IMG/VR virus record: IMGVR_UViG_3300048121_001678 | Coordinates: 233,165-297,164 of that record | Strand: one strand, 5' to 3' | Length of the DNA stretch: 64,000 nt | In this document: piece by piece, positions 1 through 64,000 of the stretch | Position numbering within the stretch: position 1 is the stretch's first letter | How the letters are laid out: each line of letters begins with the position of its first letter | Notes under the pieces: model-generated | What the model saw: only the letters and a program-made list of their open reading frames with translations | What the model was told of the DNA's origin: nothing | The model's database searches: none | Program-made: the position numbers and the translations under genes

Positions 1-105
1 GTCCCGCACATATGTCAATACTACTAAATGAAAATATTTCATCAGTAGGTTTTGGTTTTTCCGAAGAGGCAGGTGGTTTAGTTGTTTGTTTTAGAAGTAA
101 GAAAT

Positions 106-135
106 AAAAAAAGGAGGGAAAACCCTCCTTTTTTT
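106..135. terminator. Bidirectional intrinsic terminator
   Basis: Hairpin aaggaggg-aaaa-ccctcctt flanked by A and T tracts, just past the stop of 142..1209(-). Confidence 0.75.
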
Positions 136-141
136 ATTAGT

Positions 142-1209
142 TTAATCAAATGCTGGACAAAGTGTTTGACTTGGTCTACGTCGTTTAGATTTGTTTTTGG
201 ATTTTTTAATCCATGTATATAATGGTATTTTAATAGATATACCTTTAGTTCTTCTCTGGAATGTAACTTTATATAGTTTGGTTGTCAGTGTTTCTTCACC
301 CCCGTCTTTCCCTGGTGATGGAGGTTTATTTAGAACAACCTGAATATCAACATTTAAATATTTATAAGGTTCATATTTAGACTTATCAGAGCCTTTTTTC
401 CATTCAGGTCCTGATGTTCCATCACCATTTTGACCTTTATAGTTTTGAGTGATTACCGTATTTGAATCAGTTATAACACCTAAGGAGTTTAATTGAGATT
501 CTATATATTTTAATGCACTATCATTCCTTAATTTAGATAACTCCTTAAACGTATATGTTTTACCGTCAGGAGATTGAGTATTAGGTATTCTCGATGCCGA
601 AGTATCAACATTTAAATTTTTTAAGTACATTTTAGGTTTACCCTCTAAGCTCTTCATTGATTCTAATTGAGTTTTAATTGGGTCAATAACATCTTTTTTA
701 AATTGCTCTTTAAAATATGGTGTAGTTTCATAGTAATTATCGACAAAGAAATCTGAAGAAGGTGAATTATTCGCTGGAAAAACTACTGGTAACGAAGGAT
801 ACACTTTAGGTTCTCCAGGTACTTTTTCAGTTCTTTCACCCGCATTACTACAGTACACTCTATTCCATTTATTTTCCGGATAAGTTTCGTTGAATGACTC
901 AACCGTTGCCACCGCTAAATCTATTTGATTTTTCTTAATTTCTTCCCACTTAGTTCGACTTGTTTTTGTCATCAGAGAAACCATTACATTCGCCTCAGGT
1001 CCGTTAACAAACTCTTCCCATTGTTCTTCTGAAAGTTCTGGTTGTACATTACCTTGTTTTAATGTTTTTTTATCTTTAGTTTTGGATTTAATAATTTGAA
1101 CACGCTTAGTTCCCACACGTCTCAATTGTTCATTATACTCTTGTTCTTCAAGTACCTTTCTAACCATATTCTCCAAATCAGATTCAGATATTTTTACTAC
1201 TTTCCTCAT
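142..1209 (-). CDS. Putative internal virion protein; leader motif plus possible OmpA-like domain
   Basis: Start moved to MRKVVKISESDLENMVRKVLEEQ (1209) because the longer ORF overlaps the tmRNA; TATTTAT at 1230-1236; LSKLRNDSALKYIESQL resembles the OmpA_C LSxxRA motif. Confidence 0.65.
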   Translation of the reverse strand: MRKVVKISESDLENMVRKVLEEQEYNEQLRRVGTKRVQIIKSKTKDKKTLKQGNVQPELSEEQWEEFVNGPEANVMVSLMTKTSRTKWEEIKKNQIDLAVATVESFNETYPENKWNRVYCSNAGERTEKVPGEPKVYPSLPVVFPANNSPSSDFFVDNYYETTPYFKEQFKKDVIDPIKTQLESMKSLEGKPKMYLKNLNVDTSASRIPNTQSPDGKTYTFKELSKLRNDSALKYIESQLNSLGVITDSNTVITQNYKGQNGDGTSGPEWKKGSDKSKYEPYKYLNVDIQVVLNKPPSPGKDGGEETLTTKLYKVTFQRRTKGISIKIPLYTWIKKSKNKSKRRRPSQTLCPAFD

Positions 1210-1237
1210 AATGCTACGTTTTATTAATGATAAATAG

Positions 1238-1294
1238 TTTGTTATTAGAAAAAAAGTATTTATATTTGTACTCAGAAACAAAAGTTCTTTGAAA
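1238..1294 (+). promoter_or_regulatory. Bacteroidota-type promoter and boxA-like element for tmRNA
   Basis: TTTG (1238-1241), 19-nt spacer, TATATTTG (1261-1268), then GTTCTTTGAAA (1284-1294). Confidence 0.65.
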
Positions 1295-1298
1295 TTAT

Positions 1299-1688
1299 GG
1301 GGGTGAATGGAATTGATTGGCAGGGTCAGTTGCACGGGGCACGTAGTGAGATGTTATCTATCACTTTAATCTATGATGGCAATTTTGTAATCGGCGAAAC
1401 TTTCGCAAAACTTCAGGCAGTAGGTCTCCTACGTACTGAAGAAGTAGCTGTAGCGTAAGACGTTAACAGTGAATCGGGTCGGTCAGGACATGTACCTATG
1501 AACAGAAGTCCGTTGTTGTGGTGGAAAAACGATTAAACCCTAAATTGAGTCGTACATCTATTGGTGATAGAGGATGTAAAAATTCAATCACATATTTCGG
1601 AACATTGTGAACTAATGTTGACCTAAACGTGTAGTCCTTTGTAGGTGGACTGAACAAGACGCGGGTTCGAATCCCGCCACCTCCACCA
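1299..1688 (+). ncRNA. ssrA: tmRNA; tag ORF 1393-1458 encodes GETFAKLQAVGLLRTEEVAVA*
   Basis: 5' GGGGGTG pairs with 3' CACCTCC-A-CCA with a G3.U70 alanine determinant; T-arm GCGGG-TTCGAAT-CCCGC; 390 nt; resume context gtaatc-GGC. Confidence 0.93.
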
Positions 1689-1696
1689 AAGCTAAG

Positions 1697-1730
1697 GTCC
1701 AATAGAGTTTATCTATTGGACTTTTTTTTT
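1697..1730 (+). terminator. Intrinsic terminator after tmRNA
   Basis: 10-bp stem gtccaataga/tctattggac followed by T9. Confidence 0.8.
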
Positions 1731-1761
1731 ATAAACTATATGTTATTACAAAACAAAACTT

Positions 1762-2019
1762 ATGAAATTACCTATAATTAAAAAGATTGTAGAATCAGGT
1801 GAATTTGATGAGGATTACTTAGATGAGACAATTGAAGTTCTTCTTTGTATTTCAGAATCAAGAGGACTTAAAGATGAGGAAATGGATGTCATCGGTGAAC
1901 TTATCTCAAATATCTCAGGAGCCCAAGAGGTGATGAAAGATATAAAAGACGGTACATCACAACGTGATGCACTGAACGGTTTCATGAAACGAGTTACTAA
2001 TAGTGTAACGTTTAATTAA
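1762..2019 (+). CDS. Small acidic helical protein resembling a conserved Bacteroidota family (DUF6952-like)
   Basis: MKLPIIK..DEEMDVIGELISN..ALNGFMKRV pattern; family recalled from memory. Confidence 0.6.
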   Translation: MKLPIIKKIVESGEFDEDYLDETIEVLLCISESRGLKDEEMDVIGELISNISGAQEVMKDIKDGTSQRDALNGFMKRVTNSVTFN

Positions 2020-2276
2020 ATCTTTAACCATGTGTATCCACCAATACCATCGTCAAGTAATTTATAGGCGTCACCAGTATAGTCATCAGGTATCACCGCC
2101 GATTCTAAACCGGTAAGATTTACTAATTCAAAACCATCGGAGGTTCCCCATCCTTCTTGTGAACCTGAGAATTCATTTGCGGACACTGATATTAATTCTG
2201 TTTCGGTGATACTAATAACACCTGTAGTGGTCACAAATCTCACAACTTTTGATGTTGAATTTCTACAAACGTACAT
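2016..2276 (-). CDS. Hypothetical protein
   Basis: 86 aa ORF with TATTTAT at 2306-2312. Confidence 0.6.
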   Translation of the reverse strand: MYVCRNSTSKVVRFVTTTGVISITETELISVSANEFSGSQEGWGTSDGFELVNLTGLESAVIPDDYTGDAYKLLDDGIGGYTWLKI

Positions 2277-2416
2277 AATTTATATTTTTTTGTTTTTATT
2301 TAACAATAAATAGATATTACTCTTGATTATTCCAATAATAATGTTGTGGGTTTATAAAATTTGCAGTATATTTGTATTGTTAATAAGGACATAAACCACG
2401 AAAAAAAAGAAAAAAC

Positions 2417-3166
2417 ATGACAGTAACAGGAATCAACATCACAGAAAAAGTAAGAGACTACAAAGGAAACAATTCATTCATCAAGAACCTGAAGCCAGGT
2501 CTTTCAAAGTACGGGAGACTAACTCCTAAGCAATTCGCAGCTGCTGAGAAAATCATCTTAAACGAAGTACGTAGTTCTGAAGTGAAGGTTGAGGACCTAC
2601 CACAATCTATTCAAGATATCGTAAACTACGGTGGTGAGTTGAAGTTCGTAAAAGACATTCAGTCTAAATATAACAAATATCGTCGTCTTACTGAGAAGCA
2701 AGTATCTGCAGCGACTAAAGCAATCAGCCGTGAAAAAGCTAAAAAGTCACAGAAAGAAATCAATGTTGACATCGTTGGTAACACTATCAAACTTGGACGT
2801 AACATCGCTTTGGATATCAAAGACACATACAACTTAGAGTTCCAACCAATCTTAGTTGACGTTACTAAAGTCATGACAGTATCTGAAAAGGCAGTGAAGA
2901 TAGAGGCTAAACTAACAAAAGAAAACGGTGGTATCTGTCGTTGTTGTGGTAGAACACTTACTGATGATATGTCTAAAATGACAGGTATCGGTCCTGTATG
3001 TTCACGTAACGTGGGGGTTAAACACCCGACATCTCGAGAAGACCTACCTAAGTACCAACAGATGATTTCTGACAAAATCGACGAAATAGGAACATTTGAG
3101 TTCTGGATTCCAAAAAGAGGAATCGTCGAGTGGAACGGTCACGGAGCAGTATTATTAAAGCTCTAA
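2417..3166 (+). CDS. DUF6011-like zinc-ribbon protein
   Basis: CRCCGRTLTD..S..TGIGPVC motif; host-type promoter TATATTTG at 2367-2374; terminator at about 3173-3200. Confidence 0.75.
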   Translation: MTVTGINITEKVRDYKGNNSFIKNLKPGLSKYGRLTPKQFAAAEKIILNEVRSSEVKVEDLPQSIQDIVNYGGELKFVKDIQSKYNKYRRLTEKQVSAATKAISREKAKKSQKEINVDIVGNTIKLGRNIALDIKDTYNLEFQPILVDVTKVMTVSEKAVKIEAKLTKENGGICRCCGRTLTDDMSKMTGIGPVCSRNVGVKHPTSREDLPKYQQMISDKIDEIGTFEFWIPKRGIVEWNGHGAVLLKL

Positions 3167-3280
3167 TATTAACGGAGGGGGAAACCCCTCCTTTTTTTTT
3201 TATTGTTTTTTTAATAGATGGGCCGAGTTAACCTACTAAGGTACTATTAAAAATTTTAAATTCCTAATAAAATTTTACTT

Positions 3281-4045
3281 TTATAACCCCTTATCTCTTT
3301 TAATGTCATCATCGGTTGGTTCGGTTAATGAGTTACCCAAATCCTGAAATCTAGACTGACCTGTATAATCAATTTTAGTTGCAATTGCAGAAATATTAGA
3401 AATAAACATCTCTCTTATATCTGAACGGGGGTGAGAGGAAATTACTGATGATAAAAATTCATCACTAACAATTACATTCTTTTTAAGTTTTGGTAAGTGC
3501 TGTTCAACTAATTTTTCAATACCGGCTCTTTTAATAATGTAAGTATGTGTGTTATAAAATGCAGATGGTCTAATAAAGTGTTTCTTACCAATCCTTTTAC
3601 TATCAATTAGTTTTTTAAAAATTCTGTGTAATGAATTGTGTGACATTAAGCAAAGGTCCCATTCGTAGTCATCCATTTCGTCGAATATTGACCAATCTAT
3701 TGGTATACGAGGGATAAAATCATCTTCTAAAATCATAATAGTATTGTAACCATTCTTATGAGCGTCCTCCCAACACCGAGTATGTGAAATCATTCCACCC
3801 GCTTCACCATATGTTGTCGGTCTATTCCAAAAATCATACTTAATTTTACTCTCAGGTAGTTCCCATCCTTTATACAGGGTATATTCATCACCTTCCTCTT
3901 TAATTAACCTTTTTCCCACATAACCCTCAAACACTTCAACATCACAACCAAATGGTAATGGTAACATCTCAGCTCTCTGAAGTAACTCCTCAATATATTC
4001 TTTTCTGTGGTCAATAGAAATAATGTAGACTTTATCGATATACAT
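3281..4045 (-). CDS. Glycosyltransferase family 25
   Basis: VYIISI..RK, GEAGGMISH..CW, ILEDD motifs. Confidence 0.85.
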   Translation of the reverse strand: MYIDKVYIISIDHRKEYIEELLQRAEMLPLPFGCDVEVFEGYVGKRLIKEEGDEYTLYKGWELPESKIKYDFWNRPTTYGEAGGMISHTRCWEDAHKNGYNTIMILEDDFIPRIPIDWSIFDEMDDYEWDLCLMSHNSLHRIFKKLIDSKRIGKKHFIRPSAFYNTHTYIIKRAGIEKLVEQHLPKLKKNVIVSDEFLSSVISSHPRSDIREMFISNISAIATKIDYTGQSRFQDLGNSLTEPTDDDIKRDKGL

Positions 4046-4133
4046 AAATTACTTTTTTAATTAAAAATAGTATTTGTTATAAAATAATAAACCCACCTAA
4101 GAGGTGGGTTCACTATGTGTCGTATTTAGTGTC

Positions 4134-5015
4134 TTATAAGGACATTAACATGTCCAATAACTCTTGTTGTGGGAACATATCCACTTTATCTTTACGGGTG
4201 TTTGTGTGTGTCCACAAACCTTTAACCTTACCGTAGTATGCGTCCTCATTCCATTCGAATGCATCTGCACCTTTATCTTTAATCAATGATGGTAATCCTG
4301 CTCTAATATCAATACCGTCTCTATCACCAATCCATAATATCCACTTTCTTAACGCTTCAATTTGTTCGTCAGAATAACGATGCCACGTTTTGTGACCTCT
4401 AAATTCTTTATCAAGTGTAACTATTTGTGACTCAGCAACAGATGTTCCAGCATATGTTTTACCATTCTTAATCCATCCAAAGTTACAAACCTCAATGGCA
4501 ACTGAGTTAACGTGCATCTTTTGTGAACCATTTTTACCTAAGTGCCAACCGTAATTACCTTCAGGGAAAGCTTGTACCATTACACCGTCATATGTGTCAT
4601 CATTACCCTTTACTGATTGACCACCCAGTACAAATTCCGTGGCAACTGCACCTCTACTGTCTCTACCCCACGAATCAATACATTTATAAGGATTATTCCA
4701 ACCTGCAGTGTGGTGTAAAAATAACCATTCAGGTTTAATTGGACCTTCTTTATATTCACCCTTAGGTAAAAAATGTTGGTTTATCATCAAACCATTATCA
4801 GTGGTATAAGACTGTTCAGAATTATCTGTAGTTGCTAGACCCATTGCGTCCCAAGTTTTTGGACCTACTATCCCGTCAGAAACCAAACCATTATCCATTT
4901 GCCATTTTTTAACAGTTAACTCTGTACCTTTACCAAAAATACCATCGGTAGTTATATTGAAGAATTCTTGTAGAGTTTTCACTTCTTTACCTCTTGAACC
5001 TATTTTTAAAATCAT
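4134..5015 (-). CDS. Endolysin: peptidoglycan-binding domain plus N-acetylmuramoyl-L-alanine amidase (Amidase_2)
   Basis: LKIGSRG.EVKTLQ..DGIFG.GT..DGIVGPKTW; LHHTAG, WH.G, H(T)N..K.D zinc ligands. Confidence 0.88.
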   Translation of the reverse strand: MILKIGSRGKEVKTLQEFFNITTDGIFGKGTELTVKKWQMDNGLVSDGIVGPKTWDAMGLATTDNSEQSYTTDNGLMINQHFLPKGEYKEGPIKPEWLFLHHTAGWNNPYKCIDSWGRDSRGAVATEFVLGGQSVKGNDDTYDGVMVQAFPEGNYGWHLGKNGSQKMHVNSVAIEVCNFGWIKNGKTYAGTSVAESQIVTLDKEFRGHKTWHRYSDEQIEALRKWILWIGDRDGIDIRAGLPSLIKDKGADAFEWNEDAYYGKVKGLWTHTNTRKDKVDMFPQQELLDMLMSL

Positions 5016-5107
5016 ATTATATTATTTAAAAGTTTATTTACCATAAATATATCTTTGATTATGAAATTTATTATCTTTACCGTTATATGGTTATCAAATT
5101 AAATTAA

Positions 5108-5599
5108 ATGAATGTAGTATTAGTCCTAAACTCAGACTTTACACCACACAACGTAACAACATTACGAAGAGGTTTTGTATTAGTGGAAAAAGGTAAAGCT
5201 GAGATATTGAAAAAAGGTGATGATATAATAACAACATCAGGTAACTTTGTTAGACCCTTAGTTATTCGATTAGTTAATTATGTTAGATATCGAGCAAGGA
5301 ACTTAGGTGTGAACCGTAAACGACTATTTAAAAGAGATAGATACCAATGTGGTTATTGTGGTTCTAAAAATAATTTAACAATCGACCATATAATTCCTAA
5401 ATCCAGAGGGGGGTTAAATACTTGGGATAATTTGGTGACATCATGTTTTAGATGTAATAGTATTAAGGATAATAAAACACCTTCAGAAGCGGGAATGAGA
5501 TTAAGGATTAAACCTTATACACCCACATTATTCTCACGTGTTATCGACGATACTGTTGAGTCAATATGGGAATCATTTAAAAAAGAAGTGTTTAAATAA
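5108..5599 (+). CDS. HNH endonuclease (McrA-like)
   Basis: RDRYQCGYCG..LTIDHIIPKSRGG..WDNLVTSC..CN. Confidence 0.9.
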   Translation: MNVVLVLNSDFTPHNVTTLRRGFVLVEKGKAEILKKGDDIITTSGNFVRPLVIRLVNYVRYRARNLGVNRKRLFKRDRYQCGYCGSKNNLTIDHIIPKSRGGLNTWDNLVTSCFRCNSIKDNKTPSEAGMRLRIKPYTPTLFSRVIDDTVESIWESFKKEVFK

Positions 5600-5659
5600 A
5601 AAAAGGTGTTCTCACGAACACCTTCCTTAGATAAACTCACCTCCTTTCCTTTGGTTTGT

Positions 5660-6247
5660 TTATGATACGATATTATCTCTAATATCCATCATCTTTCGTT
5701 CCATGTTTGAGTTTATATCTCCCATTAAAGGACTCAACATGTCTACAAACATATCTTCTAATTCTTTTTCATTATTTGGGTCTTGAGCCAACTTAGCAAC
5801 TTTACTTTTCATAAATTCAGGTAATGTTTCTAAATAACCAAGTGAGAAATCTTCACTATAAACTTTAGCTAGTTTCGATGCTAAAAATCTTGGTTCAGTA
5901 AACAACTTAGTTACATCGTCAACATCAGTTTCACCAATCGCCTTCTCAATTACCTTTTGTTCAAAATCACCAATATTTAATTTACTCATTAAAAACTCAC
6001 TCAACTTACTCTTCACTGTTTCCATAAATTGTGGTCCGTCATCTTGAAACATTTGATTCAAAACTGAAATAAGATTTTCATTAATAAGTTTAGTGTCGAA
6101 CTTCTGAGTTCTCATATATTTTATTTCAGACACCAATTTAGGGAATGTCTTAGTATTACTTAATCTTCTATTAATAATTGAAGACTCGGTAATTCTCTTT
6201 TCTCTTTTTTCTTCTATTTCTAAAAGATGTTTTTTAAGGTTTTTCAT
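5660..6247 (-). CDS. Hypothetical helical protein, putative internal virion protein
   Basis: Last gene of the 10393-5660 minus-strand run; leader with LLE, ITE and INE sites. Confidence 0.65.
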   Translation of the reverse strand: MKNLKKHLLEIEEKREKRITESSIINRRLSNTKTFPKLVSEIKYMRTQKFDTKLINENLISVLNQMFQDDGPQFMETVKSKLSEFLMSKLNIGDFEQKVIEKAIGETDVDDVTKLFTEPRFLASKLAKVYSEDFSLGYLETLPEFMKSKVAKLAQDPNNEKELEDMFVDMLSPLMGDINSNMERKMMDIRDNIVS

Positions 6248-6248
6248 A

Positions 6249-7640
6249 TTATTTTTTTAACGATATTACGTCATTATCAGTACCAACGGTTTGATTATTA
6301 TAGTTAATCATAAATAGTCCTGAATTAGGGTCTTGTGCCCATTTATTACTACCTATCTCATTTAACTTATCACCTATCTTTGAGAAATCTAATCTTCCTC
6401 CGAAATCGTGTTGTCTTCTACATCTATATACTTGTTTAGCAGCACTTCTTCTTTCTTCGTCAGACATATCGAAATCACCTATTTTACCGATTTCATAATA
6501 TTGCTCAATCATTTCTTTACATTGTTTTTTAGTAATTGATTGTAACTCAGATAGTTCTTTAATTGATTTAGTTCTATTACCAACACTAATACCGTCTCTC
6601 TTTAGTTTATACATTTTAAACTCTTTAAATGGTTCAAAATCTTCTGAATATTTTGACTTAACATCCATCTCCTGATACATATCAGGGTTAATAGGTCTTA
6701 ATACCGCATAACCCTCATTGTTCAAACTTTTAATTATTCTTTTTTGACGGGCAGTAAAATGCTTACTAACTAAATCAGTTACTGAGTCGATACCCTCGGA
6801 TGATGCCTTTTTATAGATGTCATTTAATAATTTATTATTTTCCACACCTAACTCTTCCTCAGGTCTCTTTTCATCTGTCTTAACAGCCGGTTTATCATCT
6901 GTCTTAATAGATGTCTTAATAGAGTCTTTATCAGGACCACTTACGGGTTCACTGACATTTGGTAATCTATTATAACTAACTACCGCGTTATTCTTACCAC
7001 CTGGACCACCAACTAGTTTAAAGCCCCCACTATTATCATATTGTATATATACTTGTTCAGGTTTTGTTGAGTAACCCTGTTCTAATAGTACTTTTTCCAA
7101 ACCTTTAGCCTCAACAATATCGTATGATAACTTATAAACGTTATCAGGGGTATATTCCACATAAAACGGATATATTCCCCTATCCCTAACCATATAATCA
7201 ATTAAATAATTAATAAATGTATCATCTACCTTTGACATATCAAGGTCCTTTAATTCATCACCTAATTCTCTTTTTAAACGACCTAATGTTCTTGATTTTA
7301 CAATTTCACGGTCAGTATCTTTAAGTTTATTTAAAAGATTATTTTTTTCCCTATCAAAAACACCAAAAATATCAAACATCTCAGACATTCTCTGTGAAAG
7401 CTTAACCTCTTTTGAGTCGTCAGGTGTAGGTGTTGGAGTTCTTGTTGGTGTAGGTGTTGATGGGTCAGGTGTTTGCTGAGGGTCAACTTCTTTTGCTTTA
7501 TACATTTGGAATCCATTGACAGTGATAATATCGTGAGTGGTTGATGAATAATTATTAGGCCTCTCTAAAGACCATCCATCAGACTCTGCAGACGTAACGC
7601 TATTATACTGTTGTTCTAAAATTATACTTAATCCTTTCAT
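6249..7640 (-). CDS. Hypothetical protein with Pro/Thr linkers, putative internal virion protein
   Basis: 463 aa; MKGLSIILEQQ leader and internal VLLEQ; PTPTPTRTPTP linker. Confidence 0.7.
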   Translation of the reverse strand: MKGLSIILEQQYNSVTSAESDGWSLERPNNYSSTTHDIITVNGFQMYKAKEVDPQQTPDPSTPTPTRTPTPTPDDSKEVKLSQRMSEMFDIFGVFDREKNNLLNKLKDTDREIVKSRTLGRLKRELGDELKDLDMSKVDDTFINYLIDYMVRDRGIYPFYVEYTPDNVYKLSYDIVEAKGLEKVLLEQGYSTKPEQVYIQYDNSGGFKLVGGPGGKNNAVVSYNRLPNVSEPVSGPDKDSIKTSIKTDDKPAVKTDEKRPEEELGVENNKLLNDIYKKASSEGIDSVTDLVSKHFTARQKRIIKSLNNEGYAVLRPINPDMYQEMDVKSKYSEDFEPFKEFKMYKLKRDGISVGNRTKSIKELSELQSITKKQCKEMIEQYYEIGKIGDFDMSDEERRSAAKQVYRCRRQHDFGGRLDFSKIGDKLNEIGSNKWAQDPNSGLFMINYNNQTVGTDNDVISLKK

Positions 7641-7647
7641 ATTATAC

Positions 7648-8817
7648 CTATTGTTCTTTTGATGTTATTTTTCCTTTTTCCAAAGTTACACTATAATCCT
7701 GTGGTCCTCTAACTTGGGCATTTTTACCATCCTGACTTATGTAAATTTTAAACTCATTATTAAATGTAGGTTCATCAATAGGATACATATTTATCAGATG
7801 TTCTCTCACATTTGATTGTGTCAATTCACCAATTTCTCCTGTTGCGTTTGAAAACATATCTTTAATCCATGCAATATCACCCCAATTATTGAACCTTGCC
7901 AATGTTGAATACCATAATAACGCACCCAGAGAAGGTCCAAGACTAAATCCACTAATAACGGTGAGTAGTTTTTTCCACATGGGTAGTTTTGACCACCATG
8001 ATGGATTGATTTCATTAACTCTTTTAAGTTCGGTCAATATATCTGGGTCAATTCTTCTAGAAGAAGAAATTGCGTCTGACATTAATTTATTATATTCAGT
8101 ATCTGAAATATCTTTTAGGAATGAACCTTTTTTTCTCGCATTTTTGATGAATTCTTTGAACGCTTTTTCATTTCTTGCAACCATTTCTTTTGTTGTTTTA
8201 GAAACAGCATCAGTAGGTATATTATCAACAACACTTGCACTCTTCAATAGGTCATCGACCGCATTATCTAAATTAGAAATAACGTTTTTATTTATAAAGT
8301 CACTATATTTTGAATCAAATTCAGACTTGAAGTCCCTAACTAATTTTGACTTAATTTCATCAGCACCTTCTAAGTATGGTAATTCATCTAATTTATCTGA
8401 ATAATATTTTATAATCTTATTACGTTGGTCCATAGTGATTTGACCCATGCTATCAACTTTTGCAAATATTTTTGAACCAATCTCATCGAAATTAGAACCA
8501 AAAAACTTACCTGATTTCATAAACTTAACTAAGTCATCCACATTATCAATTGTTGATTTTGATAATATTTCTAATACATCGTCAGAAAGGTTATCAATTC
8601 CATCTGTATCAATTCTTCTGATGACATCATCTATTTGATTATCTGTTAAGTTGAATAACTTAGTTAATGGGTCCAACAAATCATCTGATGTTTTTAGTAC
8701 TTTCTTTACTAAAGGTTTTGGTAACGGTATTGGTTGTTCAACTAATAATTTACTCGATAAACCCATAATTTCATGGATTCGATTAATATCTTCATTAATT
8801 ATTTTTTTATTTTTCAT
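7648..8817 (-). CDS. Putative internal virion protein with C-terminal hydrophobic segment
   Basis: MKNKKIINEDINRIHEIMG leader; TATTTAT at 8840-8846. Confidence 0.7.
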   Translation of the reverse strand: MKNKKIINEDINRIHEIMGLSSKLLVEQPIPLPKPLVKKVLKTSDDLLDPLTKLFNLTDNQIDDVIRRIDTDGIDNLSDDVLEILSKSTIDNVDDLVKFMKSGKFFGSNFDEIGSKIFAKVDSMGQITMDQRNKIIKYYSDKLDELPYLEGADEIKSKLVRDFKSEFDSKYSDFINKNVISNLDNAVDDLLKSASVVDNIPTDAVSKTTKEMVARNEKAFKEFIKNARKKGSFLKDISDTEYNKLMSDAISSSRRIDPDILTELKRVNEINPSWWSKLPMWKKLLTVISGFSLGPSLGALLWYSTLARFNNWGDIAWIKDMFSNATGEIGELTQSNVREHLINMYPIDEPTFNNEFKIYISQDGKNAQVRGPQDYSVTLEKGKITSKEQ

Positions 8818-8864
8818 ATAATTTCTTTAATTACTAATAATAAATAGTTTTATTTATTATAAAT

Positions 8865-10106
8865 TTATAAGTTTGCTAGTTCACTATCCATATTACTTAA
8901 TACTTTATTAATATATTCAACTTTTTCTTCGTCCGTGGTTTCAATCACCTTTCCAATCGAAATTTGTACACTTTCCTTAATTTCTGTTGATTCATTAACC
9001 ATTTGAGATAATAAATCTTTTTGAAACTTTTCTTTTTCTTTTTCAGATAGTTTAACGTATTCTTCAGGTAACTCAACTCTTCTGTAATCCAATCCTTTAA
9101 TTTCGACACCTAAAATTTTACCAATTTGCATAAAAGTGAGGAGTCCACCTCCTAACGCAGCTACTCTCCAAGTTGCTCTCCATGGGAGTAGACCAACTTT
9201 AGTAAAATATAATAACGCACCTATTAATTTCTTACCCGTATATTTTGACAAAGATTTTGAAATTAAACTACTTAGTTTCGAATATGCTTGGACATTTTTA
9301 CCTATCCAATCAGCATTCTTTTCAAGTTCCATACTAAGCTTTCTTTCCATTGGTGATAAATCTAAACCCTTTGATACTTTATTTAAAAAGGTTTTAAGTG
9401 CACCAGATGTGAACTTTTTTACAAAAGGAATTTTATTCAATAACATACCACCAGGTATAACTGCAAACGCAGCACCAATACCTGCCGATTCATAATCCTT
9501 CTCTTTAACATATAATGCGATATCCGCAGCTTCTAAAACACCGGCAATAGCAAGACCACCGATTCCACCTGTTGCCACAGTAACGATAAGTGCACCTATA
9601 GGTAATACCCAATGCCAAAAATCTTCAGGTAATGGAGGTGATGTTTGACGCTCTTCCCAATCTTCTAAATCTGATTTATAAACCTTCATTAATAGACCCT
9701 TACCTTTAATACCTTTACAAGATGTCCTATATTGGGAACAACTACATATTTTATTATCCTTACAAAGTCTTTTTAATCGTGGAGATGTGTACGTTACAAA
9801 GTAATCTAATTTATTCATCATCACCTTCTTGTCATATGATGACATATTTGATGAGTATACAATGTCTTGGTGAGATGGAGGACTAGGTTTATTTTTACCT
9901 GTGTAGTTTAACATTAATCCAGGTGGTATTGACTTTCCATCAGGCATCAAACCTAAATACTGAGGGTCAACTCTAGTGTTATCTGACTGCATAGTCCTAT
10001 CAGGAATATTAAACTGCTGTTCCTGAATATTCTCATTAAGGGTTTTAGACGAATCGTAATTCATCTTTAATAATATATCTTTTAATATTTGTTCATTATC
10101 TACCAT
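8865..10106 (-). CDS. Putative internal virion or membrane-inserting protein
   Basis: Leader ending TLNEN; Gly/Ala-rich hydrophobic hairpin WVLPIGALIVTVATGGIGGLAIAG. Confidence 0.7.
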   Translation of the reverse strand: MVDNEQILKDILLKMNYDSSKTLNENIQEQQFNIPDRTMQSDNTRVDPQYLGLMPDGKSIPPGLMLNYTGKNKPSPPSHQDIVYSSNMSSYDKKVMMNKLDYFVTYTSPRLKRLCKDNKICSCSQYRTSCKGIKGKGLLMKVYKSDLEDWEERQTSPPLPEDFWHWVLPIGALIVTVATGGIGGLAIAGVLEAADIALYVKEKDYESAGIGAAFAVIPGGMLLNKIPFVKKFTSGALKTFLNKVSKGLDLSPMERKLSMELEKNADWIGKNVQAYSKLSSLISKSLSKYTGKKLIGALLYFTKVGLLPWRATWRVAALGGGLLTFMQIGKILGVEIKGLDYRRVELPEEYVKLSEKEKEKFQKDLLSQMVNESTEIKESVQISIGKVIETTDEEKVEYINKVLSNMDSELANL

Positions 10107-10393
10107 AATGGGTTTCCTTTGCCTCTATTTATTCCTGAGTCCCATTTAGACGTACCGTCAATTGGATTGGCTTTACCTCTTGTTAATCCTGTTTCCCATG
10201 TTGTCATTGATGGTCCTGATGGTGCTGGTTCTCCATCATCTTGCTCATCAATTTCACCTTCAGTTTCATCATCAGGATAACAATCACATCCATCGTCATA
10301 ACCTTCAGGACCTTTATACATTGGACTATTAGGTTCTTCATCGATACCCATGACTTCCTTAATACGTGAAATATCTTCTTTTAATAACCCCAT
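10100..10393 (-). CDS. Small acidic protein with head-targeting-like leader
   Basis: MGLLKEDISRIKEVMG; TATTTAT at 10410-10416. Confidence 0.7.
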   Translation of the reverse strand: MGLLKEDISRIKEVMGIDEEPNSPMYKGPEGYDDGCDCYPDDETEGEIDEQDDGEPAPSGPSMTTWETGLTRGKANPIDGTSKWDSGINRGKGNPLW

Positions 10394-10453
10394 TAGGAAA
10401 CATTTCTATATAAATAGTTAGTTTTATTAAAAAATAGTTTGTATATTCGTTTT

Positions 10454-10711
10454 ATGAAGAACAAATATAACATTAATGAATCGGTTTATGATTGCAAAAC
10501 TAAAGAAGTGAAAACCATTAAGGATTTTGAATTTTTTGAATCTATGGTTTTATATTACTTTGATGGAGGTGGGGCATCTCCAGAGTCAAAATTATTATCA
10601 CCAATTTTCATGGAGTTTATGAATGTCGTAAACACGTCAATGGAAGAAAAAGAAAAAGAAATTGATAACGTATTAAAAAATATAACTAACGAACTAAACG
10701 AATTAGTCTAA
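10454..10711 (+). CDS. Hypothetical protein
   Basis: Likely start MKNKYNINES; coupled to the next gene (TAATG). Confidence 0.6.
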   Translation: MKNKYNINESVYDCKTKEVKTIKDFEFFESMVLYYFDGGGASPESKLLSPIFMEFMNVVNTSMEEKEKEIDNVLKNITNELNELV

Positions 10712-11217
10712 TGAAGAAATTACTATATCTATTACCCTTATTATTATTTGGTTGCGAAAAGTCGTACCCTACTTATCCAAACTTAGATGGGGAGTACGTA
10801 ATTGACCACGTAATTGTATTAACTGAAGACCAAGTATACGGATGGAGAGAGGACACTGTGTACCATTATGGTAGTTTTAATCTATTTGAACCTCAAACAC
10901 CGTTGGATACATTCTTAGTAGGTGTAACACGTTTTAAGGTAACCGACAATAATAGAACGTTCTATTGGAATAAAGACACCACAGTATTTGGTAATCCGTG
11001 GTCGTCAAGGGCGGAATGTACGGTACGTCAAGATATTTTATCAGGTCAATGGGATGTAATGTCAGTTCATTTCTTTAACACTAACACGGTAAGTAGGGTA
11101 TATGAAATATCATATGTGGGCATTGATGAGTTTTCTGTGTGGCAAACACAATACCCCTACAAGGCGGAAGGACCACAACATAAAATAAGGTACCACTTCA
11201 AAGAAGTAGGACCATAA
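10711..11217 (+). CDS. Putative lipoprotein
   Basis: MKKLLYLLPLLLFG-C lipobox, beta-rich mature domain. Confidence 0.7.
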   Translation: MKKLLYLLPLLLFGCEKSYPTYPNLDGEYVIDHVIVLTEDQVYGWREDTVYHYGSFNLFEPQTPLDTFLVGVTRFKVTDNNRTFYWNKDTTVFGNPWSSRAECTVRQDILSGQWDVMSVHFFNTNTVSRVYEISYVGIDEFSVWQTQYPYKAEGPQHKIRYHFKEVGP

Positions 11218-11240
11218 TAAAAGGAGGTGAAAACCTCCTT

Positions 11241-11693
11241 TTATTTTTTTAACATTTGTTGTATTGTTTCGATATTTTGAATGAACTTCTCAGGATTATC
11301 TTTAACCCATTGTTTTACACTTTCAGGTAGGTGAGATTTCTCCACTTCCTCCATCATCACTATTTTCATCGTTTTTCCCTGACTCTCCGACTCCACCATA
11401 ACGTCACCAAAAGCACCGTATAACTTTCTTCTTAATGTTGGTACTCCACTTTCAAAGGTTATATTGTAACCATTTTTTTTAGCCCATTGGCTTAATTGTT
11501 TCGTATCAAGAATATTATTTTTTTTAAAGGGGAAGTTTTTAATTAACCTTTCAGGGTCACCTTTAACACCAAATATCTTTAAAGATGGACTAACAACTAC
11601 GGTAATACTATTCTCATCAAAACCAAAAAATGTTGGTTTCGACAATTTAATTCTACCAAGTAGTTTAACCAATAAATCATTTATATTGTCCAT
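11241..11693 (-). CDS. Hypothetical protein
   Basis: Likely start MDNINDLL, directly after TATTTAT. Confidence 0.6.
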   Translation of the reverse strand: MDNINDLLVKLLGRIKLSKPTFFGFDENSITVVVSPSLKIFGVKGDPERLIKNFPFKKNNILDTKQLSQWAKKNGYNITFESGVPTLRRKLYGAFGDVMVESESQGKTMKIVMMEEVEKSHLPESVKQWVKDNPEKFIQNIETIQQMLKK

Positions 11694-11707
11694 ACTAATA
11701 AATATCA

Positions 11708-12013
11708 TTAAAGATATTCTTCACCAGGTAAATTTCCTTCAACTAAATAATATTCGTTAATAAAAGACAATAATTCATCCTCATCTATATAAAACTCATC
11801 CTCATCGTAATCTACTCCCCATTCATCATCTTCAAAATCATCTGAAAACTCACCAAAGTCTATAGAGTCATCATAACCATACTCTTTAAGTTTTTCATAT
11901 TCTATTGTATCTGTTCTCATTTTATCATAATCATCTCCAAGACATTTGAACTCAACTCTAATGACGTTAGACTCTTTACTTATAAAATGTGATATTATTT
12001 CAACTATTTCCAT
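11708..12013 (-). CDS. Acidic hypothetical protein
   Basis: 101 aa, D/E-rich. Confidence 0.65.
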   Translation of the reverse strand: MEIVEIISHFISKESNVIRVEFKCLGDDYDKMRTDTIEYEKLKEYGYDDSIDFGEFSDDFEDDEWGVDYDEDEFYIDEDELLSFINEYYLVEGNLPGEEYL

Positions 12014-12061
12014 TTCTATTTTCTAAAATTTGTTTTATCCTTTATATAAAATATATCAAAA

Positions 12062-12379
12062 ATGAATAAAAACCAATTAATTATTGAAGACTATGATATT
12101 TTCGATACTGAATTATCTGTATATTTCTCAGTTAATCAAGAGTTAGACGTTAGAGAAGGTATAATAGATATCGATGAATTAGATACATGGCTTGAAAGTA
12201 TGGGACATTATGAGATGTCTGAAGATTGTTGGGATTATGCTACTGAATCACATTACACCAAAGATTGGACTATAGATTTTTATGAATATAAATCAGAGTT
12301 TTTAAGTGTCGACGACATAGTTGAGTTTACACATGATTATTATAAAGATAAAGCATTACCAAATTTTGTGGAAGAATGA
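12062..12379 (+). CDS. Acidic hypothetical protein
   Basis: 105 aa; ATGA overlap with the epimerase gene. Confidence 0.65.
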   Translation: MNKNQLIIEDYDIFDTELSVYFSVNQELDVREGIIDIDELDTWLESMGHYEMSEDCWDYATESHYTKDWTIDFYEYKSEFLSVDDIVEFTHDYYKDKALPNFVEE

Positions 12380-13014
12380 AAATACTATCAACGTCATTAG
12401 ATAACGTATATTTAATTGAAGAATCCGTACATAAAGATAATCGAGGATATTTTATGGAGACTTGGAATGAAATGGGATACTCATCAAAGAATCTTATTAA
12501 TGATTTATCCGTCGAATGGGCAGTAAAAGATGATGGGACAATGAATTCAACCTATTTTGTACAGGACAACCTATCCGTATCACATAAGGGTGTTTTTAGA
12601 GGACTTCATTACCAAACTGACATAAACGGACAAGCAAAACTAGTGAGGGTCCTGAAGGGGTCTGTAGTGGACTTTGTGGTGGATTTACGTGAGATGTCAG
12701 ACACCTATGGTAAGTTCGAGTATTTCGAATTAAATGATACGAATAATCTATCATTATTTGTACCACCGTACTATGCACATGGTTTCTTATCACTGAAAGA
12801 CGATACTATATTCACATATAAATGTGGTAATTACTATAATAAAAATTCAGAAGGTAGTATTGTTTATTCTGACCCAATCATTAGACACGTAAATGACTAT
12901 AGTCAAACAATAAAAGACGTAATTGATTTCTATCACCCTTGTGAAAGTGAAGATGATTTATTACTTTCGTATAAAGATAAACACGCACCTAAATTCTTAA
13001 AACGTAAATATTAA
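12376..13014 (+). CDS. rfbC: dTDP-4-dehydrorhamnose 3,5-epimerase
   Basis: DNRGYFME, FVQDNLSVS.KGVFRGLHYQ, QAKLVRV..G.V.DFVVDLR, AHGFL motifs. Confidence 0.93.
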   Translation: MKILSTSLDNVYLIEESVHKDNRGYFMETWNEMGYSSKNLINDLSVEWAVKDDGTMNSTYFVQDNLSVSHKGVFRGLHYQTDINGQAKLVRVLKGSVVDFVVDLREMSDTYGKFEYFELNDTNNLSLFVPPYYAHGFLSLKDDTIFTYKCGNYYNKNSEGSIVYSDPIIRHVNDYSQTIKDVIDFYHPCESEDDLLLSYKDKHAPKFLKRKY

Positions 13015-13015
13015 T

Positions 13016-13207
13016 ATGGAAATTATTAAAAACATGGAAGCCCTGAATAAGGCAAGGAACATTGTACATTCTTGTGACACGTACAAACAACTAGATGTTG
13101 CTCAAAGATTCTGTGAGTTATATTATGAAGTCTTTAATGACCGAGTAAATTACGAACGACTACTTCGCGACATTACAATTCGTAGAACTGAATTGACTAT
13201 GGAATAA
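13016..13207 (+). CDS. Small hypothetical protein
   Basis: 63 aa, followed by a terminator at about 13209-13240. Confidence 0.6.
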   Translation: MEIIKNMEALNKARNIVHSCDTYKQLDVAQRFCELYYEVFNDRVNYERLLRDITIRRTELTME

Positions 13208-13241
13208 TAAAAAACCCCTCGATTGAGGGGTTTTCTTTTTT

Positions 13242-13778
13242 TTAGTTAAATTTATTAAACCGATTAAAGTTCTCTAAGATTGTATCTCTTTCGGTTTTGA
13301 ATGCTTCGTGGAGGTCCTCATCGATTTCCTCATACATTCCACATTGTTCTGAACATTCACCTTCTCTCATTTCTGAACCACATTGTTCACACATTTCTTT
13401 TTCGTCTAACTTGTGGTCGTGACCTTCACACTCACAATCTTCAACAGGACTATCACATGAAGGACAAGTTTCACCTTCACCCATAACCATCTCACCATCC
13501 TCAGGACCGTCAGATACAAAGTCATAAGCCGGTTCAACATTAGAAACGTCCATATCAGGAGCATCAATAACTGCTTGTTCCTGTAGGTTGTTATCGTACA
13601 CCTTAACTTCACCAGTATTAGTAATCTGAAGACCGTTTTTATCCTGTGCCAAATCCTCAACCGTCAACGGTGTTTGATTTGATGGAACATTCCCAGTGGC
13701 GTAACCATCATAGAAACTTCTATGTGTATTGAGGATAGATGCTCTTTCCTCGTCTGATATCATTGAATAACCTCTCAT
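13242..13778 (-). CDS. Acidic Cys-rich protein with head-targeting-like leader (scaffold-like)
   Basis: ISDEERASILNTH leader, CEQCG..EGEC.EQCG module; TATTTAT at 13794-13800. Confidence 0.7.
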   Translation of the reverse strand: MRGYSMISDEERASILNTHRSFYDGYATGNVPSNQTPLTVEDLAQDKNGLQITNTGEVKVYDNNLQEQAVIDAPDMDVSNVEPAYDFVSDGPEDGEMVMGEGETCPSCDSPVEDCECEGHDHKLDEKEMCEQCGSEMREGECSEQCGMYEEIDEDLHEAFKTERDTILENFNRFNKFN

Positions 13779-13849
13779 AATTGTATTTTTATTATAAATA
13801 GTATTTGAAAGTGAAATATCTTTTTATTATCTTTACAAAAAAGATTTAT

Positions 13850-14122
13850 ATGGAAATAGTAGATATTGATTTGGATAACATACATGAAATGGCTGAAGGG
13901 GCGATAATCTTAGATGGTTTAGATAATGCGATAATAGGGATAACTGAAGAGTTCGGTATGGAACCCAGAATCCTTTACTCGGTTAATAAGATTTTAGATA
14001 TATTATCTAACGATGGTATGACTAATCGTGAAGAAGCGTTAGAGTATTATTATTACAATATAGTTGGGGGTTATTTTGGGGAGAGAAACCCAATCTTTTT
14101 GTCTGACCATTTGGTATATTAA
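13850..14122 (+). CDS. Hypothetical phage protein
   Basis: Likely start MEIVDID; AIILDGLDNAIIG..EEALEYYYYNI.G.Y.GE..PIF. Confidence 0.65.
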   Translation: MEIVDIDLDNIHEMAEGAIILDGLDNAIIGITEEFGMEPRILYSVNKILDILSNDGMTNREEALEYYYYNIVGGYFGERNPIFLSDHLVY

Positions 14123-14164
14123 AACATAACCGTTATATTTGTTTAACATTAAAAAATAAAATAT

Positions 14165-14551
14165 ATGCCATACATAAATCCATATGAGTTACCAACACAA
14201 TACAAAGAACACAAAGAACTCGGACGATTGATTCGTAAACAAAGATTCAATGTGACTGAGTATGATAATGCTACTAATTTGGATTTTCGTATAACATATA
14301 TCAAAATGTCTGATTACTACAGAGACATAGAAGTGAATGTAAAGGTTTCAGGAACTCTATATCAATGGGGATACTGGGGACGACAGACAAATTCAGGAGG
14401 TAGACGCATTACTGGAATGGTAAATCCACGTAGTCGTAATAGCGACATCCGTTCTGCAATCCAAAAAGAAATTCGTGACTTTTTTAAGTTATTTGGGGTT
14501 GAGAAATATCGTGTTAATATAAAGAAAGTTACAGTAGCAGAGTCTATTTAA
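14165..14551 (+). CDS. Hypothetical protein, paralog of 27375..27749
   Basis: Similar layout ending IRxFFKLFG..Y.VNIKKVT; TATATTTG at 14134-14141. Confidence 0.65.
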   Translation: MPYINPYELPTQYKEHKELGRLIRKQRFNVTEYDNATNLDFRITYIKMSDYYRDIEVNVKVSGTLYQWGYWGRQTNSGGRRITGMVNPRSRNSDIRSAIQKEIRDFFKLFGVEKYRVNIKKVTVAESI

Positions 14552-14552
14552 T

Positions 14553-15143
14553 CTACTTCATCATAATGAAGGCTCGAAGAGCTTGTTTGGCTAATAACTT
14601 AACCTCACGGTTCATGTTTTCCAAACTTGGCTCTTTACCCTTTCGTTCTAAGGATTCGATAGATAGACGAATCATTGCATGTTTGGCGTCATCCGCAGCA
14701 TCATATAACTCCACATACTTATCCTCATCATAATTTTCATATTGATTAAACTGAATATAACGTCTAAGATAATCTGAACCTGAATAAATAAAGTGGGTAG
14801 ATTCCAACATATTCATTACACCTGACATTCTTAATTTCTCGAAGAAGTCATACAAGATTTTGTTCTCACGACCCAATACATCTGAAACCGCTTGCCATTC
14901 AGTCCAATGGTGATTACCACCTTCATTTAGTCTTTCACCCTCATCTAACAACCATAAATCCTCAGCAGATACAATTGAAAGGTTGCGACCATTTTCCCAA
15001 TCAACAGATATTAATAGGTCATCTTTTTCAAATGGGTCTTCCTGAACTCTGGTGACAACACCTTTAGTACCTGGTGTCATACCTTGTTCGTCTTTCATAT
15101 AGACCAACACTATTTTATCACCTTCTTTAACTTTAGGATTCAT
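14553..15143 (-). CDS. DUF4314-like N-terminal domain plus helical domain
   Basis: GDKIVLVYMKD..PGTKGVV..V.WENG..L; internal RLNEG; TATTTAT at 15163-15169. Confidence 0.6.
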   Translation of the reverse strand: MNPKVKEGDKIVLVYMKDEQGMTPGTKGVVTRVQEDPFEKDDLLISVDWENGRNLSIVSAEDLWLLDEGERLNEGGNHHWTEWQAVSDVLGRENKILYDFFEKLRMSGVMNMLESTHFIYSGSDYLRRYIQFNQYENYDEDKYVELYDAADDAKHAMIRLSIESLERKGKEPSLENMNREVKLLAKQALRAFIMMK

Positions 15144-15203
15144 AATAATTTATTGTTTTAGTATAAATACTATTAATTATATATTTATTCTAAAAGAGTT
15201 TAC

Positions 15204-15878
15204 ATGCAATACATAATAACAGAAGAACAACATCAATTAATCCTTACAGAAGGTTTTAAAGATGCTGTAGAAAATCGTTTAAAAAATGCGTACAACTTTA
15301 CTAAAGATATCATAGCTAAAACTAAAGAACAATTTGGTAATAGTTTTAGATTTGCACTTACATATGGTGCCGGTATCGGAGCATTGGCACCCGCAATTGA
15401 TGAATACTTAAGAGGTTCATTTAGTGGATTAGACGACTCCCAAATTGCAAGTCTTATAATGTCAGCAATCTCTATAGTGTTTTTCAATACTAAGGATTAT
15501 TTGGACATATATAAAAAAATGAAAAAAGATGGTCTTATAGATGAATTAGGGTCAGCAGTATCATTCACTGAAAAATTAAAGTCTCGCGTATCAAAAATTT
15601 TAGACGTTTTAGGTATCGCCACTTATCAAGCATTGGATGTCGTTTCATTTTCGTTCTTATTACCTATTTTACCAGCAATTATTAAAATGTTAAGTGACAC
15701 AGATTTAGATATGGTGGCACTTAAAGGTTTACTTAATTCTTCGTTTATTACTGTAAGTGCAATAACCCTTCAAAAGATTATCGGGAAATTAAGCGAAAAA
15801 ATTTCACCCAAAAACTCTTCTGATGATGTAAGTGAACCTGAGGGTGAATTCCAATCTCCTGAGTCAGATATTGTTTAA
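15204..15878 (+). CDS. Hydrophobic protein with head-targeting-like leader
   Basis: MQYIITEEQHQLILTEG; TATTTAT at 15182-15188; several hydrophobic helices. Confidence 0.7.
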   Translation: MQYIITEEQHQLILTEGFKDAVENRLKNAYNFTKDIIAKTKEQFGNSFRFALTYGAGIGALAPAIDEYLRGSFSGLDDSQIASLIMSAISIVFFNTKDYLDIYKKMKKDGLIDELGSAVSFTEKLKSRVSKILDVLGIATYQALDVVSFSFLLPILPAIIKMLSDTDLDMVALKGLLNSSFITVSAITLQKIIGKLSEKISPKNSSDDVSEPEGEFQSPESDIV

Positions 15879-16075
15879 GAGATTCTTGAGCTTCCTCTAA
15901 AGTGTTGTTTTGTTGGTATTTATGTGGGATTTTACCTGTCTTATATTTCTTTCTTAAAACGTAAGATATATCCCTTTTCTTAATTAGGAAAAGTCTATTA
16001 CCTTTACTATCCGATGATTCTTCAATTCTAAATTGTTTAAGGATAAATTCTGGAAATTCATTAAATGATACCATA

Positions 16076-16429
16076 TTAAATAAATTCGAAATCTTTTCTT
16101 ACTTCATAGTAATGTACACCCATTGAGTAATAAAGTAGTTTTACCTTACCTTTGTCTCTCTCCTTACCAACTTGTACCCTTTTATCGTGTTCATCTAACT
16201 TGAGTCCAATAATTTTATACCCATGACTAGCCAAACTTGATGGGTGTGAGTGTACAACTATCACATCAGGTTTTGTATGGTCAACTATACTTTTAATAAT
16301 TTGAGTTTTCGTACCACCATATTTTAACCCATATGATTTTGCCAGTATTTTTAACTCCTGTAGTGACTTACCCTTTAAATCTTCCTTATTTACTTCCATA
16401 ATAACTGAATTAATACGACACAAAGACAT
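16076..16429 (-). CDS. Protein with SAP/Rho-N-like helical motif
   Basis: LKGKSLQELKILAKSYGLKYGGTKTQII. Confidence 0.55.
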   Translation of the reverse strand: MSLCRINSVIMEVNKEDLKGKSLQELKILAKSYGLKYGGTKTQIIKSIVDHTKPDVIVVHSHPSSLASHGYKIIGLKLDEHDKRVQVGKERDKGKVKLLYYSMGVHYYEVRKDFEFI

Positions 16430-16731
16430 AATGATAGTGAAACAGCATTCTTCATAGTTAACGTCTCACCTAAAATAACATAACTTAAAAATAACATCAC
16501 TAATATCCCTAAACTAAATTGTAGTAGTCTCGCACTCCAAGCAGTTCCCATTGATGAATATGCAAATCGTGCCCCATAAATAAATAAGTAAGATAAGGGT
16601 ACACCTAAAAATACCGCATTAAACCAAACATTCTCTTTAAACCATGGATATTTAACCTGAGCAAATTGCTGAAACCACGCACCGACCTGTGCGATTAAAA
16701 GTAATGATATTGCAAGTAATGTCTCTTTCAT
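16390..16731 (-). CDS. Small 4-TM membrane protein (DMT/SMR-like)
   Basis: Four hydrophobic helices, ending LGETLTMKNAVSLSLC. Confidence 0.65.
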   Translation of the reverse strand: MKETLLAISLLLIAQVGAWFQQFAQVKYPWFKENVWFNAVFLGVPLSYLFIYGARFAYSSMGTAWSARLLQFSLGILVMLFLSYVILGETLTMKNAVSLSLCLCVVLIQLLWK

Positions 16732-16770
16732 TACTACAAATATATAAAAATAAAAAGAAACATCAAAACT

Positions 16771-16935
16771 TTAGTCTGATGTTTCCCCATACATTAACTC
16801 TTGTAAGTCTTCTAAATACTCATTATCGTAGTCCCAATCATAGAATGCTGATGCATCAAAAGGTGCTTCGTCCAAAGAGTGTTTTTCTGGTCGTACAAGA
16901 GTTGTTATTTTAAAATAACTAACTCTGTCTTTCAT
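16771..16935 (-). CDS. 54 aa acidic hypothetical protein (not in the ORF track)
   Basis: MKDRVSYFKIT..GETSD*; TATTTAT upstream at about 16964-16970. Confidence 0.55.
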   Translation of the reverse strand: MKDRVSYFKITTLVRPEKHSLDEAPFDASAFYDWDYDNEYLEDLQELMYGETSD

Positions 16936-17021
16936 AAAAATTAGGGGATTTTGGTCCGTTACTAATAAATACTCAGAACAGAAAGATAAAGATGTAAAAA
17001 ATGATGAAATTATTAACTATT

Positions 17022-17441
17022 TTATTCAGGGAAATAATTATAGGTATAACTAAAGGTAGCCTTACCATTTTTTTCACCTTCAAAACCCCATTCATATTCA
17101 GATGACTTGAAATAACCAACCATATCGTCACTGTCATCAATAGGGGTAAACCTTTTTACGAACTCACCGTCTTGACCAATTTCAATACCTGTAAAGAAAT
17201 TAAATTGTTTGTCGTCACATTCGTTAACTGCTCTCATGTAAACACCAACGTCAGGGTCTGATACATCAAATACGTATTCAGTATCAAAATTAACCTCAGC
17301 GGCACTATCATTATCACCAAACCATGAAATGGCGACATTACTAATCTTTGGGTCGGAATTACGTCCATGTTTGGTTTGGTAAACATATAACATCACCTGT
17401 AAAGATGATTTCACATTATTTTCAAATACTTTCTTATCCAT
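17022..17441 (-). CDS. Hypothetical protein
   Basis: 139 aa; overlaps the stop of the upstream gene. Confidence 0.65.
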   Translation of the reverse strand: MDKKVFENNVKSSLQVMLYVYQTKHGRNSDPKISNVAISWFGDNDSAAEVNFDTEYVFDVSDPDVGVYMRAVNECDDKQFNFFTGIEIGQDGEFVKRFTPIDDSDDMVGYFKSSEYEWGFEGEKNGKATFSYTYNYFPE

Positions 17442-18240
17442 ACTTCTTTTTATATTCGTCAGTTAAAAATGACACTAACTCCTCAACATCCTCGTCAGAA
17501 AGTTGATGAATCTCTTTATTTCTATTGAACCATCCTTGGATAACTTGCTTTGGTGGTTGTTTTCTTAATTTAACTATTCTTCTAAATCCTGAAACTTCAG
17601 CAGGTACTTCGTGGTCTTGTTTATAGTAATCTTTATCTGTCGGAGTTTCTTTATCTTCGTCTTTTACAACATCTCTATACCCAAATTCTTGTAATACATG
17701 CTCCATTTCGTGAGCAATAATATCATTTAAGTCTGCAACTAAATCATAATATGCTTCAGGAAACTTTGTTGGATTCATAGTTAACCTAACGTCAATCTCA
17801 TCACCATCTTCTGCGGTATTACCGTCAATCAAGTAATCACCATTAATAGACATGTCCTCATTGACCGTTAACTCAACACTAAATGTTGGTATTTTAGGAA
17901 AGATGTATAACATCCCCTCACTACCTGACACCTCTTCAGGTAAAAAATAGTGACCTGGACCTTTTTTAACTAACCCCAACAAATCCCTAACTACTGTCCT
18001 AACAGGTAAATCGAGTTTAGAGCCTTCAGTTATTAGCGAGTCAGATTTAATAGACTCAAAGATTTGAGTTTTAAGTTTATCAATAATCATTTGGGGATTA
18101 TCGTCCTCATAAAATGCGGTTTTTATTCTGAAGTAATTTTTCCTTAGTTGGTATTTAACCATCTTTGGACTTGCACCCATCTCAGATAGTTCATCCGCAA
18201 TTCCCATTAAATAATCATTAAATTCTGGTCCCATAAACAT
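17434..18240 (-). CDS. Putative zincin-like metallopeptidase-domain protein
   Basis: IIAHEMEHVLQ (HExxH) followed by HEVPAE; internal LITEG. Confidence 0.6.
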   Translation of the reverse strand: MFMGPEFNDYLMGIADELSEMGASPKMVKYQLRKNYFRIKTAFYEDDNPQMIIDKLKTQIFESIKSDSLITEGSKLDLPVRTVVRDLLGLVKKGPGHYFLPEEVSGSEGMLYIFPKIPTFSVELTVNEDMSINGDYLIDGNTAEDGDEIDVRLTMNPTKFPEAYYDLVADLNDIIAHEMEHVLQEFGYRDVVKDEDKETPTDKDYYKQDHEVPAEVSGFRRIVKLRKQPPKQVIQGWFNRNKEIHQLSDEDVEELVSFLTDEYKKKYG

Positions 18241-18261
18241 AAATAGTCTAAAATATAAATA

Positions 18262-18714
18262 TCACAACGCGTTTAATCTATACTTAAAAGAAAGACCAAT
18301 ACCAAAATTAATTTCCTGAGATATATTCATCATCAAAGAAACGTCGGTCATTCTATTGTTTTGAGTTAACATTTTTAGTGGGTGAAAACGAACTAAGAAA
18401 TTAGGTATAACCTCATAATCACTTCCCGTTCCCCATAGGATAGTTCCACCACCACCTAAGTTCACACTATTCTGAAATAAGGCTACATTCACACCTAAAG
18501 TATTTGGTATCCCGTATCTATAGTCCGATTGATTTAGAATCTGTGATGCCTCCCACATAGTATACAACCCAAAGGGACTATATTCTGTGGTTAGGTTAAT
18601 ATTATCAGTACATAGGACTACCGTCTCAGTTGCAGGGATAAACCCGATGGTTGATGATTGTGAGTATACTTTAATACTCAACAATAAAAGTAATGTTACT
18701 ATTGTCTGTTTCAT
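18262..18714 (-). CDS. Putative secreted or outer-membrane beta-rich protein
   Basis: Signal peptide MKQTIVTLLLLLSIKVYS; amphipathic strands ending FGIGLSFKY. Confidence 0.55.
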   Translation of the reverse strand: MKQTIVTLLLLLSIKVYSQSSTIGFIPATETVVLCTDNINLTTEYSPFGLYTMWEASQILNQSDYRYGIPNTLGVNVALFQNSVNLGGGGTILWGTGSDYEVIPNFLVRFHPLKMLTQNNRMTDVSLMMNISQEINFGIGLSFKYRLNAL

Positions 18715-18846
18715 AAAATTTATCTATTATCTACAAATATACTAAAAAAAATCAAATGGGACTACTAAAAGAATATTTTTTGAATAATTTACCAAACGAC
18801 GACGATGTATTAGAAAAAATGTATTATCTTTGTCTCGAAGAACAGG

Positions 18847-18900
18847 AATACTATGAACAATCTGAAAGACATAAATACTATGAACAATCTGAAAGACATA
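18847..18900 (+). repeat. 27-bp perfect tandem duplication of a translation start region
   Basis: aatactatgaacaatctgaaagacata x2. Confidence 0.9.
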
Positions 18901-19311
18901 TTTAAGAAGGAACTACAACTCAAAGGTGATAAAGCATTGTTGGATGCTCGATATATGGGTATTGGACACGATGATATCTTTACCGTATACGATGAGTTAG
19001 GTATGGACCTCCCAATCAAGCTTATACAAAACTCTCTTCGATGGGGTCCTACTGAAAGAGGTTGGGGTAACGGATATGTTCGTATTGCTGAGGGTCACAA
19101 ATACTACGGTATGGACTATATGGATATTCCTGCCAATGTTCATGGTGGTTTAACTTTTGGTGACCATATTATGGATAGTAATACATGGTCCGATGGATAC
19201 TGGGTGGGATTTGATACCGCTCATTACGGAGATAACTCAGACATTTGGACCATAGATACGGTATCTGATGAGACCATAGATTTATTTAATCAAATCTACG
19301 GATTGAGTTAA
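18880..19311 (+). CDS. Hypothetical phage protein (VHGGLT motif)
   Basis: GNGYV..H..YG..VHGGLTF..GFDTAH.GD; promoter TATCTTTG at 18825-18832. Confidence 0.7.
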   Translation: MNNLKDIFKKELQLKGDKALLDARYMGIGHDDIFTVYDELGMDLPIKLIQNSLRWGPTERGWGNGYVRIAEGHKYYGMDYMDIPANVHGGLTFGDHIMDSNTWSDGYWVGFDTAHYGDNSDIWTIDTVSDETIDLFNQIYGLS

Positions 19312-19373
19312 TTTACAAAGGGGGCTTTACAGTCCCCTTTTTTTATCCTACTTATTAGGGAAACTTTATACAT

Positions 19374-19976
19374 ATGAAATGCAAACTATTATCGAAAACA
19401 TTATTGTTTGGTCTATTACTATTGCTTGGTTCGGGTACCTTATTTGGGCAGACCGTAAAAATAATAAAAACAGACATCTTTGAGGTTGAGTACTCAGAAG
19501 AATTAGAACAACCATTAAAACTCATATACACCGTAGAATGTCCTTTGGGTGATGCATCTCGTAGTGGTTTAGACTTTAGGAAATACGAAGGAGTAAAAAC
19601 ATCCGATAACGATGATTACAGTAATAACGTATATGACAAAGGTCACTTAGCACCTGCGGCAGCATTCAATTGTGACAGAGAGATGGTCAGGTCCACATTC
19701 ACATATATTAACTGTGCATTACAACACGAAGGTCTTAATCGTGGCCCATGGAAAGAGTTAGAGAGGTTCGAAAGAAACTTGGCAAAGATTTACCCTGAAG
19801 TAATAGTTCTAATTACCGTTAACTTCGAGGAAATACCTGAAAGAGTACCAGGTGGGGCAGCAATACCCACATCGTTTACCAAAGAAATTCACTTTGATGA
19901 CCGTACTATTAAATTTTTATTTCCCAATCAAGATGTTGCTGGCGAAGATTGGGTAAACTTTTTAGTTATATATTAA
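19374..19976 (+). CDS. DNA/RNA non-specific endonuclease (NucA/EndoG family) with signal peptide
   Basis: YDKGHLAPAA, TF.YINCALQHEGLNRGPWKELE. Confidence 0.9.
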   Translation: MKCKLLSKTLLFGLLLLLGSGTLFGQTVKIIKTDIFEVEYSEELEQPLKLIYTVECPLGDASRSGLDFRKYEGVKTSDNDDYSNNVYDKGHLAPAAAFNCDREMVRSTFTYINCALQHEGLNRGPWKELERFERNLAKIYPEVIVLITVNFEEIPERVPGGAAIPTSFTKEIHFDDRTIKFLFPNQDVAGEDWVNFLVIY

Positions 19977-20359
19977 TGGAATTAATCACCACACACCCAA
20001 TAAAAAAATCTGATTTAGGATTTCACGCCAATCTATTTGGTGGTAAACTTTTGGCATGGTTAGATGCCGCTGGTGCAGCATTTGCAATGGAAACTTGTGA
20101 TACTCCTCGAATGGTGACTATAAAAATTGATGAATGTATTTTTAAGAAACCAGCAAAAGAGGGTCAAATGATAAAAATATATGGTGGAGTAGATAAGATT
20201 GGTAATACATCAATAACACTTTATTTAGAGGCAAGAGCACATAATGTTTATAGTGGGCAACAGAGTGTAATACTATCGACTAACATTACATTTGTCCGTA
20301 TTGATGAAAACGGAGACCCTATTCCAATTTCGGATAGAGTTAGAAATAAATTTATATGA
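19976..20359 (+). CDS. Acyl-CoA thioesterase (hotdog fold)
   Basis: DLGFHANLFGGKLLAWLD..G; start refined to MELIT. Confidence 0.88.
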   Translation: MELITTHPIKKSDLGFHANLFGGKLLAWLDAAGAAFAMETCDTPRMVTIKIDECIFKKPAKEGQMIKIYGGVDKIGNTSITLYLEARAHNVYSGQQSVILSTNITFVRIDENGDPIPISDRVRNKFI

Positions 20360-20763
20360 GTATGATAAAAAAAGGAGTAATAGCGGGTAATTTTGATGTA
20401 CTACATCCTGGTTATATTAAGATGTTTAATGAGGCATCAGATAATTGTGATTGTTTAGTGGTACTACTTCATGATGACCCTTCAATCGAAAGACCAGAAA
20501 AGTTAAAACCTATCCTTTCCGTAAAAGAAAGAACAGAGATGTTGGAGTCACTTCGTAGTATTTGTAAAGTTGTTACTTACACATATGAAAGTCAATTACT
20601 AAATTTATTAGAAAATGGTGATTTCAGTATTCGATTTTTAGGTGATGACTATAAGGGAAAAAAGTTTACTGGCGATAATTTAGATATTGAGATTTATTAT
20701 ATTAATAGGGACCATGGTTGGAGCACCACTAAGTTTAAAAATTTAATAAGTAAAACATTATGA
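20356..20763 (+). CDS. Cytidylyltransferase-like (TagD/RfaE family)
   Basis: GNFDVLHPGYI, ER.EML, GDDY, STT. Confidence 0.85.
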   Translation: MSMIKKGVIAGNFDVLHPGYIKMFNEASDNCDCLVVLLHDDPSIERPEKLKPILSVKERTEMLESLRSICKVVTYTYESQLLNLLENGDFSIRFLGDDYKGKKFTGDNLDIEIYYINRDHGWSTTKFKNLISKTL

Positions 20764-21311
20764 AAACATTTGTTGAAATAGGCTCATGTGATTTTAATAC
20801 TTTAAGAGTATTATGTGATGATGGGTGGAAAGGAATAATGGTTGACCCATATAAACCATATTTGGATAATATTGAAAGTCATGAAAATTTGACCAAAGTA
20901 AATAAGGCTGTAGGTCTTTATAATGGTAAAGTTAAATTTAAGAAATTAAAAGATGACTACATTAAGGAAATGGGTGATACCGATTTAAAAGGTATGGGTA
21001 CAATCACTAATGTGACTACACTTGAAACATTTAGTGGGTTTAATGACCATATTGAAACATATGATGTTGATTTAATTACTTTTGATAGTATGTTAAGTTC
21101 ATTAAATGTAACGACAATTGATTACTTAAAAATAGATACTGAAGGAATGGATTTTGACATTTTAAAAAGTATTGATTATACTAAGTTCAACATAAACATC
21201 ATTAGGATGGAACACACCTACTGTGACGACAAATTAGTCATCGACTTTTTGAATCATAACGGTTACCACTGTGAACTATTTAAAAATGATATAATTGCAA
21301 TAAAAAAATAA
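20760..21311 (+). CDS. FkbM-family methyltransferase
   Basis: FVEIGS.D, IDYLKIDTEG.D..IL. Confidence 0.85.
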   Translation: MKTFVEIGSCDFNTLRVLCDDGWKGIMVDPYKPYLDNIESHENLTKVNKAVGLYNGKVKFKKLKDDYIKEMGDTDLKGMGTITNVTTLETFSGFNDHIETYDVDLITFDSMLSSLNVTTIDYLKIDTEGMDFDILKSIDYTKFNINIIRMEHTYCDDKLVIDFLNHNGYHCELFKNDIIAIKK

Positions 21312-21315
21312 TAAA

Positions 21316-21747
21316 ATGGCAGTAAAACAAGGAGACACTATTAAAGTGCACTACACAGGAAAACTTACTGATGGTTCAGAATTTGACTCATCACGTAAAA
21401 GAAATGAACCTATTCAATTTGACGCAGGAAAAGGTCAAATGATTGCAGGTTTTGATGAAGCAGTTATGGGAATGGAAGTCGGTGATGTAAAAACCGTAGA
21501 TATCCCATCAAAAATGGCATATGGAGAGCAAAATCCAGAAGCATTCATGCCGGTAACAAAAGATAACTTTCCACCTGAATTCGAATTCGTTGTTGGTGAA
21601 ATGGTTCAAGGTCAGACAGAGAATGGACAACCACTACAGGCAATAATTTTAGAAGTTAAGGATAATGAAGTTATCTTAGATTTTAATCACCCATTAGCGG
21701 GACAAGATTTAAACTTTGAAATCGAATTAGTAGAAGTCGTAAGTTAA
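21316..21747 (+). CDS. FKBP-type peptidyl-prolyl isomerase (SlyD/FkpB-like)
   Basis: VKVHYTGKL.DG..FDSS, LDFNHPLAGQDLNFEI. Confidence 0.93.
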   Translation: MAVKQGDTIKVHYTGKLTDGSEFDSSRKRNEPIQFDAGKGQMIAGFDEAVMGMEVGDVKTVDIPSKMAYGEQNPEAFMPVTKDNFPPEFEFVVGEMVQGQTENGQPLQAIILEVKDNEVILDFNHPLAGQDLNFEIELVEVVS

Positions 21748-21748
21748 T

Positions 21749-22207
21749 ATGGTTTATTGGTTCACAGGACAACCCGCACATGGTAAAACCATATTGGGGA
21801 GGAAACTAGTTTCTCACTTGAAGGAGAAAAACAAGAACCTATCTAAGTTAGTATTTCATTTGGATGGTGACCACTTAAGAGAAATAACACACAATAAAGA
21901 TTATTCTGAGCAAGGACGTATTAATAATGTCCGAAACGCCCAAATGATATGTGATTATTTACATATACATAATTGTGATGTAGTAGTATCTTTAGTGGCA
22001 CCATACAAATGGTTACGAGATGAGTTTAAAGAAAGAAATTCTGGAGATGTTACTGAAATCTATGTTCACACTACCGAACCTAGAGAAAGGGACCATTTCA
22101 AAGTAGACGGTTATGAACCACCTACTGAAAACTTCACAGATGTTGATACAACATTGGATGACCCTGATATGTCATTCGTAAAATTAATATCTAAATTAAA
22201 TTTATGA
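21749..22207 (+). CDS. cysC: Adenylyl-sulfate kinase-like protein
   Basis: WFTGQPAHGKT, LDGDHLR, N.DYS..GR..N, YEPP. Confidence 0.8.
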   Translation: MVYWFTGQPAHGKTILGRKLVSHLKEKNKNLSKLVFHLDGDHLREITHNKDYSEQGRINNVRNAQMICDYLHIHNCDVVVSLVAPYKWLRDEFKERNSGDVTEIYVHTTEPRERDHFKVDGYEPPTENFTDVDTTLDDPDMSFVKLISKLNL

Positions 22208-22575
22208 TGGAAAAAAAATCAACGATATTTTGTGATATTGATGGTACCATCTTTAAGTACAGAAAATTTGAAACCTATGAGTCTTCATCACCTGAAGTTT
22301 GTCCAAACGTAAAGGAGAAACTTCATCAATGGAAAGATGAGGGACATATGATTATATTAACCACCGCAAGACCTATTGACATGTATTTACACACAGAAAA
22401 AGAGTTAGCGGTGAATGACATTCCATATGACCGATTAATTATGGAAATAGAAAGAGGTCCAAGGGTTTTAATTAACGATATGGACCCAAATAAACCAGGT
22501 CAAAGAGCGATGGGAGTAAACCTAATTAGAAATGAAGGTTTTGAGGGGGTAGATTGGACCGAATACGGACTATAA
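22204..22575 (+). CDS. HAD-like phosphatase
   Basis: IFCDIDGT, TTAR, LINDM. Confidence 0.75.
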   Translation: MMEKKSTIFCDIDGTIFKYRKFETYESSSPEVCPNVKEKLHQWKDEGHMIILTTARPIDMYLHTEKELAVNDIPYDRLIMEIERGPRVLINDMDPNKPGQRAMGVNLIRNEGFEGVDWTEYGL

Positions 22576-22584
22576 CTAAAAAAT

Positions 22585-22977
22585 ATGAAAGAATGGACTA
22601 AAAATGTACATATTGAATCCTCAATACCCTCGAGAGATGGTCAATATGCAATGTTTGTGGGTCGATGGCAACCACTACACAAAGGTCATCAAGAATTATT
22701 TAAACAAGCAATGGATGAGGGTAAAAATATACTTATATGTATAAGGGACGGTAAACCAAATGATAAGAACCCATTTACCTCAACTGAAGTAAGGGAGAAT
22801 ATTATGAATCATTACTCTTCTGAAGTAGAATCAGGTAAGGTACAAGTTATGGTAATTCCTGACATTTGCTCTATCGAGTTTGGTAGAGGAGTTGGTTACG
22901 ATATAATAGAAAGAGTACCCCCAACTGAGATTGGTGAGATATCAGCGACTAAGATTAGAAAAGAAATGGGACTTTAA
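22585..22977 (+). CDS. HxGH nucleotidylyltransferase (possible minimal sulfate adenylyltransferase)
   Basis: FVGRWQPLHKGH, ISATKIR. Confidence 0.75.
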   Translation: MKEWTKNVHIESSIPSRDGQYAMFVGRWQPLHKGHQELFKQAMDEGKNILICIRDGKPNDKNPFTSTEVRENIMNHYSSEVESGKVQVMVIPDICSIEFGRGVGYDIIERVPPTEIGEISATKIRKEMGL

Positions 22978-23066
22978 AACCTTTATCTAAAACAATAAAA
23001 GACCAATACCATGTTGGTCTTTTTTTTGTTATTAAATTTTATATCATTATAATAAAATAAGTTAAT

Positions 23067-24923
23067 ATGAATATATTAGGTATACATACGGGACATGATG
23101 CATCACTGTCATTAATAATTGACAATAAATTAGTCGCGGCAGTTTCGATGGAAAGGTTTTCAAGGGTGAAAAAAGATTGGATTATTGATAGAGAAAATTT
23201 CGATAGATTTTTAAGGTCTTGCAATGTAACACTTGACGACATTGATTATGTATCTATGGGATATTGGAATAATGATAATATGGATTTCTGTAAATTATAC
23301 TCACCAAAAGATGAAAAATACCCGTTATCAACATATAATCGAGTGCACATGGAAATTCCATTGATTAATAATATTAAGTCGTACTTTCAGGATAAACCAT
23401 GGATAGATGAAATAGAATTTCACGAAGGTAAAGGTTATACTCTACCACGAATGATTGACCGTATAAGACCACCTTTTTCTTCAAGTGACATATCACACTC
23501 AAATGCGTTTAAGATAAACTTCGTAATTGATGGATACGATAGAATCATTCCAGGGTATTTTGTTGACCATCATATTTCACACGCATCTTCATCATATTTC
23601 ACATCACCTTTTAACAAATCATCTATATTCACTGTTGACGCATCCATGCATGAACCATCATCGTGTAGTGGGTATTTTTGGGCACATGAAAATACACTTA
23701 ACATATTGAGAGGTGCTGGTTATACCTATGGTAATTTCTATGATGTGGCTACAGAGTATTGTGGTGTTGGACCAGGGACAACTAAAGCCGGTACGTTAAT
23801 GGGATTATCATCATTTGGTAATATTAGTAAAAAGGCTCAAGATAATTGGGAATGGTGGACAAGACCTTTTGACCAACGGTCAGGTACTGAAGATTCACAC
23901 TATAATGATTGGTTATTCTTACAGATTTCAGGTAAATACCCTTATGTATCATCAATTAGACCTGAAATTGAAAATAAAGAACCAGGTTACGAACATTATA
24001 ATAGAGAGTATCAAATGGTTTACACTAAAAAAGACGTTGACACTCAAGAAGTAATGGACATTGCAGCCGATATTCAGTTTATTGCTGAAAAGTCATTAGT
24101 TAAATATGTTGAAGACCTTTATAACGAGACCCATACTATATGTGACGATAATTTATGTATTGCAGGTGGTACTTTTTTAAACTGCAATGCTAACTACAAA
24201 ATCGCCACTGAAACTTCTTTTAAAAATATACATATATTTCCAGCGTGTGGTGATGATGGAATAAGTGTTGGGTCATCTCTTTATGTTTTACATGAAATAT
24301 TAAATATTGAACGTACTACTTACACTAACAGTGAAATTTCTTATTTAGGGTTTCAATACATGTATCAACCAAAAAGTAAATTTGAGTCAATAGATTACAA
24401 TGTTAATACCGTAGCAAAAAGTATTAGTGAAGGTAAAATCATATGTTGGTATCAAGGAAGGAGTGAATTTGGTCCAAGAGCGTTAGGTAATAGGTCATTT
24501 ATTTCAGACCCAAGAAAGAAAGAAATGAAAGACCAATTAAATAGTCGAGTTAAATTTAGAGAATGGTTTAGACCATTTGCACCCGTAGTTTTAAATGAAC
24601 ATAAAGAAGAGTGGTTTAATATGGATTTTGAATCTCCGTTTATGTTATATACTGTACCTTGTAAGAGACCACAGGACATACCTTCGGCAGTACATATAGA
24701 TAACACATCAAGGGTACAAACACTAAAAAAAGACGATAATGAAGAGTTCCACGAACTAATCGAAGAATTTTACAAAATAACTGGAGTACCAATAGTAATG
24801 AACACATCATTAAACGTTAAAGGACAACCAATTGTTGAGACACCTGAAGAAGCGATGGAGTTATTTGAACAATCAAATGTCGATATTCTTGTGATTAATG
24901 ATAAGATGTACTTTAAAAACTAA
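23067..24923 (+). CDS. Carbamoyltransferase (NodU/CmcH family)
   Basis: GHDASL, HHISHA, GTLMGLSSFG, GG.FLNC, DDGISVG, GRSEFGPRALGNRS, REWFRPFAP, NTSLN. Confidence 0.93.
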   Translation: MNILGIHTGHDASLSLIIDNKLVAAVSMERFSRVKKDWIIDRENFDRFLRSCNVTLDDIDYVSMGYWNNDNMDFCKLYSPKDEKYPLSTYNRVHMEIPLINNIKSYFQDKPWIDEIEFHEGKGYTLPRMIDRIRPPFSSSDISHSNAFKINFVIDGYDRIIPGYFVDHHISHASSSYFTSPFNKSSIFTVDASMHEPSSCSGYFWAHENTLNILRGAGYTYGNFYDVATEYCGVGPGTTKAGTLMGLSSFGNISKKAQDNWEWWTRPFDQRSGTEDSHYNDWLFLQISGKYPYVSSIRPEIENKEPGYEHYNREYQMVYTKKDVDTQEVMDIAADIQFIAEKSLVKYVEDLYNETHTICDDNLCIAGGTFLNCNANYKIATETSFKNIHIFPACGDDGISVGSSLYVLHEILNIERTTYTNSEISYLGFQYMYQPKSKFESIDYNVNTVAKSISEGKIICWYQGRSEFGPRALGNRSFISDPRKKEMKDQLNSRVKFREWFRPFAPVVLNEHKEEWFNMDFESPFMLYTVPCKRPQDIPSAVHIDNTSRVQTLKKDDNEEFHELIEEFYKITGVPIVMNTSLNVKGQPIVETPEEAMELFEQSNVDILVINDKMYFKN

Positions 24924-24946
24924 AAAAATAATATTAAATTAGCGTT

Positions 24947-25102
24947 ATGGAAAACAAAAGTAAGAATAAGAGACCAAAGTGGGTTGGGGACCCTTTAAAT
25001 GACTCTGATGTTGGTTATGATTCAGAATGGGAACCAAACATACCGATGGGTAGTCCAGGTCCAAGAGAACCAATTAAGACAGACAAGGAAGAAGAATTAT
25101 AA
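24947..25102 (+). CDS. 51 aa Pro/Asp-rich micro-ORF (not in the ORF track)
   Basis: MENKSKNKRPKWVGDPLND..KEEEL*; fills the intergenic gap. Confidence 0.45.
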   Translation: MENKSKNKRPKWVGDPLNDSDVGYDSEWEPNIPMGSPGPREPIKTDKEEEL

Positions 25103-25114
25103 AATCGTTAAAAC

Positions 25115-25690
25115 ATGAAATTATTTAGTTACAATAAAAATTCTTTAGAATATAATAAAGTGAGAGTACTACCATATATGTTACTTTTTATTATTTTAAT
25201 ATTACTAAGCTATATGTATGGTTTTTTAGAGGGTAGAGAAGATAAAATTATAAAACTCACACCTCAAGAAAAAGAATTAATCTTAATTAATGTACAAGAC
25301 ACATCATTAACATTTAGTGAGGAAAAACTAATTTCACTAATGAATGAATTAAATATTAAGTTTCCTCATATAGTGTTAGCTCAGGCGAAAGTCGAGAGTG
25401 GTAATTATACTTCTAAAATTTTTAGAGAAAACCATAACCTATTTGGCATGAAGGAGGCTCGTGTAAGAATTCACACAGCACAGGGAACACAATTTAACCA
25501 TGCCTATTATAATACATGGAGGGAATCTGTGTATGATTACGCATTCTATCAATGTAGATACCTGTCTAATATTAACACTGAAGACGAATATCTAAGTTAT
25601 TTAGGTCAATCATACGCAGAGGCAACTAATTATGTGTCTATATTGAAAACAATGATAAAGAGAGAAAAACTAAGAGAAAAGTTTAACTAA
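25115..25690 (+). CDS. Glucosaminidase/muramidase (FlgJ-like GH73) with N-terminal TM anchor
   Basis: LAQAKVESG..NHNLFGMK; YA.A..Y. Confidence 0.8.
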   Translation: MKLFSYNKNSLEYNKVRVLPYMLLFIILILLSYMYGFLEGREDKIIKLTPQEKELILINVQDTSLTFSEEKLISLMNELNIKFPHIVLAQAKVESGNYTSKIFRENHNLFGMKEARVRIHTAQGTQFNHAYYNTWRESVYDYAFYQCRYLSNINTEDEYLSYLGQSYAEATNYVSILKTMIKREKLREKFN

Positions 25691-27357
25691 TGGTAATAAT
25701 AGGTTTATCGCATGGTCATGATGCAGGTGCAACACTTTTTAAAGATGGTGAAATTATAGTATCAATATCAGATGAGAGGTTGACTAGAACAAAAAAAAAT
25801 TACGGATTTTTTAGTAATGTGATTGCAACTAAATCAATTGATTATTGTTTGGAGTACTCTAATTTGTCCATTGATGATGTGGATTATATTTTTTTTAACA
25901 CCACAAACCCAAAACCCGATGTGTTATATTGTTTAAAATATTATTATAATATTGATAGTAATAAAATAATATATGTGACACATCATTTATCACACGCAGC
26001 ATCATCTGTTTTCACTTCAGAATTTGAAGATGTTGTTATAGTGGTTTCTGATGCATTAGGTGAGGACCCCATTTATGGGGACTATGGTTGGAGGTCATTT
26101 GAAGAAAAGGGTTTTAATTTAGTTGAACACGAAGATATAGAAAGTAGTTTCGGTGAGGGGTGGTCTATATACCATTATAAAAATGGTGAGTTTTTTAATT
26201 TAGAAAAAAAATGGGTAGATAGTAATGGTCAGTTTAAACAACTAAAAGATTGTTCGATAGGTTACCTATATGAATGTGGGACAGAACAATTAGTTGGTGG
26301 TATAACTATTGGTAGTGCTGGTAAATTAATGGGATTAGCATCATTCGCGGATAAAGATTGGGTTTCAAAACAAGAAAGAAATCACAAAATTATTTATGAT
26401 AATTTATCTATCAAAGGTGAATTATTTTATCCTGAAATTAATCATAATAGTCCATTTCAAATAAAGTCAAACGTTGCGGGGTTATACCAAAGAGAACAGG
26501 AGGAATGTTCTCATTTTTTAGTTGAGAAATCTAAAAAATTAAGTAATAGTAATAATATTACAGTTGCAGGTGGTTCATTTTTAAATTGTACAACAAACAG
26601 TAATATTGTGAAATCCAACTTATTTGAATCTCACCATTTTTTCGCATCGTCTGACGACTCAGGAATATCTTTAGGGTGTGCTTTATACGGGGCATATACT
26701 ATGAGTAGTGTTAATCGTAAAAAATTCTTTAGTCCTTATTTAGGTAGAGAATATAGTAGAGAAGAAATTTTAAATGAATTAGAAAAACACAATTATTTAA
26801 ATTACAATGAAATAACCGATTTTACACAATTAACAGATATAGTCACTAACCAAATAATAGATAATAAAATTATTGGTTGGTTCCAAGGTAGAAGTGAAAT
26901 AGGTCCAAGAGCGTTAGGTAATAGAAGTATATTGGCAAACGCATCGACTCCATGGATTTCTGACTATATTAATGGCGAGATTAAAAAAAGAGAATGGTAC
27001 AGACCATTTGCACCTTCAGTATTATATGAGTATCAGTCTGAAATATTTGATTTGGATTATTTTTCACCTTATATGTTACTAACCGCTGAAGTAAATACCG
27101 AATGGAGAAACAAAATACCATCAGTAACACATATAGATAATACCTCAAGATACCAATCAGTAACTAAAGATACTAACGAAAGGTTTTATGATTTGATAAG
27201 TGAGTTTAATAATAAGACAGGTATACCTCTACTCTTAAATACTAGTTTTAACGGACCAACAGAACCAATAGTTGAGTCACCAAAAGACGCTATAAATACA
27301 TTCTTAGAGGTGGGTTTAGATATTTTAGTAATTAATGATTTTGTAATTACAAGATAA
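25690..27357 (+). CDS. Second carbamoyltransferase (NodU/CmcH family)
   Basis: GHDAGA, HHLSHA, GKLMGLASF, GRSEIGPRALGNRS, REWYRPFAP, NTSFN. Confidence 0.93.
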   Translation: MVIIGLSHGHDAGATLFKDGEIIVSISDERLTRTKKNYGFFSNVIATKSIDYCLEYSNLSIDDVDYIFFNTTNPKPDVLYCLKYYYNIDSNKIIYVTHHLSHAASSVFTSEFEDVVIVVSDALGEDPIYGDYGWRSFEEKGFNLVEHEDIESSFGEGWSIYHYKNGEFFNLEKKWVDSNGQFKQLKDCSIGYLYECGTEQLVGGITIGSAGKLMGLASFADKDWVSKQERNHKIIYDNLSIKGELFYPEINHNSPFQIKSNVAGLYQREQEECSHFLVEKSKKLSNSNNITVAGGSFLNCTTNSNIVKSNLFESHHFFASSDDSGISLGCALYGAYTMSSVNRKKFFSPYLGREYSREEILNELEKHNYLNYNEITDFTQLTDIVTNQIIDNKIIGWFQGRSEIGPRALGNRSILANASTPWISDYINGEIKKREWYRPFAPSVLYEYQSEIFDLDYFSPYMLLTAEVNTEWRNKIPSVTHIDNTSRYQSVTKDTNERFYDLISEFNNKTGIPLLLNTSFNGPTEPIVESPKDAINTFLEVGLDILVINDFVITR

Positions 27358-27374
27358 ATTATTATATTTGTCCT

Positions 27375-27749
27375 ATGACAACGAGAGAATGGACTAAAAT
27401 ATTAAAAACAAATCCTGCGATTTCACAAATTAAACTTAAGGGTGAATTTGTTAAGGGTACTATTACCATTACTCGTCATAGAATTATTGAAACAGAACAG
27501 AGAAACTATTCCTTTAACGAAGAATTCAAATCTAAGTCCTATATTATTAGAAATAGCGAAATTGATATAACCTTCGAGGGTTCAGTAAAATCTTCTATGA
27601 ATAATTGGCACCTTCCTAAAACATATAATAAACGACAGTTAAACAACTGGTTCAGGGCAAGTAAGGAAATTAACGGAGAACTTAAAATGAGATTGAAACT
27701 CATAGGAGGTTCATCAGAATATAAAATAAAGAAAATCACATGTCTGTAG
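27375..27749 (+). CDS. Hypothetical protein
   Basis: TATATTTG at 27363-27370; paralog of 14165..14551. Confidence 0.65.
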   Translation: MTTREWTKILKTNPAISQIKLKGEFVKGTITITRHRIIETEQRNYSFNEEFKSKSYIIRNSEIDITFEGSVKSSMNNWHLPKTYNKRQLNNWFRASKEINGELKMRLKLIGGSSEYKIKKITCL

Positions 27750-28237
27750 TAAAAAGATTTTTCAGAAGAGTAAAAAGAGTTATTGATTTCCTTCCGATGA
27801 TTTGGAAAGGTTTTGATTTTGACTACCGTTATGGTATTGAGTTGTTTCAATACCAACTCAAACGAACTGCAGATTTCATGGAGTCTGACGGAGCAGTGAC
27901 AATGAATGCAAACATTAGAGCAAAACGAATTCGCACCGCAGTTGAACTTCTTCAAAAGGTTTATGATGAGGAATACGGTTGTGAATACCAAGACAAACTC
28001 AAACAGATTTATGGTGAGAAGGTTTTGGATTGGGAGTTTATCGAACTGGATGAAAAAAGTGATTACGATGGTGAACCTCTTTACGAACTCAAATGGGAAT
28101 ATGAAAAATGGGACAACGCTGAAGAGGTGAAAGAAGCCAAACAAAAACTTTATGAAGAGTCTCAAGAAAAACAAAAACGAGCCGAAGAGTTGGTTTGGAA
28201 ATTTATTTCACACAATATTCGTGGTTGGTGGGATTAA
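27740..28237 (+). CDS. Hypothetical phage protein
   Basis: 165 aa; IWK.FDFDY..LVWKFI..IRGWWD. Confidence 0.7.
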   Translation: MSVVKRFFRRVKRVIDFLPMIWKGFDFDYRYGIELFQYQLKRTADFMESDGAVTMNANIRAKRIRTAVELLQKVYDEEYGCEYQDKLKQIYGEKVLDWEFIELDEKSDYDGEPLYELKWEYEKWDNAEEVKEAKQKLYEESQEKQKRAEELVWKFISHNIRGWWD

Positions 28238-28274
28238 TTAAGAAATTATGTTTATCTTTGAAAAAAATAACAAG

Positions 28275-28964
28275 ATGAAAATCACATTCATATCGGATAC
28301 GCACACAAAACATCATCAGGTAACCTCACAGTTGCCAGGTGGTGATTTGTTGGTTCATGCTGGTGACTTTTCTTCACGAGGTTATGAACATGAGGTGGAT
28401 GGATTTTTTGATTGGTTCAATAAGTTGGATAACTACACCAATAAGATTGTCATCGCTGGTAACCACGACCTTATGTTTGAGGACGACCCAATGTTAGCTA
28501 AAGACATCATGAGTTACTATCCTAACGTTACTTACCTTCAGGATGACATCGAAGTCATCGGTGAGGATTACTCATCGTCAGTAAAAGTTTATGGTTCTCC
28601 GTGGCAACCTGAGTTTTATAATTGGGCATTTAACCTACCACGCAACGGTGAGGAGTTAAAGGAGAAGTGGAATGAGATTCCACATAACATGGACATCGTG
28701 GTTACTCATGGACCCGCATATGGTCATTTGGACACCGTTGTGGGACAATCTATGAACCTGGGGTGTGAGTTGTTGGCTGAACGGTTAAAGGTCGTTAAAC
28801 CGAAGATACACGTGTGTGGACACATCCACAGTGGGTATGGTTATAAGTTCCATGAAGGGACACATTACTTCAACGCTGCGGTACTCGGTGAGGATTATGT
28901 ATTCACTCAGAAACCGATGACGGTGGAGTGGGACCCAAAAACTAACGAAATAGAATTTGTTTAA
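28275..28964 (+). CDS. Metallophosphoesterase (calcineurin-like)
   Basis: ISDTH, HAGDFS, AGNHD, THGP, GHIH. Confidence 0.92.
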   Translation: MKITFISDTHTKHHQVTSQLPGGDLLVHAGDFSSRGYEHEVDGFFDWFNKLDNYTNKIVIAGNHDLMFEDDPMLAKDIMSYYPNVTYLQDDIEVIGEDYSSSVKVYGSPWQPEFYNWAFNLPRNGEELKEKWNEIPHNMDIVVTHGPAYGHLDTVVGQSMNLGCELLAERLKVVKPKIHVCGHIHSGYGYKFHEGTHYFNAAVLGEDYVFTQKPMTVEWDPKTNEIEFV

Positions 28965-29002
28965 TCAAATTTTTTTATTACATTTGTAAAAAATAAACAA
29001 TA

Positions 29003-29626
29003 ATGAAGTATAAATTGGAAATGTATGGGTGGGAAGTCGAAGCGACAGGTCACTCTTTAACGGACGAACAAGTTAAATTAATTGAAGAGTTAATGGACAC
29101 CAACGGTGCTGATGAACTATGGGAAGTTCGTCACGATATAGAACTTGAAGGTATTGTTGACGACCTTTATAACCCTGACCTTTATCATATGTCACGTGGT
29201 TTAGATAACAGTGGTCTGTGGTTCTCACTTAAAGATGAAGATGATAACGAAGTTTTAAGTTTTGAACTGTCTGACATGGAAGATATCTACGAAGTGTTAG
29301 GTGATTCCGCAGATGACATCCCTTATGAAGGTTATTTATCAATACCTGGTGAAGGTAAGAATGAAAACGTTGATAATATACTTGCAATATTTGACGAAAA
29401 CAAAGGTGGTATTTGTGATTTTGAAATGTTCGAATCAGATGAAGTACCAACGGCAAAAGATTTCTGTGTCCAACACGGAGATATAGGTACACCTGATGGT
29501 GATTGGGATTTTATCTCCAAAGTATTTTATAAAGGAAAAGAGTTAGATGTGTACGACCATTTAGATAATCGTGGTAAGGCGGCAACTGTTGAAATATACC
29601 GTAAAGATGGTACAACAATTAGTTGA
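29003..29626 (+). CDS. Acidic hypothetical protein
   Basis: 207 aa; TACATTTG at 28979-28986. Confidence 0.7.
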   Translation: MKYKLEMYGWEVEATGHSLTDEQVKLIEELMDTNGADELWEVRHDIELEGIVDDLYNPDLYHMSRGLDNSGLWFSLKDEDDNEVLSFELSDMEDIYEVLGDSADDIPYEGYLSIPGEGKNENVDNILAIFDENKGGICDFEMFESDEVPTAKDFCVQHGDIGTPDGDWDFISKVFYKGKELDVYDHLDNRGKAATVEIYRKDGTTIS

Positions 29627-29885
29627 TGGTGATGTATTAGAGGAAGGTCCGAAGGTTAAAAAGATACACATTAACCAACACCATATTCGGTCCAATAAGA
29701 CGAAGGAAACGGACCTTCCTGTAATCACCATTAAGATTGGTAGTAAAAACTACTACTGTAATGAAATAGAAATAAACGGTCCATCGAAACTATCTTACTG
29801 TGGGAGTGGTGACCAAAAACCCTTAATCAGTTGTGGGGCGAGAGTAATCTTGGAAACGACTGCTGAAGTAAAAATTATAAGATAA
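29607..29885 (+). CDS. Hypothetical phage protein
   Basis: IHINQHHIRSN..PVITIK..SCGARV; start uncertain. Confidence 0.65.
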   Translation: MVQQLVDGDVLEEGPKVKKIHINQHHIRSNKTKETDLPVITIKIGSKNYYCNEIEINGPSKLSYCGSGDQKPLISCGARVILETTAEVKIIR

Positions 29886-30094
29886 TGAATGAATTCTTTA
29901 ATAGCTATAAAGTATTAAAAGGTACATTACTTAGAACATTAGTTTACACATTGGGGCATTTCCTAATTGCAGCTGCTTGTGTAATGTATTTTACAGGTGC
30001 AGATTTTATTAGTTCAGTTACTGATGCTGTGGTAGAGCCAATTATCAATGGAGTTTGGTTTTTTATTTTAGATAGACTTTGGACAAAAAATTAA
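29885..30094 (+). CDS. DUF2061-like small membrane protein
   Basis: LLRTLVYTLGHFLIA..EPIING.WFFILDRLW. Confidence 0.7.
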   Translation: MNEFFNSYKVLKGTLLRTLVYTLGHFLIAAACVMYFTGADFISSVTDAVVEPIINGVWFFILDRLWTKN

Positions 30095-30393
30095 TTAGTA
30101 TATATAATATGTTAGATTTTAAAAATGGAATAATTTTAAACAACTTAAAAATAATGAGATTTTTAAGTTCTCTTGGTATTTTGCTTATATTTGTAACTCA
30201 ATGTAGTGTTGATAAGAACGTCACCGTGAATACTAAGACTGTTGACTTATCTGAATTGGATAGTGTTGATTGTGTACTATGGTGGGAAGTTCAGAACGAT
30301 ACCTTAAAGGTTTGGACTAAGGAAGATGAAAGACGAGCCGATATTGAGAGATATAATTACATTCGTTCATTAGACACAACAGGATGGGAATAA
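30079..30393 (+). CDS. Putative lipoprotein or membrane protein (start probably downstream)
   Basis: Hydrophobic stretch ending in TQ-C. Confidence 0.5.
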   Translation: MDKKLISIYNMLDFKNGIILNNLKIMRFLSSLGILLIFVTQCSVDKNVTVNTKTVDLSELDSVDCVLWWEVQNDTLKVWTKEDERRADIERYNYIRSLDTTGWE

Positions 30394-30394
30394 G

Positions 30395-30511
30395 ATGAAA
30401 GAGAAAGTATTAAAATATAACAACGACTGGAAAGGTCGTAGAATATACGAAGAGAATAAAAAGAAAGAGTTGGTCAATAAGACTAAAACCTTTAACACCA
30501 AAGAGAGATGA
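30395..30511 (+). CDS. Cassette micro-ORF ending FNTKER
   Basis: 38 aa MKEKVLKYNNDWKGRR..TFNTKER*. Confidence 0.55.
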   Translation: MKEKVLKYNNDWKGRRIYEENKKKELVNKTKTFNTKER

Positions 30512-30639
30512 GTGATAAAAATAAAGAAACAGAGATGTTAAGAGCTTCATTAATGAAGAAAGTTAGTGAACTAAATGATAATGAAATTATATCTTTATAT
30601 GATGACTTATCTGAATTCTTTAACACCAAAGAGAGATGA
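30508..30639 (+). CDS. Cassette micro-ORF (43 aa), copy 1
   Basis: MSDKNKETEMLRASLMKKVSELNDNEIISLYDDLSEFFNTKER*. Confidence 0.7.
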   Translation: MSDKNKETEMLRASLMKKVSELNDNEIISLYDDLSEFFNTKER

Positions 30640-30767
30640 AAAGATATTGGAATAAATTCCTCAACTTCATATTACCAAATAGAAGAGAGAGGTTACTTAT
30701 TGAAATAATGAAACGAGACCAAGATTTGGGTCTCTATGATGAAACCTTTAACACCAAAGAGAAATGA
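30636..30767 (+). CDS. Cassette micro-ORF (43 aa)
   Basis: MKRYWNKFLNFILPNRRERLLIEIMKRDQDLGLYDETFNTKEK*. Confidence 0.65.
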   Translation: MKRYWNKFLNFILPNRRERLLIEIMKRDQDLGLYDETFNTKEK

Positions 30768-31045
30768 GTGAAGTAAATCCAAATTACAATCCACAAGCAG
30801 ATTTTGACAACTTTGGTGAAGAGATGGAACACATCGTTAAGACAACACCTAAAGAGGTGCTAAAAAAGGAGTGGGATAAAGTATTAGCAGAATATGGTAC
30901 TGATACACACGACAAGATTCTATCTATGACTGATGACTTTGTTCAGTCTAATCGTAGTGAAGGACAAACCTATGCTCATTATCACTATGATATGATGGCA
31001 GACTTTGCTCTACATATATTAGAAACCTTTAACACCAAAGAATGA
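30764..31045 (+). CDS. Cassette ORF (93 aa)
   Basis: Ends ETFNTKE*. Confidence 0.7.
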   Translation: MSEVNPNYNPQADFDNFGEEMEHIVKTTPKEVLKKEWDKVLAEYGTDTHDKILSMTDDFVQSNRSEGQTYAHYHYDMMADFALHILETFNTKE

Positions 31046-31098
31046 TAGTCAAAGTGTTTTGATTATCACATATTGAGAAATTTTAACACCAAAGAGAG

Positions 31099-31230
31099 AT
31101 GAGTGATACAAATAAAGAAACAGAGTTGTTAAGAGCTTCATTAATGAAGAGAGTTAGTGAACTAAGTGATAATGAGATTATATCTTTATATGATGACTTA
31201 TCTGAATTCTTAAACACCGAAGAGAAATGA
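31099..31230 (+). CDS. Cassette micro-ORF (43 aa), copy 2 of 30508..30639
   Basis: MSDTNKETELLRASLMKRVSELSDNEIISLYDDLSEFLNTEEK*. Confidence 0.7.
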   Translation: MSDTNKETELLRASLMKRVSELSDNEIISLYDDLSEFLNTEEK

Positions 31231-31484
31231 ACGAAGTAGAAATCTTTATCAACCGTCTCAAGAAAATTGGTATTGAGCTTGAGTTAATGGGTAATCTACC
31301 TTGGATTTACTTACACAAAGTAGATGGTAATAGGGTACAACCTGAAGATTATAATGCTAATCACGGTTACACTATTGCTTGGTACCCTGTTAGAGTGGAC
31401 CAAAAGATACATCTTGATAGTAATTTGAAACGAACCTTTGAAGTAATTAGAAAATACAAATCCTTTAACACCAAAGAGAAATGA
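31227..31484 (+). CDS. Cassette ORF (85 aa)
   Basis: Ends KSFNTKEK*. Confidence 0.7.
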   Translation: MNEVEIFINRLKKIGIELELMGNLPWIYLHKVDGNRVQPEDYNANHGYTIAWYPVRVDQKIHLDSNLKRTFEVIRKYKSFNTKEK

Positions 31485-31630
31485 AACTAAAAGTCAGAGG
31501 AGAAAAATATGATGTATACGGTCAGTTCTACATCATTCCAACCATCAAAGTAACCCACGACAAATTACTATATGGATATTATACCATAGATTTAGTTTGG
31601 GGAAAATGGGGTGTTTCAATTTGCTTTTAG
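31481..31630 (+). CDS. 49 aa micro-ORF after the last repeat
   Basis: MKLKVRGEKYDVYGQFYIIPTIK..WGKWGVSICF*. Confidence 0.55.
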   Translation: MKLKVRGEKYDVYGQFYIIPTIKVTHDKLLYGYYTIDLVWGKWGVSICF

Positions 31631-31649
31631 TCTCTTTACGGCTCACAAA

Positions 31650-31679
31650 TGTCAAGTATATTGCACAAAATACTTGACA
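31650..31679. promoter_or_regulatory. Perfect 10-bp inverted repeat, possible operator
   Basis: tgtcaagtat-N10-atacttgaca upstream of the 31768 operon. Confidence 0.45.
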
Positions 31680-31767
31680 AATGAGATACAATGTTCAACA
31701 AAATTATTTGACTTATAATATTATTTAGACTACACTATGTTTAAGTATTAAATTAAAAAGATTAAAC

Positions 31768-31953
31768 ATGGAAAACTTATTAAACAAACTTTCAGAATTC
31801 ACTAACAAATGGTATCCTATCATTCTTGCATTCATCTGTCTATTATACTCAGTTGGATTAGGACTATTAGGTCACACTAACGAGGCAGCATATTCTGCAC
31901 ACTGGCCAGGAACAATTTTATTATTCGCAATCGCAATCAGACAAAGACGTTAA
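31768..31953 (+). CDS. Small 2-TM membrane protein
   Basis: WYPIILAFICLLYSVGLGL..YSAHWPGTILLF. Confidence 0.65.
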   Translation: MENLLNKLSEFTNKWYPIILAFICLLYSVGLGLLGHTNEAAYSAHWPGTILLFAIAIRQRR

Positions 31954-31955
31954 TT

Positions 31956-32177
31956 ATGAGCACAGGATTTTTCATAGTAGGAGCAGTTATTTTCTCAATC
32001 TATATGTATTTCACCATATGGAACATTAATAGAGGTGCAAAAGCACAACAGGAAGAAAACGAAAGAAAAGAATTACAAAGAAGATATTCAGAGAATTCAA
32101 TGGTTGATTACGATGGTATGGGTAATTTCAGTAGAATGCCAATTTCAAGACCCAAAAAGAAATCTAAGGTATTATGA
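31956..32177 (+). CDS. Small membrane-anchored protein
   Basis: N-terminal TM; VDYDGMGNFSR. Confidence 0.6.
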   Translation: MSTGFFIVGAVIFSIYMYFTIWNINRGAKAQQEENERKELQRRYSENSMVDYDGMGNFSRMPISRPKKKSKVL

Positions 32178-32749
32178 AACATCTGATAGTTGTCGGCCAC
32201 CCAAATAAGGAATCCTTTTGTCATAATGGAATTTATAAAACCATTGTAGATACATTAAAAAGTAATAATCAGGACTATACGACCATCGACTTATATGAGG
32301 ACAAACTCCATAGAAATAAATTGGACCTTATCAAATATTATCAGGATAAAGTAAAAGAGTCCACTCACATTTATTTTATCTCACCAGTATGGTGGTTTAG
32401 AATGGTTCCGAAGATGGAGACATTCTTTGATGAGGTTTTTACACCAGGATTTGCATATAAGTTTGTCCCTATCATTGGAAAGTATGCGTACCCTAAACCA
32501 TTTTTAAAAGATAAGAAGGTAAGAACATACATTACCCACGGAGCACCTATGTTACCGGTAGTTACATTATATCTTAACTCTGTAAAGTTAAGATTGGTGA
32601 TGGGTGTTTATACATTTGTATTTGGATGGAAACCTTCACGATGGTTAAAGACAAAACAATTTTGGTCTGTACCTTTTGTCACCGATGAAAAGAGAAAAAA
32701 ATATCTACGTGTCGTAGAGAAAGACATTAAAAGAGACCTTAAATGTTAA
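32174..32749 (+). CDS. NAD(P)H-dependent oxidoreductase (flavodoxin-2, KefF/NQO-like)
   Basis: LIVVGHP..SFC, PVWWFR.VP..FFDEVF..GFAY. Confidence 0.88.
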   Translation: MKHLIVVGHPNKESFCHNGIYKTIVDTLKSNNQDYTTIDLYEDKLHRNKLDLIKYYQDKVKESTHIYFISPVWWFRMVPKMETFFDEVFTPGFAYKFVPIIGKYAYPKPFLKDKKVRTYITHGAPMLPVVTLYLNSVKLRLVMGVYTFVFGWKPSRWLKTKQFWSVPFVTDEKRKKYLRVVEKDIKRDLKC

Positions 32750-33159
32750 CAATACCTGAATACGATAAAATCCAAGCATATGAAAACTCTTACCATATTG
32801 CTGTAGACTTTGATGGTGTAATATGTGAAAGTACCAAAGGATTCCATGACGGTACAGCATATGGAGAACCAATTAAGGACACTATTGACTCCATTAAAGA
32901 ACTATATAATAAGGGATTTACTTTGGTAGTATTCACAGGTAAGGTTAAAAAAGACCGACCAAATATAGGTGGTAAAACAGGTTTAGAAATTGTTGAAGAG
33001 TGGTTAGTAAAATACGACTTACTCAAATACTTCAAAGAGATTACTAGCGACAAACCAAGAGCACTTATTTATATTGACGACAATGGTTATCGTTTTGATA
33101 ACTGGAAAAACACATTAAAATTCATTGATAATATATCAAATACAGAAAAAAATAATTAA
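32743..33159 (+). CDS. HAD-like phosphatase
   Basis: IAVDFDGVI, FTG, KP.ALIYIDD. Confidence 0.8.
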   Translation: MLTIPEYDKIQAYENSYHIAVDFDGVICESTKGFHDGTAYGEPIKDTIDSIKELYNKGFTLVVFTGKVKKDRPNIGGKTGLEIVEEWLVKYDLLKYFKEITSDKPRALIYIDDNGYRFDNWKNTLKFIDNISNTEKNN

Positions 33160-33161
33160 TT

Positions 33162-33518
33162 ATGAAAGAAAATGAGATGTACTCCCTTTTAGAAATACAG
33201 TACTTAAAGGGAAGACTAGATGAATTACATAAAGCAATACCTACCATCACTAACATGGACCGTAGTCGTAAGTTAGATGTTAGACTTCAAAAATATTACG
33301 AAAAACTTAAGTCTGTTTCTGAATTAGCCTATCACCTATACCAAGTGGAGAGACAAAACCAGATGATATCTAAAGATAAAAACAAAAAGTTGATGAACCA
33401 ATTACTGTTAGAAGTATCAACAGTACTGACCTCAGTATCAATAAATACACCAACTGTCGATGAGTATGATATTACAGAACTATTAGACAGAATTAAAAAA
33501 CAAATAGAAAAATACTAA
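33162..33518 (+). CDS. Hypothetical helical protein
   Basis: 118 aa ORF. Confidence 0.65.
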   Translation: MKENEMYSLLEIQYLKGRLDELHKAIPTITNMDRSRKLDVRLQKYYEKLKSVSELAYHLYQVERQNQMISKDKNKKLMNQLLLEVSTVLTSVSINTPTVDEYDITELLDRIKKQIEKY

Positions 33519-33527
33519 ATAAAAGTT

Positions 33528-33695
33528 ATGTTCGGACTATTCAAAAAGAAAACAAAAGAAGAAATACTTCAAAAAAAATACGATAAATTAATTGACGAAT
33601 CATATAAATTATCCACAATCAATAGAGCTAAAAGTGATGAAAAAGCTTTTGAAGCCAATGAAGTTTTAAAACAAATAGATAATTTAACAGAATAA
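33528..33695 (+). CDS. 55 aa protein resembling the flavobacterial Lacal_2735 family (not in the ORF track)
   Basis: MFGLFKKKT..LQKKY..LS..NRAKSD.K..EA..VLKQI; family recalled from memory. Confidence 0.7.
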   Translation: MFGLFKKKTKEEILQKKYDKLIDESYKLSTINRAKSDEKAFEANEVLKQIDNLTE

Positions 33696-33721
33696 TTGTT
33701 GTTAGTTTAAATTTTTTAACT

Positions 33722-33759
33722 TACATTTGTTGTGTTGAAAGACAAAAAGTTATTTGAAA
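33722..33759 (+). promoter_or_regulatory. Host-type promoter and boxA-like element for the tRNA operon
   Basis: TACATTTG (33722-33729), GTTATTTGAAA (33749-33759). Confidence 0.55.
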
Positions 33760-33818
33760 TGTCGGAAAGAATTTAGTACCGATGCCGCTGTGGTGGAATT
33801 GGTAGACACGAGGGACTT

Positions 33819-34490
33819 AAATAGTTACCACGTATGACTTTTCTATACTTTGATACTATTTATAGTTATGAAAGTAACAGATGAAGAGATAATAGAAGCA
33901 TGTGAGTCTGAATTGACTATGTCACGTGCAGCAAGTAAACTAAAGATTCACTTTAACACACTTAAGAGGAGGGCAGTTTTACTTGGAGTTTATAAACCTA
34001 ACCAATCAGGTAAAGGAACTAATAAACGACACAATGGTAGTAAATTACCTTTGAATGAGATTTTAAAAGGTTTACATCCACATTATCAAACTAATAAGTT
34101 ACGACATAGACTTATAAAAGAAGGTATCAAAGAAGAAAAGTGTGAAGTCTGTGGAATCACTGAATGGTTAGGTAAAAAATTAAGTTTTGAATTAGACCAT
34201 ATTGACGGTGATAGAACTAATCATAGATTAGAAAATATTAGAATAATATGTCCTAATTGTCATTCACAGACAGAAACATACCGAGGTAAAAACACTTGAG
34301 TGCACGAAGAGAAATCTTTGATGTAGAACCTCTCAAATTCGGGGAAACCTGTAAAATGGCAATCCCGAGCGAAGCCCGAAAGGGAACGTGTAGAGACTTA
34401 ACGGGAGGGACCCTAACGTGAAGACGAGGGTTAAGAGAAAGTCCAGACCACAAACATCATATGATGGCAACGAAAGTTGTAGTTGGTACG
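33819..34490 (+). mobile_element. Group I intron (cyanobacterial/plastid tRNA-Leu IC3-like) with an HNH ORF in L1
   Basis: Insertion after U34, terminal G; IGS GAGU at 34298-34301; P3 CCUCUC/GGGAGG; P4 UUCGGG/CCCGAG; R GUGUAGAGACUUAA; P8 CCCUAACGUGAAGACGAGGG; S AAGAGAAAGUCC. Confidence 0.9.
33868..34299 (+). CDS. Intron-encoded HNH homing endonuclease
   Basis: N-terminal HTH-like; CEVCG..ELDHIDGD..N..LENIR.ICPNCHSQT; stop codon overlaps the IGS; own TATTTAT at 33857-33863. Confidence 0.88.
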   Translation: MKVTDEEIIEACESELTMSRAASKLKIHFNTLKRRAVLLGVYKPNQSGKGTNKRHNGSKLPLNEILKGLHPHYQTNKLRHRLIKEGIKEEKCEVCGITEWLGKKLSFELDHIDGDRTNHRLENIRIICPNCHSQTETYRGKNT

Positions 34491-34611
34491 AAAATCCCTT
34501 GGACAGTAATGTCCGTGGCGGTTCGAGCCCGCCCAGCGGTACGATAGATAGGGAGTTATCCAATACTAGTTGGAACTAGATAACTTTAAAAAAGAACCCT
34601 ATCTTTTACAT

Positions 34612-34685
34612 GCACCCATAGCTCAGCTGGATAGAGCATCTGCCTTCTAAGCAGACGGTCTCAGGTTCGAATCCTGATGGGTGTA
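34612..34685 (+). tRNA. trnR: tRNA-Arg(UCU)
   Basis: GCACCCA/TGGGTGT acceptor; TCTGC-CTTCTAA-GCAGA; no encoded CCA. Confidence 0.93.
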
Positions 34686-34720
34686 CTGGTGAACACAACT
34701 TAGTTGTAAGTAACCTAAAC

Positions 34721-34794
34721 GGACTTTTAGCTCAGTTGGTTAGAGCACCTGACTCATAATCAGTAGGTCGATGGTTCGAGCCCATCAAGGTCCA
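34721..34794 (+). tRNA. tRNA with CAU anticodon (Ile2-like or elongator Met)
   Basis: GGACTTT/AAGGTCC acceptor; loop CTCATAA. Confidence 0.88.
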
Positions 34795-34964
34795 CGTTGT
34801 TGTATTAAATAAAAATAACCAATATCTTTATATTACAGAAAATGTAATGTATATTTGTACTACGAGAGAGAGACAGTAAAGCTGATTAAATTGAGATTAT
34901 GGTAAAGGTTAACCACTCATTCACGCAGTAACCTTGAAAGACCCGAAAACCTCTCTCTTTTAAA

Positions 34965-35037
34965 GCCTTAATAGCTCAGTTGGTAGAGCAGCACATTTGT
35001 AATGTGCGGGTCGGCGGTTCGAGTCCGTCTTGAGGCT
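34965..35037 (+). tRNA. trnT: tRNA-Thr(UGU)
   Basis: GCCTTAA/TTGAGGC; GCACA-TTTGTAA-TGTGC. Confidence 0.92.
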
Positions 35038-35114
35038 CATTAACTGAAACATACCGTTCCTTAAATACGGGTAACGGAAGACCAGGTAGAGAACATTAAG
35101 TAATCTACCAAATA

Positions 35115-35199
35115 GGAAGATTGACAGAGTGGTCGATTGTACTGGTCTTGAAAACCAGCGTACCGAAAGGTACCGTAGGTTCGAATCCTACATCTTCCG
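35115..35199 (+). tRNA. trnS: tRNA-Ser(UGA)
   Basis: GGAAGAT/ATCTTCC; CTGGT-CTTGAAA-ACCAG; long variable arm. Confidence 0.93.
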
Positions 35200-35205
35200 C
35201 AACAA

Positions 35206-35288
35206 TGGGGAGTTGAGCAATTGGTTGGCTCGACAGACTGTAAATCTGTTCCTTTTTAGGCTTGGGGGTTCGAGTCCCTCCTCCCCAA
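35206..35288 (+). tRNA. trnY: tRNA-Tyr(GUA)
   Basis: TGGGGAG/CTCCCCA; ACAGA-CTGTAAA-TCTGT; long variable arm. Confidence 0.9.
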
Positions 35289-35290
35289 CG

Positions 35291-35698
35291 AAGTGAGTTC
35301 TTTGACATATTTAAACTTTAACAAATTATGGAAATAACATCATTTATTTTAGGTGTATGTGCGGTCATTGTTCTTATGATGGTCATGGGTACGTTTGTGA
35401 ATTACATGACAACATCGTCCTTGAAAAAGGAAATAAACGGTCTCCAAAAAGAAGTTGAAAATCTTCATAGAGACTTAGAAACCAAAGAACGACAACTCTA
35501 TGATTTTGGTAGTAGTTTGGACCAAAATCTTCGTGATGAATTAGAGAAACTATATCGTCACATAGATAGTCGAGTAGACAAACTTGAAAATGGGGTATCC
35601 CAACAGATTGCTGACATTTACCGTCAGCTAGATAAATTAGAAAACGAAGGAGAGTCCGTTATTAACGGGTAATCCATAAAACGTTAAAGAACTCACTT
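35291..35698 (+). repeat. 16-bp inverted repeat (boxA-like arm) bracketing ORF 35328..35672
   Basis: AAGTGAGTTCTTTGAC (35291-35306) vs GTTAAAGAACTCACTT (35683-35698); the only mismatch is a G.U pair. Confidence 0.75.
35328..35672 (+). CDS. Membrane-anchored coiled-coil protein
   Basis: N-terminal TM then heptad-like helix; terminator at about 35700-35731. Confidence 0.7.
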   Translation: MEITSFILGVCAVIVLMMVMGTFVNYMTTSSLKKEINGLQKEVENLHRDLETKERQLYDFGSSLDQNLRDELEKLYRHIDSRVDKLENGVSQQIADIYRQLDKLENEGESVING

Positions 35699-35763
35699 AA
35701 AAACCCCTTCAGAAATGTTGGGGTTTTTTTTATTATTAATGAAAAAAGTTTTATATTTGTATT

Positions 35764-35961
35764 ATGGAAAAATTGAATACATGTAAAGAATGTCCGTGGG
35801 TAGTTAGAAATAACCATAATAACACCATTGTTAATTTTTCTAAAAGGATGGATAAATCACATAACTGTCATATGATTAATGGTGGTAAAGACCTTTGGAA
35901 TGCGACTGAGAGTACAAAGTGTAATGGGAGAAAACATTATGAATCTTTGGTTTCGTCGTAA
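35764..35961 (+). CDS. Small Cys/His protein
   Basis: CKECPW..H.CH..C; TATATTTG at 35752-35759. Confidence 0.6.
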   Translation: MEKLNTCKECPWVVRNNHNNTIVNFSKRMDKSHNCHMINGGKDLWNATESTKCNGRKHYESLVSS

Positions 35962-36063
35962 ATGCTGGATAAACCCATCATTAACCACGTTTTTAACCCT
36001 TAATGATGGTTTTTCCATACATTTATAACACACTTAAATTATTAACCATAGAAGAATTAGACA

Positions 36064-36285
36064 ATGAGTGAAGATAAAGAATATTTTAAAAAAGGTGTTG
36101 AATATTATTTTAAGTTCAATAATGATGACCCGATTAAGTTTGCAGAATCAACTGAAGACTTATCTGATATGGAGTCGATTGAAAGAAGTACTCTTAAGAT
36201 GGAGGTTGGTCCGTGGGATGGTAGTGAAATTAGTTGGAAGATTGGAATGAAAAAGTTTAAGATTTATTCGAAAGAGAAGGAATAA
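36064..36285 (+). CDS. Hypothetical protein
   Basis: 73 aa ORF. Confidence 0.55.
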   Translation: MSEDKEYFKKGVEYYFKFNNDDPIKFAESTEDLSDMESIERSTLKMEVGPWDGSEISWKIGMKKFKIYSKEKE

Positions 36286-36319
36286 TTTCGTATATTTGTA
36301 TTGTTAAACAGATAAAGAT

Positions 36320-36652
36320 ATGGCAAGAGAAAAATTATGGCGTAATGTAAGTGGTGAGTATAACTATCAATTCAATTGGATTGATGAGAACGGTAGTACC
36401 TGTGGATTCAATGATGTATGGGCACCTAACAAGCGTGAAGCGGTTAAAAGAGCAAAGAAAATGGAGACTAAGGCTCATTGGTCTCTTTGGGATGAGGACA
36501 AACGTGAATACGTTACTGTACCTAACAAAGTAGAAGGTAAAGGTCATTGCTTTCGTATGAAGGGTATATATGTTGATACTAAGTCAATGTATAAGGCGAC
36601 TTTTAAACAGGCGGATGATATGAATCGTTTAGGTTGGATGATGACGATATAA
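36320..36652 (+). CDS. Hypothetical protein
   Basis: TATATTTG at 36291-36298. Confidence 0.65.
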   Translation: MAREKLWRNVSGEYNYQFNWIDENGSTCGFNDVWAPNKREAVKRAKKMETKAHWSLWDEDKREYVTVPNKVEGKGHCFRMKGIYVDTKSMYKATFKQADDMNRLGWMMTI

Positions 36653-36666
36653 TTAGAATAGTAAAT

Positions 36667-36900
36667 ATGAAAGCAACAATAGAATTTGATTTACACGACC
36701 CTGAAGATAAAAGGGAACACCAACGTATGTTAAAGAGCATGGATATGCATCTTGCTCTATGGGACATCTCTCAAGAGATACGTTCTAAAATTAAGTACGA
36801 ATCTGACTCAATGAGTGAAGACGAGTACAAAGCGTGGGGACAAGCACAAGAAATGTTCTACCGTATTATCAACGATTACACAATAGATTTAGAATTATAA
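36667..36900 (+). CDS. Hypothetical phage protein
   Basis: MKATIEFDL.DPED; start refined. Confidence 0.65.
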   Translation: MKATIEFDLHDPEDKREHQRMLKSMDMHLALWDISQEIRSKIKYESDSMSEDEYKAWGQAQEMFYRIINDYTIDLEL

Positions 36901-37073
36901 TGGCATACGTAGTATTAAAACACTCATCCGACAGTAAACATACTGTCATCGTAAACGACTCTGAAGGTATTGCAATGGAATTTGATACACATGAACAGGC
37001 ACAAGCAGTTGCCGAACTGTTCCAAGCAAACACAACACACGGTTCAAAATACGAAGTAAAGAAACTATCATGA
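36900..37073 (+). CDS. Small hypothetical protein
   Basis: Start refined to MAYVVLK; coupled on both sides. Confidence 0.6.
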   Translation: MAYVVLKHSSDSKHTVIVNDSEGIAMEFDTHEQAQAVAELFQANTTHGSKYEVKKLS

Positions 37074-37444
37074 AATTAGCACTAATAGCACACGACGGAA
37101 AAAAGTCAGATATGGTCGCATTCGTTATGAAGAGATTAAAATTCTTCAATAGAGCAGATGTTAACATTGTTACCACAGGAACAACAGGTAAGAAGATATT
37201 ACACGCTGGTGTTGATAAGGTTGAGGCAGTGGCATCTGGACCTTTGGGTGGTGATGCCGAGATTGGTGCCATGGTTACACGTGGAGAAATTGATGGGGTG
37301 TTCTTTTTTAGAGACCCGTTAGATAAACACCCACATGAACCTGATGTTCAAATGTTAATGAGATTATGTGATGTCCATGATATTCCATTAGCAACAAATT
37401 ATAAAAGTGGACATATAATGGTTAAATATTTTGAAAGAAAATGA
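37070..37444 (+). CDS. mgsA: Methylglyoxal synthase
   Basis: LALIAHD.KK, TTGTTG, SGPLGGD.EIG, FRDPL..HPHEPDV..L.RLCDV. Confidence 0.95.
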   Translation: MKLALIAHDGKKSDMVAFVMKRLKFFNRADVNIVTTGTTGKKILHAGVDKVEAVASGPLGGDAEIGAMVTRGEIDGVFFFRDPLDKHPHEPDVQMLMRLCDVHDIPLATNYKSGHIMVKYFERK

Positions 37445-37722
37445 CACACAATTGTTTAATATGTGATAAAATCGCAGATAGAAAAGTAACGACATCTCTT
37501 AATCAGGGAGAATTATATCTTTGTTCAAGTAAAAAGTGTAAGACAATGTTAAAGAATCGTTTAACTGAAAATATAGAAAAAATTGAAGACGACCCTATGG
37601 ATTTTCAAGGTAAGTCACCTAAACAATATGAATCAAGTGGTAAAGCAATGATTTGGTCATTTACTTTAATTGTTATTGTGGTGATAATTTATGGTATATA
37701 TAAATTATCGACAAACTATTAA
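37441..37722 (+). CDS. Zn-ribbon protein with C-terminal TM
   Basis: CLIC..LCSSKKC; hydrophobic C-terminus. Confidence 0.6.
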   Translation: MTHNCLICDKIADRKVTTSLNQGELYLCSSKKCKTMLKNRLTENIEKIEDDPMDFQGKSPKQYESSGKAMIWSFTLIVIVVIIYGIYKLSTNY

Positions 37723-37736
37723 TAAGACAAAAAAAA

Positions 37737-38297
37737 ATGAAGAGAACGATAATAATAAATCTATTTGGTGGTCCTGGCTCGGGTAAGTCTACGGTTGCCT
37801 CAGGATTATTTTACACGTTTAAGAGTAAAGGACTAACATGTGATAACCCTTATGAGTTCCCAAAACAAGTGGCGTGGGAGGATAATAAATCACAAATATC
37901 TGACCAACTTTATATATTCGCTAATCAACATAGAGGAATTGTTCGTTCTTATGGTAAAGTAAACTACATTATTTTAGATTCTCCGTTATTATTATCTTTG
38001 GTTTATAAAAATGGATATACAGGTGACTATCCCGCCAAGTTTTATAATGATAGTTTTGATTCCATGGTTTTGGAACTATTTAAGAGTTATGAAAATATCA
38101 ACATATTTTTAGATAGAGCAGATAGACAATTTCAACAGGAAGGTAGATTTCAATCTGAAGAAGAATCTGAAGAAGTTGATAAAAAAATAAAAATGATAAT
38201 GGATGAAAATGATATTCCTTATCATAGCGTCAAAGTAGGTGATAACGAAATAAGACGTATTATAGAAATTATAAGAAATGAAAAAGAAAGCAATTAA
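37737..38297 (+). CDS. P-loop kinase (NadR/AAA_28-like)
   Basis: INLFGGPGSGKST, ILDSPL, GRFQSEEES. Confidence 0.8.
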   Translation: MKRTIIINLFGGPGSGKSTVASGLFYTFKSKGLTCDNPYEFPKQVAWEDNKSQISDQLYIFANQHRGIVRSYGKVNYIILDSPLLLSLVYKNGYTGDYPAKFYNDSFDSMVLELFKSYENINIFLDRADRQFQQEGRFQSEEESEEVDKKIKMIMDENDIPYHSVKVGDNEIRRIIEIIRNEKESN

Positions 38298-38667
38298 CGC
38301 AGTTTACAGAAAAGATTCTGAATCATTCCCTGAGTGGTTAAAGTATGAAGTCACCATTTTATCTGAAGATGGTGAAATATCTAAAGTACCGGCTTACGGT
38401 AAAGATTTACAAGATGCACTATCAAGGGTAGTACATGACGATAGAGTTAAAAAAATAGAAAAAAAGGTAATCGGTAAAGTTTCACTTACTGGATGGACAA
38501 TCGCTTGGTTTTTGGGTATGGCACTTTCGGTTTCAGTTGTCTACTCGACAATTGAACATAGATATGCCGGTTTTTGGATTATAGGGGTAATATTACTATA
38601 CTCACTTATGACACTTTCAATAAGTAACTGGTTTAGCTTACGAAATGTTAGTCAAGGCAAAAAGTAA
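38278..38667 (+). CDS. Hypothetical membrane protein
   Basis: PAYGKDLQDAL; two C-terminal TM helices. Confidence 0.65.
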   Translation: MKKKAINAVYRKDSESFPEWLKYEVTILSEDGEISKVPAYGKDLQDALSRVVHDDRVKKIEKKVIGKVSLTGWTIAWFLGMALSVSVVYSTIEHRYAGFWIIGVILLYSLMTLSISNWFSLRNVSQGKK

Positions 38668-38715
38668 TTTACCTAAGACTTAATTAAATTATATTTATTC
38701 AGTAAACAACTCAAT

Positions 38716-39315
38716 ATGATTATTATAGACAACTTTATTAAGGACGAAGAATTACTAAAAAAAATCAATAATGATAAAGATTTTTGGACTGTCGGGTACC
38801 GATGGTACGATGGATGGTGGAAAGAAGGAGTACAAGATTTACACCATGAATTGATAAAATTAATTTGGGGTGAAGACTCACCACATGAAAGTGTTCAGGT
38901 TGCTGGTTTTGAACATTGGGTTGGTGATTACACAAGTAAAGAATCTTTCGATGTTATTGGTGAAAAGTGGTCCTTAAAACCTCACTTCGATAAAGATGAA
39001 GAGAAGTGGAACAATGATAAGACATTCGTAACACCTAAGATTGGGACGGTATTCTACCCTGACCCTGAGATTGATGAGATGGAAGGTGGTATGTTATATT
39101 ATTGGGAGAAGTTCCCACCTCAAAGAGCAAATGAAGATAACACAATCTTTTGGCCAGAAGAGGAACCTGAAATAATCAAACCTAAATTCAATAGATTACT
39201 TATCTTCGACGCAGGTTGTTTACACGGTGTAAGTCAGATTAAGTCAGGAAGACGTAGGGCGGTCGCAATCAATTTGTGGGACCAAAAACCCACAACGTTC
39301 AAAAAAGATTATTAA
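38716..39315 (+). CDS. 2OG-Fe(II) oxygenase
   Basis: PHFDKD, GTVFY, GG.L, HGVS, RRAVAINLW. Confidence 0.82.
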   Translation: MIIIDNFIKDEELLKKINNDKDFWTVGYRWYDGWWKEGVQDLHHELIKLIWGEDSPHESVQVAGFEHWVGDYTSKESFDVIGEKWSLKPHFDKDEEKWNNDKTFVTPKIGTVFYPDPEIDEMEGGMLYYWEKFPPQRANEDNTIFWPEEEPEIIKPKFNRLLIFDAGCLHGVSQIKSGRRRAVAINLWDQKPTTFKKDY

Positions 39316-39360
39316 TATAAGAGGTTTGGTTTTCCAAACCTTTTTTTTTACCTTTGTTTT

Positions 39361-39963
39361 ATGAAAGTAATATTCTTAGATAACGACGGAGTTATTTGTT
39401 TGACAAATAATTGGGGGAGTAGACTTAAAAAACAAAAAAAGGTCTATACTAAGAACAACCCACACCCGATGGGTGAAAAAATCCCTCTTAATTTAAGGTT
39501 TGACAACTTTGACCAAAAAGCAGTTAAAGTTCTAAACAAGATATTGAAAGAGACTGACGCTGAGATTGTGGTAAGTTCTGATTGGAGATTTCATGCAACA
39601 TTAGAGGAGTTAGGTGATTACTACGAATCTCAGGGCATCATCAAAAGACCGATTGGTCTGACTGAACGTTACCATTATACGTTTTGGAAAGAAGAAGGGT
39701 TTATACCTGAAGATTTTGGTTTTAGTAGGACATTTGATTTGGAACAAGAACGACACTTTGAGATTAAGAGATGGTTACGTGACCACCCTGAAGTCACTCA
39801 TTGGGTTGCTGTTGATGACTTGAATATGGGATTTGAGATTAATACCTCTTATGGTCCAACTGAACGTGATTGGGGATTGGAAAACTTTGTATGGACCCCA
39901 CGGAATTTTGAAGGTATCAAACAGAGTGGAATGAAAGACAAGATAATAAAGTTTTTACGATGA
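39361..39963 (+). CDS. HAD domain of the Swiss-army-knife RNA repair type
   Basis: VIFLDNDGV, VVSSDWR, EIKRWL..WVAVDD; TACCTTTG at 39349-39356. Confidence 0.8.
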   Translation: MKVIFLDNDGVICLTNNWGSRLKKQKKVYTKNNPHPMGEKIPLNLRFDNFDQKAVKVLNKILKETDAEIVVSSDWRFHATLEELGDYYESQGIIKRPIGLTERYHYTFWKEEGFIPEDFGFSRTFDLEQERHFEIKRWLRDHPEVTHWVAVDDLNMGFEINTSYGPTERDWGLENFVWTPRNFEGIKQSGMKDKIIKFLR

Positions 39964-40472
39964 ATATATTTGTATTGGATTGGGACGTTGAAAAGTGTGC
40001 TCAATATCACAACGACAAACATGTGGTTAAGATGATATTGGAGACGGCTCAGTTATTGTGTGGTGTTCATCATATGACCGACCAAGCTAACGACCAAGCT
40101 AACGACCAAGCTAACGACCAAGTCCCATACAAGTTATCACATAAAAACCACCCCTGTTCTATTTGGGCTCGTGAGAGTATTACTAATTATCTATGGTTAT
40201 GTGAATTGGGTTTGGAACTGTGTTATGAATACACTCATCGTTACGGTAAGAGACACAAATCTCAGGATGTGATAGAGTGGTGTATCGAAAACAAAGCCAA
40301 CCTACCCGAGAAAGGTTTTACAGAACCAGCAAAGGCAATGCCGATACAATACAAGGAAAAATCAGTTGTTGAATCTTATCGAAACTACTATCGAGGTGAA
40401 AAAGCGTCATTTTCTAAATGGAAAAATCGTCCTACCCCTTTATGGTTTAGTGAATCTTTACTATCATTATAA
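39960..40472 (+). CDS. Pyrimidine-dimer DNA glycosylase (DenV-like)
   Basis: MNIF.LD..CA..H.DKHVVKMILETAQLL, H.NHPC..W, YRNYY..K. Confidence 0.82.
   Translation: MNIFVLDWDVEKCAQYHNDKHVVKMILETAQLLCGVHHMTDQANDQANDQANDQVPYKLSHKNHPCSIWARESITNYLWLCELGLELCYEYTHRYGKRHKSQDVIEWCIENKANLPEKGFTEPAKAMPIQYKEKSVVESYRNYYRGEKASFSKWKNRPTPLWFSESLLSL
40080..40122 (+). repeat. In-frame 12-bp tandem repeat (DQAN x3.6)
   Basis: gaccaagctaac x3 plus gaccaag. Confidence 0.9.
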
Positions 40473-40483
40473 AAAATCTAATC

Positions 40484-41392
40484 ATGAAAAAGTTTATCTT
40501 CTTATTGTCACTATTATTGACAACATTTGTGACAAAAGCCTCTCACGTTATGGGTGGTATCATTCAAGTGGCTCAAACCAGCCAGGACTCAACATCTATT
40601 GGGTTATATATCATATCAGAATCTTTCCCTTCAATGCCGTCATCAGTATCCGTTCAAAGATGGGAAATGAACTCTCAGGGTTGGTATGACTATGATGGTA
40701 ATATTACCTTAGACATGGTGACCACAAACACACATCAGGGATTTAATACTACTAATTACGGTAGTGACTATTTAGACCTTGATTCAGGTCAATATCGTTT
40801 CATTTACACAAACTGTTGTTGGGGACAATTAAATAACTCGTCAAGCACATCAAACTCAGAAGTGGTTATTTCAGCAGATTATTGGCATGTCCCAAACAAT
40901 ACAACACCATTTATGGAACAACCTTTATGGGTAAATGTCCAATCAAATATAGTCAACTCAATGAAACCTATATGGGGTATTTTCAACTGTCACTTCACAA
41001 ACCCTGATGGAGATTCTGTGAATTTATATATGTCAGAGATTTACTCATCATATTCTAATGGTGTTTTTGTACCACAAGTTCAAACCTCAACAAATGTATT
41101 GGCAGATAACGATTCTATTACCTTTGTTGGTACTAACTTAGGAACTTATGGGTATGGGTTTCAAATTGACAAATACCGTAATGGGTATTTACTAACAACC
41201 CAAAGAATACAATGGACATTCAAAGTGGTCTCATCCACTCTCGGTATCGAAAAAAATGATATTGAAAAAGAAGTATTAGGTATTTGGGATTGGCAAGGTC
41301 GTTATATGGGAAAAGATATAAAATCACTAAATAGTGGATTACATGTTATTAGATATGATGATGGAACTACAGAAAAAAAATTTAAGTTATGA
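40484..41392 (+). CDS. Secreted protein with T9SS-like C-terminal sorting domain
   Basis: Signal peptide ending TKA-SHVMGG; C-terminal TLGIE..IWDWQGR..L.SGLHVIRYDDGTTEK. Confidence 0.7.
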   Translation: MKKFIFLLSLLLTTFVTKASHVMGGIIQVAQTSQDSTSIGLYIISESFPSMPSSVSVQRWEMNSQGWYDYDGNITLDMVTTNTHQGFNTTNYGSDYLDLDSGQYRFIYTNCCWGQLNNSSSTSNSEVVISADYWHVPNNTTPFMEQPLWVNVQSNIVNSMKPIWGIFNCHFTNPDGDSVNLYMSEIYSSYSNGVFVPQVQTSTNVLADNDSITFVGTNLGTYGYGFQIDKYRNGYLLTTQRIQWTFKVVSSTLGIEKNDIEKEVLGIWDWQGRYMGKDIKSLNSGLHVIRYDDGTTEKKFKL

Positions 41393-41525
41393 GCGGAATA
41401 ATTGCAAGAATTATATTAGTTTTGTTTGTATCGATGATTAGTTATCAGGTATACGTTAATTTTATAAAAAAAGAAAAATAGAAAACTACTTAGAGTAAAA
41501 AGAAAGGGACGTTAAGTCTCTTTTT

Positions 41526-41825
41526 TTATTCAAAGATAAATTCTTTAATATAATCGATAGTCTGAACTGAACTATCTGTTCTTATAATTTCTCCATTATA
41601 TACCAACCCAAAAGTAGGTAGTCCTCTTACTTTAAATTCTGTACCCAAATCATAATTATAATCAATATTACAAATCACAATAGGTACATCTATCTCAGAC
41701 TGCAACTTAGTTAGGTTTGGAAACATCATTTTAGAATACCCATCCCATTCAGTATAGAAATATACAAAAACCCTTTCGTTCTTACTGGTTAAATCTTTTA
41801 GTGTGTTTTTATTAACTTCAATCAT
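41526..41825 (-). CDS. Thioredoxin-fold protein lacking CxxC (WDGYS)
   Basis: FY.EW.G..KMM.P..NID..VRGLPTF..NGE. Confidence 0.75.
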   Translation of the reverse strand: MIEVNKNTLKDLTSKNERVFVYFYTEWDGYSKMMFPNLTKLQSEIDVPIVICNIDYNYDLGTEFKVRGLPTFGLVYNGEIIRTDSSVQTIDYIKEFIFE

Positions 41826-42430
41826 TTTTCAAATAAATAATCACATACCGCACAATATCTCCATCCAAATTCTTTAGGTACGTACAGTGGGTTATGGAAT
41901 AGTGTTCCGTCAAAAAAATAAAATTTTCCTTTTTCTACAGGTCCGTTATAAACATCATCTTTATGCGCCATTACTAAATCTGTATATGGTGAACCACATG
42001 ATGGTACGTCTAAATAAAGACTTAATGTATAATCAGAGTCTGTTTGGTCATCCCCATCACCATTAGAAATGTTATCTCTATGTGAATGCCAGTAAGACTT
42101 GTGTTCATCATTTGACGCGATAATCCATGCTTCTGAATTTATTAGATTTAAACTTTTACCTTCAATACCTCTTAGTGTTCTTGCAAGTGTTAATCCAATT
42201 TTATATGCGTCCTCGAAAAAGTGAGGTAAATTTTTTGGGTCTAATGTAACGTGAACACCTGGTCCTTGGTCCTTTAAATTACCGTGTTCGTCATAATTAA
42301 CCCCCAATAACTCTTTAGACCATAATTCATCATATAATAGTTTACTATCTAAGTTTTTAACGTATTCCACTTCAGACGTATAGACATAATGGTCACCTAC
42401 TTTAATTGTTTCTAATAATGGTGTTATCAT
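41822..42430 (-). CDS. Putative 2OG-Fe(II) oxygenase
   Basis: WHSHRD, TLSLYLD, FFDG.LFH.P..RY. Confidence 0.65.
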   Translation of the reverse strand: MITPLLETIKVGDHYVYTSEVEYVKNLDSKLLYDELWSKELLGVNYDEHGNLKDQGPGVHVTLDPKNLPHFFEDAYKIGLTLARTLRGIEGKSLNLINSEAWIIASNDEHKSYWHSHRDNISNGDGDDQTDSDYTLSLYLDVPSCGSPYTDLVMAHKDDVYNGPVEKGKFYFFDGTLFHNPLYVPKEFGWRYCAVCDYLFEK

Positions 42431-42562
42431 TTAAAATGTTATTTTAATTGAAATCTAATATAAAATATAAATAAGTAAAAAAGATTGTGTAATATAATTA
42501 AACCAATCATTGTTTATTATGTAGAAATACCATATATTTGTATCAAACAGAAATAAAAAAAT

Positions 42563-43222
42563 ATGGATTACGGAAAAGATTTTAGAAAGTATGCGATGAG
42601 TGATTTTAATATGTCATCATCAACTTTGGATTCAATTGAATCATCACTAACCCCTTACATCTTAGAAGAGAGAGAGATGAGGGTAACACAAATGGATATA
42701 TTCTCTCGATTAATGAGAGACCGACTATTGTGGGTTGCTGGACCAGTAAATGACCATATGTCAACAATGGTTCAAGCGCAACTTATGTATTTAGACTCTG
42801 TAGATAACATGCCAATTACGATGCACATTGACTCACCAGGTGGTTCAGTAAAATCAGGATTGTCTATGGTCGATGTAATGCATTATATCAAATCAGATAT
42901 TGCTACGGTAAATACTGGTATGGCTGCGTCAATGGGTTCAGTACTATTAGGTGCAGGTACAAAAGGGATGAGGTCCTCACTTCGTTTCTCACGTACAATG
43001 TTACACCAATCATCAGGAGGAGCAATGGGTAATATCCAAGATGCGGAAATCACAATGAACGAATGGAAGAAGTTGAATGACATTCTATTTGGATTGTTAG
43101 GTGAGTTCTGTGGTAAAGACCCTGAGCAAGTGAAACAAGATGCCTCACGTGATTTGTGGTTGTCAGCACAAGACGCTCTCGAGTATGGTATTATTGATGA
43201 GATTGTTAAATCCAAAAAGTAA
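42563..43222 (+). CDS. clpP: ATP-dependent Clp protease proteolytic subunit
   Basis: DIFSRLM.DR, IDSPGGSV, AASMG, MLHQ, RD.WLSA..A.EYGIID; TATATTTG at 42533-42540. Confidence 0.95.
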   Translation: MDYGKDFRKYAMSDFNMSSSTLDSIESSLTPYILEEREMRVTQMDIFSRLMRDRLLWVAGPVNDHMSTMVQAQLMYLDSVDNMPITMHIDSPGGSVKSGLSMVDVMHYIKSDIATVNTGMAASMGSVLLGAGTKGMRSSLRFSRTMLHQSSGGAMGNIQDAEITMNEWKKLNDILFGLLGEFCGKDPEQVKQDASRDLWLSAQDALEYGIIDEIVKSKK

Positions 43223-43245
43223 TATGTAGAATATACATATTACCT

Positions 43246-43278
43246 AAAAACCCCCATCTATTAAGGTGGGGGTTTTTA
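43246..43278. terminator. Bidirectional terminator between clpP and the rhodopsin operon
   Basis: aaaaaccccc-atctattaaggt-gggggttttt; same family as hairpins near 4089, 53038, 53516 and 55569. Confidence 0.75.
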
Positions 43279-43302
43279 ATTATTTAATATTAAAATGTAA
43301 GT

Positions 43303-43941
43303 CTATTTTTTATCTCCACTTGTTGCATGTTTAACACCCATTATTGTACCAATAATACTAAAGGAGTTTGTTAATAAAATACCAAAAAGGTTTGACCATG
43401 TTGATTCAATAATTTTAGAATCATGACCCTTTAATAATACAAAGACATACAAAGCAGTTGTTATAACACCAACACCCATTATTACCCAAAGGGCCACCTT
43501 AACTATATTACTCATTAATTCGGTTTGTGTTTTCTTTTGAAGTAGCGAAAGGTCGGTTTCAGCAAGTTCCTTAGCTTGTTCCGCTTTATATCTTAACCTA
43601 TCCGCTTCTTCCCTAGACTTCTCAGATTCTTCTTTAGACTTAGTAGCTATTTCTGCAGAATCAATAGCTTCTTTTAGTGCTGTTTCTAATTGTTTGTTAA
43701 CTCTAATATTTTCTTTTGCTGCTGATTCTAAGTCTTTATTTTGAGACTGAACCTGTTTGGTAACCTGTAAACGTTTCTTTCTTGCAGTAACATCTCTGTC
43801 CTTACATGTTTTTAGATAGTCTACTAATTCTTTATCATCCTTTTCTGCTTTTAGAACTTTTAATATATTTCCTTCCAAATATATTTTCTTCTCCTTAGCT
43901 AAGGTCAACAATACTTTTTTTACTTCAGGAGTTATTATCAT
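43303..43941 (-). CDS. Coiled-coil protein with two C-terminal TM helices
   Basis: K/E-rich heptads then VALWVIMGVGVITTALYVFVLL and LFGILLTNSFSIIGTIMGV; ATGA overlap with the rhodopsin stop. Confidence 0.75.
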   Translation of the reverse strand: MIITPEVKKVLLTLAKEKKIYLEGNILKVLKAEKDDKELVDYLKTCKDRDVTARKKRLQVTKQVQSQNKDLESAAKENIRVNKQLETALKEAIDSAEIATKSKEESEKSREEADRLRYKAEQAKELAETDLSLLQKKTQTELMSNIVKVALWVIMGVGVITTALYVFVLLKGHDSKIIESTWSNLFGILLTNSFSIIGTIMGVKHATSGDKK

Positions 43942-44519
43942 TTTTCATATTTTGTGTGTATGTAAATAGCCACACCTAATTTTGCAGTTAAATCAACTAA
44001 AGAATACAATATAATTGTCATTAATGAATCAGTTGTAAAATATACTATAGGGTAAAACATCCATAAAGTTAATACTCCAATGAAAAAATTTAATTGTTTT
44101 TTCTTTATTCCATTTGATAAACTCACGAAAGTATAGATTGAAAACATGGTTCCTATGAAACCACCCAAGACTTTGGGTATAATAGATGCTTCACCTAAGA
44201 ATCCAAACAACAACATACCCAACATACAGAGTATTGAAGATAATAAGGTTCCAATTTTTTTGTGTTTTACTTTTAAGAAAGTATACATTTGATATATTAG
44301 AATAGGTACGGTAAATGTCCAGTCTAAGTATCTCCATGTTCTTAAATTCGTAGTATCATCAATACCAAATAAATGTGACATTAACATATATGATACACCA
44401 GCAATCAATAATATTATTGATGACAATTTTGACTGTAGTGAATTTAATGAGTTGTACCCAAAATAAAGTCCTCCACCTAAAAATAATAAGGACGTAGTGA
44501 ATAAAATATCGCTAATCAT
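43938..44519 (-). CDS. Compact type-1 microbial rhodopsin (DTQ motif)
   Basis: 7 hydrophobic helices; helix C RYLDWTFTVP, helix D MLLFGFLGE, helix F W.FYP, helix G DLTAK with Lys180. Confidence 0.9.
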   Translation of the reverse strand: MISDILFTTSLLFLGGGLYFGYNSLNSLQSKLSSIILLIAGVSYMLMSHLFGIDDTTNLRTWRYLDWTFTVPILIYQMYTFLKVKHKKIGTLLSSILCMLGMLLFGFLGEASIIPKVLGGFIGTMFSIYTFVSLSNGIKKKQLNFFIGVLTLWMFYPIVYFTTDSLMTIILYSLVDLTAKLGVAIYIHTKYEK

Positions 44520-45021
44520 TTTTGTACTGTTTTAATTTATCGTTTAGTTTAATATTTTCCATTCTAAGGTTAAAGTTAACCTCCATCTGTTCCTTTATTT
44601 TTTCTTCCAAATCTTCTCTATACATTTTGGATACATCATCCTTTATTTTTTCTTGTTTTTTAGATTTGATTTTTTGGTTGATTCTCCTGATATTACTTAA
44701 CGCACTAATTGAGATGACTACCCAACCCCAATTCATGTGACTCCATGTATATGGGTCGTATTCATAGAAGTGTAGACCAATAAACAAAATGGACATAATA
44801 CCATATAGGTACGCAAATAATTTTCTCCTTTCTAATTTACTATATACCACTGAGTAAAGTGTACCAAAACCAATTAACGAGCTCAGAATACCAATATACC
44901 AAAGGTGATAATTTTCCATCATCAACACAGCAGGGGCAAAGATGAACCAAATTAAACCTTGAATAATTTCAGTAGGTTCAGAATCGTGGTAGGTTAAGAT
45001 ATGTCCTAGTTTTTTTATCAT
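44512..45021 (-). CDS. 4-TM membrane protein with C-terminal coiled coil
   Basis: Hydrophobic residues ~20-110, then K/E/Q-rich helix; overlaps both neighbours. Confidence 0.75.
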   Translation of the reverse strand: MIKKLGHILTYHDSEPTEIIQGLIWFIFAPAVLMMENYHLWYIGILSSLIGFGTLYSVVYSKLERRKLFAYLYGIMSILFIGLHFYEYDPYTWSHMNWGWVVISISALSNIRRINQKIKSKKQEKIKDDVSKMYREDLEEKIKEQMEVNFNLRMENIKLNDKLKQYKND

Positions 45022-45455
45022 TTGTACACTTTAAATGGGTTTGTTTTATTTTTATACCCTTCATAGTCTTCCCTAAAATCCTCTAAACGTGGTTCAATGT
45101 CGTCTGATTTTATAATCCAAAATTGAGCACCAGCATTTTTTGCCTTCTCTATTTCTTGATTATCATCAGATGATGATATGATTCCTATCACACATCCATT
45201 TCCGTATTCATGATTTATTTTATGGACCATCTCAATTCCATTGAATGAAGAACCTATGATATTCAAATCAACAAACACACATTCAGGACGTTCATGGTTC
45301 ACGTCATCTGGAAACCATTCTTTGAACTTTTTATCTGCTTCATCTGAAGAGTTTAACGCCTCTAACGAAAGAGTAATATCTAAGATACTACACGCATCTT
45401 CGAAGACCAAGTGGAAAAGGTCTTCATCATCAATTAACATTATTGAATTAATCAT
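45018..45455 (-). CDS. Single-domain response regulator (receiver)
   Basis: IMLIDD (D9/D10), VFVDLN (D63), ISSS, IIK. Confidence 0.9.
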   Translation of the reverse strand: MINSIMLIDDEDLFHLVFEDACSILDITLSLEALNSSDEADKKFKEWFPDDVNHERPECVFVDLNIIGSSFNGIEMVHKINHEYGNGCVIGIISSSDDNQEIEKAKNAGAQFWIIKSDDIEPRLEDFREDYEGYKNKTNPFKVYK

Positions 45456-45462
45456 TTCTATA

Positions 45463-46713
45463 TTATTTAATTTTAATCTTTATTTTAGTTCCGTAATTTA
45501 ATTTTTCGGAGGTAATAGAAAAGTCGTGCTCTTGTAGGATTGCAATACATATATTCAGACCTAACCCACTACCACTTTCCTTTTGGTCTTTTTTTCTCGT
45601 ATAAGGTTTAGACAGTTCTATAAACTCTCTTTGACTCATACCTCGTCCATTATCTTGTATAATTAAAGTTTCTTCGTCTTCCATATAAATCATTACCGAC
45701 TTTGTAGGACTATCATTATATTTCAAACCGTTACGAATTAAATTATCTATTGCTGTACAAAATAATGGTTCATTCACATCAATCTCAGGTAAATCATCAA
45801 TCACCACCTGTTTCACATAAGAAGTTGAGGATAGATAGTCTCTCAAAATTTCTTTGAGGTTGGATTTTGTTTTTTCTAACTGAACTTCTTGCTTTACTAA
45901 GTTTGTGAACTCTTTCACACCGGAATACACTTTCTGAGTATGTTTCAAACCTTCTTCCAACATCTTAAGTGGAGAATCTATTTTTAATTCTTTAATTTGT
46001 TCATCAGAAATTCTTCTTTTCAAAGACCTTAATCCTCTTGGCATATAAGTATTAATACCTGAATGCATATCGTGTCTAAGGATTTTAGCTGCATGTTCTA
46101 AATAAGAGTTTTTTTGGTTCAACACCACTTCGGCATCATGTTGTGAAGTAATATCCGTTGCTATTTTTAATATGGTAGTATACTCACCATCCTCATTTTT
46201 AATAGGTGTATAATTACCAAATAACCATTTTTTGGAACCGTCTTTTGCAACCCTTTCGAATTCACCATTCACACTCTTACCCTGTCTCAAAGTATTCCAA
46301 AAGTTTAAATACTCCTTACTTTTAGCATATTCAGGTGTGACCATATTACTATGATGTTTGTTAACTATATTTTTTTCAGGACATCCCATAATATCACAGA
46401 AATTGTCATTAGCTGAAATTATATTCCCGTCAATACCCATAATCACCACTAAATTTGATTTACTGATAGCATCTAGTTGTGCATTTACGTTTTCTTCTTT
46501 GAGTCTGATGTTTTTTAAAAGCTCACTAATAACCATAAAGAAGGGTGGCATAAACGCAATTACACAAGCGTATCCAAATTGTGCTAAAAACATACTGTTT
46601 TCACATATACCAAAAACAATACAAGATTGCACAGAGAAAAACGCAAACATAATTATTGCCGCAATTCCCAAAGATATCTTGGACTTAATTGATAATAGTG
46701 AAACCGTATCCAT
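45463..46713 (-). CDS. Membrane-anchored PAS/PAC sensor histidine kinase
   Basis: 2 TM; PAS DG.IISAN.NF..W..L..G...GEF.RVAKDG..W..Y.PI..ATDIT; H-box RHDM; N-box DNLIRNGLKY; G1 DNGRG; G2 GSGLGL. Confidence 0.93.
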   Translation of the reverse strand: MDTVSLLSIKSKISLGIAAIIMFAFFSVQSCIVFGICENSMFLAQFGYACVIAFMPPFFMVISELLKNIRLKEENVNAQLDAISKSNLVVIMGIDGNIISANDNFCDIMGCPEKNIVNKHHSNMVTPEYAKSKEYLNFWNTLRQGKSVNGEFERVAKDGSKKWLFGNYTPIKNEDGEYTTILKIATDITSQHDAEVVLNQKNSYLEHAAKILRHDMHSGINTYMPRGLRSLKRRISDEQIKELKIDSPLKMLEEGLKHTQKVYSGVKEFTNLVKQEVQLEKTKSNLKEILRDYLSSTSYVKQVVIDDLPEIDVNEPLFCTAIDNLIRNGLKYNDSPTKSVMIYMEDEETLIIQDNGRGMSQREFIELSKPYTRKKDQKESGSGLGLNICIAILQEHDFSITSEKLNYGTKIKIKIK

Positions 46714-46716
46714 AAA

Positions 46717-46917
46717 TTATAACTCAGACTTTCTGAATCCACATTTACCGAAAAACCACTTTGAAGGGCAGAAACCTGTCCACACTCCTACGTTTAACAT
46801 GGCGATGACGAAAATTACGACACCCCATGATTCCAATAAAAAACCTGAAAGTAGTACCAACGACATTAGAAGGTATACCATACGTGTGTCTGTGACACTT
46901 TTTAATAAATTTTTCAT
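46717..46917 (-). CDS. YgaP/DUF2892-like 2-TM protein
   Basis: R..YL...TGFCP motif. Confidence 0.7.
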   Translation of the reverse strand: MKNLLKSVTDTRMVYLLMSLVLLSGFLLESWGVVIFVIAMLNVGVWTGFCPSKWFFGKCGFRKSEL

Positions 46918-46924
46918 ATATTGT

Positions 46925-47047
46925 TTACATCATGTTTATAGTTGCAAAAAAAGCAACTTTTATTCTTATCCATAATCTTTTGGACCATGTCAAAGATTTA
47001 AATTCTTTAGTTAAGAACATATCTTCTATCTCTTTATAATCTTCCAT
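46925..47047 (-). CDS. 40 aa leader micro-ORF of the rhodopsin operon (not in the ORF track)
   Basis: MEDYKEIEDMFLTKEFKSLTWSKRLWIRIKVAFFATINMM*; TATTTAT at 47051-47057. Confidence 0.55.
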   Translation of the reverse strand: MEDYKEIEDMFLTKEFKSLTWSKRLWIRIKVAFFATINMM

Positions 47048-47127
47048 ACTATAAATACCTTCAAATTATGGTATTTACTTTTTTTATTTTAGATTTACAT
47101 AATCTAATTATTATTCATACTTTTAAT

Positions 47128-47355
47128 ATGAATAAAACAAAAGTCTCATTAAAGAGACATATCGCAAAAACCTTAACATGGAGAATAGTTGGTACCATAG
47201 ATACAATGGTATTAGGTTGGTTAGTATCAGGAGACCCAATTATTGGTTTAACCATCGGTTCATTTGAAGTAGTTACTAAAATGGTACTGTATTTTATACA
47301 CGAAAGAGTGTGGTATAAGTATGATTATGGTGTTAAAAGAAAGGATAAAAACTAA
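47128..47355 (+). CDS. DUF2061-family membrane protein
   Basis: RHIAKTLTWRIVGTIDT..E..TKMVLYFIHERVW. Confidence 0.8.
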   Translation: MNKTKVSLKRHIAKTLTWRIVGTIDTMVLGWLVSGDPIIGLTIGSFEVVTKMVLYFIHERVWYKYDYGVKRKDKN

Positions 47356-47398
47356 TAATAGTGTATTATCGATATATTTATTACATATAAATTAGTAT

Positions 47399-48022
47399 AT
47401 GGACTGGATAAAGATTGCAGAACTATTAATAACATCACTAACGTCAATTATTATTGCACTGTTAGGTGCTGGTTATTTTAGAAAAATGACGATTAAAAAA
47501 GAGAAAAATAAATCTAAAGAGTCGTTGATGCAGCAAATTAAAAACGACGAGATTGTTCACTTATCAATTCGTGAAATAAGGAGAAGATATAACGCAGATA
47601 GAGTATATATTTGGCAATTCCATAACGGTGGGAGCTTTTATACCTCATCACCAATGCAAAAAATTTCAATTACTTACGAAAGAAACTCAGACGGGTTAGA
47701 AAGAAAGGCAGATAAAAACCAAAACCATTTAGTGTCACATTTCAACACTTTTGTTAAAGATGTTATCGACTATAATATGTATTACTCAAATATTGAAACA
47801 ATGCAAGATTTAGGGTTGAGGTCATTAGCACAATCTAATGGAACCAAATCCCATACTTCGGTACCTATTTACGATAAACTTGGTAACTTAGTTGCCATAT
47901 TATCTCTTGACTGGGTCTTTTCACTAATCCCTACAGAGTATCTTAAAAAAGACGGTGACTTCACTCAAGATTTTAAAGAGGAAATATCAAAGGATGCCGA
48001 CACATTAGATAATTATTTATAA
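47399..48022 (+). CDS. Single-TM protein with GAF-like domain; holin candidate (T4 gpt-like architecture)
   Basis: N-terminal TM; ADRVYIWQFHNG..PIYD..GNLVAILSLDW; TATTTAT at 47375-47381. Confidence 0.6.
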   Translation: MDWIKIAELLITSLTSIIIALLGAGYFRKMTIKKEKNKSKESLMQQIKNDEIVHLSIREIRRRYNADRVYIWQFHNGGSFYTSSPMQKISITYERNSDGLERKADKNQNHLVSHFNTFVKDVIDYNMYYSNIETMQDLGLRSLAQSNGTKSHTSVPIYDKLGNLVAILSLDWVFSLIPTEYLKKDGDFTQDFKEEISKDADTLDNYL

Positions 48023-48023
48023 T

Positions 48024-48257
48024 ATGATGAGATATAAGAAATTAATAATTACACTACTGTTAATATCACTACTATCAGTTATTGACACGATTAAAGGTGC
48101 GGTGATTATGGAGTATGGATATAGTTATCAGTTTTGTTTTATTGAATTAGTTTCTTTACTAACCGGTATAATTTTATTATTGTATGTTTATAAAAATATA
48201 AGTAATAGTAAATGTACAACAATAATAAAAAAATCATCTGATGACGTTTCAAATTAA
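48024..48257 (+). CDS. Small 2-TM protein
   Basis: Two hydrophobic helices. Confidence 0.55.
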   Translation: MMRYKKLIITLLLISLLSVIDTIKGAVIMEYGYSYQFCFIELVSLLTGIILLLYVYKNISNSKCTTIIKKSSDDVSN

Positions 48258-48525
48258 CATAGAAGAAAAGAAAATATTATTTACCGAGCCGTTCACCAAA
48301 CATGATTTAGAGGAGGTACTTAACCTACTCAATATCGATGGTGTTGAAGATTGGAAAGTCGATGTGTCTGAAGACTACAAATCTAACCCGCAACCATACA
48401 TTCCACCGACAGATAATACAGGTACGGGATGGCAAAGTCCATATGTTATCACCTCAACAGGTTCAGAATCAATAAATTTTATAAATAATAGTTCCACTAA
48501 TGAATTGGAAACTATTTATAACTAA
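48241..48525 (+). CDS. Hypothetical protein
   Basis: 94 aa ORF. Confidence 0.55.
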   Translation: MTFQINIEEKKILFTEPFTKHDLEEVLNLLNIDGVEDWKVDVSEDYKSNPQPYIPPTDNTGTGWQSPYVITSTGSESINFINNSSTNELETIYN

Positions 48526-48536
48526 ACTTAAATATT

Positions 48537-49037
48537 ATGCTAAAGAAATTAATAAACTTTTTTAAAGAAATTTTCGGTAAAACTGAAAATAAAAATATTA
48601 ATAAACCGTATAAAAATGATTTTAATACTGAACCAAAAGTAGAGTCTTGGAAAGAAAAACAAGAAGAAAAATTAGAAGAACTAAAAGATATTTTAGAAAC
48701 ACCTAAACCATCTTCTACACCTAAACCATCTTCTACACCTAAACCATCTTCAACACCTGAGCCATCTTCAACACCTGAACCAGTTAGACGAGATGAAGGT
48801 ATGTTCGAAAGAGGTCTTTATGAGGAACTCATTAACTTTTTAATGGGTGCTGGATTCAACGAACATGAGGTTGGTCTATACATAAAAGAATTGGGAGAAG
48901 GATTATTTATTATCGATTTTATCGAAAAAACAATAACTAAGAAAATGGGTAACACATCTATTGATGGTAGAATATTAGAAGGACCTGAAGGTTTTGATAG
49001 AGTTGTTAGATTTTTAGAAAAACATAGGGGACTATAA
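48537..49037 (+). CDS. Hypothetical protein with TPKPSS repeats
   Basis: 166 aa ORF. Confidence 0.6.
   Translation: MLKKLINFFKEIFGKTENKNINKPYKNDFNTEPKVESWKEKQEEKLEELKDILETPKPSSTPKPSSTPKPSSTPEPSSTPEPVRRDEGMFERGLYEELINFLMGAGFNEHEVGLYIKELGEGLFIIDFIEKTITKKMGNTSIDGRILEGPEGFDRVVRFLEKHRGL
48699..48782 (+). repeat. In-frame 18-bp tandem repeat (TPKPSS x4.7)
   Basis: acacctaaaccatcttct and variants. Confidence 0.88.
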
Positions 49038-49047
49038 CTATAAGTTA

Positions 49048-49893
49048 TTATTCAATATTTATAGGATAACTTAAACTAAGTCGGTAATTATTACCGACTT
49101 TTTTTATTGTCAAATTTTCTTTGAATGAATCCGAAAGTTTGTTTTCCAAATCAATAATGAACTCGGAATTTGGTTGGGTAATATCTATTGGGTATTCCTC
49201 TAATAGAATCGGTGACATAGTAAAAGACGATATTATTGTAACATCACCACCACTGGAGTTTGTCAAATCATAAAACTTAACACTAACATCTTCTTGGTTA
49301 TCATATAGTTTTTTAAGGTCATTAAAAAGATTCATATTAGTGAAAGTCCAGTAGTATCTCAAAGGCTCAACAACTTCATCATCTGTTTCAGTCCTACCAT
49401 CACCATCACACTCATGACACTCAATTTCAGATTCACCATCACACCACTCACAATATTTCAGTCCTGAAGAATTACAATTATCACAACCTTCTGTTTCACC
49501 ATCGTCACCTTCTACCTCACCTGTGCCGTCACAATAATCACATTCTATTTCACCATCGCCATCACATTCACCACATTCTTTCTGACCGTCACCGTAACAA
49601 TATTCACATTCAACGACATTATTAGTTATTTCGTTGATATCATCAATAACAACTAATTTAATTTTCTCCGATTTACGTTTCGACTCTTCCATTGAATACC
49701 CTTCAAATAAAAAGAAAATTACGTAACAAAGTTTCAGTACATCATAAGGACTTAAGTCCTTAATCAAAGACCTACTAGTTGGGTGTTCAACAACCTTACT
49801 AATAATAAATGAAACATGGGGAGAACGTCCAGTTTTAAGTTCTGTAAGATTAATTTCAACCCAAGATTTTAGTATATTAATTATTTTATCCAT
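49048..49893 (-). CDS. Protein with DnaJ-type CxxCxGxG zinc-finger repeats, no J domain
   Basis: Six CxxC(xGxG) units; TATTTAT at 49913-49919. Confidence 0.7.
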   Translation of the reverse strand: MDKIINILKSWVEINLTELKTGRSPHVSFIISKVVEHPTSRSLIKDLSPYDVLKLCYVIFFLFEGYSMEESKRKSEKIKLVVIDDINEITNNVVECEYCYGDGQKECGECDGDGEIECDYCDGTGEVEGDDGETEGCDNCNSSGLKYCEWCDGESEIECHECDGDGRTETDDEVVEPLRYYWTFTNMNLFNDLKKLYDNQEDVSVKFYDLTNSSGGDVTIISSFTMSPILLEEYPIDITQPNSEFIIDLENKLSDSFKENLTIKKVGNNYRLSLSYPINIE

Positions 49894-49949
49894 TAAAATT
49901 ATATTTGTTATTATAAATATACGAATATTTATAACTAAACAGTATAGTC

Positions 49950-50549
49950 ATGTCAGAATTAAAAAGAATAAAAGAAATAATGAACATACAAGAAGATATG
50001 AAAGTTAGGACTGCACCAATACCAACTAAAGGGTTAGTAAAGGTTATAGAATTTGTATTAAACCAATATGAAATAGATGTTAATTTTTCAACAATAGAGC
50101 CAGATGTTAATATTATAGACACCATACTAAGTAATTTAAAATTAATAGGTTCTAAAAACCTTGGTTGGGAAAGCGCTGACTATATTTATGCTTTTATAAA
50201 AGAGAATGGCTCTCTTTTAAATGACTTGAACTTTAATCATGAAGATTATATGATACCACAAAAAAAAATGTTTAAATGGTCCGGAATTGAGGAGTATACC
50301 GCTTATCATCAAGATACATGGACAGGTAAAGAAGAGGGGTATTCTAAAGATTTTTTAGAATATAGTTTTGACAGTGGTGAATTTGACATCACTGTGGGTA
50401 GTGTAGAGACTGAAGACATGTTAGACACATTCGATACTCGTACTTTTTTAGATAGTATCGAAGAAGTCCCGATGAATGAACGGATTAATAGTGGAAATGC
50501 ATCAATTATCGAAGAATTAAAGAAAATTAACTCAATAATCTTACTTTAA
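49950..50549 (+). CDS. Protein with head-targeting-like leader
   Basis: MSELKRIKEIMNIQED; TATTTAT at 49926-49932. Confidence 0.7.
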   Translation: MSELKRIKEIMNIQEDMKVRTAPIPTKGLVKVIEFVLNQYEIDVNFSTIEPDVNIIDTILSNLKLIGSKNLGWESADYIYAFIKENGSLLNDLNFNHEDYMIPQKKMFKWSGIEEYTAYHQDTWTGKEEGYSKDFLEYSFDSGEFDITVGSVETEDMLDTFDTRTFLDSIEEVPMNERINSGNASIIEELKKINSIILL

Positions 50550-50637
50550 ATTAAAATAAAAGGGAGATGGTAGCGAACCCCTCCCTTTTTTCGTTACCAT
50601 AACTGATAACGGTCCTAAATCCCCTAAAAAGGGGTCG

Positions 50638-50721
50638 TTATTTCATTTGACACACACAATTGGTGCATTGACACCCCTCAGTGAGACAATTTTGATTACA
50701 TGTACAATTTTCGCAAGCCAT
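50638..50721 (-). CDS. 27 aa Cys-rich micropeptide (not in the ORF track)
   Basis: MACENCTCNQNCLTEG..CVCQMK*; TATTTAT at 50737-50743. Confidence 0.55.
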   Translation of the reverse strand: MACENCTCNQNCLTEGCQCTNCVCQMK

Positions 50722-50773
50722 AGTCTTGTTTTTTATATAAATATCATCTATTTTATAATAAAATCACTTAAAA

Positions 50774-50893
50774 ATGGAGTATAATGTTAATATCTGCCCA
50801 CTTTGTGGTGAAAATACTGAAAGAATACCCGAAGATTACATGGTCGGAAATGTTCATTTGACCTGTTTTCTAAAAAAAGAGGAAATTTCTTAA
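50774..50893 (+). CDS. 39 aa zinc-ribbon micro-ORF (not in the ORF track)
   Basis: CPLCG..HLTC. Confidence 0.5.
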   Translation: MEYNVNICPLCGENTERIPEDYMVGNVHLTCFLKKEEIS

Positions 50894-50896
50894 ATT

Positions 50897-51109
50897 TTAC
50901 TTCAAAAAATCACTAATTTGTTCTTTTGAAGGGTAACCTATCTCTTTATCACATTCTTTACAATAAACTTTCATTGTATTTGTTCCATTTTCGAACTTAA
51001 CTTTAGTTTCATTATGTTTACAGGTGTCCTGTAGTGTCTCTTTTTCTTTACTTAAAATCTTTATTTGAGTATCAAGAGACTGAATTTTTTGTATTTTATC
51101 TTTTTCCAT
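50897..51109 (-). CDS. Small zinc-binding protein
   Basis: CKH..YCKECDK; start refined to MEKDK. Confidence 0.6.
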   Translation of the reverse strand: MEKDKIQKIQSLDTQIKILSKEKETLQDTCKHNETKVKFENGTNTMKVYCKECDKEIGYPSKEQISDFLK

Positions 51110-51204
51110 GACTTTTATTTTAGTCATTTATTCGTATAAACGAATAAATGGATATTTCATAAGAAATACCCATTTATATAATAAATTATCATATATAAAT
51201 ATCA

Positions 51205-51804
51205 CTATTCGACCTTAGAATACTCTAACCATGTTGTTAAGATGTACTTATCGTCTGAAATTGGAGTGTGTCCATTATGTACAAAAGGGAAGGTTGCTGG
51301 ATGGCAAATAACACGTCCTTTCTTAGGTTTTATTTTAACATTATCATACATTAATTCAGTCTCACCCCCTTCGTCAACATCATTTAAATATAGAATGAAC
51401 ACAAATAGTCTTGGTGTCGTTCCATAACTATCAGTTTCAAAATGATATGCATTATAGTGACCTGTTTTTTTATCATATTTTTGTAATTGACAGGTAGTGT
51501 ACTCTGTATCTTGAGTGAACACTTGATTAATTGGTGTAAATTTATTTTGAAACGGTAGGGAAAGTAATAATTCCTCAACGACAGTATTAAAACCATCGAA
51601 TACCTGATAACCATACTCCTCCATTAGATGTTCATGGTAAAATAAATTAAGGTCAGTTGTTTTTTTAATATCATTATTTAAACCACTACCACTATGTCCA
51701 TCATAAGAATACTGTGGGTATCTATCAAACAACGAAATTAATTCATCACAAAACTCATCTGTGAAAACATGGTCTTTAATAATAACAAAATCGGATAAGT
51801 TCAT
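51205..51804 (-). CDS. 2OG-Fe(II) oxygenase (prolyl-4-hydroxylase-like)
   Basis: YHFE, ILYLNDVDEGGET, PKKG, HNGH, DKYILTTW. Confidence 0.9.
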   Translation of the reverse strand: MNLSDFVIIKDHVFTDEFCDELISLFDRYPQYSYDGHSGSGLNNDIKKTTDLNLFYHEHLMEEYGYQVFDGFNTVVEELLLSLPFQNKFTPINQVFTQDTEYTTCQLQKYDKKTGHYNAYHFETDSYGTTPRLFVFILYLNDVDEGGETELMYDNVKIKPKKGRVICHPATFPFVHNGHTPISDDKYILTTWLEYSKVE

Positions 51805-51965
51805 ATTTTTAAAAAATTTTTATATTACTAATAATATAATAATGGTTTAAGTAAAATATAGTGTATTATGATTTTAAAAAAATCAATTCTAACGAGCTCA
51901 ATTTACTTAGTGTAGTACTACTGAGTAAAATGGTTGATAGTGTAATAGAAGACTTCTAAATGTGT

Positions 51966-52373
51966 TTAGAACATACCTAAAGTGGTGATAGGTTTGTTAG
52001 TTTTAAATATATTGATGATTCTTTCATCAATTTCACTTTTTTCTTTTTTTCTATTAGTAAGTACTAAGGAGATATCAGATTTATGATTATTAATTGAATT
52101 TTTAGGTAATCCAGTATAGGACTCGGCCTCACCACCTAAAAGTAGATTTGTAATTTCTGAACCTCTTACCCCACCTGTTTTTTCATAAAACTCTAATGGT
52201 GACATTCCTTTGATAGTGTCAAAATTAGTTATTACTCTAATTTTACCTTTCGCTAACCCATCTACGATTTCAAGACGGTCTACAATTATACCATCCATCC
52301 ACTCATACTTAGGAACAATAACTGAATTATAGTATATGGTTAATAAATCTTTGTACGATGGTTTCATAATCAT
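51966..52373 (-). CDS. Hypothetical protein
   Basis: TATTTAT directly upstream. Confidence 0.6.
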   Translation of the reverse strand: MIMKPSYKDLLTIYYNSVIVPKYEWMDGIIVDRLEIVDGLAKGKIRVITNFDTIKGMSPLEFYEKTGGVRGSEITNLLLGGEAESYTGLPKNSINNHKSDISLVLTNRKKEKSEIDERIINIFKTNKPITTLGMF

Positions 52374-52378
52374 AAATA

Positions 52379-53002
52379 TTAGTTATGTCCCTTTTGTTCA
52401 ACCTGAGTTTGCCAAGGTTTAAAGTCTTTTCGTTTTGTTTTTGGAATAAATAATGGGTGTCCCTCTAATGTCTGATGTTCTATTTCTACCCAATTATTCA
52501 TTAAAGGTCTCTGACATTTTTCCCATAACTCGTATGTCTGTTCTTCCATTTCCCATTTTAGTAGGTGGTTGTAGTCAGGGAAATCATCAGGTATTACCTG
52601 TCCTCTAGTTTTCGATTCATATTTATGTGTTTGGAATCTTATAAATGGATTACGTACCCAATACTGTTTTAACGAAACCATATCTTTATAAACAAATACT
52701 ATTAACGCATCTTTTAGTTCCTCATCTTTTAATCTATGTAAATGTGCTGCCTGTGATGGACTAAAAAGGACCCAACCGTCAGGATGTTGAGTATTTATTT
52801 CATATAGTCTTTTCTTCAATCCTTCATTATCACACCAGTAATCTTCGGTGTCCCATGGGTTTTCACATCGTATATATGGTAGATTAGTATCGTGTGCAAT
52901 TATTTTTGCGGTGATTTTATTACCAGCACCGTGAGCACCTGTGACAACAATTTTCTTAAATTGTTTTATATATTCAATATTATCAAAAAAGTTTTTACTC
53001 AT
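52379..53002 (-). CDS. P-loop/sulfotransferase-fold protein
   Basis: IVVTGAHGAGNKI.AKIIA; IVFVYKD; W.EIEH..L. Confidence 0.55.
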   Translation of the reverse strand: MSKNFFDNIEYIKQFKKIVVTGAHGAGNKITAKIIAHDTNLPYIRCENPWDTEDYWCDNEGLKKRLYEINTQHPDGWVLFSPSQAAHLHRLKDEELKDALIVFVYKDMVSLKQYWVRNPFIRFQTHKYESKTRGQVIPDDFPDYNHLLKWEMEEQTYELWEKCQRPLMNNWVEIEHQTLEGHPLFIPKTKRKDFKPWQTQVEQKGHN

Positions 53003-53089
53003 AGATTTAATATAGTTAATAATTATCTTACGGTAAATAAAAAAACCCCACCTATTTAGGGTGAGGTTTAGTTGTTTTTAATTATTATG

Positions 53090-53479
53090 TTATTTCTTAG
53101 TTAGTGTTAAATCAACTAAAGGACTTTTAGTCTCTATTTTATTTTTATTATTTTTTATAGAATTGATGATATAGGTTAATTTTTTATAGGGTAATTCAAA
53201 GGTTTTACCTGTATTATCTGTAATGTAATATTTCCCATCCTTTTTATTTTTATAAATATATTTAACTCCCACAGGTCCATCATAAAGCGCGGTGTCAACC
53301 GTAACTGAATATTTATTTGTTATATTTTTATACTTAGTAAGGATTGGACCACCATGTTTAGAGTTAGCTGGTGATAGAGTCACACCATGTAATGTTATCG
53401 TTTCATTAAGGTTTTCGGTAACGATTCTTTTGATAAGGCTTTTTAATTCCGATTCAGTTAACTTAATAATTTTTTTCAT
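53090..53479 (-). CDS. Small protein with head-targeting-like leader
   Basis: MKKIIKLTESELKSLIKRIVTENLNE; TATTTAT at 53498-53504. Confidence 0.7.
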   Translation of the reverse strand: MKKIIKLTESELKSLIKRIVTENLNETITLHGVTLSPANSKHGGPILTKYKNITNKYSVTVDTALYDGPVGVKYIYKNKKDGKYYITDNTGKTFELPYKKLTYIINSIKNNKNKIETKSPLVDLTLTKK

Positions 53480-53552
53480 AGTCACATGTTTTTATTAATA
53501 AATATATCAGTATTAAAAACCCCCACATTTCTGTGAGGGTTTAAATACAATT

Positions 53553-53789
53553 CTACTCAACTTCTTTTTTCTTTGAGAAAATCTTAGTAATCCCATCAAT
53601 ACCAAAAGAACCTAAAGTGATAATTACAAATGAATTATATATAAATTCTTGTACTGGTAGGTCCTTACCTAAGAATCCAGTGATAATGTCTGCCGTGGCG
53701 AATAGTGCCATAATTGCAAATGAAGCAAATCCAACAACGTTTTTTTCGTTGATATCATTACTTTCTTTAAAAATGTCTTTGAATGCCAT
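53553..53789 (-). CDS. 2-TM membrane protein, holin-like
   Basis: Two TM helices, basic C-terminus. Confidence 0.6.
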   Translation of the reverse strand: MAFKDIFKESNDINEKNVVGFASFAIMALFATADIITGFLGKDLPVQEFIYNSFVIITLGSFGIDGITKIFSKKKEVE

Positions 53790-53812
53790 GATAAATAATT
53801 TTTATAGTTTAG

Positions 53813-54352
53813 TTAACTATAAATATTCTCTAATGTTTGAATGTCTTCAGGAGATAAAGATTCCCACCATTCATCATTATCTATATGGGCTAAGTGGTAA
53901 CCTTCACGGGAATCTATCTTTCCACTTTGGTACTTTGGATAAGTGTATCCTGTATCTACTTCCAACATTGCACCCACACTTGAAAGTTCGATATAATTGG
54001 TTGGGTGTTTAAGTGGGGCATCATCACTGGTACCTGATATCCATGTTGGTGGCCAACTCTCTTGTATTAATTTAATACTCGCATGGTTGATACCTATGTA
54101 TCTTAATAGGTATTCCAAATTAAACATCAAATCTTGAATGGAAGCAAATCGACCATATTTCATATTGGGTTCCATTGATACTCCAAATATGGTGGGTATG
54201 GGTTTGTCGGTCGTAACCCTTATGGTGTAAAAATCTTCATTTTGAACTTCCACACCTAACACAGTAAAGTGAAGGTCAAGACCATAATAGTCCATAGCTA
54301 ATTTCTTACCTAAACTATTTAAAACCTTTTCTATCGCTTCTTCATTAACCAT
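53813..54352 (-). CDS. Hypothetical protein
   Basis: N-terminal domain ends LEYLLRYIG, like the 62.5-64 kb family. Confidence 0.65.
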   Translation of the reverse strand: MVNEEAIEKVLNSLGKKLAMDYYGLDLHFTVLGVEVQNEDFYTIRVTTDKPIPTIFGVSMEPNMKYGRFASIQDLMFNLEYLLRYIGINHASIKLIQESWPPTWISGTSDDAPLKHPTNYIELSSVGAMLEVDTGYTYPKYQSGKIDSREGYHLAHIDNDEWWESLSPEDIQTLENIYS

Positions 54353-54365
54353 ATATGGTAAGTTT

Positions 54366-55517
54366 TTAACCTTTACGTGTATCCCTAATTGGTTTATCGT
54401 AATGAATTACCTTTTTACCACCACTACTATAATCCACTTTATAGTTTTTGTTATGGAATACTATAATATCTTTACCGTTTGAATAAAGAATATAATTTAG
54501 GCCTGACGATACTTTATTTTTGTACCAATCTTTCATTCCATATGTGGAAACACTAAATGTACCGTTATCTAGTTCTTCTATTTTACTTAATGGTTTTATT
54601 TGGTAACCCTTACCTTTAATAGAAACATCTATAGAGTCAATACGGTCTCTAATTGAACCTAAACAATATTGAATAATATCTTCATCCTTTAATGAGGGAC
54701 TTAATTCCTTAATCCTATCAATAACTTTTGATTCTGTTTCCCACCCACTTTCGAATGACCTTCGGTTTCTTTTAACTAATGATTGTAGTAATTCACTATC
54801 CTTACCAAATAGCTCGTATCTATTATCGGTCAACCACTGTTTAAAACCACTTAGTGTGTTTGTCTCGTTTTCATCCTTATACTTATCTACTAATATTCTT
54901 ATAACACCTGGATTGGTATCAAAAAAGTTTAGTATTGACCATCTTTCACCTTCAATGGCTGGAAATATATCAATGACACCATCTAAGGTTTCACAACCTG
55001 GCTCCGAAATCCTTCCCCAATTATTGGGGTAAACGTCTTTTAATGTGTCCAGTATATGTTGAGGTATTCCTGATTTTTTTGTTTTTAATAAATTAACCGA
55101 TAAATCATTATCTACGGAACTTAAAGATGAAGACCCATCACTTGTTTTCATTAACGGTAATAACTTATCATAATATAGATTACTTAGTTTATTACCAAAA
55201 ACATAAGGAGTTTTACCGTCATAACGGATAACACTTGAATCAAATTCAAACTCACCATTTTTACCAATAAATAAAACTGTTCTCTCACCATCTTCAGGAT
55301 GTTCATATTCACTTTTACCGAAATCAGTACCGTTAAAAAATACAACACCAATATTATTGGGGTTTCCCTTTTTAGGTAGAACACCTAAACTAGTGTAATT
55401 ATATTCAGGATAATATTCGTCAAAGTCACTAACCTTATTAACTTCAGACATTAAACGGTTCTCTAATCTTTTATTAGATTCTTGTATATGTCTAATCTTA
55501 CTATAACTTCGATTCAT
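54366..55517 (-). CDS. Leader-bearing protein with possible C-terminal PD-(D/E)xK nuclease domain
   Basis: MNRSYSKIRHIQESN..LMSE leader; GWETE..D..DSIDV..GYQIKP; TATTTAT at 55537-55543. Confidence 0.6.
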   Translation of the reverse strand: MNRSYSKIRHIQESNKRLENRLMSEVNKVSDFDEYYPEYNYTSLGVLPKKGNPNNIGVVFFNGTDFGKSEYEHPEDGERTVLFIGKNGEFEFDSSVIRYDGKTPYVFGNKLSNLYYDKLLPLMKTSDGSSSLSSVDNDLSVNLLKTKKSGIPQHILDTLKDVYPNNWGRISEPGCETLDGVIDIFPAIEGERWSILNFFDTNPGVIRILVDKYKDENETNTLSGFKQWLTDNRYELFGKDSELLQSLVKRNRRSFESGWETESKVIDRIKELSPSLKDEDIIQYCLGSIRDRIDSIDVSIKGKGYQIKPLSKIEELDNGTFSVSTYGMKDWYKNKVSSGLNYILYSNGKDIIVFHNKNYKVDYSSGGKKVIHYDKPIRDTRKG

Positions 55518-55616
55518 ATTATTATTACTTTCATTTATAAATATAACTATTTACTCATTTAATTAAATAAAAAACCCCCACCTAATGGTGAGGGTTTATA
55601 TAATATTGATTTTTTA

Positions 55617-56087
55617 TTATCCTTGAGATTTGACTCTACTATCGTTATCGACATAACGACCAATCTCAGCCATCATCATATCAAAGAAGGCCTCATGATT
55701 TCTTTTATCTTTATTGAGTCTAAACATTAATTCTATACCGTTATCATCTAAACACTCTCCAATTTGTTTAACTAACTCACGTATATCATTATCATTTAAT
55801 GGTCCAAGTTTAATACCCTTTCTTGATGGTAATGTTTCAGCATTTTGTTCATCCAATTCTTCTTCTTTCATGGAACCACATTGTTCAACACATTCACCTT
55901 CTTTCAACATACCACCACATTGTTCACATGTTTCTTCTGATGCTTCGCTGATGAATGGTTTTGCGTCACCCGATTTTGTTTCCACCAATTTTTTGAAGTT
56001 ATCAATGGCTAATTTCATTCCACCTTCGTGTTGCTCACGAATTCTATTTTTTTCTTCTTCAGATATATTATTTAATAAATGTTTCAT
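55617..56087 (-). CDS. Acidic protein with head-targeting-like leader and CEQCG module
   Basis: MKHLLNNISEEEKNRIREQHEG; TATTTAT at 56102-56108. Confidence 0.7.
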   Translation of the reverse strand: MKHLLNNISEEEKNRIREQHEGGMKLAIDNFKKLVETKSGDAKPFISEASEETCEQCGGMLKEGECVEQCGSMKEEELDEQNAETLPSRKGIKLGPLNDNDIRELVKQIGECLDDNGIELMFRLNKDKRNHEAFFDMMMAEIGRYVDNDSRVKSQG

Positions 56088-56148
56088 AATAATGTTTTAT
56101 TATAAATACCAAAAAAAACAAAAAAGTGAAAAATACGTCATAGGTATT

Positions 56149-56385
56149 TTAAAAATATCTTTGGTTTTTGGATTTGAATCTCATTGATTCTGATTTGACG
56201 GAATGTTTTGTTTTACGACCTTTGACTCTTTTCCTCCACATTTTGAATGAATTGGGTGAAAGGTTTTCTCTCATGATTTTACGGACATCATTTTCTTTGA
56301 GTCCGAATTGGGCTTCGATGGCGTCGAAAGGTGTTCGGTCTTCCCAGGCCATCTCAATAATTCTATCTAAAGTTTTTAAGTCCAT
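56149..56385 (-). CDS. TIGR03643/DUF2805-like protein
   Basis: DRIIEMAWEDRTPF.AI..QFGL.E..MR..L...SF..WRKRV.GRKTKH; family recalled from memory. Confidence 0.85.
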   Translation of the reverse strand: MDLKTLDRIIEMAWEDRTPFDAIEAQFGLKENDVRKIMRENLSPNSFKMWRKRVKGRKTKHSVKSESMRFKSKNQRYF

Positions 56386-56455
56386 TTACTCATTTAATTA
56401 AATAAAAAACCCCTCCACAATGGAAGGGGTTCAACTTCAAAATTTATTAGTATAA

Positions 56456-57100
56456 TTATTTTGTTAATATAGATAAAATTCCACCATAGTTTTCACCACC
56501 TTTAACCATACCATTGCTTACATTAACTTCATCTTCAATAGGTCCTCTAACTCTGTGTCTTAATAATAAATAAAAATTAGTTGGTTCACCATTTTTCATA
56601 ATTTGACCTTTATCACCAGAACCAGATAAAGTATAATTACCATTTGGTAAGTCAACTTTTGAAACCACATTATAACCATTTTTCTTTATATCCTCATACC
56701 TTGATAATACATTTCTTCCAATCGTATCAAAAAGTTCTTCCATTTTCTCCAATGGATATTCTTTACCCTTATAGTTGGACATTAAAGAAGGTATGATATC
56801 ACCTGACGCCCCTACATATACGTCTGAGAATTTTCCGTCAAACAGGTCTCTCACCTTAAATACTAATTGTTCACTACCGTTAGTATAGCTTATAGTGTCA
56901 ACAGTATCTGCGTATGTATGTTTACGTTTGAAACCGTAATTTGATGGCCAGTCAGGAAAATAATCACCCATTCGGTTCATAAGTCCACCAAGCATTTGAC
57001 GCTCATTCAAAGTTAAGGAATCTGGTCTATCTGCTGTTTCATTAACCAAACCCATCATCTGACGGATTTCGTTTACCTCTTTTAATATATTATTTTTCAT
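56456..57100 (-). CDS. Protein with head-targeting-like leader
   Basis: MKNNILKEVNEIRQMMGLVNE. Confidence 0.7.
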   Translation of the reverse strand: MKNNILKEVNEIRQMMGLVNETADRPDSLTLNERQMLGGLMNRMGDYFPDWPSNYGFKRKHTYADTVDTISYTNGSEQLVFKVRDLFDGKFSDVYVGASGDIIPSLMSNYKGKEYPLEKMEELFDTIGRNVLSRYEDIKKNGYNVVSKVDLPNGNYTLSGSGDKGQIMKNGEPTNFYLLLRHRVRGPIEDEVNVSNGMVKGGENYGGILSILTK

Positions 57101-57114
57101 AGTCTTATGATTAT

Positions 57115-57399
57115 TTAATTATCATATGTACTATCAGCTCCACCTGTAGAATATGATTTACCACCACCATACAGACTACCGTCTTTTTGTAATTTGTGGG
57201 TGTTACTATATATCCTTGTTACACCTTTTTCTTGTTTTAAAAATGGTCCTTTAACTTCAGTACCAGCTTGTACTTCTGTCAATTTATAAATTCCATCAGG
57301 GAAATCTTTAAGTGGTGCAGTACTTGTTAAACCTTCATTAATAACTCTATTAATGATTCTAACTAAATCGCTTTCTGTTAATGTTACGTTCTTTTTCAT
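57115..57399 (-). CDS. Small protein with head-targeting-like leader
   Basis: MKKNVTLTESDLVRIINRVINEG; TATTTAT at 57413-57419. Confidence 0.7.
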   Translation of the reverse strand: MKKNVTLTESDLVRIINRVINEGLTSTAPLKDFPDGIYKLTEVQAGTEVKGPFLKQEKGVTRIYSNTHKLQKDGSLYGGGKSYSTGGADSTYDN

Positions 57400-57525
57400 A
57401 CTTAAATTGTTTATAAATAAATATATTAAAAATAAAAAAAGGCGGTAGGGGGTCGGGGGATTTTTAGAGACACATTAATAAGACTTTCTTAAAAAGGGTT
57501 CCGGCATCAGAGAGATTATAATATA

Positions 57526-57573
57526 GGACCGAAGGTCCGAAAAAAATTGCGAAAGACTAACGACCGAAGGTCG
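57526..57573 (-). other. Two C(UUCG)G tetraloop hairpins in an intergenic region
   Basis: Minus strand ggacCTTCGgtcc (57526-57538) and cgacCTTCGgtcg (57561-57573). Confidence 0.6.
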
Positions 57574-57686
57574 GACGGGTTGCGCGACGTTTTTTATATA
57601 TTGTTTAAGACACCCTTTTTTATTAGACCCTCTACTTTTCAAGGGTCACTACACCGCCCTTTCAGGGTGGGTGTTGTTCCAAATAC

Positions 57687-58775
57687 TTACGTCCAAATAT
57701 TTTTTACCCAATTAATAGGGGCTTTAGATTGTCTACTACAATATCCATTATTTAGGAAGTATGAATTACCCTTATCATCTCCAAATATTTCTTTTCTCTT
57801 ATAATGGTCAGTACGAATACTCTCATATTCCTGATGGGACATCTGGCAAGAATAATACCCCTGTTCGGCAGTGTTAGAAATATAGTTATAGATACCGGCT
57901 GCTCCGTGTACTGTATTACCCCCGAGTTCAGCAGAGGCGTGACACAACTGAAATAGGAAGTCAGCGCCATAACAGGCAGTAAAGAATATAGTGGTATCAT
58001 CACCGACAACATCTTTCAATTCAGATAAAAGTCCGTCCACAGCAAGACCTTTACCACGAGACATCAACAGGTTCTGTCCATCTCCGTGAGAACCGATAAC
58101 CACCTCTTTTAATGGGGTCTTCATATTACCTTTCTTTTTACGGACCACATTTATGGCATCTTCGGATGAGGTAAACACCCCTGTAACGATACCTAAAGAT
58201 TTCATAAGATAGGCTCCGATGGTCTCCCAACCTTTTTTCGGGAAGGTAAGATATAGAGAACTCGTCTTAAGTAGTCCTTCCTTCAATACGGATTCTTTTA
58301 TACTTCTTTTGTAGTCGGTCTTCTTCCAATATTTCGGAGGGTTGTCATAAAACAGTTTTGTATTTGTACTTCCCACTTCGATACTAAACTCATCGTAGGC
58401 CCCGACCATATCGTGAAAACCAATAACGATATCGGCAAAATCTGAAAAGATATTAAAACCATAATATCTTAGAAAGGATTTTTGTAGCCACGGGATAAGG
58501 ACTTTATCTGCGACCAAGTAATGGTCAATCGGCAAGTTCAATAGATGGTCTACATCGAAATAGACATCCAAGTGTATGTCTCCTGGCCCGACGTATTCAT
58601 AACCGTCAACGACCAATCGTTTCATCGTCACAGGATAGACCGATAACTTCATATCTTTTATGTGACCAATAAACCCTGAAAGGTCGGCAACCAAGTCCCC
58701 ATCAACAGGGGCGTTACCAATGAAGTTTTTCCAATTCTTATTAAAGTAATCTATTAGTGAATCAGTTACATTCAT
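57687..58775 (-). CDS. Two-domain protein with C-terminal caspase/CHAT-fold-like peptidase motifs
   Basis: VVIGSHGDG and IFFTACYGA His/Cys dyad after an internal SIKESVLKEG. Confidence 0.6.
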   Translation of the reverse strand: MNVTDSLIDYFNKNWKNFIGNAPVDGDLVADLSGFIGHIKDMKLSVYPVTMKRLVVDGYEYVGPGDIHLDVYFDVDHLLNLPIDHYLVADKVLIPWLQKSFLRYYGFNIFSDFADIVIGFHDMVGAYDEFSIEVGSTNTKLFYDNPPKYWKKTDYKRSIKESVLKEGLLKTSSLYLTFPKKGWETIGAYLMKSLGIVTGVFTSSEDAINVVRKKKGNMKTPLKEVVIGSHGDGQNLLMSRGKGLAVDGLLSELKDVVGDDTTIFFTACYGADFLFQLCHASAELGGNTVHGAAGIYNYISNTAEQGYYSCQMSHQEYESIRTDHYKRKEIFGDDKGNSYFLNNGYCSRQSKAPINWVKNIWT

Positions 58776-59293
58776 TCTTCTGTCTTGTTAATATGGTCTT
58801 GATACCTTTTCTCAGATTCTGATGATATCTTACCAATATGAAGACCAAACTTATTTCTAACTTCATTAAGTACTGTTCTTATCGTATATATTACACAAGT
58901 ATCATCATAACATTGTTCATCGTATTCGATTTCGTCATCATAGTCTTCAGGACATTCGAAGTTTGGGTCAATAGTATATCTATAGTTTAGTGACGAACTA
59001 CCACCAATACCGTTATACATTAAATCCATATTAACGGATGAGTCGGTTTTAAGAGGATATTTAACATCGACATATGTAATGTCCAAGTCACAAGGAGATT
59101 TAGAACTAAGTTTTTCTTTAATAAACCTTTCGACATTTTCTAATAACTCCCCTTGGGGGATATTAAGATATTCCTCAACAGTTTCCACATACTCATCGAA
59201 TGTTCGGAAGTTACGACCAATATACTTGGTGGTATACCAATCAATCTTACCGAGGGTATCCCATAGAATAAAAATTTGTTCCTTATTTACCAT
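58772..59293 (-). CDS. Hypothetical protein
   Basis: TATTTAT at 59298-59304. Confidence 0.65.
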   Translation of the reverse strand: MVNKEQIFILWDTLGKIDWYTTKYIGRNFRTFDEYVETVEEYLNIPQGELLENVERFIKEKLSSKSPCDLDITYVDVKYPLKTDSSVNMDLMYNGIGGSSSLNYRYTIDPNFECPEDYDDEIEYDEQCYDDTCVIYTIRTVLNEVRNKFGLHIGKISSESEKRYQDHINKTEE

Positions 59294-59321
59294 AATAATA
59301 AATATATACGTTGGAGGAAAC

Positions 59322-59693
59322 TTACAGGTTATTCACTACTCGTTCATAACTCGGCCCCATATCAATACTTTCACCACTCTTCCAATGTACATTACCCCCA
59401 TTAGATAAATTAAACTCAAAGAATAATATATCCCTATTGTCGTAATCCCAATAGTACATACCAAACCCCATATACTTCATGGTCGATATTAAATCCTCAA
59501 TATCTTCAGCACTGTATTTGTTGTCATCATTCAATAACTGTATACCAAACCTCTTCGGACTCTCAATGGTATAATCATTATATCCCAATATCTCAACAAC
59601 ATCATAAGGTCTATCAAAATAAAAAGAGATACACCCAAACTTTGGATGTACCTCACTAATAATTTCCTTAACCTTATTTAAGTCGTAATCCAT
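59322..59693 (-). CDS. Hypothetical protein
   Basis: 123 aa ORF. Confidence 0.6.
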   Translation of the reverse strand: MDYDLNKVKEIISEVHPKFGCISFYFDRPYDVVEILGYNDYTIESPKRFGIQLLNDDNKYSAEDIEDLISTMKYMGFGMYYWDYDNRDILFFEFNLSNGGNVHWKSGESIDMGPSYERVVNNL

Positions 59694-59916
59694 ATTACGC
59701 CTGTTCCTTATATATCTCAGTTCTAAACCTTATATACTTTGAACCAACACCTATACCCTTGTCGACTCCTCGTTTCCAAATCTCTTCCCTATCAGGGTAG
59801 ACCAAGATAAATCCCTTATCTATAAATCTAATACTATTCATTTCCTCCATATACATATAATAAAAAAACCTCCTACAAAGTAAAAGGTCATTATATACAA
59901 AATTTTCCCAAAATTT

Positions 59917-60291
59917 TTATTTCCCAATCTCTGAACGTAACTCAATATATCTCTTGTCTAACTTCGTACTGTAATAGTCCATAAGTGGTTTCCTAATCAT
60001 ATCATGATACAACTCATCGTTAGAACCCTCCTCATCATAATCACCAAATATACTCTGATGACCATTTTCAATCCCATCAGACATATTAAGTAACATTTCA
60101 TCTATAACAATCTTCTTGAATGCAAATAAACTACAGTTATATAAGATACTATTGGGATTGATGAAATCATTAGAAGTAGAATCCAAAGAATCGTAAAATT
60201 CATTATCCATACTTTGAATATCTATCCTCCTCCTAACATTAAGAGGTATACTCCTTAAAACTTCCTCCTTGATGATGTCGATTAATTTCAT
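59917..60291 (-). CDS. Protein with short (I/L)xE leader
   Basis: MKLIDIIKEEV; TATTTAT at 60296-60302. Confidence 0.65.
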   Translation of the reverse strand: MKLIDIIKEEVLRSIPLNVRRRIDIQSMDNEFYDSLDSTSNDFINPNSILYNCSLFAFKKIVIDEMLLNMSDGIENGHQSIFGDYDEEGSNDELYHDMIRKPLMDYYSTKLDKRYIELRSEIGK

Positions 60292-60399
60292 ATAGATAAA
60301 TATATAAGATTATTTAAATATATCACACTCATCCTTAACCCACCTCAACCATACATTGGGGAAGGATATTAAAAATTGAGTAATGATTTTAATCCTCAA

Positions 60400-60582
60400 T
60401 TATGACAACTGATTTACTCGACCCATTATATATGATTTCTTTCTCTCCAATTCATCAACCAACCTTTGGTCGTTTGAATCCAAATCAAACTTATTCATCT
60501 TAATCTGTCCTATCTGATTATCTAACCTATGGTACTCAGCCAAAAATCTACTGTATAATTCCGCTTTCTCCGTATTGTTCAT
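60400..60582 (-). CDS. Small helical protein
   Basis: 60 aa ORF. Confidence 0.6.
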   Translation of the reverse strand: MNNTEKAELYSRFLAEYHRLDNQIGQIKMNKFDLDSNDQRLVDELERKKSYIMGRVNQLS

Positions 60583-61038
60583 ATTCTATATATATTTGAA
60601 CATAAGATAATAATACATCCATAATTGTATATATTACCCAAATTTTCCCAAAAATTCTTTTTCACTATTTTACCCTATTTTCAAATAGGGGGTCGTGTTT
60701 TAGAAACAACCGTTTAATTTCCAATTTTTCCCAAAATTTTTTATAAACATTTTTATTACCATTTTCCCATAAGTTTTATTTAGGGGATTAAACCCCCAAA
60801 AAGACCCTTAAAAGGGGAAGGGGAGGGGGGATACGGGACCCCCATACAGGAGGGGGGGACCCCATAGGGGGCTATAACGGGGGGTATATAGGTATTGGAC
60901 ATATGGGGGGTGGTACCCTTAGGGAATATCTATGGGTGTCATGTCATAGGGGTGAGATGGCCAAATATATAATGGGGAAGTTATTAACAGACATGGTGTC
61001 AGGTTCATAAGTTTATTTGTGTATGTCAAATAATTGTT

Positions 61039-61253
61039 GTATCTTTGTTATGGTGCTTTAGAGTTTCCTTCCCCCGACACTTAGGGGCAGGTTGGAGTCT
61101 ACTCGGTCCCCATCGGTGATGATGGTTACACCACAAAGATAAGGATAAAAAAGTTACCATACAAGTTGTTTATTAAAAAAGAATGTTGTATCTTTACACT
61201 GATGCTTTGGTGTGTGTTTCCCCGTAGGGTTTAGAGCACCATAACAAAGATAC
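61039..61253. repeat. 19-bp perfect inverted repeat carrying convergent TATCTTTG promoter motifs
   Basis: gtatctttgttatggtgct (61039-61057) and agcaccataacaaagatac (61235-61253). Confidence 0.85.
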
Positions 61254-61283
61254 GGATTATATATGAGACCACCAAATTAAATG

Positions 61284-61610
61284 TTATTTATTATCGGGAT
61301 TAGTATGGTTATCCATTATCCCCATACAATGATATATTATATCCAACCTCAACTGTTCATACTTGTCCTCACCCATACCCATATACTTTGAGAAGAATTC
61401 AAATAGGGGTATCAGATAAGCATCAACAATAATATAGTTGTTCACCTTGACGGGTTTCTTACTCCACCCACTCTTAGCTCTTTCAAACCATATCACACAT
61501 TCGGGAACCACCTCACTATTATTGGTGAGGATGACTTTCATACCATTCTTATCCTCATCTACCCTGTGGGTAAAGTTCTCCTTTATATATTCTATCATCT
61601 CCATATCCAT
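61284..61610 (-). CDS. Hypothetical protein
   Basis: 108 aa ORF inside the non-coding region. Confidence 0.55.
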   Translation of the reverse strand: MDMEMIEYIKENFTHRVDEDKNGMKVILTNNSEVVPECVIWFERAKSGWSKKPVKVNNYIIVDAYLIPLFEFFSKYMGMGEDKYEQLRLDIIYHCMGIMDNHTNPDNK

Positions 61611-62562
61611 AAGTATAATATTATTTTATCTTATATCCATATTAACCCCACTTTTATTTGGTATTGTCATCTTGTCATTTATACACGGTACAGTAAATCC
61701 CCGTTATCACCCACACCTTTCCCGTAGGGGAATTACCCCTGAGAAACTTATAAACAGGATTTTGTTAAAAACTATTTACCATTTTTCTTGGATTTGTCAA
61801 AATGTCAGAGGGGAGCTACATGGGGGATAGAACTTTGGAGGGTTTTCCCACTATCCCCCACTGAGGTCTGTAAAGGGTAAAACACCACTTTTTCTGTGAT
61901 TTCATCGGCAGAATCCCCACTTTATTGATTTTGTATATGTTATAATAGTGTAGAAATAGGTATGTATATATTCCAGTAAATAATAGTAGTTTGTATAGTG
62001 TTGCGGCCGAGACGAAGTCTTAAAGGTTTAATTAATTACCTCCAACGTCCCCGTAGGGGTGAATTATTTAGAATGACCTAAAAATAAGGTCTTTTTGTCA
62101 GACTATCATAAGTGGTAGAAAGTGGGAGAAAGTATTGTAATATATAACCCTTATGGGTTATTGTTTATATACTATGGATATATTTCTCTTAAGGGGTATT
62201 GTGTATATACTATTATCATATAAACCCTTTAGGGTTATGAATAAGTATTGTATGGATATCCTCTATAGGTTGTAGTGAATTAGTCTTTAGATGACCTTCT
62301 ATAGGGGATTTGGGGTAAAGTTATTTTCAGACCCTGTAAGTGAATGACCCGATAGGGGAATGAACGTCCCTGAAAGGGTAAAGGGGGATGGGAATTACTT
62401 TACACCTATATCCTCTTATTTATTATAATATAGTATGTGGGTAGTTGATAATATAATTAGGGGATTAGGTATGATGATGGGTTTTACCTTATTGGGATAT
62501 TCGTTAATACATATTTATCTTTCTATACGTAGATACTTTGATAAATGATTATATTTATTACT

Positions 62563-62829
62563 ATGGAATTAACGTCTGATACTATTATGAAACTTGTATC
62601 CTCTTTACTTAGTGAGGAGTGGTATAGTCTTATTGATGACATTAGTGTGGAGTATCAGGAGAGGAATAGTAATAATCATGATGCTGTGACCGTTTATGTT
62701 ACATTGAATCAGGATGCTATTGATAACCACGGTGATGATAAGGACGATATTGAGTTTGAGATAGAGTCTAACATTAGAAATATTGTTAAGTACATCTCCC
62801 CGTCTTTTGTATTCGTTGTTTTCCTTTAA
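62563..62829 (+). CDS. Small alpha/beta paralog 1
   Basis: Start refined after TATTTAT at 62552-62558; ends IRNIVKYISPSFV. Confidence 0.7.
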   Translation: MELTSDTIMKLVSSLLSEEWYSLIDDISVEYQERNSNNHDAVTVYVTLNQDAIDNHGDDKDDIEFEIESNIRNIVKYISPSFVFVVFL

Positions 62830-62838
62830 TATAAAATT

Positions 62839-63099
62839 ATGAATGTAACACCCGAAACAGTTAGAACGTTATTGGATTCTTTGGTAACCCCTGAGTTTGA
62901 TGACATTGTTGATTACGACATCATTACTCGTCAGAACGATGAGGGTAAAACAGGTGTCGGTATTGATGTTATTATGAAACATAAGATTATCTTTAGTAAA
63001 CAAGATGAATACGATATTGAACGTAGGATTAGAAACGTGATGAAATATATCTCCCCCTCTTTTGTTATGGTGGAGTTTTATGTTACCGACGATTATTAA
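62839..63099 (+). CDS. Small alpha/beta paralog 2
   Basis: Ends IRNVMKYISPSFV. Confidence 0.7.
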   Translation: MNVTPETVRTLLDSLVTPEFDDIVDYDIITRQNDEGKTGVGIDVIMKHKIIFSKQDEYDIERRIRNVMKYISPSFVMVEFYVTDDY

Positions 63100-63105
63100 T
63101 TAACT

Positions 63106-63396
63106 ATGGAGATTACACACGAATTAATTAAAAACCTTTTGGTTAGTTTGGTTAACCCGAAATATCCTGACTTGATTCATGACTATATGATAAAATCATC
63201 TGAGATAGGTGATTATACCGCATACGCCATTGGTGTTATTGTGAAACCTGACGAGTATACCGATATGGAAACTTATAATGGAAACCCATTCTCAGGATTG
63301 GATAGTAAGGTGGAGAAAGACGTTAAAGATACTTTGAGGTATGTTGGATTGGGACCCACTAACTCTACAGTAAGTTTATTCGTATTAGAAGATTAA
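63106..63396 (+). CDS. Small alpha/beta paralog 3
   Basis: IKNLLVSLV.PKY..VKDTLRYVG. Confidence 0.7.
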   Translation: MEITHELIKNLLVSLVNPKYPDLIHDYMIKSSEIGDYTAYAIGVIVKPDEYTDMETYNGNPFSGLDSKVEKDVKDTLRYVGLGPTNSTVSLFVLED

Positions 63397-63399
63397 GAA

Positions 63400-63984
63400 A
63401 TGGAAACAAATCAAATAAATAACTTCTTAGCCAAATACGTTAAATCGGTTTATGACGCCGATGTTTATATTGTCGACAACAATGATTGGCTCTACCCGAA
63501 GATGATTGTATACCCTTATAAGTTTTTGAAAAACAGTAAGGAGTACGACCCTGAATATGAGAAACTATTATACCATGATAACTTTGTTAAACTTCTAAAA
63601 GACTCTTTGAAGTATATCGGTAAAAGTGATATGTCATATAACAGACCTGAATATACATTGTCAGAAGATTGGGGTGAATACTTTAATGATTATCTTAAAA
63701 ACCTTGAATACCTTATCCCGATGTTCTTTGATACAGATTATCTTCCCGAAGATAAACAAGGGATTGTTGAAGATACTGACGCTAAAGTTGGTAACGTATG
63801 GTTCACTGGCGGATATTTAGTTAATGGTATGATAGCACCAATTGAACCCGAATTGAGTGTTAAGATTGTTGTTAGTAAAAAAGGAAAAGATATGATTCAT
63901 ACTTACTCTCCATCCTTTGATGACTATTTATCTAATAACATGAACGTCGATGAACAAATCGAACTATATTTTGATATAAAGTAA
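63400..63984 (+). CDS. Hypothetical protein (paralog-like N-terminal domain)
   Basis: LLKDSLKYIG. Confidence 0.65.
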   Translation: METNQINNFLAKYVKSVYDADVYIVDNNDWLYPKMIVYPYKFLKNSKEYDPEYEKLLYHDNFVKLLKDSLKYIGKSDMSYNRPEYTLSEDWGEYFNDYLKNLEYLIPMFFDTDYLPEDKQGIVEDTDAKVGNVWFTGGYLVNGMIAPIEPELSVKIVVSKKGKDMIHTYSPSFDDYLSNNMNVDEQIELYFDIK

Positions 63985-64000
63985 TGAAAAAGTATTTAAT

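Follow-up and report, generated by a model that had tools for sequence, protein, structure and literature searches.

Analysis of the 297-kb genome of a marine T4-like jumbo phage revealed about 20 genes whose products begin with recurrent leaders of 20-30 residues, belonging to at least four or five classes, that appear best read as a counterpart of the T4 capsid targeting sequence, greatly expanded and divided into several classes. We consider it probable that these leaders serve as propeptides which target proteins to the capsid in a T4-type head-assembly system and are cut off by its prohead protease, and by analogy with T4 internal proteins they most likely load some 20 unrelated late proteins into the capsid. 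The sequence itself supplies the leaders, their N-terminal position and modularity, the invariant Glu, a predicted protease, a candidate site in the capsid protein and a promoter-like element. The window, the whole 64,000-nt stretch that was analysed, had been examined before in a sequence-only reading that named 11 genes and proposed such leaders on about 15 unrelated proteins. The N-termini of all 11 match the letters quoted there, and recurrent leaders occur on 10 of them and on two further window genes; the proposed count was too low for the genome. BLASTP found the bodies unrelated apart from one pair, those of the genes starting at 56087 and 13778 (2e-7). In a sequencing-run search, the phage sequence was present in DNA runs only.

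The commonest leader, class 1, has the consensus MKKxIKLTESDLxxIxxxVIxE. Genes are designated here by their start position, and the leader-bearing and named genes of the window lie on its minus strand unless stated otherwise; arrows mark candidate cleavage sites. Class 1 leaders occur in the window at 1209, 53479 and 57399, and four more lie elsewhere in the genome, at 232598, 206549, 69165 and 214589 (the last initiated by GTG). When each member was left out in turn and the entire genome was scanned in six frames, the missing one ranked first in six of seven cases, and profile matches sat exactly at the start codon. Conserved class 1 residues are encoded by mixed synonymous codons, which argues for selection at the protein level. 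The 1209 gene (142-1209, 355 aa) carries its leader at residues 1-28, MRKVVKISESDLENMVRKVLEEQEYNEQ, and its AF2 model (pLDDT 81) comprises a coil (1-8), a helix (9-26) and a folded body. The 53479 gene (53090-53479, 129 aa) begins MKKIIKLTE↓SELKSLIKRIVTE↓NLNE↓TITLHG and has a beta-rich body of no assigned fold; its model (pLDDT 85) shows coil at 1-8, helix at 9-22, coil at 23-27 and body at 28-128. In both models the coil and helix of the leader stand apart from the confident body. The third member is 57115-57399 (94 aa).

Furthermore, the class 1 profile matched 7,823 protein clusters at E<=1e-3 among 1.84 billion, and in the best 150 of these the match started at residue 1-4 in about 130. 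The sole invariant columns in these 150 were E9 and E22, with L/I and I/L/V, respectively, at P3. Asp was never found at these two sites, and in T4 Asp at P1 prevents processing (PMC9026906). One exception in the phage itself is g69165, where K replaces E22. A hydrophobic-x-Glu pattern is partly to be expected of any amphipathic, N-capped helix.

Class 2 and class 3 signals were weak using the phage's own genome alone. With HMMs built only from the leaders of other genomes, as in the leader-HMM genome scan that the sequence-only reading had suggested, the named genes of both classes came first, class 2 genes occupying ranks 1-5 (E 1.5e-4 to 0.35) and class 3 genes ranks 1-3 (E 3e-7, 1e-3 and 0.18). 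The class 2 members are 7648-8817 (389 aa; ..INEDINRIHEIMGLSSKLLVE↓Q, which has a hydrophobic, membrane-like stretch close to its C-terminus), 10100-10393 (97 aa; MGLLKEDISRIKEVMGIDE↓E, rank 1 at E 1.5e-4, its leader kept in the orthologue from a relative, G001), 49950-50549 on the plus strand (199 aa; MSELKRIKEIMNIQE↓D) and 56456-57100 (214 aa; ..LKEVNEIRQMMGLVNE↓T). One of the two additional window genes, 8865-10106 (413 aa; MVDNEQILKDILLKMNYDSSKTLNE↓N), is a probable class 2 variant with weaker support; its G001 orthologue begins MDNNNKIITEELKQIVVLMNYDRSKTLME↓Q, similar to class 2 variants of 1209-body homologues. Class 3 comprises 55617-56087 (156 aa; MKHLLNNISE↓EEKNRIRE↓QHEGG, rank 1 at E 3e-7) and 13242-13778 (178 aa; MRGYSMISDEERASILNTH.., whose CxxC-rich body and the body of 55617-56087 are related). 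For the motif described earlier as ISEEE/ISDEE..I...H, the true spacing is ISxEE...I...H, three residues rather than two. The class 1b gene 15204-15878, on the plus strand (224 aa; MQYIITE↓EQHQLILTE↓G, several hydrophobic membrane-like segments), was rank 2 for the IITESQ type with other-genome leaders; its protein has 81 homologues, and T6, E7, Q9 and E16 are invariant in the 17 aligned. The other additional gene, 54366-55517 (383 aa; MNRSYSKIRHIQE↓S..), has a further leader type whose N-terminus recurs on P0329, a homologue of the 142-1209 body. Conversely, the named gene 59917-60291 (IIKEE) fits no class, had no class HMM match and is unsupported as a leader gene. The claim that leaders end in (I/L)xE held in the form (I/L/V)-x-E directly before the conserved body; the exception is 13778, which has no [ILV]xE within its first 45 residues, nor does its G001 orthologue.

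Leaders and bodies are exchanged in both directions, as expected of the modular tag proposed earlier. Homologues of the 53479 body bear leaders of class 1, 3 or 4, all ending (L/I)xE↓SIT, and homologues of the 1209 body bear four or five other leader classes, all ending h-x-E-Q. The best G001 match to the 57399 gene, flanked by orthologues of the genes around 57399, is similar in the leader region only; behind this shared leader it has another body, PG_binding_1.

These observations bear on whether the leaders could instead be uncleaved docking helices that fix accessory proteins to a shared tail, baseplate or outer-virion site, like tailspike N-terminal anchor modules, with a structural role for Glu. 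The additional internal or C-terminal leader copies of many family members, and of g63040 of the phage, are as easily explained by a docking helix as by a propeptide, a tail tip would be a fitting place for peptidoglycan-binding and hydrolase cargo, and late co-regulation is compatible with any virion part. However, docking accounts neither for Glu, never Asp, at two sites that each have I/L/V at P3, nor for non-homologous leaders all ending in h-x-E at the body junction, nor for the presence of a leader gene next to the protease, in the slot of the prohead core, and we regard it as unlikely.

The gp21-like protease that cleavable leaders would call for was found in a T4-type head module, as a Peptidase S77 (PF03420 at 1.9e-24, phrog_207 at 9e-44) encoded close to Gp23 and Portal_T4. 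It retains H85, S140 and the N-terminal LIE of T4 gp21. The gene order, namely portal, 246-aa protein, 149-aa protein, 132-aa leader protein, Peptidase_S77, 69-aa protein, 471-aa acidic protein and Gp23-like capsid protein, agrees with the T4 order 20-67-68-21-22-23. Furthermore, the T4 gp23 cut site FLTE↓AEIGG aligned with HLINE↓AANAS of the phage capsid protein; all 69 distinct relatives keep this LINEA unchanged, and the stretch after it varies. The leader gene between portal and protease (genome 214191-214589) occupies the gp67/gp68 slot and bears a leader in G000, G001 and other relatives. Like gp67 and gp68, its small product has N-terminal (I/L)xE sites (cf. MEGLIE↓A and MLLIPE↓T in T4); no sequence similarity to gp67/gp68 was detected.

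This slot raises the alternative that leaders are cleaved from disposable prohead core or scaffold proteins like T4 gp22, gp67 and gp68, which would be degraded and expelled in maturation. The acidic, multi-leader g63040 with its many h-x-E sites would also suit such a role, and T4 core proteins are cleaved to fragments (PMC5694885). Yet many leader-bearing bodies fold compactly and contain few internal sites, enzyme or binding bodies such as Hydrolase_2, YkuD, GNAT and OmpA-like have no obvious scaffold use, and many leader genes have no G001 orthologue, whereas the core assembly genes share 77-82% identity. A purely disposable core is a rather improbable explanation.

The leader genes also share an upstream element. 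TATTTAT was the most enriched A/T heptamer at -32 to -17 (46 genes vs 12 for its reverse complement), and it occurs at this position in 15 of 20 leader genes vs 31 of the remaining 323 (p 8e-11). Among the named genes, nearly all of which had been said to have TATTTAT upstream, it begins 21-29 nt upstream of the start in nine of 11. The late-promoter-like copies lie at 1230-1236 (27 nt upstream of 1209), 53498-53504 (25 nt upstream of 53479), 57413-57423 (two overlapping, 24 and 20 nt upstream of 57399), 8840-8846 (29 nt upstream of 8817), 10410-10416 (23 nt upstream of 10393), 13794-13800 (22 nt upstream of 13778) and 56102-56108 (upstream of 56087), and on the plus strand at 15182-15188 (22 nt upstream of 15204) and 49926-49932 (24 nt upstream of 49950). 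A further copy at 55537-55543 precedes 54366-55517; 8865-10106 has none of its own. The two named exceptions are 60291, with TATTTAT at -11, beyond the peak, and 57100, which lacks it, starts 15 nt past the stop of 57115-57399 and is probably co-transcribed with that gene. As TATTTAT also precedes the portal, protease and giant structural genes, leader genes appear to be co-regulated with structural genes. Leaders, which might have occurred equally on early enzymes, were not found on the phage's recognisable enzymes.

The phage also encodes a ClpP (window 42563-43222), a ClpA/B/C-type ATPase and a tmRNA, and the leaders could in principle be degradation or recognition tags for its own Clp machine. 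We find this scarcely credible, as no Clp degron of such form is known, ClpP has no late promoter element and is surrounded by non-structural genes, there is no rationale for destroying about 20 late proteins, and the h-x-E junction rule would be left without explanation.

Recognisable cargo is mostly peptidoglycan-binding or cell-wall-active. The 1209 body has a predicted OmpA/MotB-like peptidoglycan-binding fold, its best 50 Foldseek PDB matches all being OmpA/MotB/Pal domains (probability up to 0.99, E ~2e-3). Other bodies include cell-wall hydrolase (Hydrolase_2), YkuD (L,D-transpeptidase), GNAT and EF-hand domains, membrane-like proteins and a poly-lysine protein (g206549). T4-type head proteins enter the cytoplasm, and peptidoglycan-directed cargo is uncommon among them. 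Because of this composition, the cargo points to a role in entry at the envelope rather than to cytoplasmic effectors. The earlier idea of a modular packaging tag for injected effectors is partly supported, by the protease, capsid site, modular N-terminal leaders and shared promoter element, and is weakest in the word effector.

The recurrence of peptidoglycan-binding, hydrolase and L,D-transpeptidase bodies behind late promoters would also suit proteins with a late function at the host envelope, either lysis or the remodelling of the wall, with the leader as a regulatory pro-segment or release signal unrelated to the capsid. We judge this very unlikely. Since the leader is charged, amphipathic and predicted helical, without a hydrophobic core, we rejected a Sec, Tat or lipoprotein signal peptide, and other genes of the phage encode ordinary signal peptides. 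Furthermore, the canonical endolysin (window 4134-5015) lacks a leader, and such a role would not suit the poly-lysine, EF-hand and certain other bodies.

The capsid targeting sequence of T4 internal proteins was reportedly treated by Mullaney and Black in 1996. It is borne by IPI, IPII, IPIII and Alt (PMC9026906, PMC3012670, PMC5694885), diverse proteins that have it alone in common (PMC3012670, PMC9026906), and in the T4 N-termini that we retrieved (L/I)xE lies within 6-19 residues of the N-terminus. The phage resembles T4 in having a short N-terminal tag ending in (L/I)xE on unrelated proteins, an S77-family prohead protease with the same head-gene synteny, cargo genes that turn over quickly, and basic, DNA-binding-like cargo (here g206549). 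In contrast, its leaders, known from sequence only, are about 22-30 residues long vs 10-19 and have a predicted helix and two or three candidate sites; they form at least four or five interchangeable classes vs one, on about 20 cargo genes per genome vs 4-5, and many of the cargo proteins are peptidoglycan-binding or membrane-like. Compared with the IP, Alt, gp67 and gp68 N-termini, they showed no similarity to T4 MKTYQEFIAE beyond (L/I)xE, and the leader profile (A2) had no matches in T4 or Flavobacterium phage immuto.

Propeptides are also found on head and ejection proteins of the jumbo phages phiKZ, 201phi2-1 and SPN3US (PMC5694885, PMC10052503). These phages likewise process many head proteins after Glu by a gp21-related protease, as predicted here, and have multi-site propeptides and some ejection proteins with transmembrane segments. 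However, their sites are (A/S/G)-x-E and most of their propeptides exceed 100 residues; we rejected a propeptide of the phiKZ/SPN3US type for the present leaders, which have I/L/V at P3 as in T4, span 20-30 residues and fall into shared classes. A transferable N-terminal tag also loads diverse payloads into the contractile particles of extracellular contractile injection systems such as PVC. Those tags differ from the leaders in being longer (about 50-70 residues) and disordered, in loading the tube lumen and in having no link to a capsid protease.

For the capsid-targeting propeptides that we favor, we infer core binding, cleavage, head residence and ejection. Late in infection, the TATTTAT(A)-type promoter would drive the roughly 20 leader genes along with structural genes. 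Each product would begin with a short basic extended segment followed by an amphipathic helix of 14-18 residues, which may bind the assembling prohead core of acidic scaffold and core proteins, so that the attached body would be enclosed when the gp23-like shell closes. The gp21-like serine protease would then cleave (I/L/V)-x-E motifs behind the Glu; class 1 leaders would be cut at E9 and E22 and, in many cases, once more at the body junction. The small leader fragments would be lost, and the mature cargo would remain in the head with the DNA and exit via the tail at infection. Sequence-distinct leader classes would do the same job and be exchanged between bodies by recombination.

We tentatively propose, at somewhat less than even confidence, that marine jumbo T4-like phages, probably of Bacteroidota, carry interchangeable capsid-targeting leaders of several classes, which belong to a very large undescribed family (no fewer than 7,800 clusters at 50% identity) and load about 20 rapidly exchanged cargoes per genome, including peptidoglycan binders, hydrolases and membrane proteins that would jointly form an envelope-crossing ejection apparatus. 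If true, such an apparatus would be one expected of podoviruses (T7, P22), not of a T4-type myovirus.

The source record is a 297,164-bp IMG/VR virus (99% complete according to CheckV, 34% G+C), and the window corresponds to its bases 233165-297164. Near-identical sequences were found only in seawater and marine metagenomes, and megablast of window bases 1-20000 against a phage collection returned no match. Among 343 ATG-initiated ORFs obtained by crude calling, two starts of which were corrected by hand, about 20 genes of the whole genome encode a short N-terminal leader ending in (I/L/V)xE. The eleven N-termini quoted in the sequence-only reading, which had proposed that such leaders target proteins to the capsid, were all as quoted. 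Class 1 leaders (consensus MKKxIKLTESDLxxIxxxVIxE) occur in the window at gene starts 1209, 53479 and 57399, and outside it at genome positions 232598, 206549, 69165 (true ATG) and 214589 (GTG start). When each member was left out in turn and the genome scanned in six frames, the omitted leader ranked first in six of seven cases, and the matches begin at the initiator codon. Conserved leader residues are encoded by mixed synonymous codons, and therefore the constraint acts on the peptide. A signal at the RNA or codon level was ruled out by the same variation and by the additional occurrence of the motif inside proteins.

For classes 2 and 3, within-genome leave-one-out failed because of too few seeds, leaving both without significance from this genome alone. 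HMMs built solely from the leaders of other genomes and then run on this one recovered the proposed class 2 genes as hits 1 to 5 and the class 3 genes as hits 1 to 3, while the gene at 15204 was the second hit of the IITESQ-type (class 1b) HMM. The gene at 60291 was not upheld as a leader gene, as it matched no class and its TATTTAT element lies off-peak. Most of the named genes do have unrelated bodies, as had been claimed, but those of 56087 and 13778 are related to each other. A further leader type, MNRSYSKIRHIQ, is carried by the gene at 54366-55517 and also by a homologue of the 1209 body. The gene at 8865-10106 probably encodes a leader too, and a search for relatives of its protein found none. 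Class 4 (IxRILKE or KILKEY) is present in relatives yet reaches no better than E about 1 here, and the genes at genome positions 58518 and 160720 are therefore tentative members. At genome positions 159866-160860 (- strand), outside the window, the start of a 284-aa gene (MIFRKILKEY) is overlapped by a 47-aa ORF that has the class 1b-like motif NVIISEEQLERLIEK at its end, an arrangement that may represent two stacked leaders or a frameshifted start.

We observed that leaders and bodies are exchanged between homologues. Among fourteen homologues of the 53479 body, the leaders belong to class 1, class 4 (MKELISKILKEY..) or class 3 (..ISDLEKNRILSLHES..), and in all fourteen the body begins directly after an invariant Glu preceded by L/I (LNE/S, INE/S or IGE/S, the slash marking the junction). 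The 1209 body likewise has homologues with four or five types of leader, every one ending in h-x-E-Q. In a 198.8-kb relative (G001; median identity, 56%), the gene most similar to that at 57399 has the leader region alone in common with it; its body is a PG_binding_1 domain, and the gene sits among orthologues of the window gene's neighbours. Furthermore, T6, E7, Q9 and E16 are invariant in the 15204 family (17 aligned of 81 homologues).

The gp21-like protease called for by the capsid-targeting proposal was located outside the window as a Peptidase_S77 gene in a head module at 209.9-219.8 kb. This module encodes, in order, a terminase, a T4-type portal, 246-aa and 149-aa proteins, a 132-aa class 1 leader protein, the protease, a 69-aa protein, a very acidic 471-aa protein and a Gp23-like capsid protein, an order matching 20-67-68-21-22-23 of T4. 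With 36% identity to gp21, the protease retains the N-terminal LIE as well as H85 and S140, the catalytic residues. The capsid sequence HLINE/AANAS aligns with the T4 cleavage site FLTE/AEIGG, and LINEA is invariant in 69 distinct relatives before a variable stretch. A predicted complex between the protease and residues 1-40 of the 53479 protein scored 0.00 and was counted neither way. In the T4 record, N-termini with such sites are found in the T4 substrates, both in internal proteins (MKTYQEFIAE/A in IPII and IPIII, ..STITE/A in IPI, MELITE/L in Alt) and in core proteins (MEGLIE/A in gp67, MLLIPE/T in gp68). A less likely rival explanation is that leader proteins are disposable parts of the core; the leader gene in the gp67/gp68 slot speaks for it, and the cell-wall domains of several leader proteins speak against it. 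The capsid targeting sequence is the only thing that T4 internal proteins have in common; 10 residues are enough for targeting, Asp at P1 blocks processing, and multi-site propeptides are more easily cleared (PMC3012670, PMC9026906, PMC5694885).

Leader genes also share an upstream element. A TATTTAT that begins 17-32 nt before the start codon was found for 46 of the 343 genes, including the portal, protease and giant structural genes, and is the top A/T heptamer at this position (reverse complement, 12 genes; TATAAAT of T4, 6 genes). It precedes 15 of 20 leader genes vs 31 of 323 others (Fisher p 8e-11). Leaders occurring equally on early enzymes had been named as evidence against packaging; the window's recognisable enzymes (two carbamoyltransferases, a cytidylyltransferase, a kinase, a phosphatase, ClpP and a histidine kinase) have neither leader nor TATTTAT. 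A sugar/nucleotide-modifying block at window 20356-27357 (+), encoding the cytidylyltransferase, an APS-kinase-like protein and both carbamoyltransferases, is devoid of both. The PAS-domain histidine kinase (45463-46713) lies within 45018-46713 (-) and would form a phage-borne two-component pair with the adjoining 145-aa gene (45018-45455, -), which is response-regulator-like by eye. Five tRNA genes (Arg-tct, Met, Thr-tgt, Ser-tga and Tyr-gta) occupy 34612-35289 (+).

The phage also encodes ClpP at window 42563-43222 (+; PF00574, 2e-56) and, outside the window, a two-AAA ClpA/B/C-type ATPase at genome 226131-228146 (+), each over 80% identical in G001. A phage tmRNA with the unusual long tag GETFAKLQAVGLLRTEEVAVA (window 1299-1688, +; Rfam RF00023, 82.5 bits) adjoins the first leader gene. 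Together, these three could constitute a phage-owned tagging and degradation system. Another, improbable rival holds that the leader is itself a Clp tag; the phage has Clp genes of its own, but a Clp tag would not account for the h-x-E junctions.

Run against 1.84 billion representative proteins, a profile of 20 class 1 leaders gave 7,823 matches with E<=1e-3, of which 54 had E<=1e-10. About 130 of the 150 best matches start at residue 1-4; E9 and E22 are the sole invariant columns in their alignment. Many of these proteins contain a second or third leader copy internally, and all are unnamed or 'hypothetical'. Cell-wall domains are the only recurrent Pfam theme among these 150 (PG_binding_1, three; OmpA, one; YkuD, one), which include no Pfam replication or nucleotide-metabolism enzyme. 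Neither Pfam nor PHROGs covers the leader, and ten window leader proteins had no match in either. A full-text literature search for motif strings found no relevant paper, and a tblastn search of GenBank phages with a consensus-like leader of 40 residues gave no match. Relatives whose capsid identity is 72-84% commonly carry the leader. By contrast, T4, Flavobacterium phage immuto and Rhodothermus phage RM378 had no match to the class 1 profile, and two huge uncultured phages at 40-45% capsid identity had only marginal ones (E 0.02 and 0.3); the leader therefore looks clade-specific. TonB-dependent-receptor-like genes with CarboxypepD_reg occur in the clade (genome 48150-50708, -, outside the window; L111:10912-13740 in a relative), the receptor domains being annotated on the relative's gene and called by eye in this genome; they hint at Bacteroidota hosts.

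AlphaFold2 models of the 53479 and 1209 proteins (mean pLDDT 85 and 81) show a coil at residues 1-8, a helix at 9-22 and 9-26, respectively, a short linker and a confident body. The top 50 Foldseek matches of the 1209 body in the PDB were all OmpA/MotB/Pal peptidoglycan-binding domains (probability <=0.99, modest E about 2e-3), in agreement with a weak Atlas lead; the 53479 body had no significant PDB match and the 8817 body none in the Atlas. Elsewhere, the class 3 protein at genome 19258 combines PG_binding_1 with the cell-wall hydrolase Hydrolase_2, the 69165 protein has EF-hands, and a lysine run would come first after IDE/K in the 206549 protein. Hydrophobic segments of a membrane-like kind were seen by eye in the 15204 and 8817 proteins. 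An improbable rival is that leader proteins are late envelope proteins; the cell-wall bodies would suit it, but the lysine-run and EF-hand bodies would not. Outside the window, genome 62021-63040 (-; L006:2021-3040) encodes an acidic, probably late protein of 339 aa with three leader-type helices, one N-terminal, one internal (class 1) and one C-terminal (class 2), and G001 keeps all of them. This protein may serve as a hub or core component that leaders bind, or be cut into several pieces. A leader acting as an uncleaved docking helix is a further, less likely rival; the internal copies fit it, but it does not account for the invariant Glu residues or for the h-x-E junctions.

The simplest reading, which we consider somewhat probable from sequence comparison, is that the leaders are T4-type targeting and processing propeptides, diversified into several interchangeable tags. 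It is favored because the Glu residues are invariant and never Asp, non-homologous leaders all end in an h-x-E junction, a leader gene occupies the core slot beside the protease, the capsid cleavage site is conserved, and leader genes share a late-promoter-like element. Its weak points are the 13778 protein, an exception without a canonical cleavage site, the internal leader copies, and peptidoglycan-directed cargo, given that entry into the cytoplasm is what one expects of T4-type head proteins. Within this reading, we are less sure of functional cargo delivery at infection than of cleavage.

Should the leaders be targeting propeptides, a single short profile would identify the packaged proteome across an uncultured marine jumbo phage clade and turn thousands of 'hypothetical' proteins into candidates for virion cargo. 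Natural leader-cargo swaps would then be a catalogue defining the tag boundary, and, given a cultured host, the tags could load proteins into capsids. The T4 strategy of one tag for many cargoes would have diversified into several interchangeable tags, and peptidoglycan- and membrane-directed cargo raises the question of how a T4-type myovirus crosses the Bacteroidota envelope.

What the first reader, a model, noticed from the sequence alone, without database searches (positions are those of the whole stretch)
30395..31630. Integron-like micro-gene cassette array joined by a 22-bp repeat that supplies stop and start codons
Seen: seven copies of TTTAACACCAAAGAGARATGA with periods 128, 128, 281, 54, 128 and 254 bp. 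Each encodes FNTKE(R/K)* at the end of one ORF while its ATGA starts the next, so any inserted unit is automatically translationally coupled. One cassette occurs twice in diverged form (30508 and 31099), and one is a 54-bp remnant without a valid ORF. Three units are exactly 128 bp although two of them are unrelated in sequence. Inference: a recombination-driven system for acquiring and shuffling micro-proteins, such as anti-defence or host-takeover factors. No recombinase is visible in the window.
Basis: partly seen in the sequence, partly recalled or inferred. Interest (0 to 1): 0.75.

Follow-up and report, generated by a model that had tools for sequence, protein, structure and literature searches.

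The report
Shared start-linker that shuffles phage micro-genes
A marine jumbo phage of Bacteroidota carries seven tiny genes joined by a 21-base stop/start linker, and the same linker sits in front of over a hundred small-gene families in many other phages, where it marks the exact points at which those genes are swapped.

Summary
Window 30491-31484 holds seven copies of TTTAACACCAAAGAGARATGA: five exact, one with 2 mismatches, one truncated. They join ORFs of 38, 43, 43, 93, 43, 85 and 49 aa, and the motif occurs nowhere else in the 297-kb genome.

The motif is a nucleotide element, not a peptide tag. The exact 21-mer is in more than 120 IMG/VR contigs of diverse Flavobacteriia-type phages, always 17 nt before the ATG of a small ORF (median 57 aa). 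It often follows stop codons, a tRNA or a terminator hairpin.

It occupies the ribosome-binding slot. Homologous junctions in other phages carry GGAGG there, and the motif partly fits the known Shine-Dalgarno-less initiation rules of Bacteroidia. It also holds a stop codon in two reading frames.

Homology between contigs breaks exactly at its edges. About 90% of gene pairs that share one flank have an unrelated other flank. One 93-aa cassette is 100% identical in four contigs with unrelated flanks.

No integrase, attC-like hairpin, promoter or terminator was found. The phage does encode a UvsX-like recombinase.

Best reading: a stereotyped translation-initiation and coupling linker that also serves as a short homology patch for modular gene exchange. 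It works like PeSLs and mycobacteriophage start-associated sequences and is not an integron. Cassette functions remain unknown.

The parts
30395..30511 (+). ORF1, 38 aa. It starts without the motif and ends FNTKER* inside motif copy 1. This is the left edge of the array.
30491..30511 (+). Motif copy 1, exact (R=G).
30508..30639 (+). ORF2, 43 aa (MSDKNKE...). Homologues at 94% nt identity in L135/L136 and 84% in L062.
30619..30639 (+). Motif copy 2, exact (R=G).
30636..30767 (+). ORF3, 43 aa (MKRYWN...). The homologue in L007 is 81% identical in nt with pS 0.77 and pN/pS 0.19, and it has different neighbours there.
30747..30767 (+). Motif copy 3, exact (R=A).
30764..31045 (+). ORF4, 93 aa. It is 100% nt-identical in L063/L137, L138 and L140, whose flanks are unrelated or about 73% identical.
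31028..31045 (+). Motif copy 4, truncated by a 3-nt (GAG) deletion relative to the intact copy behind the same gene in relatives.
31042..31081 (+). Remnant spacer with only a 6-codon ORF (31042-31062). No homologue was found in the fetched loci.
31082..31102 (+). Motif copy 5, exact (R=G).
31099..31230 (+). ORF5, 43 aa, a diverged paralogue of ORF2.
31210..31230 (+). Motif copy 6, with 2 mismatches (TTAAACACCGAAGAGAAATGA).
31227..31484 (+). ORF6, 85 aa, phrog_38683 (function unknown). The model is an alpha/beta fold at pLDDT 80.5, and the motif-encoded tail is disordered.
31464..31484 (+). Motif copy 7, exact (R=A).
31481..31630 (+). ORF7, 49 aa. It starts at the last motif and ends without one. 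This is the right edge of the array.
28947..28986 (+). Candidate Bacteroidetes-type promoter (TTTG ... TACATTTG) in the gap before ORF 29003. It is the nearest such pattern in an intergenic gap upstream of the array (one TAnnTTTG at 30186 lies inside an ORF), and none lies within the array. This is a pattern match only.

Best explanation
The locus is a hyperplastic array of small accessory genes in a ~297-kb marine jumbo phage whose host is most likely a member of the Bacteroidota. The genes are joined by a stereotyped junction, RAAACC-TTTAACACCAAAGAGARATGA-AA.

(1) On the mRNA the junction is a portable translation-initiation leader for a host that does not use Shine-Dalgarno pairing. It is A-rich and unstructured, with A at -14, -13, -11 and -6, and the ATG at a fixed distance. 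It also ends the upstream reading frame in two of three frames: TAA in frame with the next ATG, and TGA overlapping it. Ribosomes therefore terminate within 15 nt of the next start and can re-initiate, and any gene placed between two junctions is expressed.

(2) On the DNA the same 21-28 nt are identical in front of more than 100 unrelated small-gene families in many phages. They therefore act as a short homology patch where homologous recombination swaps, inserts, duplicates and deletes cassettes. The likely enzymes are the UvsX-like recombinase here and the RecE-type exonuclease with RusA in the smaller carriers.

Shown: nucleotide-level conservation, fixed position before small ORFs, occupancy of the RBS slot, homology breaks exactly at the motif, and identical cassettes in unrelated contexts. 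Inferred: that the motif drives translation and coupling, and that exchange is by homologous rather than site-specific recombination.
For: Nucleotide element, not peptide:
- Only 62 of 153 copies have more than 30 open codons upstream in the FNTKE frame. Copies also follow a tRNA 3' end, terminator hairpins and stop codons.
- By genome codon usage the chance of spelling FNTKE this way is 0.0044 per copy (ACC is 9% of Thr codons).
- Synonymous sites AAA>AAG and GAG>GAA hardly vary, while C6>A (Asn>Lys) is common.
- The encoded tail is disordered in the model.

Translation leader:
- All 153 copies are followed by an ATG ORF (median 57 aa, maximum 188). Control frames stay open for 0-9 codons.
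- Homologues of the 85-aa gene fetched by protein similarity carry either the motif or a GGAGG-N5-7-ATGA linker in the same slot, sometimes after the same YYNETF tail.
- The phage's own genes are SD-depleted (5% against 12% inside genes) with A enriched at -14 to -10. This matches the Flavobacterium johnsoniae rules in PMC6847099.
- The carriers' primase is closest to Flavobacterium, Nonlabens, Polaribacter and Cellulophaga phages.
- 85% of spacings place the upstream stop inside the next motif.
- No promoter-like box lies inside the array, and there is no consistent structure.

Exchange junction:
- 63 of 70 downstream-homologous pairs have unrelated upstream sequence, and 75 of 82 the reverse.
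- Identity falls from ~97% to ~25% exactly at the motif edges.
- The 93-aa cassette is 100% identical in four contigs with random-level flanks.
- Internal motif variants are unlinked to either flank.
- 18 exact junctions recur in independent samples, so the mosaic is not assembly chimerism.
- Contig ends lie within 130 nt of a motif 33 times against 4.1 expected.
- Cassette depth is 10-50 times that of the flanks in seawater runs.

Genes and enzymes:
- The genes are real: pooled pN/pS is 0.23.
- Recombination enzymes: UvsX-like recombinase plus SSB in this genome; PDDEXK exonuclease in 40 carrier loci and RusA in 18.
Against: - No experiment or transcript map shows that the motif drives translation. 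It has G rather than the favoured A at -3, and it differs from the phage's usual TAAAAA-type leaders.
- A 21-nt near-invariant sequence is more than any known SD-less leader needs, so a sequence-specific factor (protein, RNA or nuclease) may be involved.
- Much of the motif statistics comes from loci found by searching for the exact motif. In the protein-based sample only about half of the homologues keep a recognisable motif.
- The test of whether GGAGG-linker phages use SD generally was inconclusive.
- Recombination at 21-28 nt is short for efficient homologous exchange.
- No structural variant of this particular array was demonstrated. The 'joints' rest on the motif alone.
Confidence: 0.68

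Rival explanations
1. Integron-like system: the 21-mer is a recombination site cut and rejoined by a dedicated site-specific recombinase that captures and reorders cassettes.
For: Cassette content and order vary between relatives, with breakpoints at the repeat. The cassettes lack their own promoter-like boxes. Arrays of up to 15 cassettes exist.
Against: The ~99%-complete genome has no tyrosine (PF00589) or serine (PF00239) recombinase. None is among the recurrent neighbours in 120 carrier loci. The repeat is asymmetric, only 21 nt long and has no attC-type hairpin. Internal variants are unlinked to both flanks, so there is no single crossover point. The position is locked to the start codon.
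Confidence: 0.05
2. Transcription-level element: each motif is a promoter for a phage-modified or phage-encoded RNA polymerase giving leaderless or very short-leader mRNAs, or it is an operator for a DNA-binding regulator of early genes.
For: Its length and near-invariance resemble phage-specific promoters or operators. The distance to the ATG is fixed. It stands alone after terminators and a tRNA. It is confined to a block of small non-structural genes.
Against: It does not resemble sigma-70 or Bacteroidetes -33/-7 boxes. It occurs in very different phages (TerL 31-89% and exonuclease median 33% identity) that are unlikely to share one special polymerase. SD linkers replace it in homologous junctions, which points to translation. 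In 85% of junctions it is used as the upstream stop.
Confidence: 0.12
3. Translational operator or nuclease target: the motif is bound on RNA or DNA by a dedicated factor, such as a RegA-like repressor, an endoribonuclease, or a homing HNH endonuclease whose cut stimulates gene conversion. That recognition, not leader strength, keeps it invariant.
For: Conservation exceeds what an SD-less leader needs. HNH endonuclease genes occur as a cassette (L096) and 2.2 kb downstream of the array (33850-34299). This is analogous to the open question left for mycobacteriophage SAS (PMC3203893).
Against: No candidate factor co-occurs consistently. There is no antisense partner in the genome and no 16S complementarity beyond chance. 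The spread across unrelated phages would require a host factor or a co-transferred gene.
Confidence: 0.12
4. Protein-level signal: FNTKE(R/K) is a conserved C-terminal peptide (sorting, degradation or interaction tag), and the DNA identity is secondary.
For: Seven ORFs in the window and a family ending ...YYNETFNTKEK share the tail.
Against: Over half of the copies have no upstream ORF in that frame. Codon spelling is identical against the genome's usage. Variation is not synonymous-biased in the way coding predicts. A third of cassettes stop at the TAA in another frame. The tail is disordered.
Confidence: 0.02

Closest known systems
Start-associated sequences (SAS) of Cluster K mycobacteriophages (Pope et al. 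2011, PMC3203893)
   Same: Both are short asymmetric repeats in one orientation, a few nt before start codons and in the RBS slot. Both are restricted to non-structural genes of many different families. Upstream stop codons are sometimes inside the repeat. Both are virtually absent from host genomes and more conserved than ribosome binding requires.
   Different: SAS is 13 bp, contains an AGGAG Shine-Dalgarno core, is dispersed (11-19 copies per genome) and is confined to one phage cluster. The present motif is 21-28 nt, has no SD, includes the ATG and an overlapping TGA, and is packed into tandem arrays. It is shared by very diverse phages, including jumbo phages, and is shown here to be the breakpoint of gene exchange.
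PeSL (promoter-early stem-loop) cassettes of T4-type phages (Arbiol et al. 2010, PMC2839356; Comeau et al. 2014, PMC4122927)
   Same: Both are conserved regulatory repeats lying between small ORFan genes in hyperplastic regions and ending at the start codon of the next gene. Recombination between copies causes insertions, deletions and replacements between relatives. A T4-type (UvsX-like) recombinase is present here.
   Different: A PeSL is a composite of a sigma-70 early promoter and a stem-loop terminator plus SD. The present repeat has none of these. It acts, as inferred, at translation within a polycistronic message. Mini-circles were not tested.
Integron gene cassettes (attC / IntI)
   Same: Both are arrays of promoterless small cassettes of unrelated content separated by a recurring site, with content that varies between relatives.
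   Different: Here there is no integrase, no attI and no attC hairpin. The site is a translation leader, and exchange looks homologous rather than site-specific.
Overlapping stop-start (ATGA) translational coupling, and termination-reinitiation signals such as calicivirus TURBS (from general knowledge)
   Same: The stop of gene n overlaps or closely precedes the start of gene n+1, with a conserved upstream sequence.
   Different: TURBS works by pairing with 18S rRNA. No 16S complementarity beyond chance was found here. The motif also functions where no upstream ORF exists.

Membership tests
Integron | IntI-type tyrosine recombinase encoded next to the array | tested here: not met
   PF00589 gave no match in the ~99%-complete 297-kb genome although the controls were positive. 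No serine recombinase either. None among the recurrent neighbours in carrier loci.
Integron | attC sites: imperfect inverted repeats (about 57-141 bp) that fold into a hairpin | tested here: not met
   The repeat is 21 nt and asymmetric. Folds of the six junctions show no consistent structure, with z-scores from -2.0 to +1.4. No inverted repeat coincides with the copies.
Integron | Cassette content and order vary between related genomes | tested here: met
PeSL (T4-type phages) | Sigma-70-like early promoter inside the repeat | tested here: not met
   No promoter-like site coincides with the repeats. No Bacteroidetes -7 box lies within the array.
PeSL (T4-type phages) | Stem-loop terminator/attenuator inside the repeat | tested here: not met
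PeSL (T4-type phages) | Lies upstream of ORFans in hyperplastic regions and marks indel/replacement breakpoints between relatives | tested here: met
PeSL (T4-type phages) | Recombination between nearby copies yields mini-circles | not testable with these tools
   This needs outward PCR or long reads. The contig 'joints' rest on the motif alone.
Start-associated sequence (SAS) | Short asymmetric repeat, one orientation, immediately upstream of start codons (RBS slot) | tested here: met
   All 153 copies are 17 nt before an ATG ORF. SD linkers occupy the same slot in homologous junctions.
Start-associated sequence (SAS) | Associated with non-structural genes of many different families; virtually absent from host genomes | tested here: met
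   102 families among 209 downstream genes. The neighbours are replication and recombination genes. Only 10 stretches matched in 185,579 prokaryote genomes, all MAG or SAG contigs.
Start-associated sequence (SAS) | Consensus GGGATAGGAGCCC with an SD core, in Cluster K mycobacteriophages | tested here: not met
   The sequence is different, there is no SD, and the hosts are Bacteroidota-type. It is an analogue, not a member.

The most novel reading that the evidence does not exclude
The motif is an evolved 'plug-and-play' adaptor that maintains a communal pool of over 100 micro-gene families among otherwise unrelated marine Bacteroidota phages, from ~40-kb phages to jumbo phages. In one 21-28-nt unit it provides frame-tolerant termination, SD-independent (re)initiation and a recombination handle. 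Its near-invariance would be enforced by a dedicated, still unidentified trans-acting factor such as an RNA-binding protein or nuclease. That would make it a gene-exchange system distinct from integrons, PeSLs and SAS.
Probability: 0.25. Interest if true: 0.85.

Novelty: new variant of a known kind. Interest (0 to 1): 0.64.

Why it matters
- It gives a concrete, sequence-defined handle on two open problems: how phages of Shine-Dalgarno-blind Bacteroidota get small genes translated, and how the large pool of phage ORFans is exchanged between unrelated phages.
- The motif works as a search key. One 21-mer retrieves hundreds of small, selected (pN/pS 0.23) but unannotated genes from marine viromes. 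That is a ready list for anti-defence or host-takeover screens.
- It may be a compact portable translation and coupling element for engineering Flavobacteriia.
- It explains why assemblies of these phages break at such arrays.

Tried and rejected
- DNA similarity of the array and of L007 to cultured phages: none. A 32-nt motif query found no exact copy in 50,697 phage records, only a 22/24 match in Flavobacterium phage FPSV-D35.
- Other TTTAACACC sites in the genome are collagen-like repeats and are unrelated.
- Pairing of the motif with Flavobacteriaceae 16S rRNA is not above shuffled controls in 3 of 4 species, and duplex energy is within 1 sd.
- Antisense partner in the genome: none.
- Rfam: only sub-threshold noise.
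- Hairpin at the repeat: none consistent.
- 'Joints' in laid contigs skip from motif to motif, but the shorter side is 20-27 nt, which is the motif itself. I do not count them as deletion variants.
- The 128-bp spacing as a size rule: not over-represented elsewhere.
- Whether GGAGG-linker phages use SD genome-wide: inconclusive with crude ORF calls.
- Function of the cassette proteins: Pfam, PHROGs, PDB sequence search and the language-model atlas gave nothing beyond phrog_38683, function unknown.
- RecT, Erf and DUF3799 are absent from this genome.
- Literature search for the motif string and for flavobacterial-phage repeats: no prior report.

Full report
**1. The observation**

Window 30395-31630 holds seven head-to-tail units on the + strand. 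The repeat TTTAACACCAAAGAGARATGA starts at 30491, 30619, 30747, 31028, 31082, 31210 and 31464, with spacings of 128, 128, 281, 54, 128 and 254 bp. Five copies are exact. The copy at 31210 has two mismatches. The copy at 31028 has lost three bases, and only a 6-codon ORF follows it.

Chance expectation is 0.01 matches per window. The window is bases 233165-297164 of a 297,164-bp virus record that CheckV rates about 99% complete, with 34% G+C. The motif occurs nowhere else in it. Other TTTAACACC sites are collagen-like repeats read from the other strand.

The ORFs are 38, 43, 43, 93, 43, 85 and 49 aa long. Six of them end FNTKE(R/K)*, FNTKE* or LNTEEK*, and six start at the ATG of ATGA. The units at 30491 and 31082 are a 150-nt duplication at 95% identity.

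**2. The motif is not private to this phage**

- In about 1.04 Mb of those loci there are 168 exact copies, and 45, 32 and 23 copies with 1, 2 and 3 mismatches. The reversed-sequence control gave none.
- The carriers' primase-helicase is closest to those of Flavobacterium, Nonlabens, Polaribacter, Cellulophaga, Maribacter and Tenacibaculum phages.
- The carriers are diverse. Their shared exonuclease has a median of 33% identity, and TerL ranges from 31% to 89%.
- Among 185,579 prokaryote genomes only ten stretches match. All are MAG or SAG contigs, with Bacteroidota labels the most frequent.
- No cultured phage record has an exact copy.
- In large contigs the copies form one tight cluster.
- Arrays reach 15 genes in L091.

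**3. A nucleotide element, not a peptide**

- Only 62 of 153 copies have more than 30 open codons upstream in the FNTKE frame, and 83 have 15 or fewer. Copies follow a tRNA 3' end (L012), terminator hairpins (L019, L050) and stop codons.
- The genome uses ACC for 9% of Thr codons, AAC for 32% of Asn and GAG for 30% of Glu. One FNTKE would therefore be spelled this way with probability 0.0044.
- Among near-matches the variable positions are 1, 2, 6 (C>A, which changes Asn to Lys), 9 and 13. The synonymous changes AAA>AAG and GAG>GAA are rare. The core TAA-M-AC-M-AAAGAGARATGA is almost invariant.
- In the AlphaFold model of the 85-aa protein (pLDDT 80.5) the motif-encoded tail is disordered.

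**4. It sits where a ribosome-binding site sits**

Every copy is followed, from the ATG at motif position 18, by an ORF with a median of 57 aa and a maximum of 188 aa. The two control frames stay open for 0 and 9 codons.

I fetched homologues of two cassettes by protein similarity with the motif-encoded tail removed, which removes most of the ascertainment bias.

- The 93-aa family has the exact motif in 6 of 9 loci, and a related leader in the other three.
- About half of the 85-aa family has the motif or close variants (AACGAG, AACAAG, AAATAG).
- Others have canonical GGAGG-N5-7-ATGA linkers in the same position. Twice this follows the same upstream tail ...YYNETF.

The jumbo phage's own genes are depleted in SD-like words (5% upstream against 12% inside genes). 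They are enriched in A at -14 to -10 and at -3. This is the signature described for Flavobacterium johnsoniae, where adenines at -3, -6, -12 and -13 promote initiation and ribosomes ignore SD (PMC6847099). The motif has A at -14, -13, -11, -8 to -6, -4 and -2, and C or A at -12. However, it has G at -3 and -5, so it is a particular sequence and not the generic leader.

The motif is unstructured, matches no Rfam family and shows no 16S complementarity beyond chance. No sigma-70-like or Bacteroidetes -7 box lies within the array. The nearest candidate promoter in an intergenic gap upstream is at about 28979. I therefore infer a polycistronic message with (re)initiation at each junction.

Spacing classes fit this reading:

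- 52% of cassettes end at the TGA of ATGA.
- 33% end at the TAA inside TT-TAA-C, which is in frame with the next ATG.
- Only 15% stop before the motif.

**5. It is the breakpoint of gene exchange**

- Of 70 pairs of copies with homologous sequence downstream, 63 have unrelated sequence upstream. Of 82 pairs with homologous upstream sequence, 75 have unrelated downstream sequence.
- When the pairs are anchored on the motif, identity drops from about 97% to the random 25% within 6-12 nt of its 5' edge, or right after its 3' edge.
- L063, from a 212-kb contig of a distant relative, shares the 93-aa cassette at 296/296 nt. This stretch is bounded by the motifs, while the syntenic flanking genes are about 73% identical.
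- The same cassette is 100% identical in four contigs whose 200-nt flanks are at shuffled-sequence level.
- Several of these contigs are diverged relatives of the jumbo phage and hold the cassette in other positions.
- Linkage of variable positions decays from both sides. Positions -8 to 2 go with the upstream gene, and positions 21 onward go with the downstream gene. Positions 6 and 9 go with neither, and position 17 is only partly linked downstream (0.71 against 0.55 for random pairs). This fits crossovers spread over a homology patch better than one fixed cut.
- The mosaic is not an assembly artefact. Eighteen junctions with identical 40-nt flanks on both sides recur in contigs from different samples.
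- True contig ends lie within 130 nt of a motif 33 times against 4.1 expected.
- Logan contigs of seawater runs break at the copies. Summed depth over the cassettes is 10-50 times that of the flanks, including in a metatranscriptome. The cassettes therefore also sit in other, more abundant genomes.
- I do not count the 'joints' as deletions, because their shorter side is only the motif.

**6. Enzymes**

The genome has no tyrosine or serine recombinase and no RecT, Erf or DUF3799. It does have a UvsX-like recombinase next to an SSB.

In the smaller carriers the arrays lie in the replication and recombination module. They sit beside a RecE/PDDEXK exonuclease (40 loci), a primase-helicase (30), DnaA-type HTH proteins and a RusA resolvase (18).

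**7. The cassettes**

The small ORFs are real genes. Pooled pN/pS is 0.23 over 48 pairs, with pS up to 0.8.

The 209 motif-led genes fall into 102 families, of which 64 are singletons. A few of the larger ones are recognisable: an HNH-NUMOD4 endonuclease and a MazG-like pyrophosphatase. None of the seven in the window has a known function. The anti-defence idea remains untested.

**8. Comparison and verdict**

Functionally the closest known things are two.

- The start-associated sequences of Cluster K mycobacteriophages (PMC3203893). These are a conserved asymmetric repeat in the RBS slot of non-structural genes of many families.
- The PeSL cassettes of T4-type phages (PMC2839356, PMC4122927). 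These are conserved regulatory repeats at which hyperplastic regions recombine.

The motif is a member of neither family. It has no SD core, promoter or stem-loop, and its sequence and hosts differ. It also fails the defining integron features. I found no prior description.

I rate it a new variant of a known kind: an SD-less start/stop linker, shared across very diverse marine Bacteroidota phages, that also acts as the crossover point for a communal pool of micro-genes. The leader function and the homologous mechanism are inferred, not shown.

Noticed in passing
L153, L164, L168, L170, L172, L180 (about 1490 in each locus): Homologues of the 85-aa cassette in other viral contigs carry GGAGG-N5-7-ATGA linkers in place of the motif, twice after the same upstream tail YYNETF. 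Neighbouring small genes there also use SD...ATGA linkers. This suggests a parallel SD-type linker family and possibly cassette sharing across phages of hosts with different translation systems.
   Followed up: partly
L091:14344-25493 of its contig (array at minus-strand positions 3029-6683 of the locus): An array of 15 consecutive small genes (32-140 aa), each led by the motif or its TTTAAAACC variant. It is the largest array seen.
   Followed up: partly
window 31643-31686: A near-palindrome (21-nt arms, 81% complementary, 2 nt apart) lies in the 137-nt gap immediately after the last array gene. It could be an operator or a terminator.
   Followed up: no
window 33850-34299: An HNH endonuclease gene (PF01844; phrog_10822) lies 2.2 kb downstream of the array. 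An HNH-NUMOD4 endonuclease is also one of the motif-led cassettes in L096.
   Followed up: partly
window 34612-35289 and 1299-1688: A cluster of five tRNA genes (Arg-tct, Met, Thr-tgt, Ser-tga, Tyr). ARAGORN also calls a tmRNA at 1299-1688, which overlaps the end of an ORF and may be a false call.
   Followed up: no
window 23067-27357: Two paralogous Nol-like carbamoyltransferase genes (618 and 555 aa) flank a glucosaminidase-domain gene. Further along the same + strand gene run lie a metallophosphoesterase, a DUF2061 membrane protein and a flavodoxin-fold protein.
   Followed up: partly
G000 26,000-40,500 (outside the window): Long collagen-like Gly-X-Y repeat coding sequences on the minus strand. 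They account for the genome-wide excess of TTTAACACC.
   Followed up: no
L186-L189 (Flavobacteriaceae 16S rRNA 3' ends): The AACACC in the motif is identical to, not complementary to, the 16S 3' tail GGAACACCUCCUUU. A 6-mer match of this kind is expected by chance about 5% of the time.
   Followed up: no
L127, L131, L132, L134, L135, L136: Exact motif copies sit in contigs of MAGs or SAGs labelled Ruminiclostridium, Pseudomonadales, Methanobacteriota, Rickettsiaceae, Alphaproteobacteria and Marinimicrobia. These are probably phage DNA that was mis-binned or co-sorted, so they are unsafe as host evidence.
   Followed up: no
many loci, e.g. L007:1546-1602, L015, L021, L025, L047, L058: A recurrent upstream gene family ends ...(D/E)YYNETFNTKEK. 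It is the largest upstream family (15 copies), and its reading frame runs through the motif.
   Followed up: no
MK764450.1 (Flavobacterium phage FPSV-D35) 15724-15747: This is the only cultured-phage near-match to the motif (22 of 24 nt). It lies within a hypothetical gene of a Flavobacterium psychrophilum phage.
   Followed up: no

Follow-up and report, generated by a model that had tools for sequence, protein, structure and literature searches.

Can the group I intron of tRNA-Leu(UAA) genes, generally treated as an ancient and ORF-less element, be mobile, and do phages carry such mobile copies? We addressed this question with a locus from a marine jumbo phage. The window analysed here is a 64,000-nt (64-kb) stretch of the 297-kb IMG/VR contig IMGVR_UViG_3300048121_001678. 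It encodes a head maturation protease, an endolysin, a tRNA cluster and a tmRNA, and runs that contain it are seawater metagenomes. DNA searches against 50,697 deposited phage records found no close relative of the window. Only 6 of 71 ORFs in the window have a Shine-Dalgarno-like site, suggesting a Bacteroidota-like host. The initial annotation described a cyanobacterial-type tRNA-Leu(UAA) intron with an HNH gene in its P1 loop, and inferred that it is mobile and homing-competent. The observation is confirmed and comparative evidence supports the inference, although both splicing and homing remain inferred and ‘cyanobacterial-type’ proves too narrow a label.

An interrupted tRNA-Leu(UAA) gene

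Positions 33784–34541 (plus strand) contain a type-II tRNA-Leu(UAA) gene interrupted by a 672-nt group I intron. The 5′ exon (33784–33818) reads GCCGCUG-UG-GUGG..CAC-G-AGGGA-CUU and comprises the acceptor 5′ strand, the D arm, the anticodon-stem 5′ strand, and C32-U33-U34, ending in ...GGGACUU. The 3′ exon (34491–34541) starts AAAAUCCCU and comprises A35-A36 and the anticodon-stem 3′ strand (within AAAA-UCCCU), a long variable arm, the T arm, the acceptor 3′ strand (CAGCGGU), and the discriminator A73, without an encoded CCA. Joining the exons at ...GGGACUU|AAAAUCCC... gives a tRNA with the anticodon loop CU-UAA-AA. ARAGORN with default settings misses this gene. With intron search enabled, ARAGORN finds a split type-II tRNA at 33784–34542 with a 670-nt intron, but places the junction 1–2 nt off and therefore calls it tRNA-Ser.

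The intron (33819–34490) lies between U34 and A35 and ends in the omega-G at 34490. Its boundaries follow the U|...G| rule and match those of about 125 homologous introns. A local scan of 951 nt against Rfam matched RF00028 (group I intron) at 34278–34465 with 67.8 bits (gathering score 50, E 7e-17) over the full model (1–253). Notably, scans of the whole window at both the gathering and the E-value threshold do not report the intron, which probably explains why such genes go unannotated. The internal guide UUGAGU (34296–34301), which is also present in relatives, forms the 3′ strand of P1. It pairs with exon ACUU plus intron AA, with a U.G pair at the splice site.

We assigned the remaining helices by hand from the Rfam alignment and from relatives, and examined pairing in a MAFFT alignment of 98 distinct homologous trnL introns. 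P2 (34305–34320) is a hairpin with a GAAA loop. P3 (34329–34334 with 34403–34408) encloses P4-P5 (34339–34368), P6 (34369–34389) and the 5′ strand of P7 (34392–34398). P8 (34410–34431) is followed by J8/7 and the 3′ strand of P7 (34440–34444); P7 contains a bulged A. P9 (34447–34450 with 34484–34487) precedes the omega-G and includes the hairpins P9a (34455–34466) and P9b (34467–34480, GAAA loop). P3, P4 and P6 are paired in 90–98 of 98 sequences and P7 in 91–96 of 96, with two to five standard pair types at most positions. P2 and P9b likewise covary. However, P5 has only two clear pairs, and P8-inner, P9 and P9a are poorly aligned, so that P9 and P9a are less certain. No P10 is evident. For the Anabaena intron, exon pairing in the anticodon stem is reported to be required instead (Zaug et al. 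1993, cited in PMC3984707), and the anticodon-stem pairing of the exons probably stands in for P10 here as well.

An HNH open reading frame in L1

The ORF at 33868–34299 encodes 143 aa and lies entirely between the two strands of P1, i.e., in L1. Its TGA stop codon (34297–34299) is inside the internal guide. The product matches Pfam HNH (PF01844) at 24.5 bits (cut-off 21.4) and PHROG 10822 ‘HNH endonuclease’ at 4e-34. More than 1000 homologues exist in the protein collection searched. In an alignment of 51 of these, the catalytic residues H111, N123 and H132 and the zinc-binding residues C92, C95, C128 and C131 are invariant. Moreover, dN/dS is 0.12 relative to the 95%-identical copy at the related phage locus L439 (loci compared here are numbered with the prefix L), indicating purifying selection. 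An AlphaFold2 model (pLDDT 89) predicts an N-terminal three-helix, HTH-like domain, a flexible linker, and a C-terminal strand-strand-helix unit with strands at 108–111 and 124–127 and a helix at 129–132. Foldseek searches of the PDB returned only weak matches to HTH domains and to HNH nucleases; those to McrA, Cap5 and Gme HNH were all weaker than E 0.001. A sequence search against PDB chains likewise found no meaningful relative, including among solved HNH homing endonucleases.

The ORF is preceded by a leader (33819–33867; ..ACCAC-N-TGACTTTTCT..TATTTATAG..ATG) whose first two A's pair in P1. This leader is 46/49 identical in L439. A conserved form (..TA[G/A]ACAC..TGATT.TTTTTCT..TGTC.TATATTTAT..ATG) precedes homologous HNH genes in L1, in L6 and in free-standing positions. 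The initial annotation had assigned the ORF its own TATTTAT motif, which is only partly confirmed. TATTTAT is part of the conserved leader, but the exact string around it is not enriched in the window (10 matches against 10.25 expected). A sigma-70 scan gave nothing convincing upstream of the ORF, and the leader region does not fold better than shuffled sequences (z −0.68). The ORF lacks a Shine-Dalgarno site, but so do 65 of 71 ORFs in the window, and this absence is therefore uninformative.

Distribution of trnL(UAA) introns and of the HNH family

ORF-less trnL(UAA) introns are common in viral contigs. Of the candidates in phage contigs, 49 have a tRNA-Leu(UAA) 5′ half 43–47 nt upstream, so they are ORF-less introns of about 200 nt. 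A 735-kb deposited ‘huge phage’ has one too. In bacteria, about two thirds of the candidates have a tRNA-Leu(UAA) 5′ half just upstream, and these come from Cyanobacteriota and also from Acidobacteriota, Bacteroidota, Alpha- and Gammaproteobacteria, Chloroflexota and Bacilli.

The HNH family occupies many positions around this same tRNA gene. Among the 80 best viral-contig relatives of the HNH, nearly all lie in tRNA clusters. Full-length relatives down to about 50% identity mostly lie inside a trnL(UAA) intron or 4–80 nt from a tRNA-Leu(UAA) gene, whereas more distant relatives sit beside tRNA-Tyr or other tRNA-Leu genes. The ORF is in L1 in the window, L438–440, L133, L017, L448 and L449. 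It is in L6 in the sense orientation in L126, L128, L026 and L380, and in the antisense orientation in L051, L352 and the frameshifted L348; L348, L352 and L380 are MAG copies. Free-standing genes lie 4–22 nt upstream of an intronless trnL(UAA) (L129–L132, L134, L140, L175 and L176) or 45–80 nt downstream of an intronless trnL (L127, L157, L159, L163, L165 and L441). Others lie upstream (L136, which is syntenic with the intronless L134) or downstream (L015 and L037) of a trnL with an ORF-less intron. In the isolated T4-like phages Edwardsiella PEi20 and Aeromonas avDM4, an unannotated homologue lies 15–16 nt from tRNA-Leu(UAA).

Evidence for mobility

Comparisons among phages indicate that intron similarity is decoupled from flank similarity. 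The L439 phage has flanks 76–85% identical to the window, but its tRNA-plus-intron region is about 92% identical and its ribozyme 96–97% identical, in a tRNA with different acceptor, anticodon and T stems. Conversely, the L449 phage has flanks 92–99.5% identical to the window, but its tRNA plus intron is only 78% identical. L069 is an ORF-deleted copy of the L449-type intron. It lacks positions 543–975 of L449, which hold nearly all of the ORF, but keeps 31 nt of the leader and the last 17 nt or so of the ORF. L463 is a second such copy. The ribozyme of L128 is 91–92% identical to that of the window, yet its HNH (67% aa identity) sits in L6 rather than L1. Intronless alleles with the same 27-nt anticodon-arm sequence occur in more than 113 viral contigs.

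In the HNH tree, the window and L439 genes are sister to the L6 pair L126/L128 (85/78), L133 groups with a free-standing gene (96/87), and L017 falls in the other major clade. Holding all four L1-located genes as one clade is rejected (AU p 2e-7), but holding window, L439 and L133 together is not (p 0.157). Only two independent L1 invasions are therefore statistically supported by the protein tree. At least five switches between intronic and free-standing positions are needed.

We propose that this element is a group I intron of the IC3-type tRNA-Leu(UAA) family that carries an HNH homing-endonuclease cassette in L1. In this model, the tRNA cluster is transcribed, the ribozyme (34296–34490) folds, and P1 forms across the 470-nt L1. 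GTP attacks after U34, the omega-G docks, and the exons are ligated into tRNA-Leu(UAA). The HNH would be translated from the precursor, the excised intron or a transcript of its own, using the conserved leader. Because the stop codon lies in the guide sequence, a ribosome finishing the ORF and formation of P1 exclude each other on one RNA molecule. In mixed infections, the HNH would nick or cut an intronless trnL(UAA) gene of a related phage, and repair from the intron-bearing allele would copy the intron in. Over time, the ORF is lost by deletion and introns are re-invaded, also at other loops. The near-identical intron in a more distant phage, the divergent allele in a closer one, and the ORF-deleted copies are the pattern expected from such a homing cycle.

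We consider this model well supported, but splicing, the cleavage target and the way the ORF is expressed are inferred; the target is inferred only from gene neighbourhood. The 470-nt insert inside P1 could slow folding. Notably, the anticodon-stem bases next to the intron differ between the window and L439 despite the near-identical intron, so no co-conversion tract is visible there, which is unexpected after recent homing. Free-standing copies next to intronless trnL genes also show that the nuclease does not need the intron in order to persist.

Alternative interpretations

It remains possible, though less likely, that the nuclease acts mainly as a marker-exclusion weapon for which the intron is a shelter. 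In this view, it targets the trnL(UAA) region of competing phages, as free-standing phage endonucleases do. The intron splits the target site in the phage's own gene and offers a phenotypically neutral place for the nuclease gene (collaborative homing), so that classical intron homing would be a by-product. Many close homologues are indeed free-standing, immediately beside intronless trnL(UAA) genes (e.g., L127, L129–L132, L134, L441, PEi20 and avDM4) or genes with ORF-less introns (L015, L037 and L136). However, this reading overlaps with the homing model rather than replacing it. The ORF is inside the intron in the window, and the two were inherited together in L439, L448 and L449. Moreover, free-standing copies next to intronless genes show that self-protection does not require the intron.

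It is unlikely that the intron is a vertically inherited, immobile relic with a decaying HNH passenger. The absence of visible co-conversion between the window and L439, and the large excess of ORF-less over ORF-bearing introns, favour this view. However, the low dN/dS, the invariant catalytic residues, the incongruent intron and flank similarities, and the different positions of one ORF family in nearly the same ribozyme all oppose it. Decay products such as the L348 frameshift and the L069 deletion also look different from the window copy.

A role of the ORF product chiefly as a maturase is more doubtful still. Some intron-encoded proteins, apparently mostly of the LAGLIDADG type, can act as maturases, and the long L1 might call for help with folding. 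Nonetheless, free-standing homologues outside any intron keep the same conserved residues, the nuclease active site is invariant, and ORF-less and ORF-deleted introns persist. Finally, although the window is a metagenomic contig, an assembly chimera is effectively refuted: both exons and a complete ribozyme flank the ORF in the correct order, the architecture occurs with 77–95% identical proteins in independent assemblies from JGI and ENA samples, and the exact L1 arrangement recurs in about eight metagenome contigs, some of them the same records as the loci named above.

Relation to known introns and endonucleases

The intron shares its host gene, its insertion site and a compact P1-P9 core with the trnL(UAA) introns of cyanobacteria and plastids, including the P7 and P8 sequences noted in the initial annotation. 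It differs in its phage host, in its signs of recent lateral movement, and in its HNH gene, as none of 242 catalogued trnL intron entries contained an ORF (Haugen et al., PMC1995217). The ribozyme is 68–97% identical to those of related phage trnL introns. In a 103-sequence ribozyme tree built on 206 columns, the cyanobacterial introns form one clade (100/100) on a long branch. That clade and the phage group of the window, L439, L128 and L126 lie on one side of a branch with 89/90 support, and other phage introns come next (85/85). The bootstrap had not fully converged and sampling was biased by the search motif, so this placement is a lead rather than a result. trnL(UAA) introns are also known outside cyanobacteria in the large sulfur bacteria Beggiatoa and Thiomargarita (PMC4853749). 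Those are chromosomal and were described as ORF-less, although the MAG copies L348, L352 and L380 carry the HNH in L6.

The tRNA-fMet group I intron of Synechocystis PCC 6803 also lies in a tRNA anticodon loop and encodes a homing endonuclease specific for the tRNA gene, I-Ssp6803I (PMC1995217, PMC3984707). However, it occupies a different tRNA on a bacterial chromosome, and I-Ssp6803I is a PD-(D/E)XK nuclease rather than an HNH. Phage group I introns with HNH endonucleases in a peripheral loop include those encoding I-HmuI/II (SPO1/SP82), I-TwoI (Twort), I-BasI (Bastille) and I-TevIII (RB3) (PMC1995217), all of which interrupt protein-coding genes. Hausner, Hafez and Edgell (2014, PMC3984707) state that all phage introns observed to date are in protein-coding genes, despite many phage tRNA genes. 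In our literature searches, which did not extend to most subscription journals and so cannot exclude prior description, we found no report of group I introns in phage tRNA genes or of an ORF-bearing trnL intron.

The free-standing members of the HNH family resemble free-standing phage homing endonucleases such as SegF, MobE and T4 SegB; SegB is reported in the T-even tRNA region (PMC13096335) but is a GIY-YIG enzyme. Their occurrence beside intronless or ORF-less-intron trnL genes matches the steps proposed to lead from a free-standing nuclease to an intron-borne one, probably those of the Bonocora-Shub pathway for formation of mobile introns. Here, one nuclease family is seen at every stage and in three different intron positions.

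Implications

It is tempting to speculate that phages are a main reservoir and vector of the ‘ancient’ tRNA-Leu(UAA) intron. Endonuclease-driven copies circulating in phage tRNA clusters may have seeded the cyanobacterial, and hence plastid, intron and the scattered copies in other bacterial phyla, or were seeded by them and then spread them. The same data would then also capture, within one nuclease family, every step by which a free-standing endonuclease turns an immobile intron into a mobile one, with independent invasions of L1 and L6. The evidence does not exclude this reading, but we regard it as tentative.

More directly, the locus contradicts the published generalisation that phage introns avoid tRNA genes, and an apparently undescribed, broader population lies behind it. 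Because standard tRNA finders and whole-genome Rfam scans miss these genes, phage tRNA-Leu genes are likely under-annotated. A free-standing nuclease, an ORF-less intron with a neighbouring nuclease, a nuclease in L1 or L6, and ORF deletion together offer a natural series for testing how mobile introns form. The trnL(UAA) intron is the textbook case of an ancient, ORF-less intron thought to be inherited vertically from cyanobacteria to plastids, and whether it ever moved laterally has long been argued without a known mechanism. This window, with its relatives, provides a candidate mechanism, an HNH homing nuclease tied to trnL genes, and a vector, phages with tRNA clusters.

Gene content of the phage genome around the tRNA-Leu gene

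The phage encodes a tmRNA at window positions 1299-1688 on the plus strand, identified by both Rfam (82.5 bits) and ARAGORN. Notably, its predicted tag, GETFAKLQAVGLLRTEEVAVA, does not end in the usual ..LAA, and the 5′ end of the tmRNA overlaps the end of a 397-aa minus-strand ORF (142-1335). Two paralogous Nol-like carbamoyltransferase genes are encoded on the plus strand at 23067-24923 and 25690-27357 (PHROG 1601, E 1e-119 and 1e-109). Together with a dTDP-4-dehydrorhamnose epimerase (12376-13011) and a glucosyltransferase-like ORF (3281-4042), these resemble a sugar-modification gene set. A BLAST comparison of the window with itself also revealed a 150-nt direct repeat (30491-30640 and 31082-31231) that is 94.7% identical. 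Across the whole window, only 6 of 71 ORFs of at least 120 aa have a Shine-Dalgarno-like site, and upstream regions are A/T-rich, as in Bacteroidota and their phages.

Comparison with related phages indicates that the region upstream of the trnL gene is an indel hotspot. About 1 kb of the window (32729-33781, compared with 363-475 in L449), holding three small ORFs (32743-33159, 33162-33518, and 33528-33695), is missing from the relative L449, which is otherwise 92-99% identical. The L438/L439 relative instead has a serine hydroxymethyltransferase gene just upstream of its trnL. The window also contains a second, unrelated HNH endonuclease ORF on the plus strand (5108-5596; PHROG 16726, 2e-33), next to a minus-strand endolysin (4134-5012). 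In another relative, L448, the homologous HNH and endolysin lie directly beside the intron-bearing trnL gene, so the tRNA gene sits in a different neighbourhood there.

Related endonucleases and introns in other phages

Homologs of the intron-borne HNH are also found in the deposited genomes of isolated T4-like phages. Edwardsiella phage PEi20 (L442, 1201-1632) and Aeromonas phage avDM4 (L443, 1201-1611) each have an unannotated full-length HNH ORF, 47-49% identical to that of the window, 15-16 nt from tRNA-Leu(UAA). At L139 and L161, which are loci with a free-standing HNH, a fragment resembling only the 5′ half of a tRNA-Leu gene lies about 60-100 nt upstream of the HNH, which is followed by an intact tRNA-Leu(UAG). 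This fragment may be a scar of an endonuclease-mediated rearrangement. In L026, a copy in which the HNH ORF is carried in L6, the ORF is preceded by a near-consensus sigma-70 promoter (TTGACA, 17 nt, TATAAT) inside the intron, at intron positions of about 100-145.

One phage trnL(UAA) intron carries a different endonuclease type: the 861-nt intron of L123 (IMGVR_UViG_3300010368_000011) contains a 196-aa LAGLIDADG-like ORF inserted between P7 and P3′. In the marine podoviruses L002 (KT997847.1, 1472-1657) and L003 (Pelagibacter phage HTVC120P, 1464-1654), the major capsid gene is annotated as two CDSs, and the gap between them matches the window's intron core at 81-86% over 72-78 nt. This gap is probably an unannotated group I intron of the same subfamily in a capsid gene.
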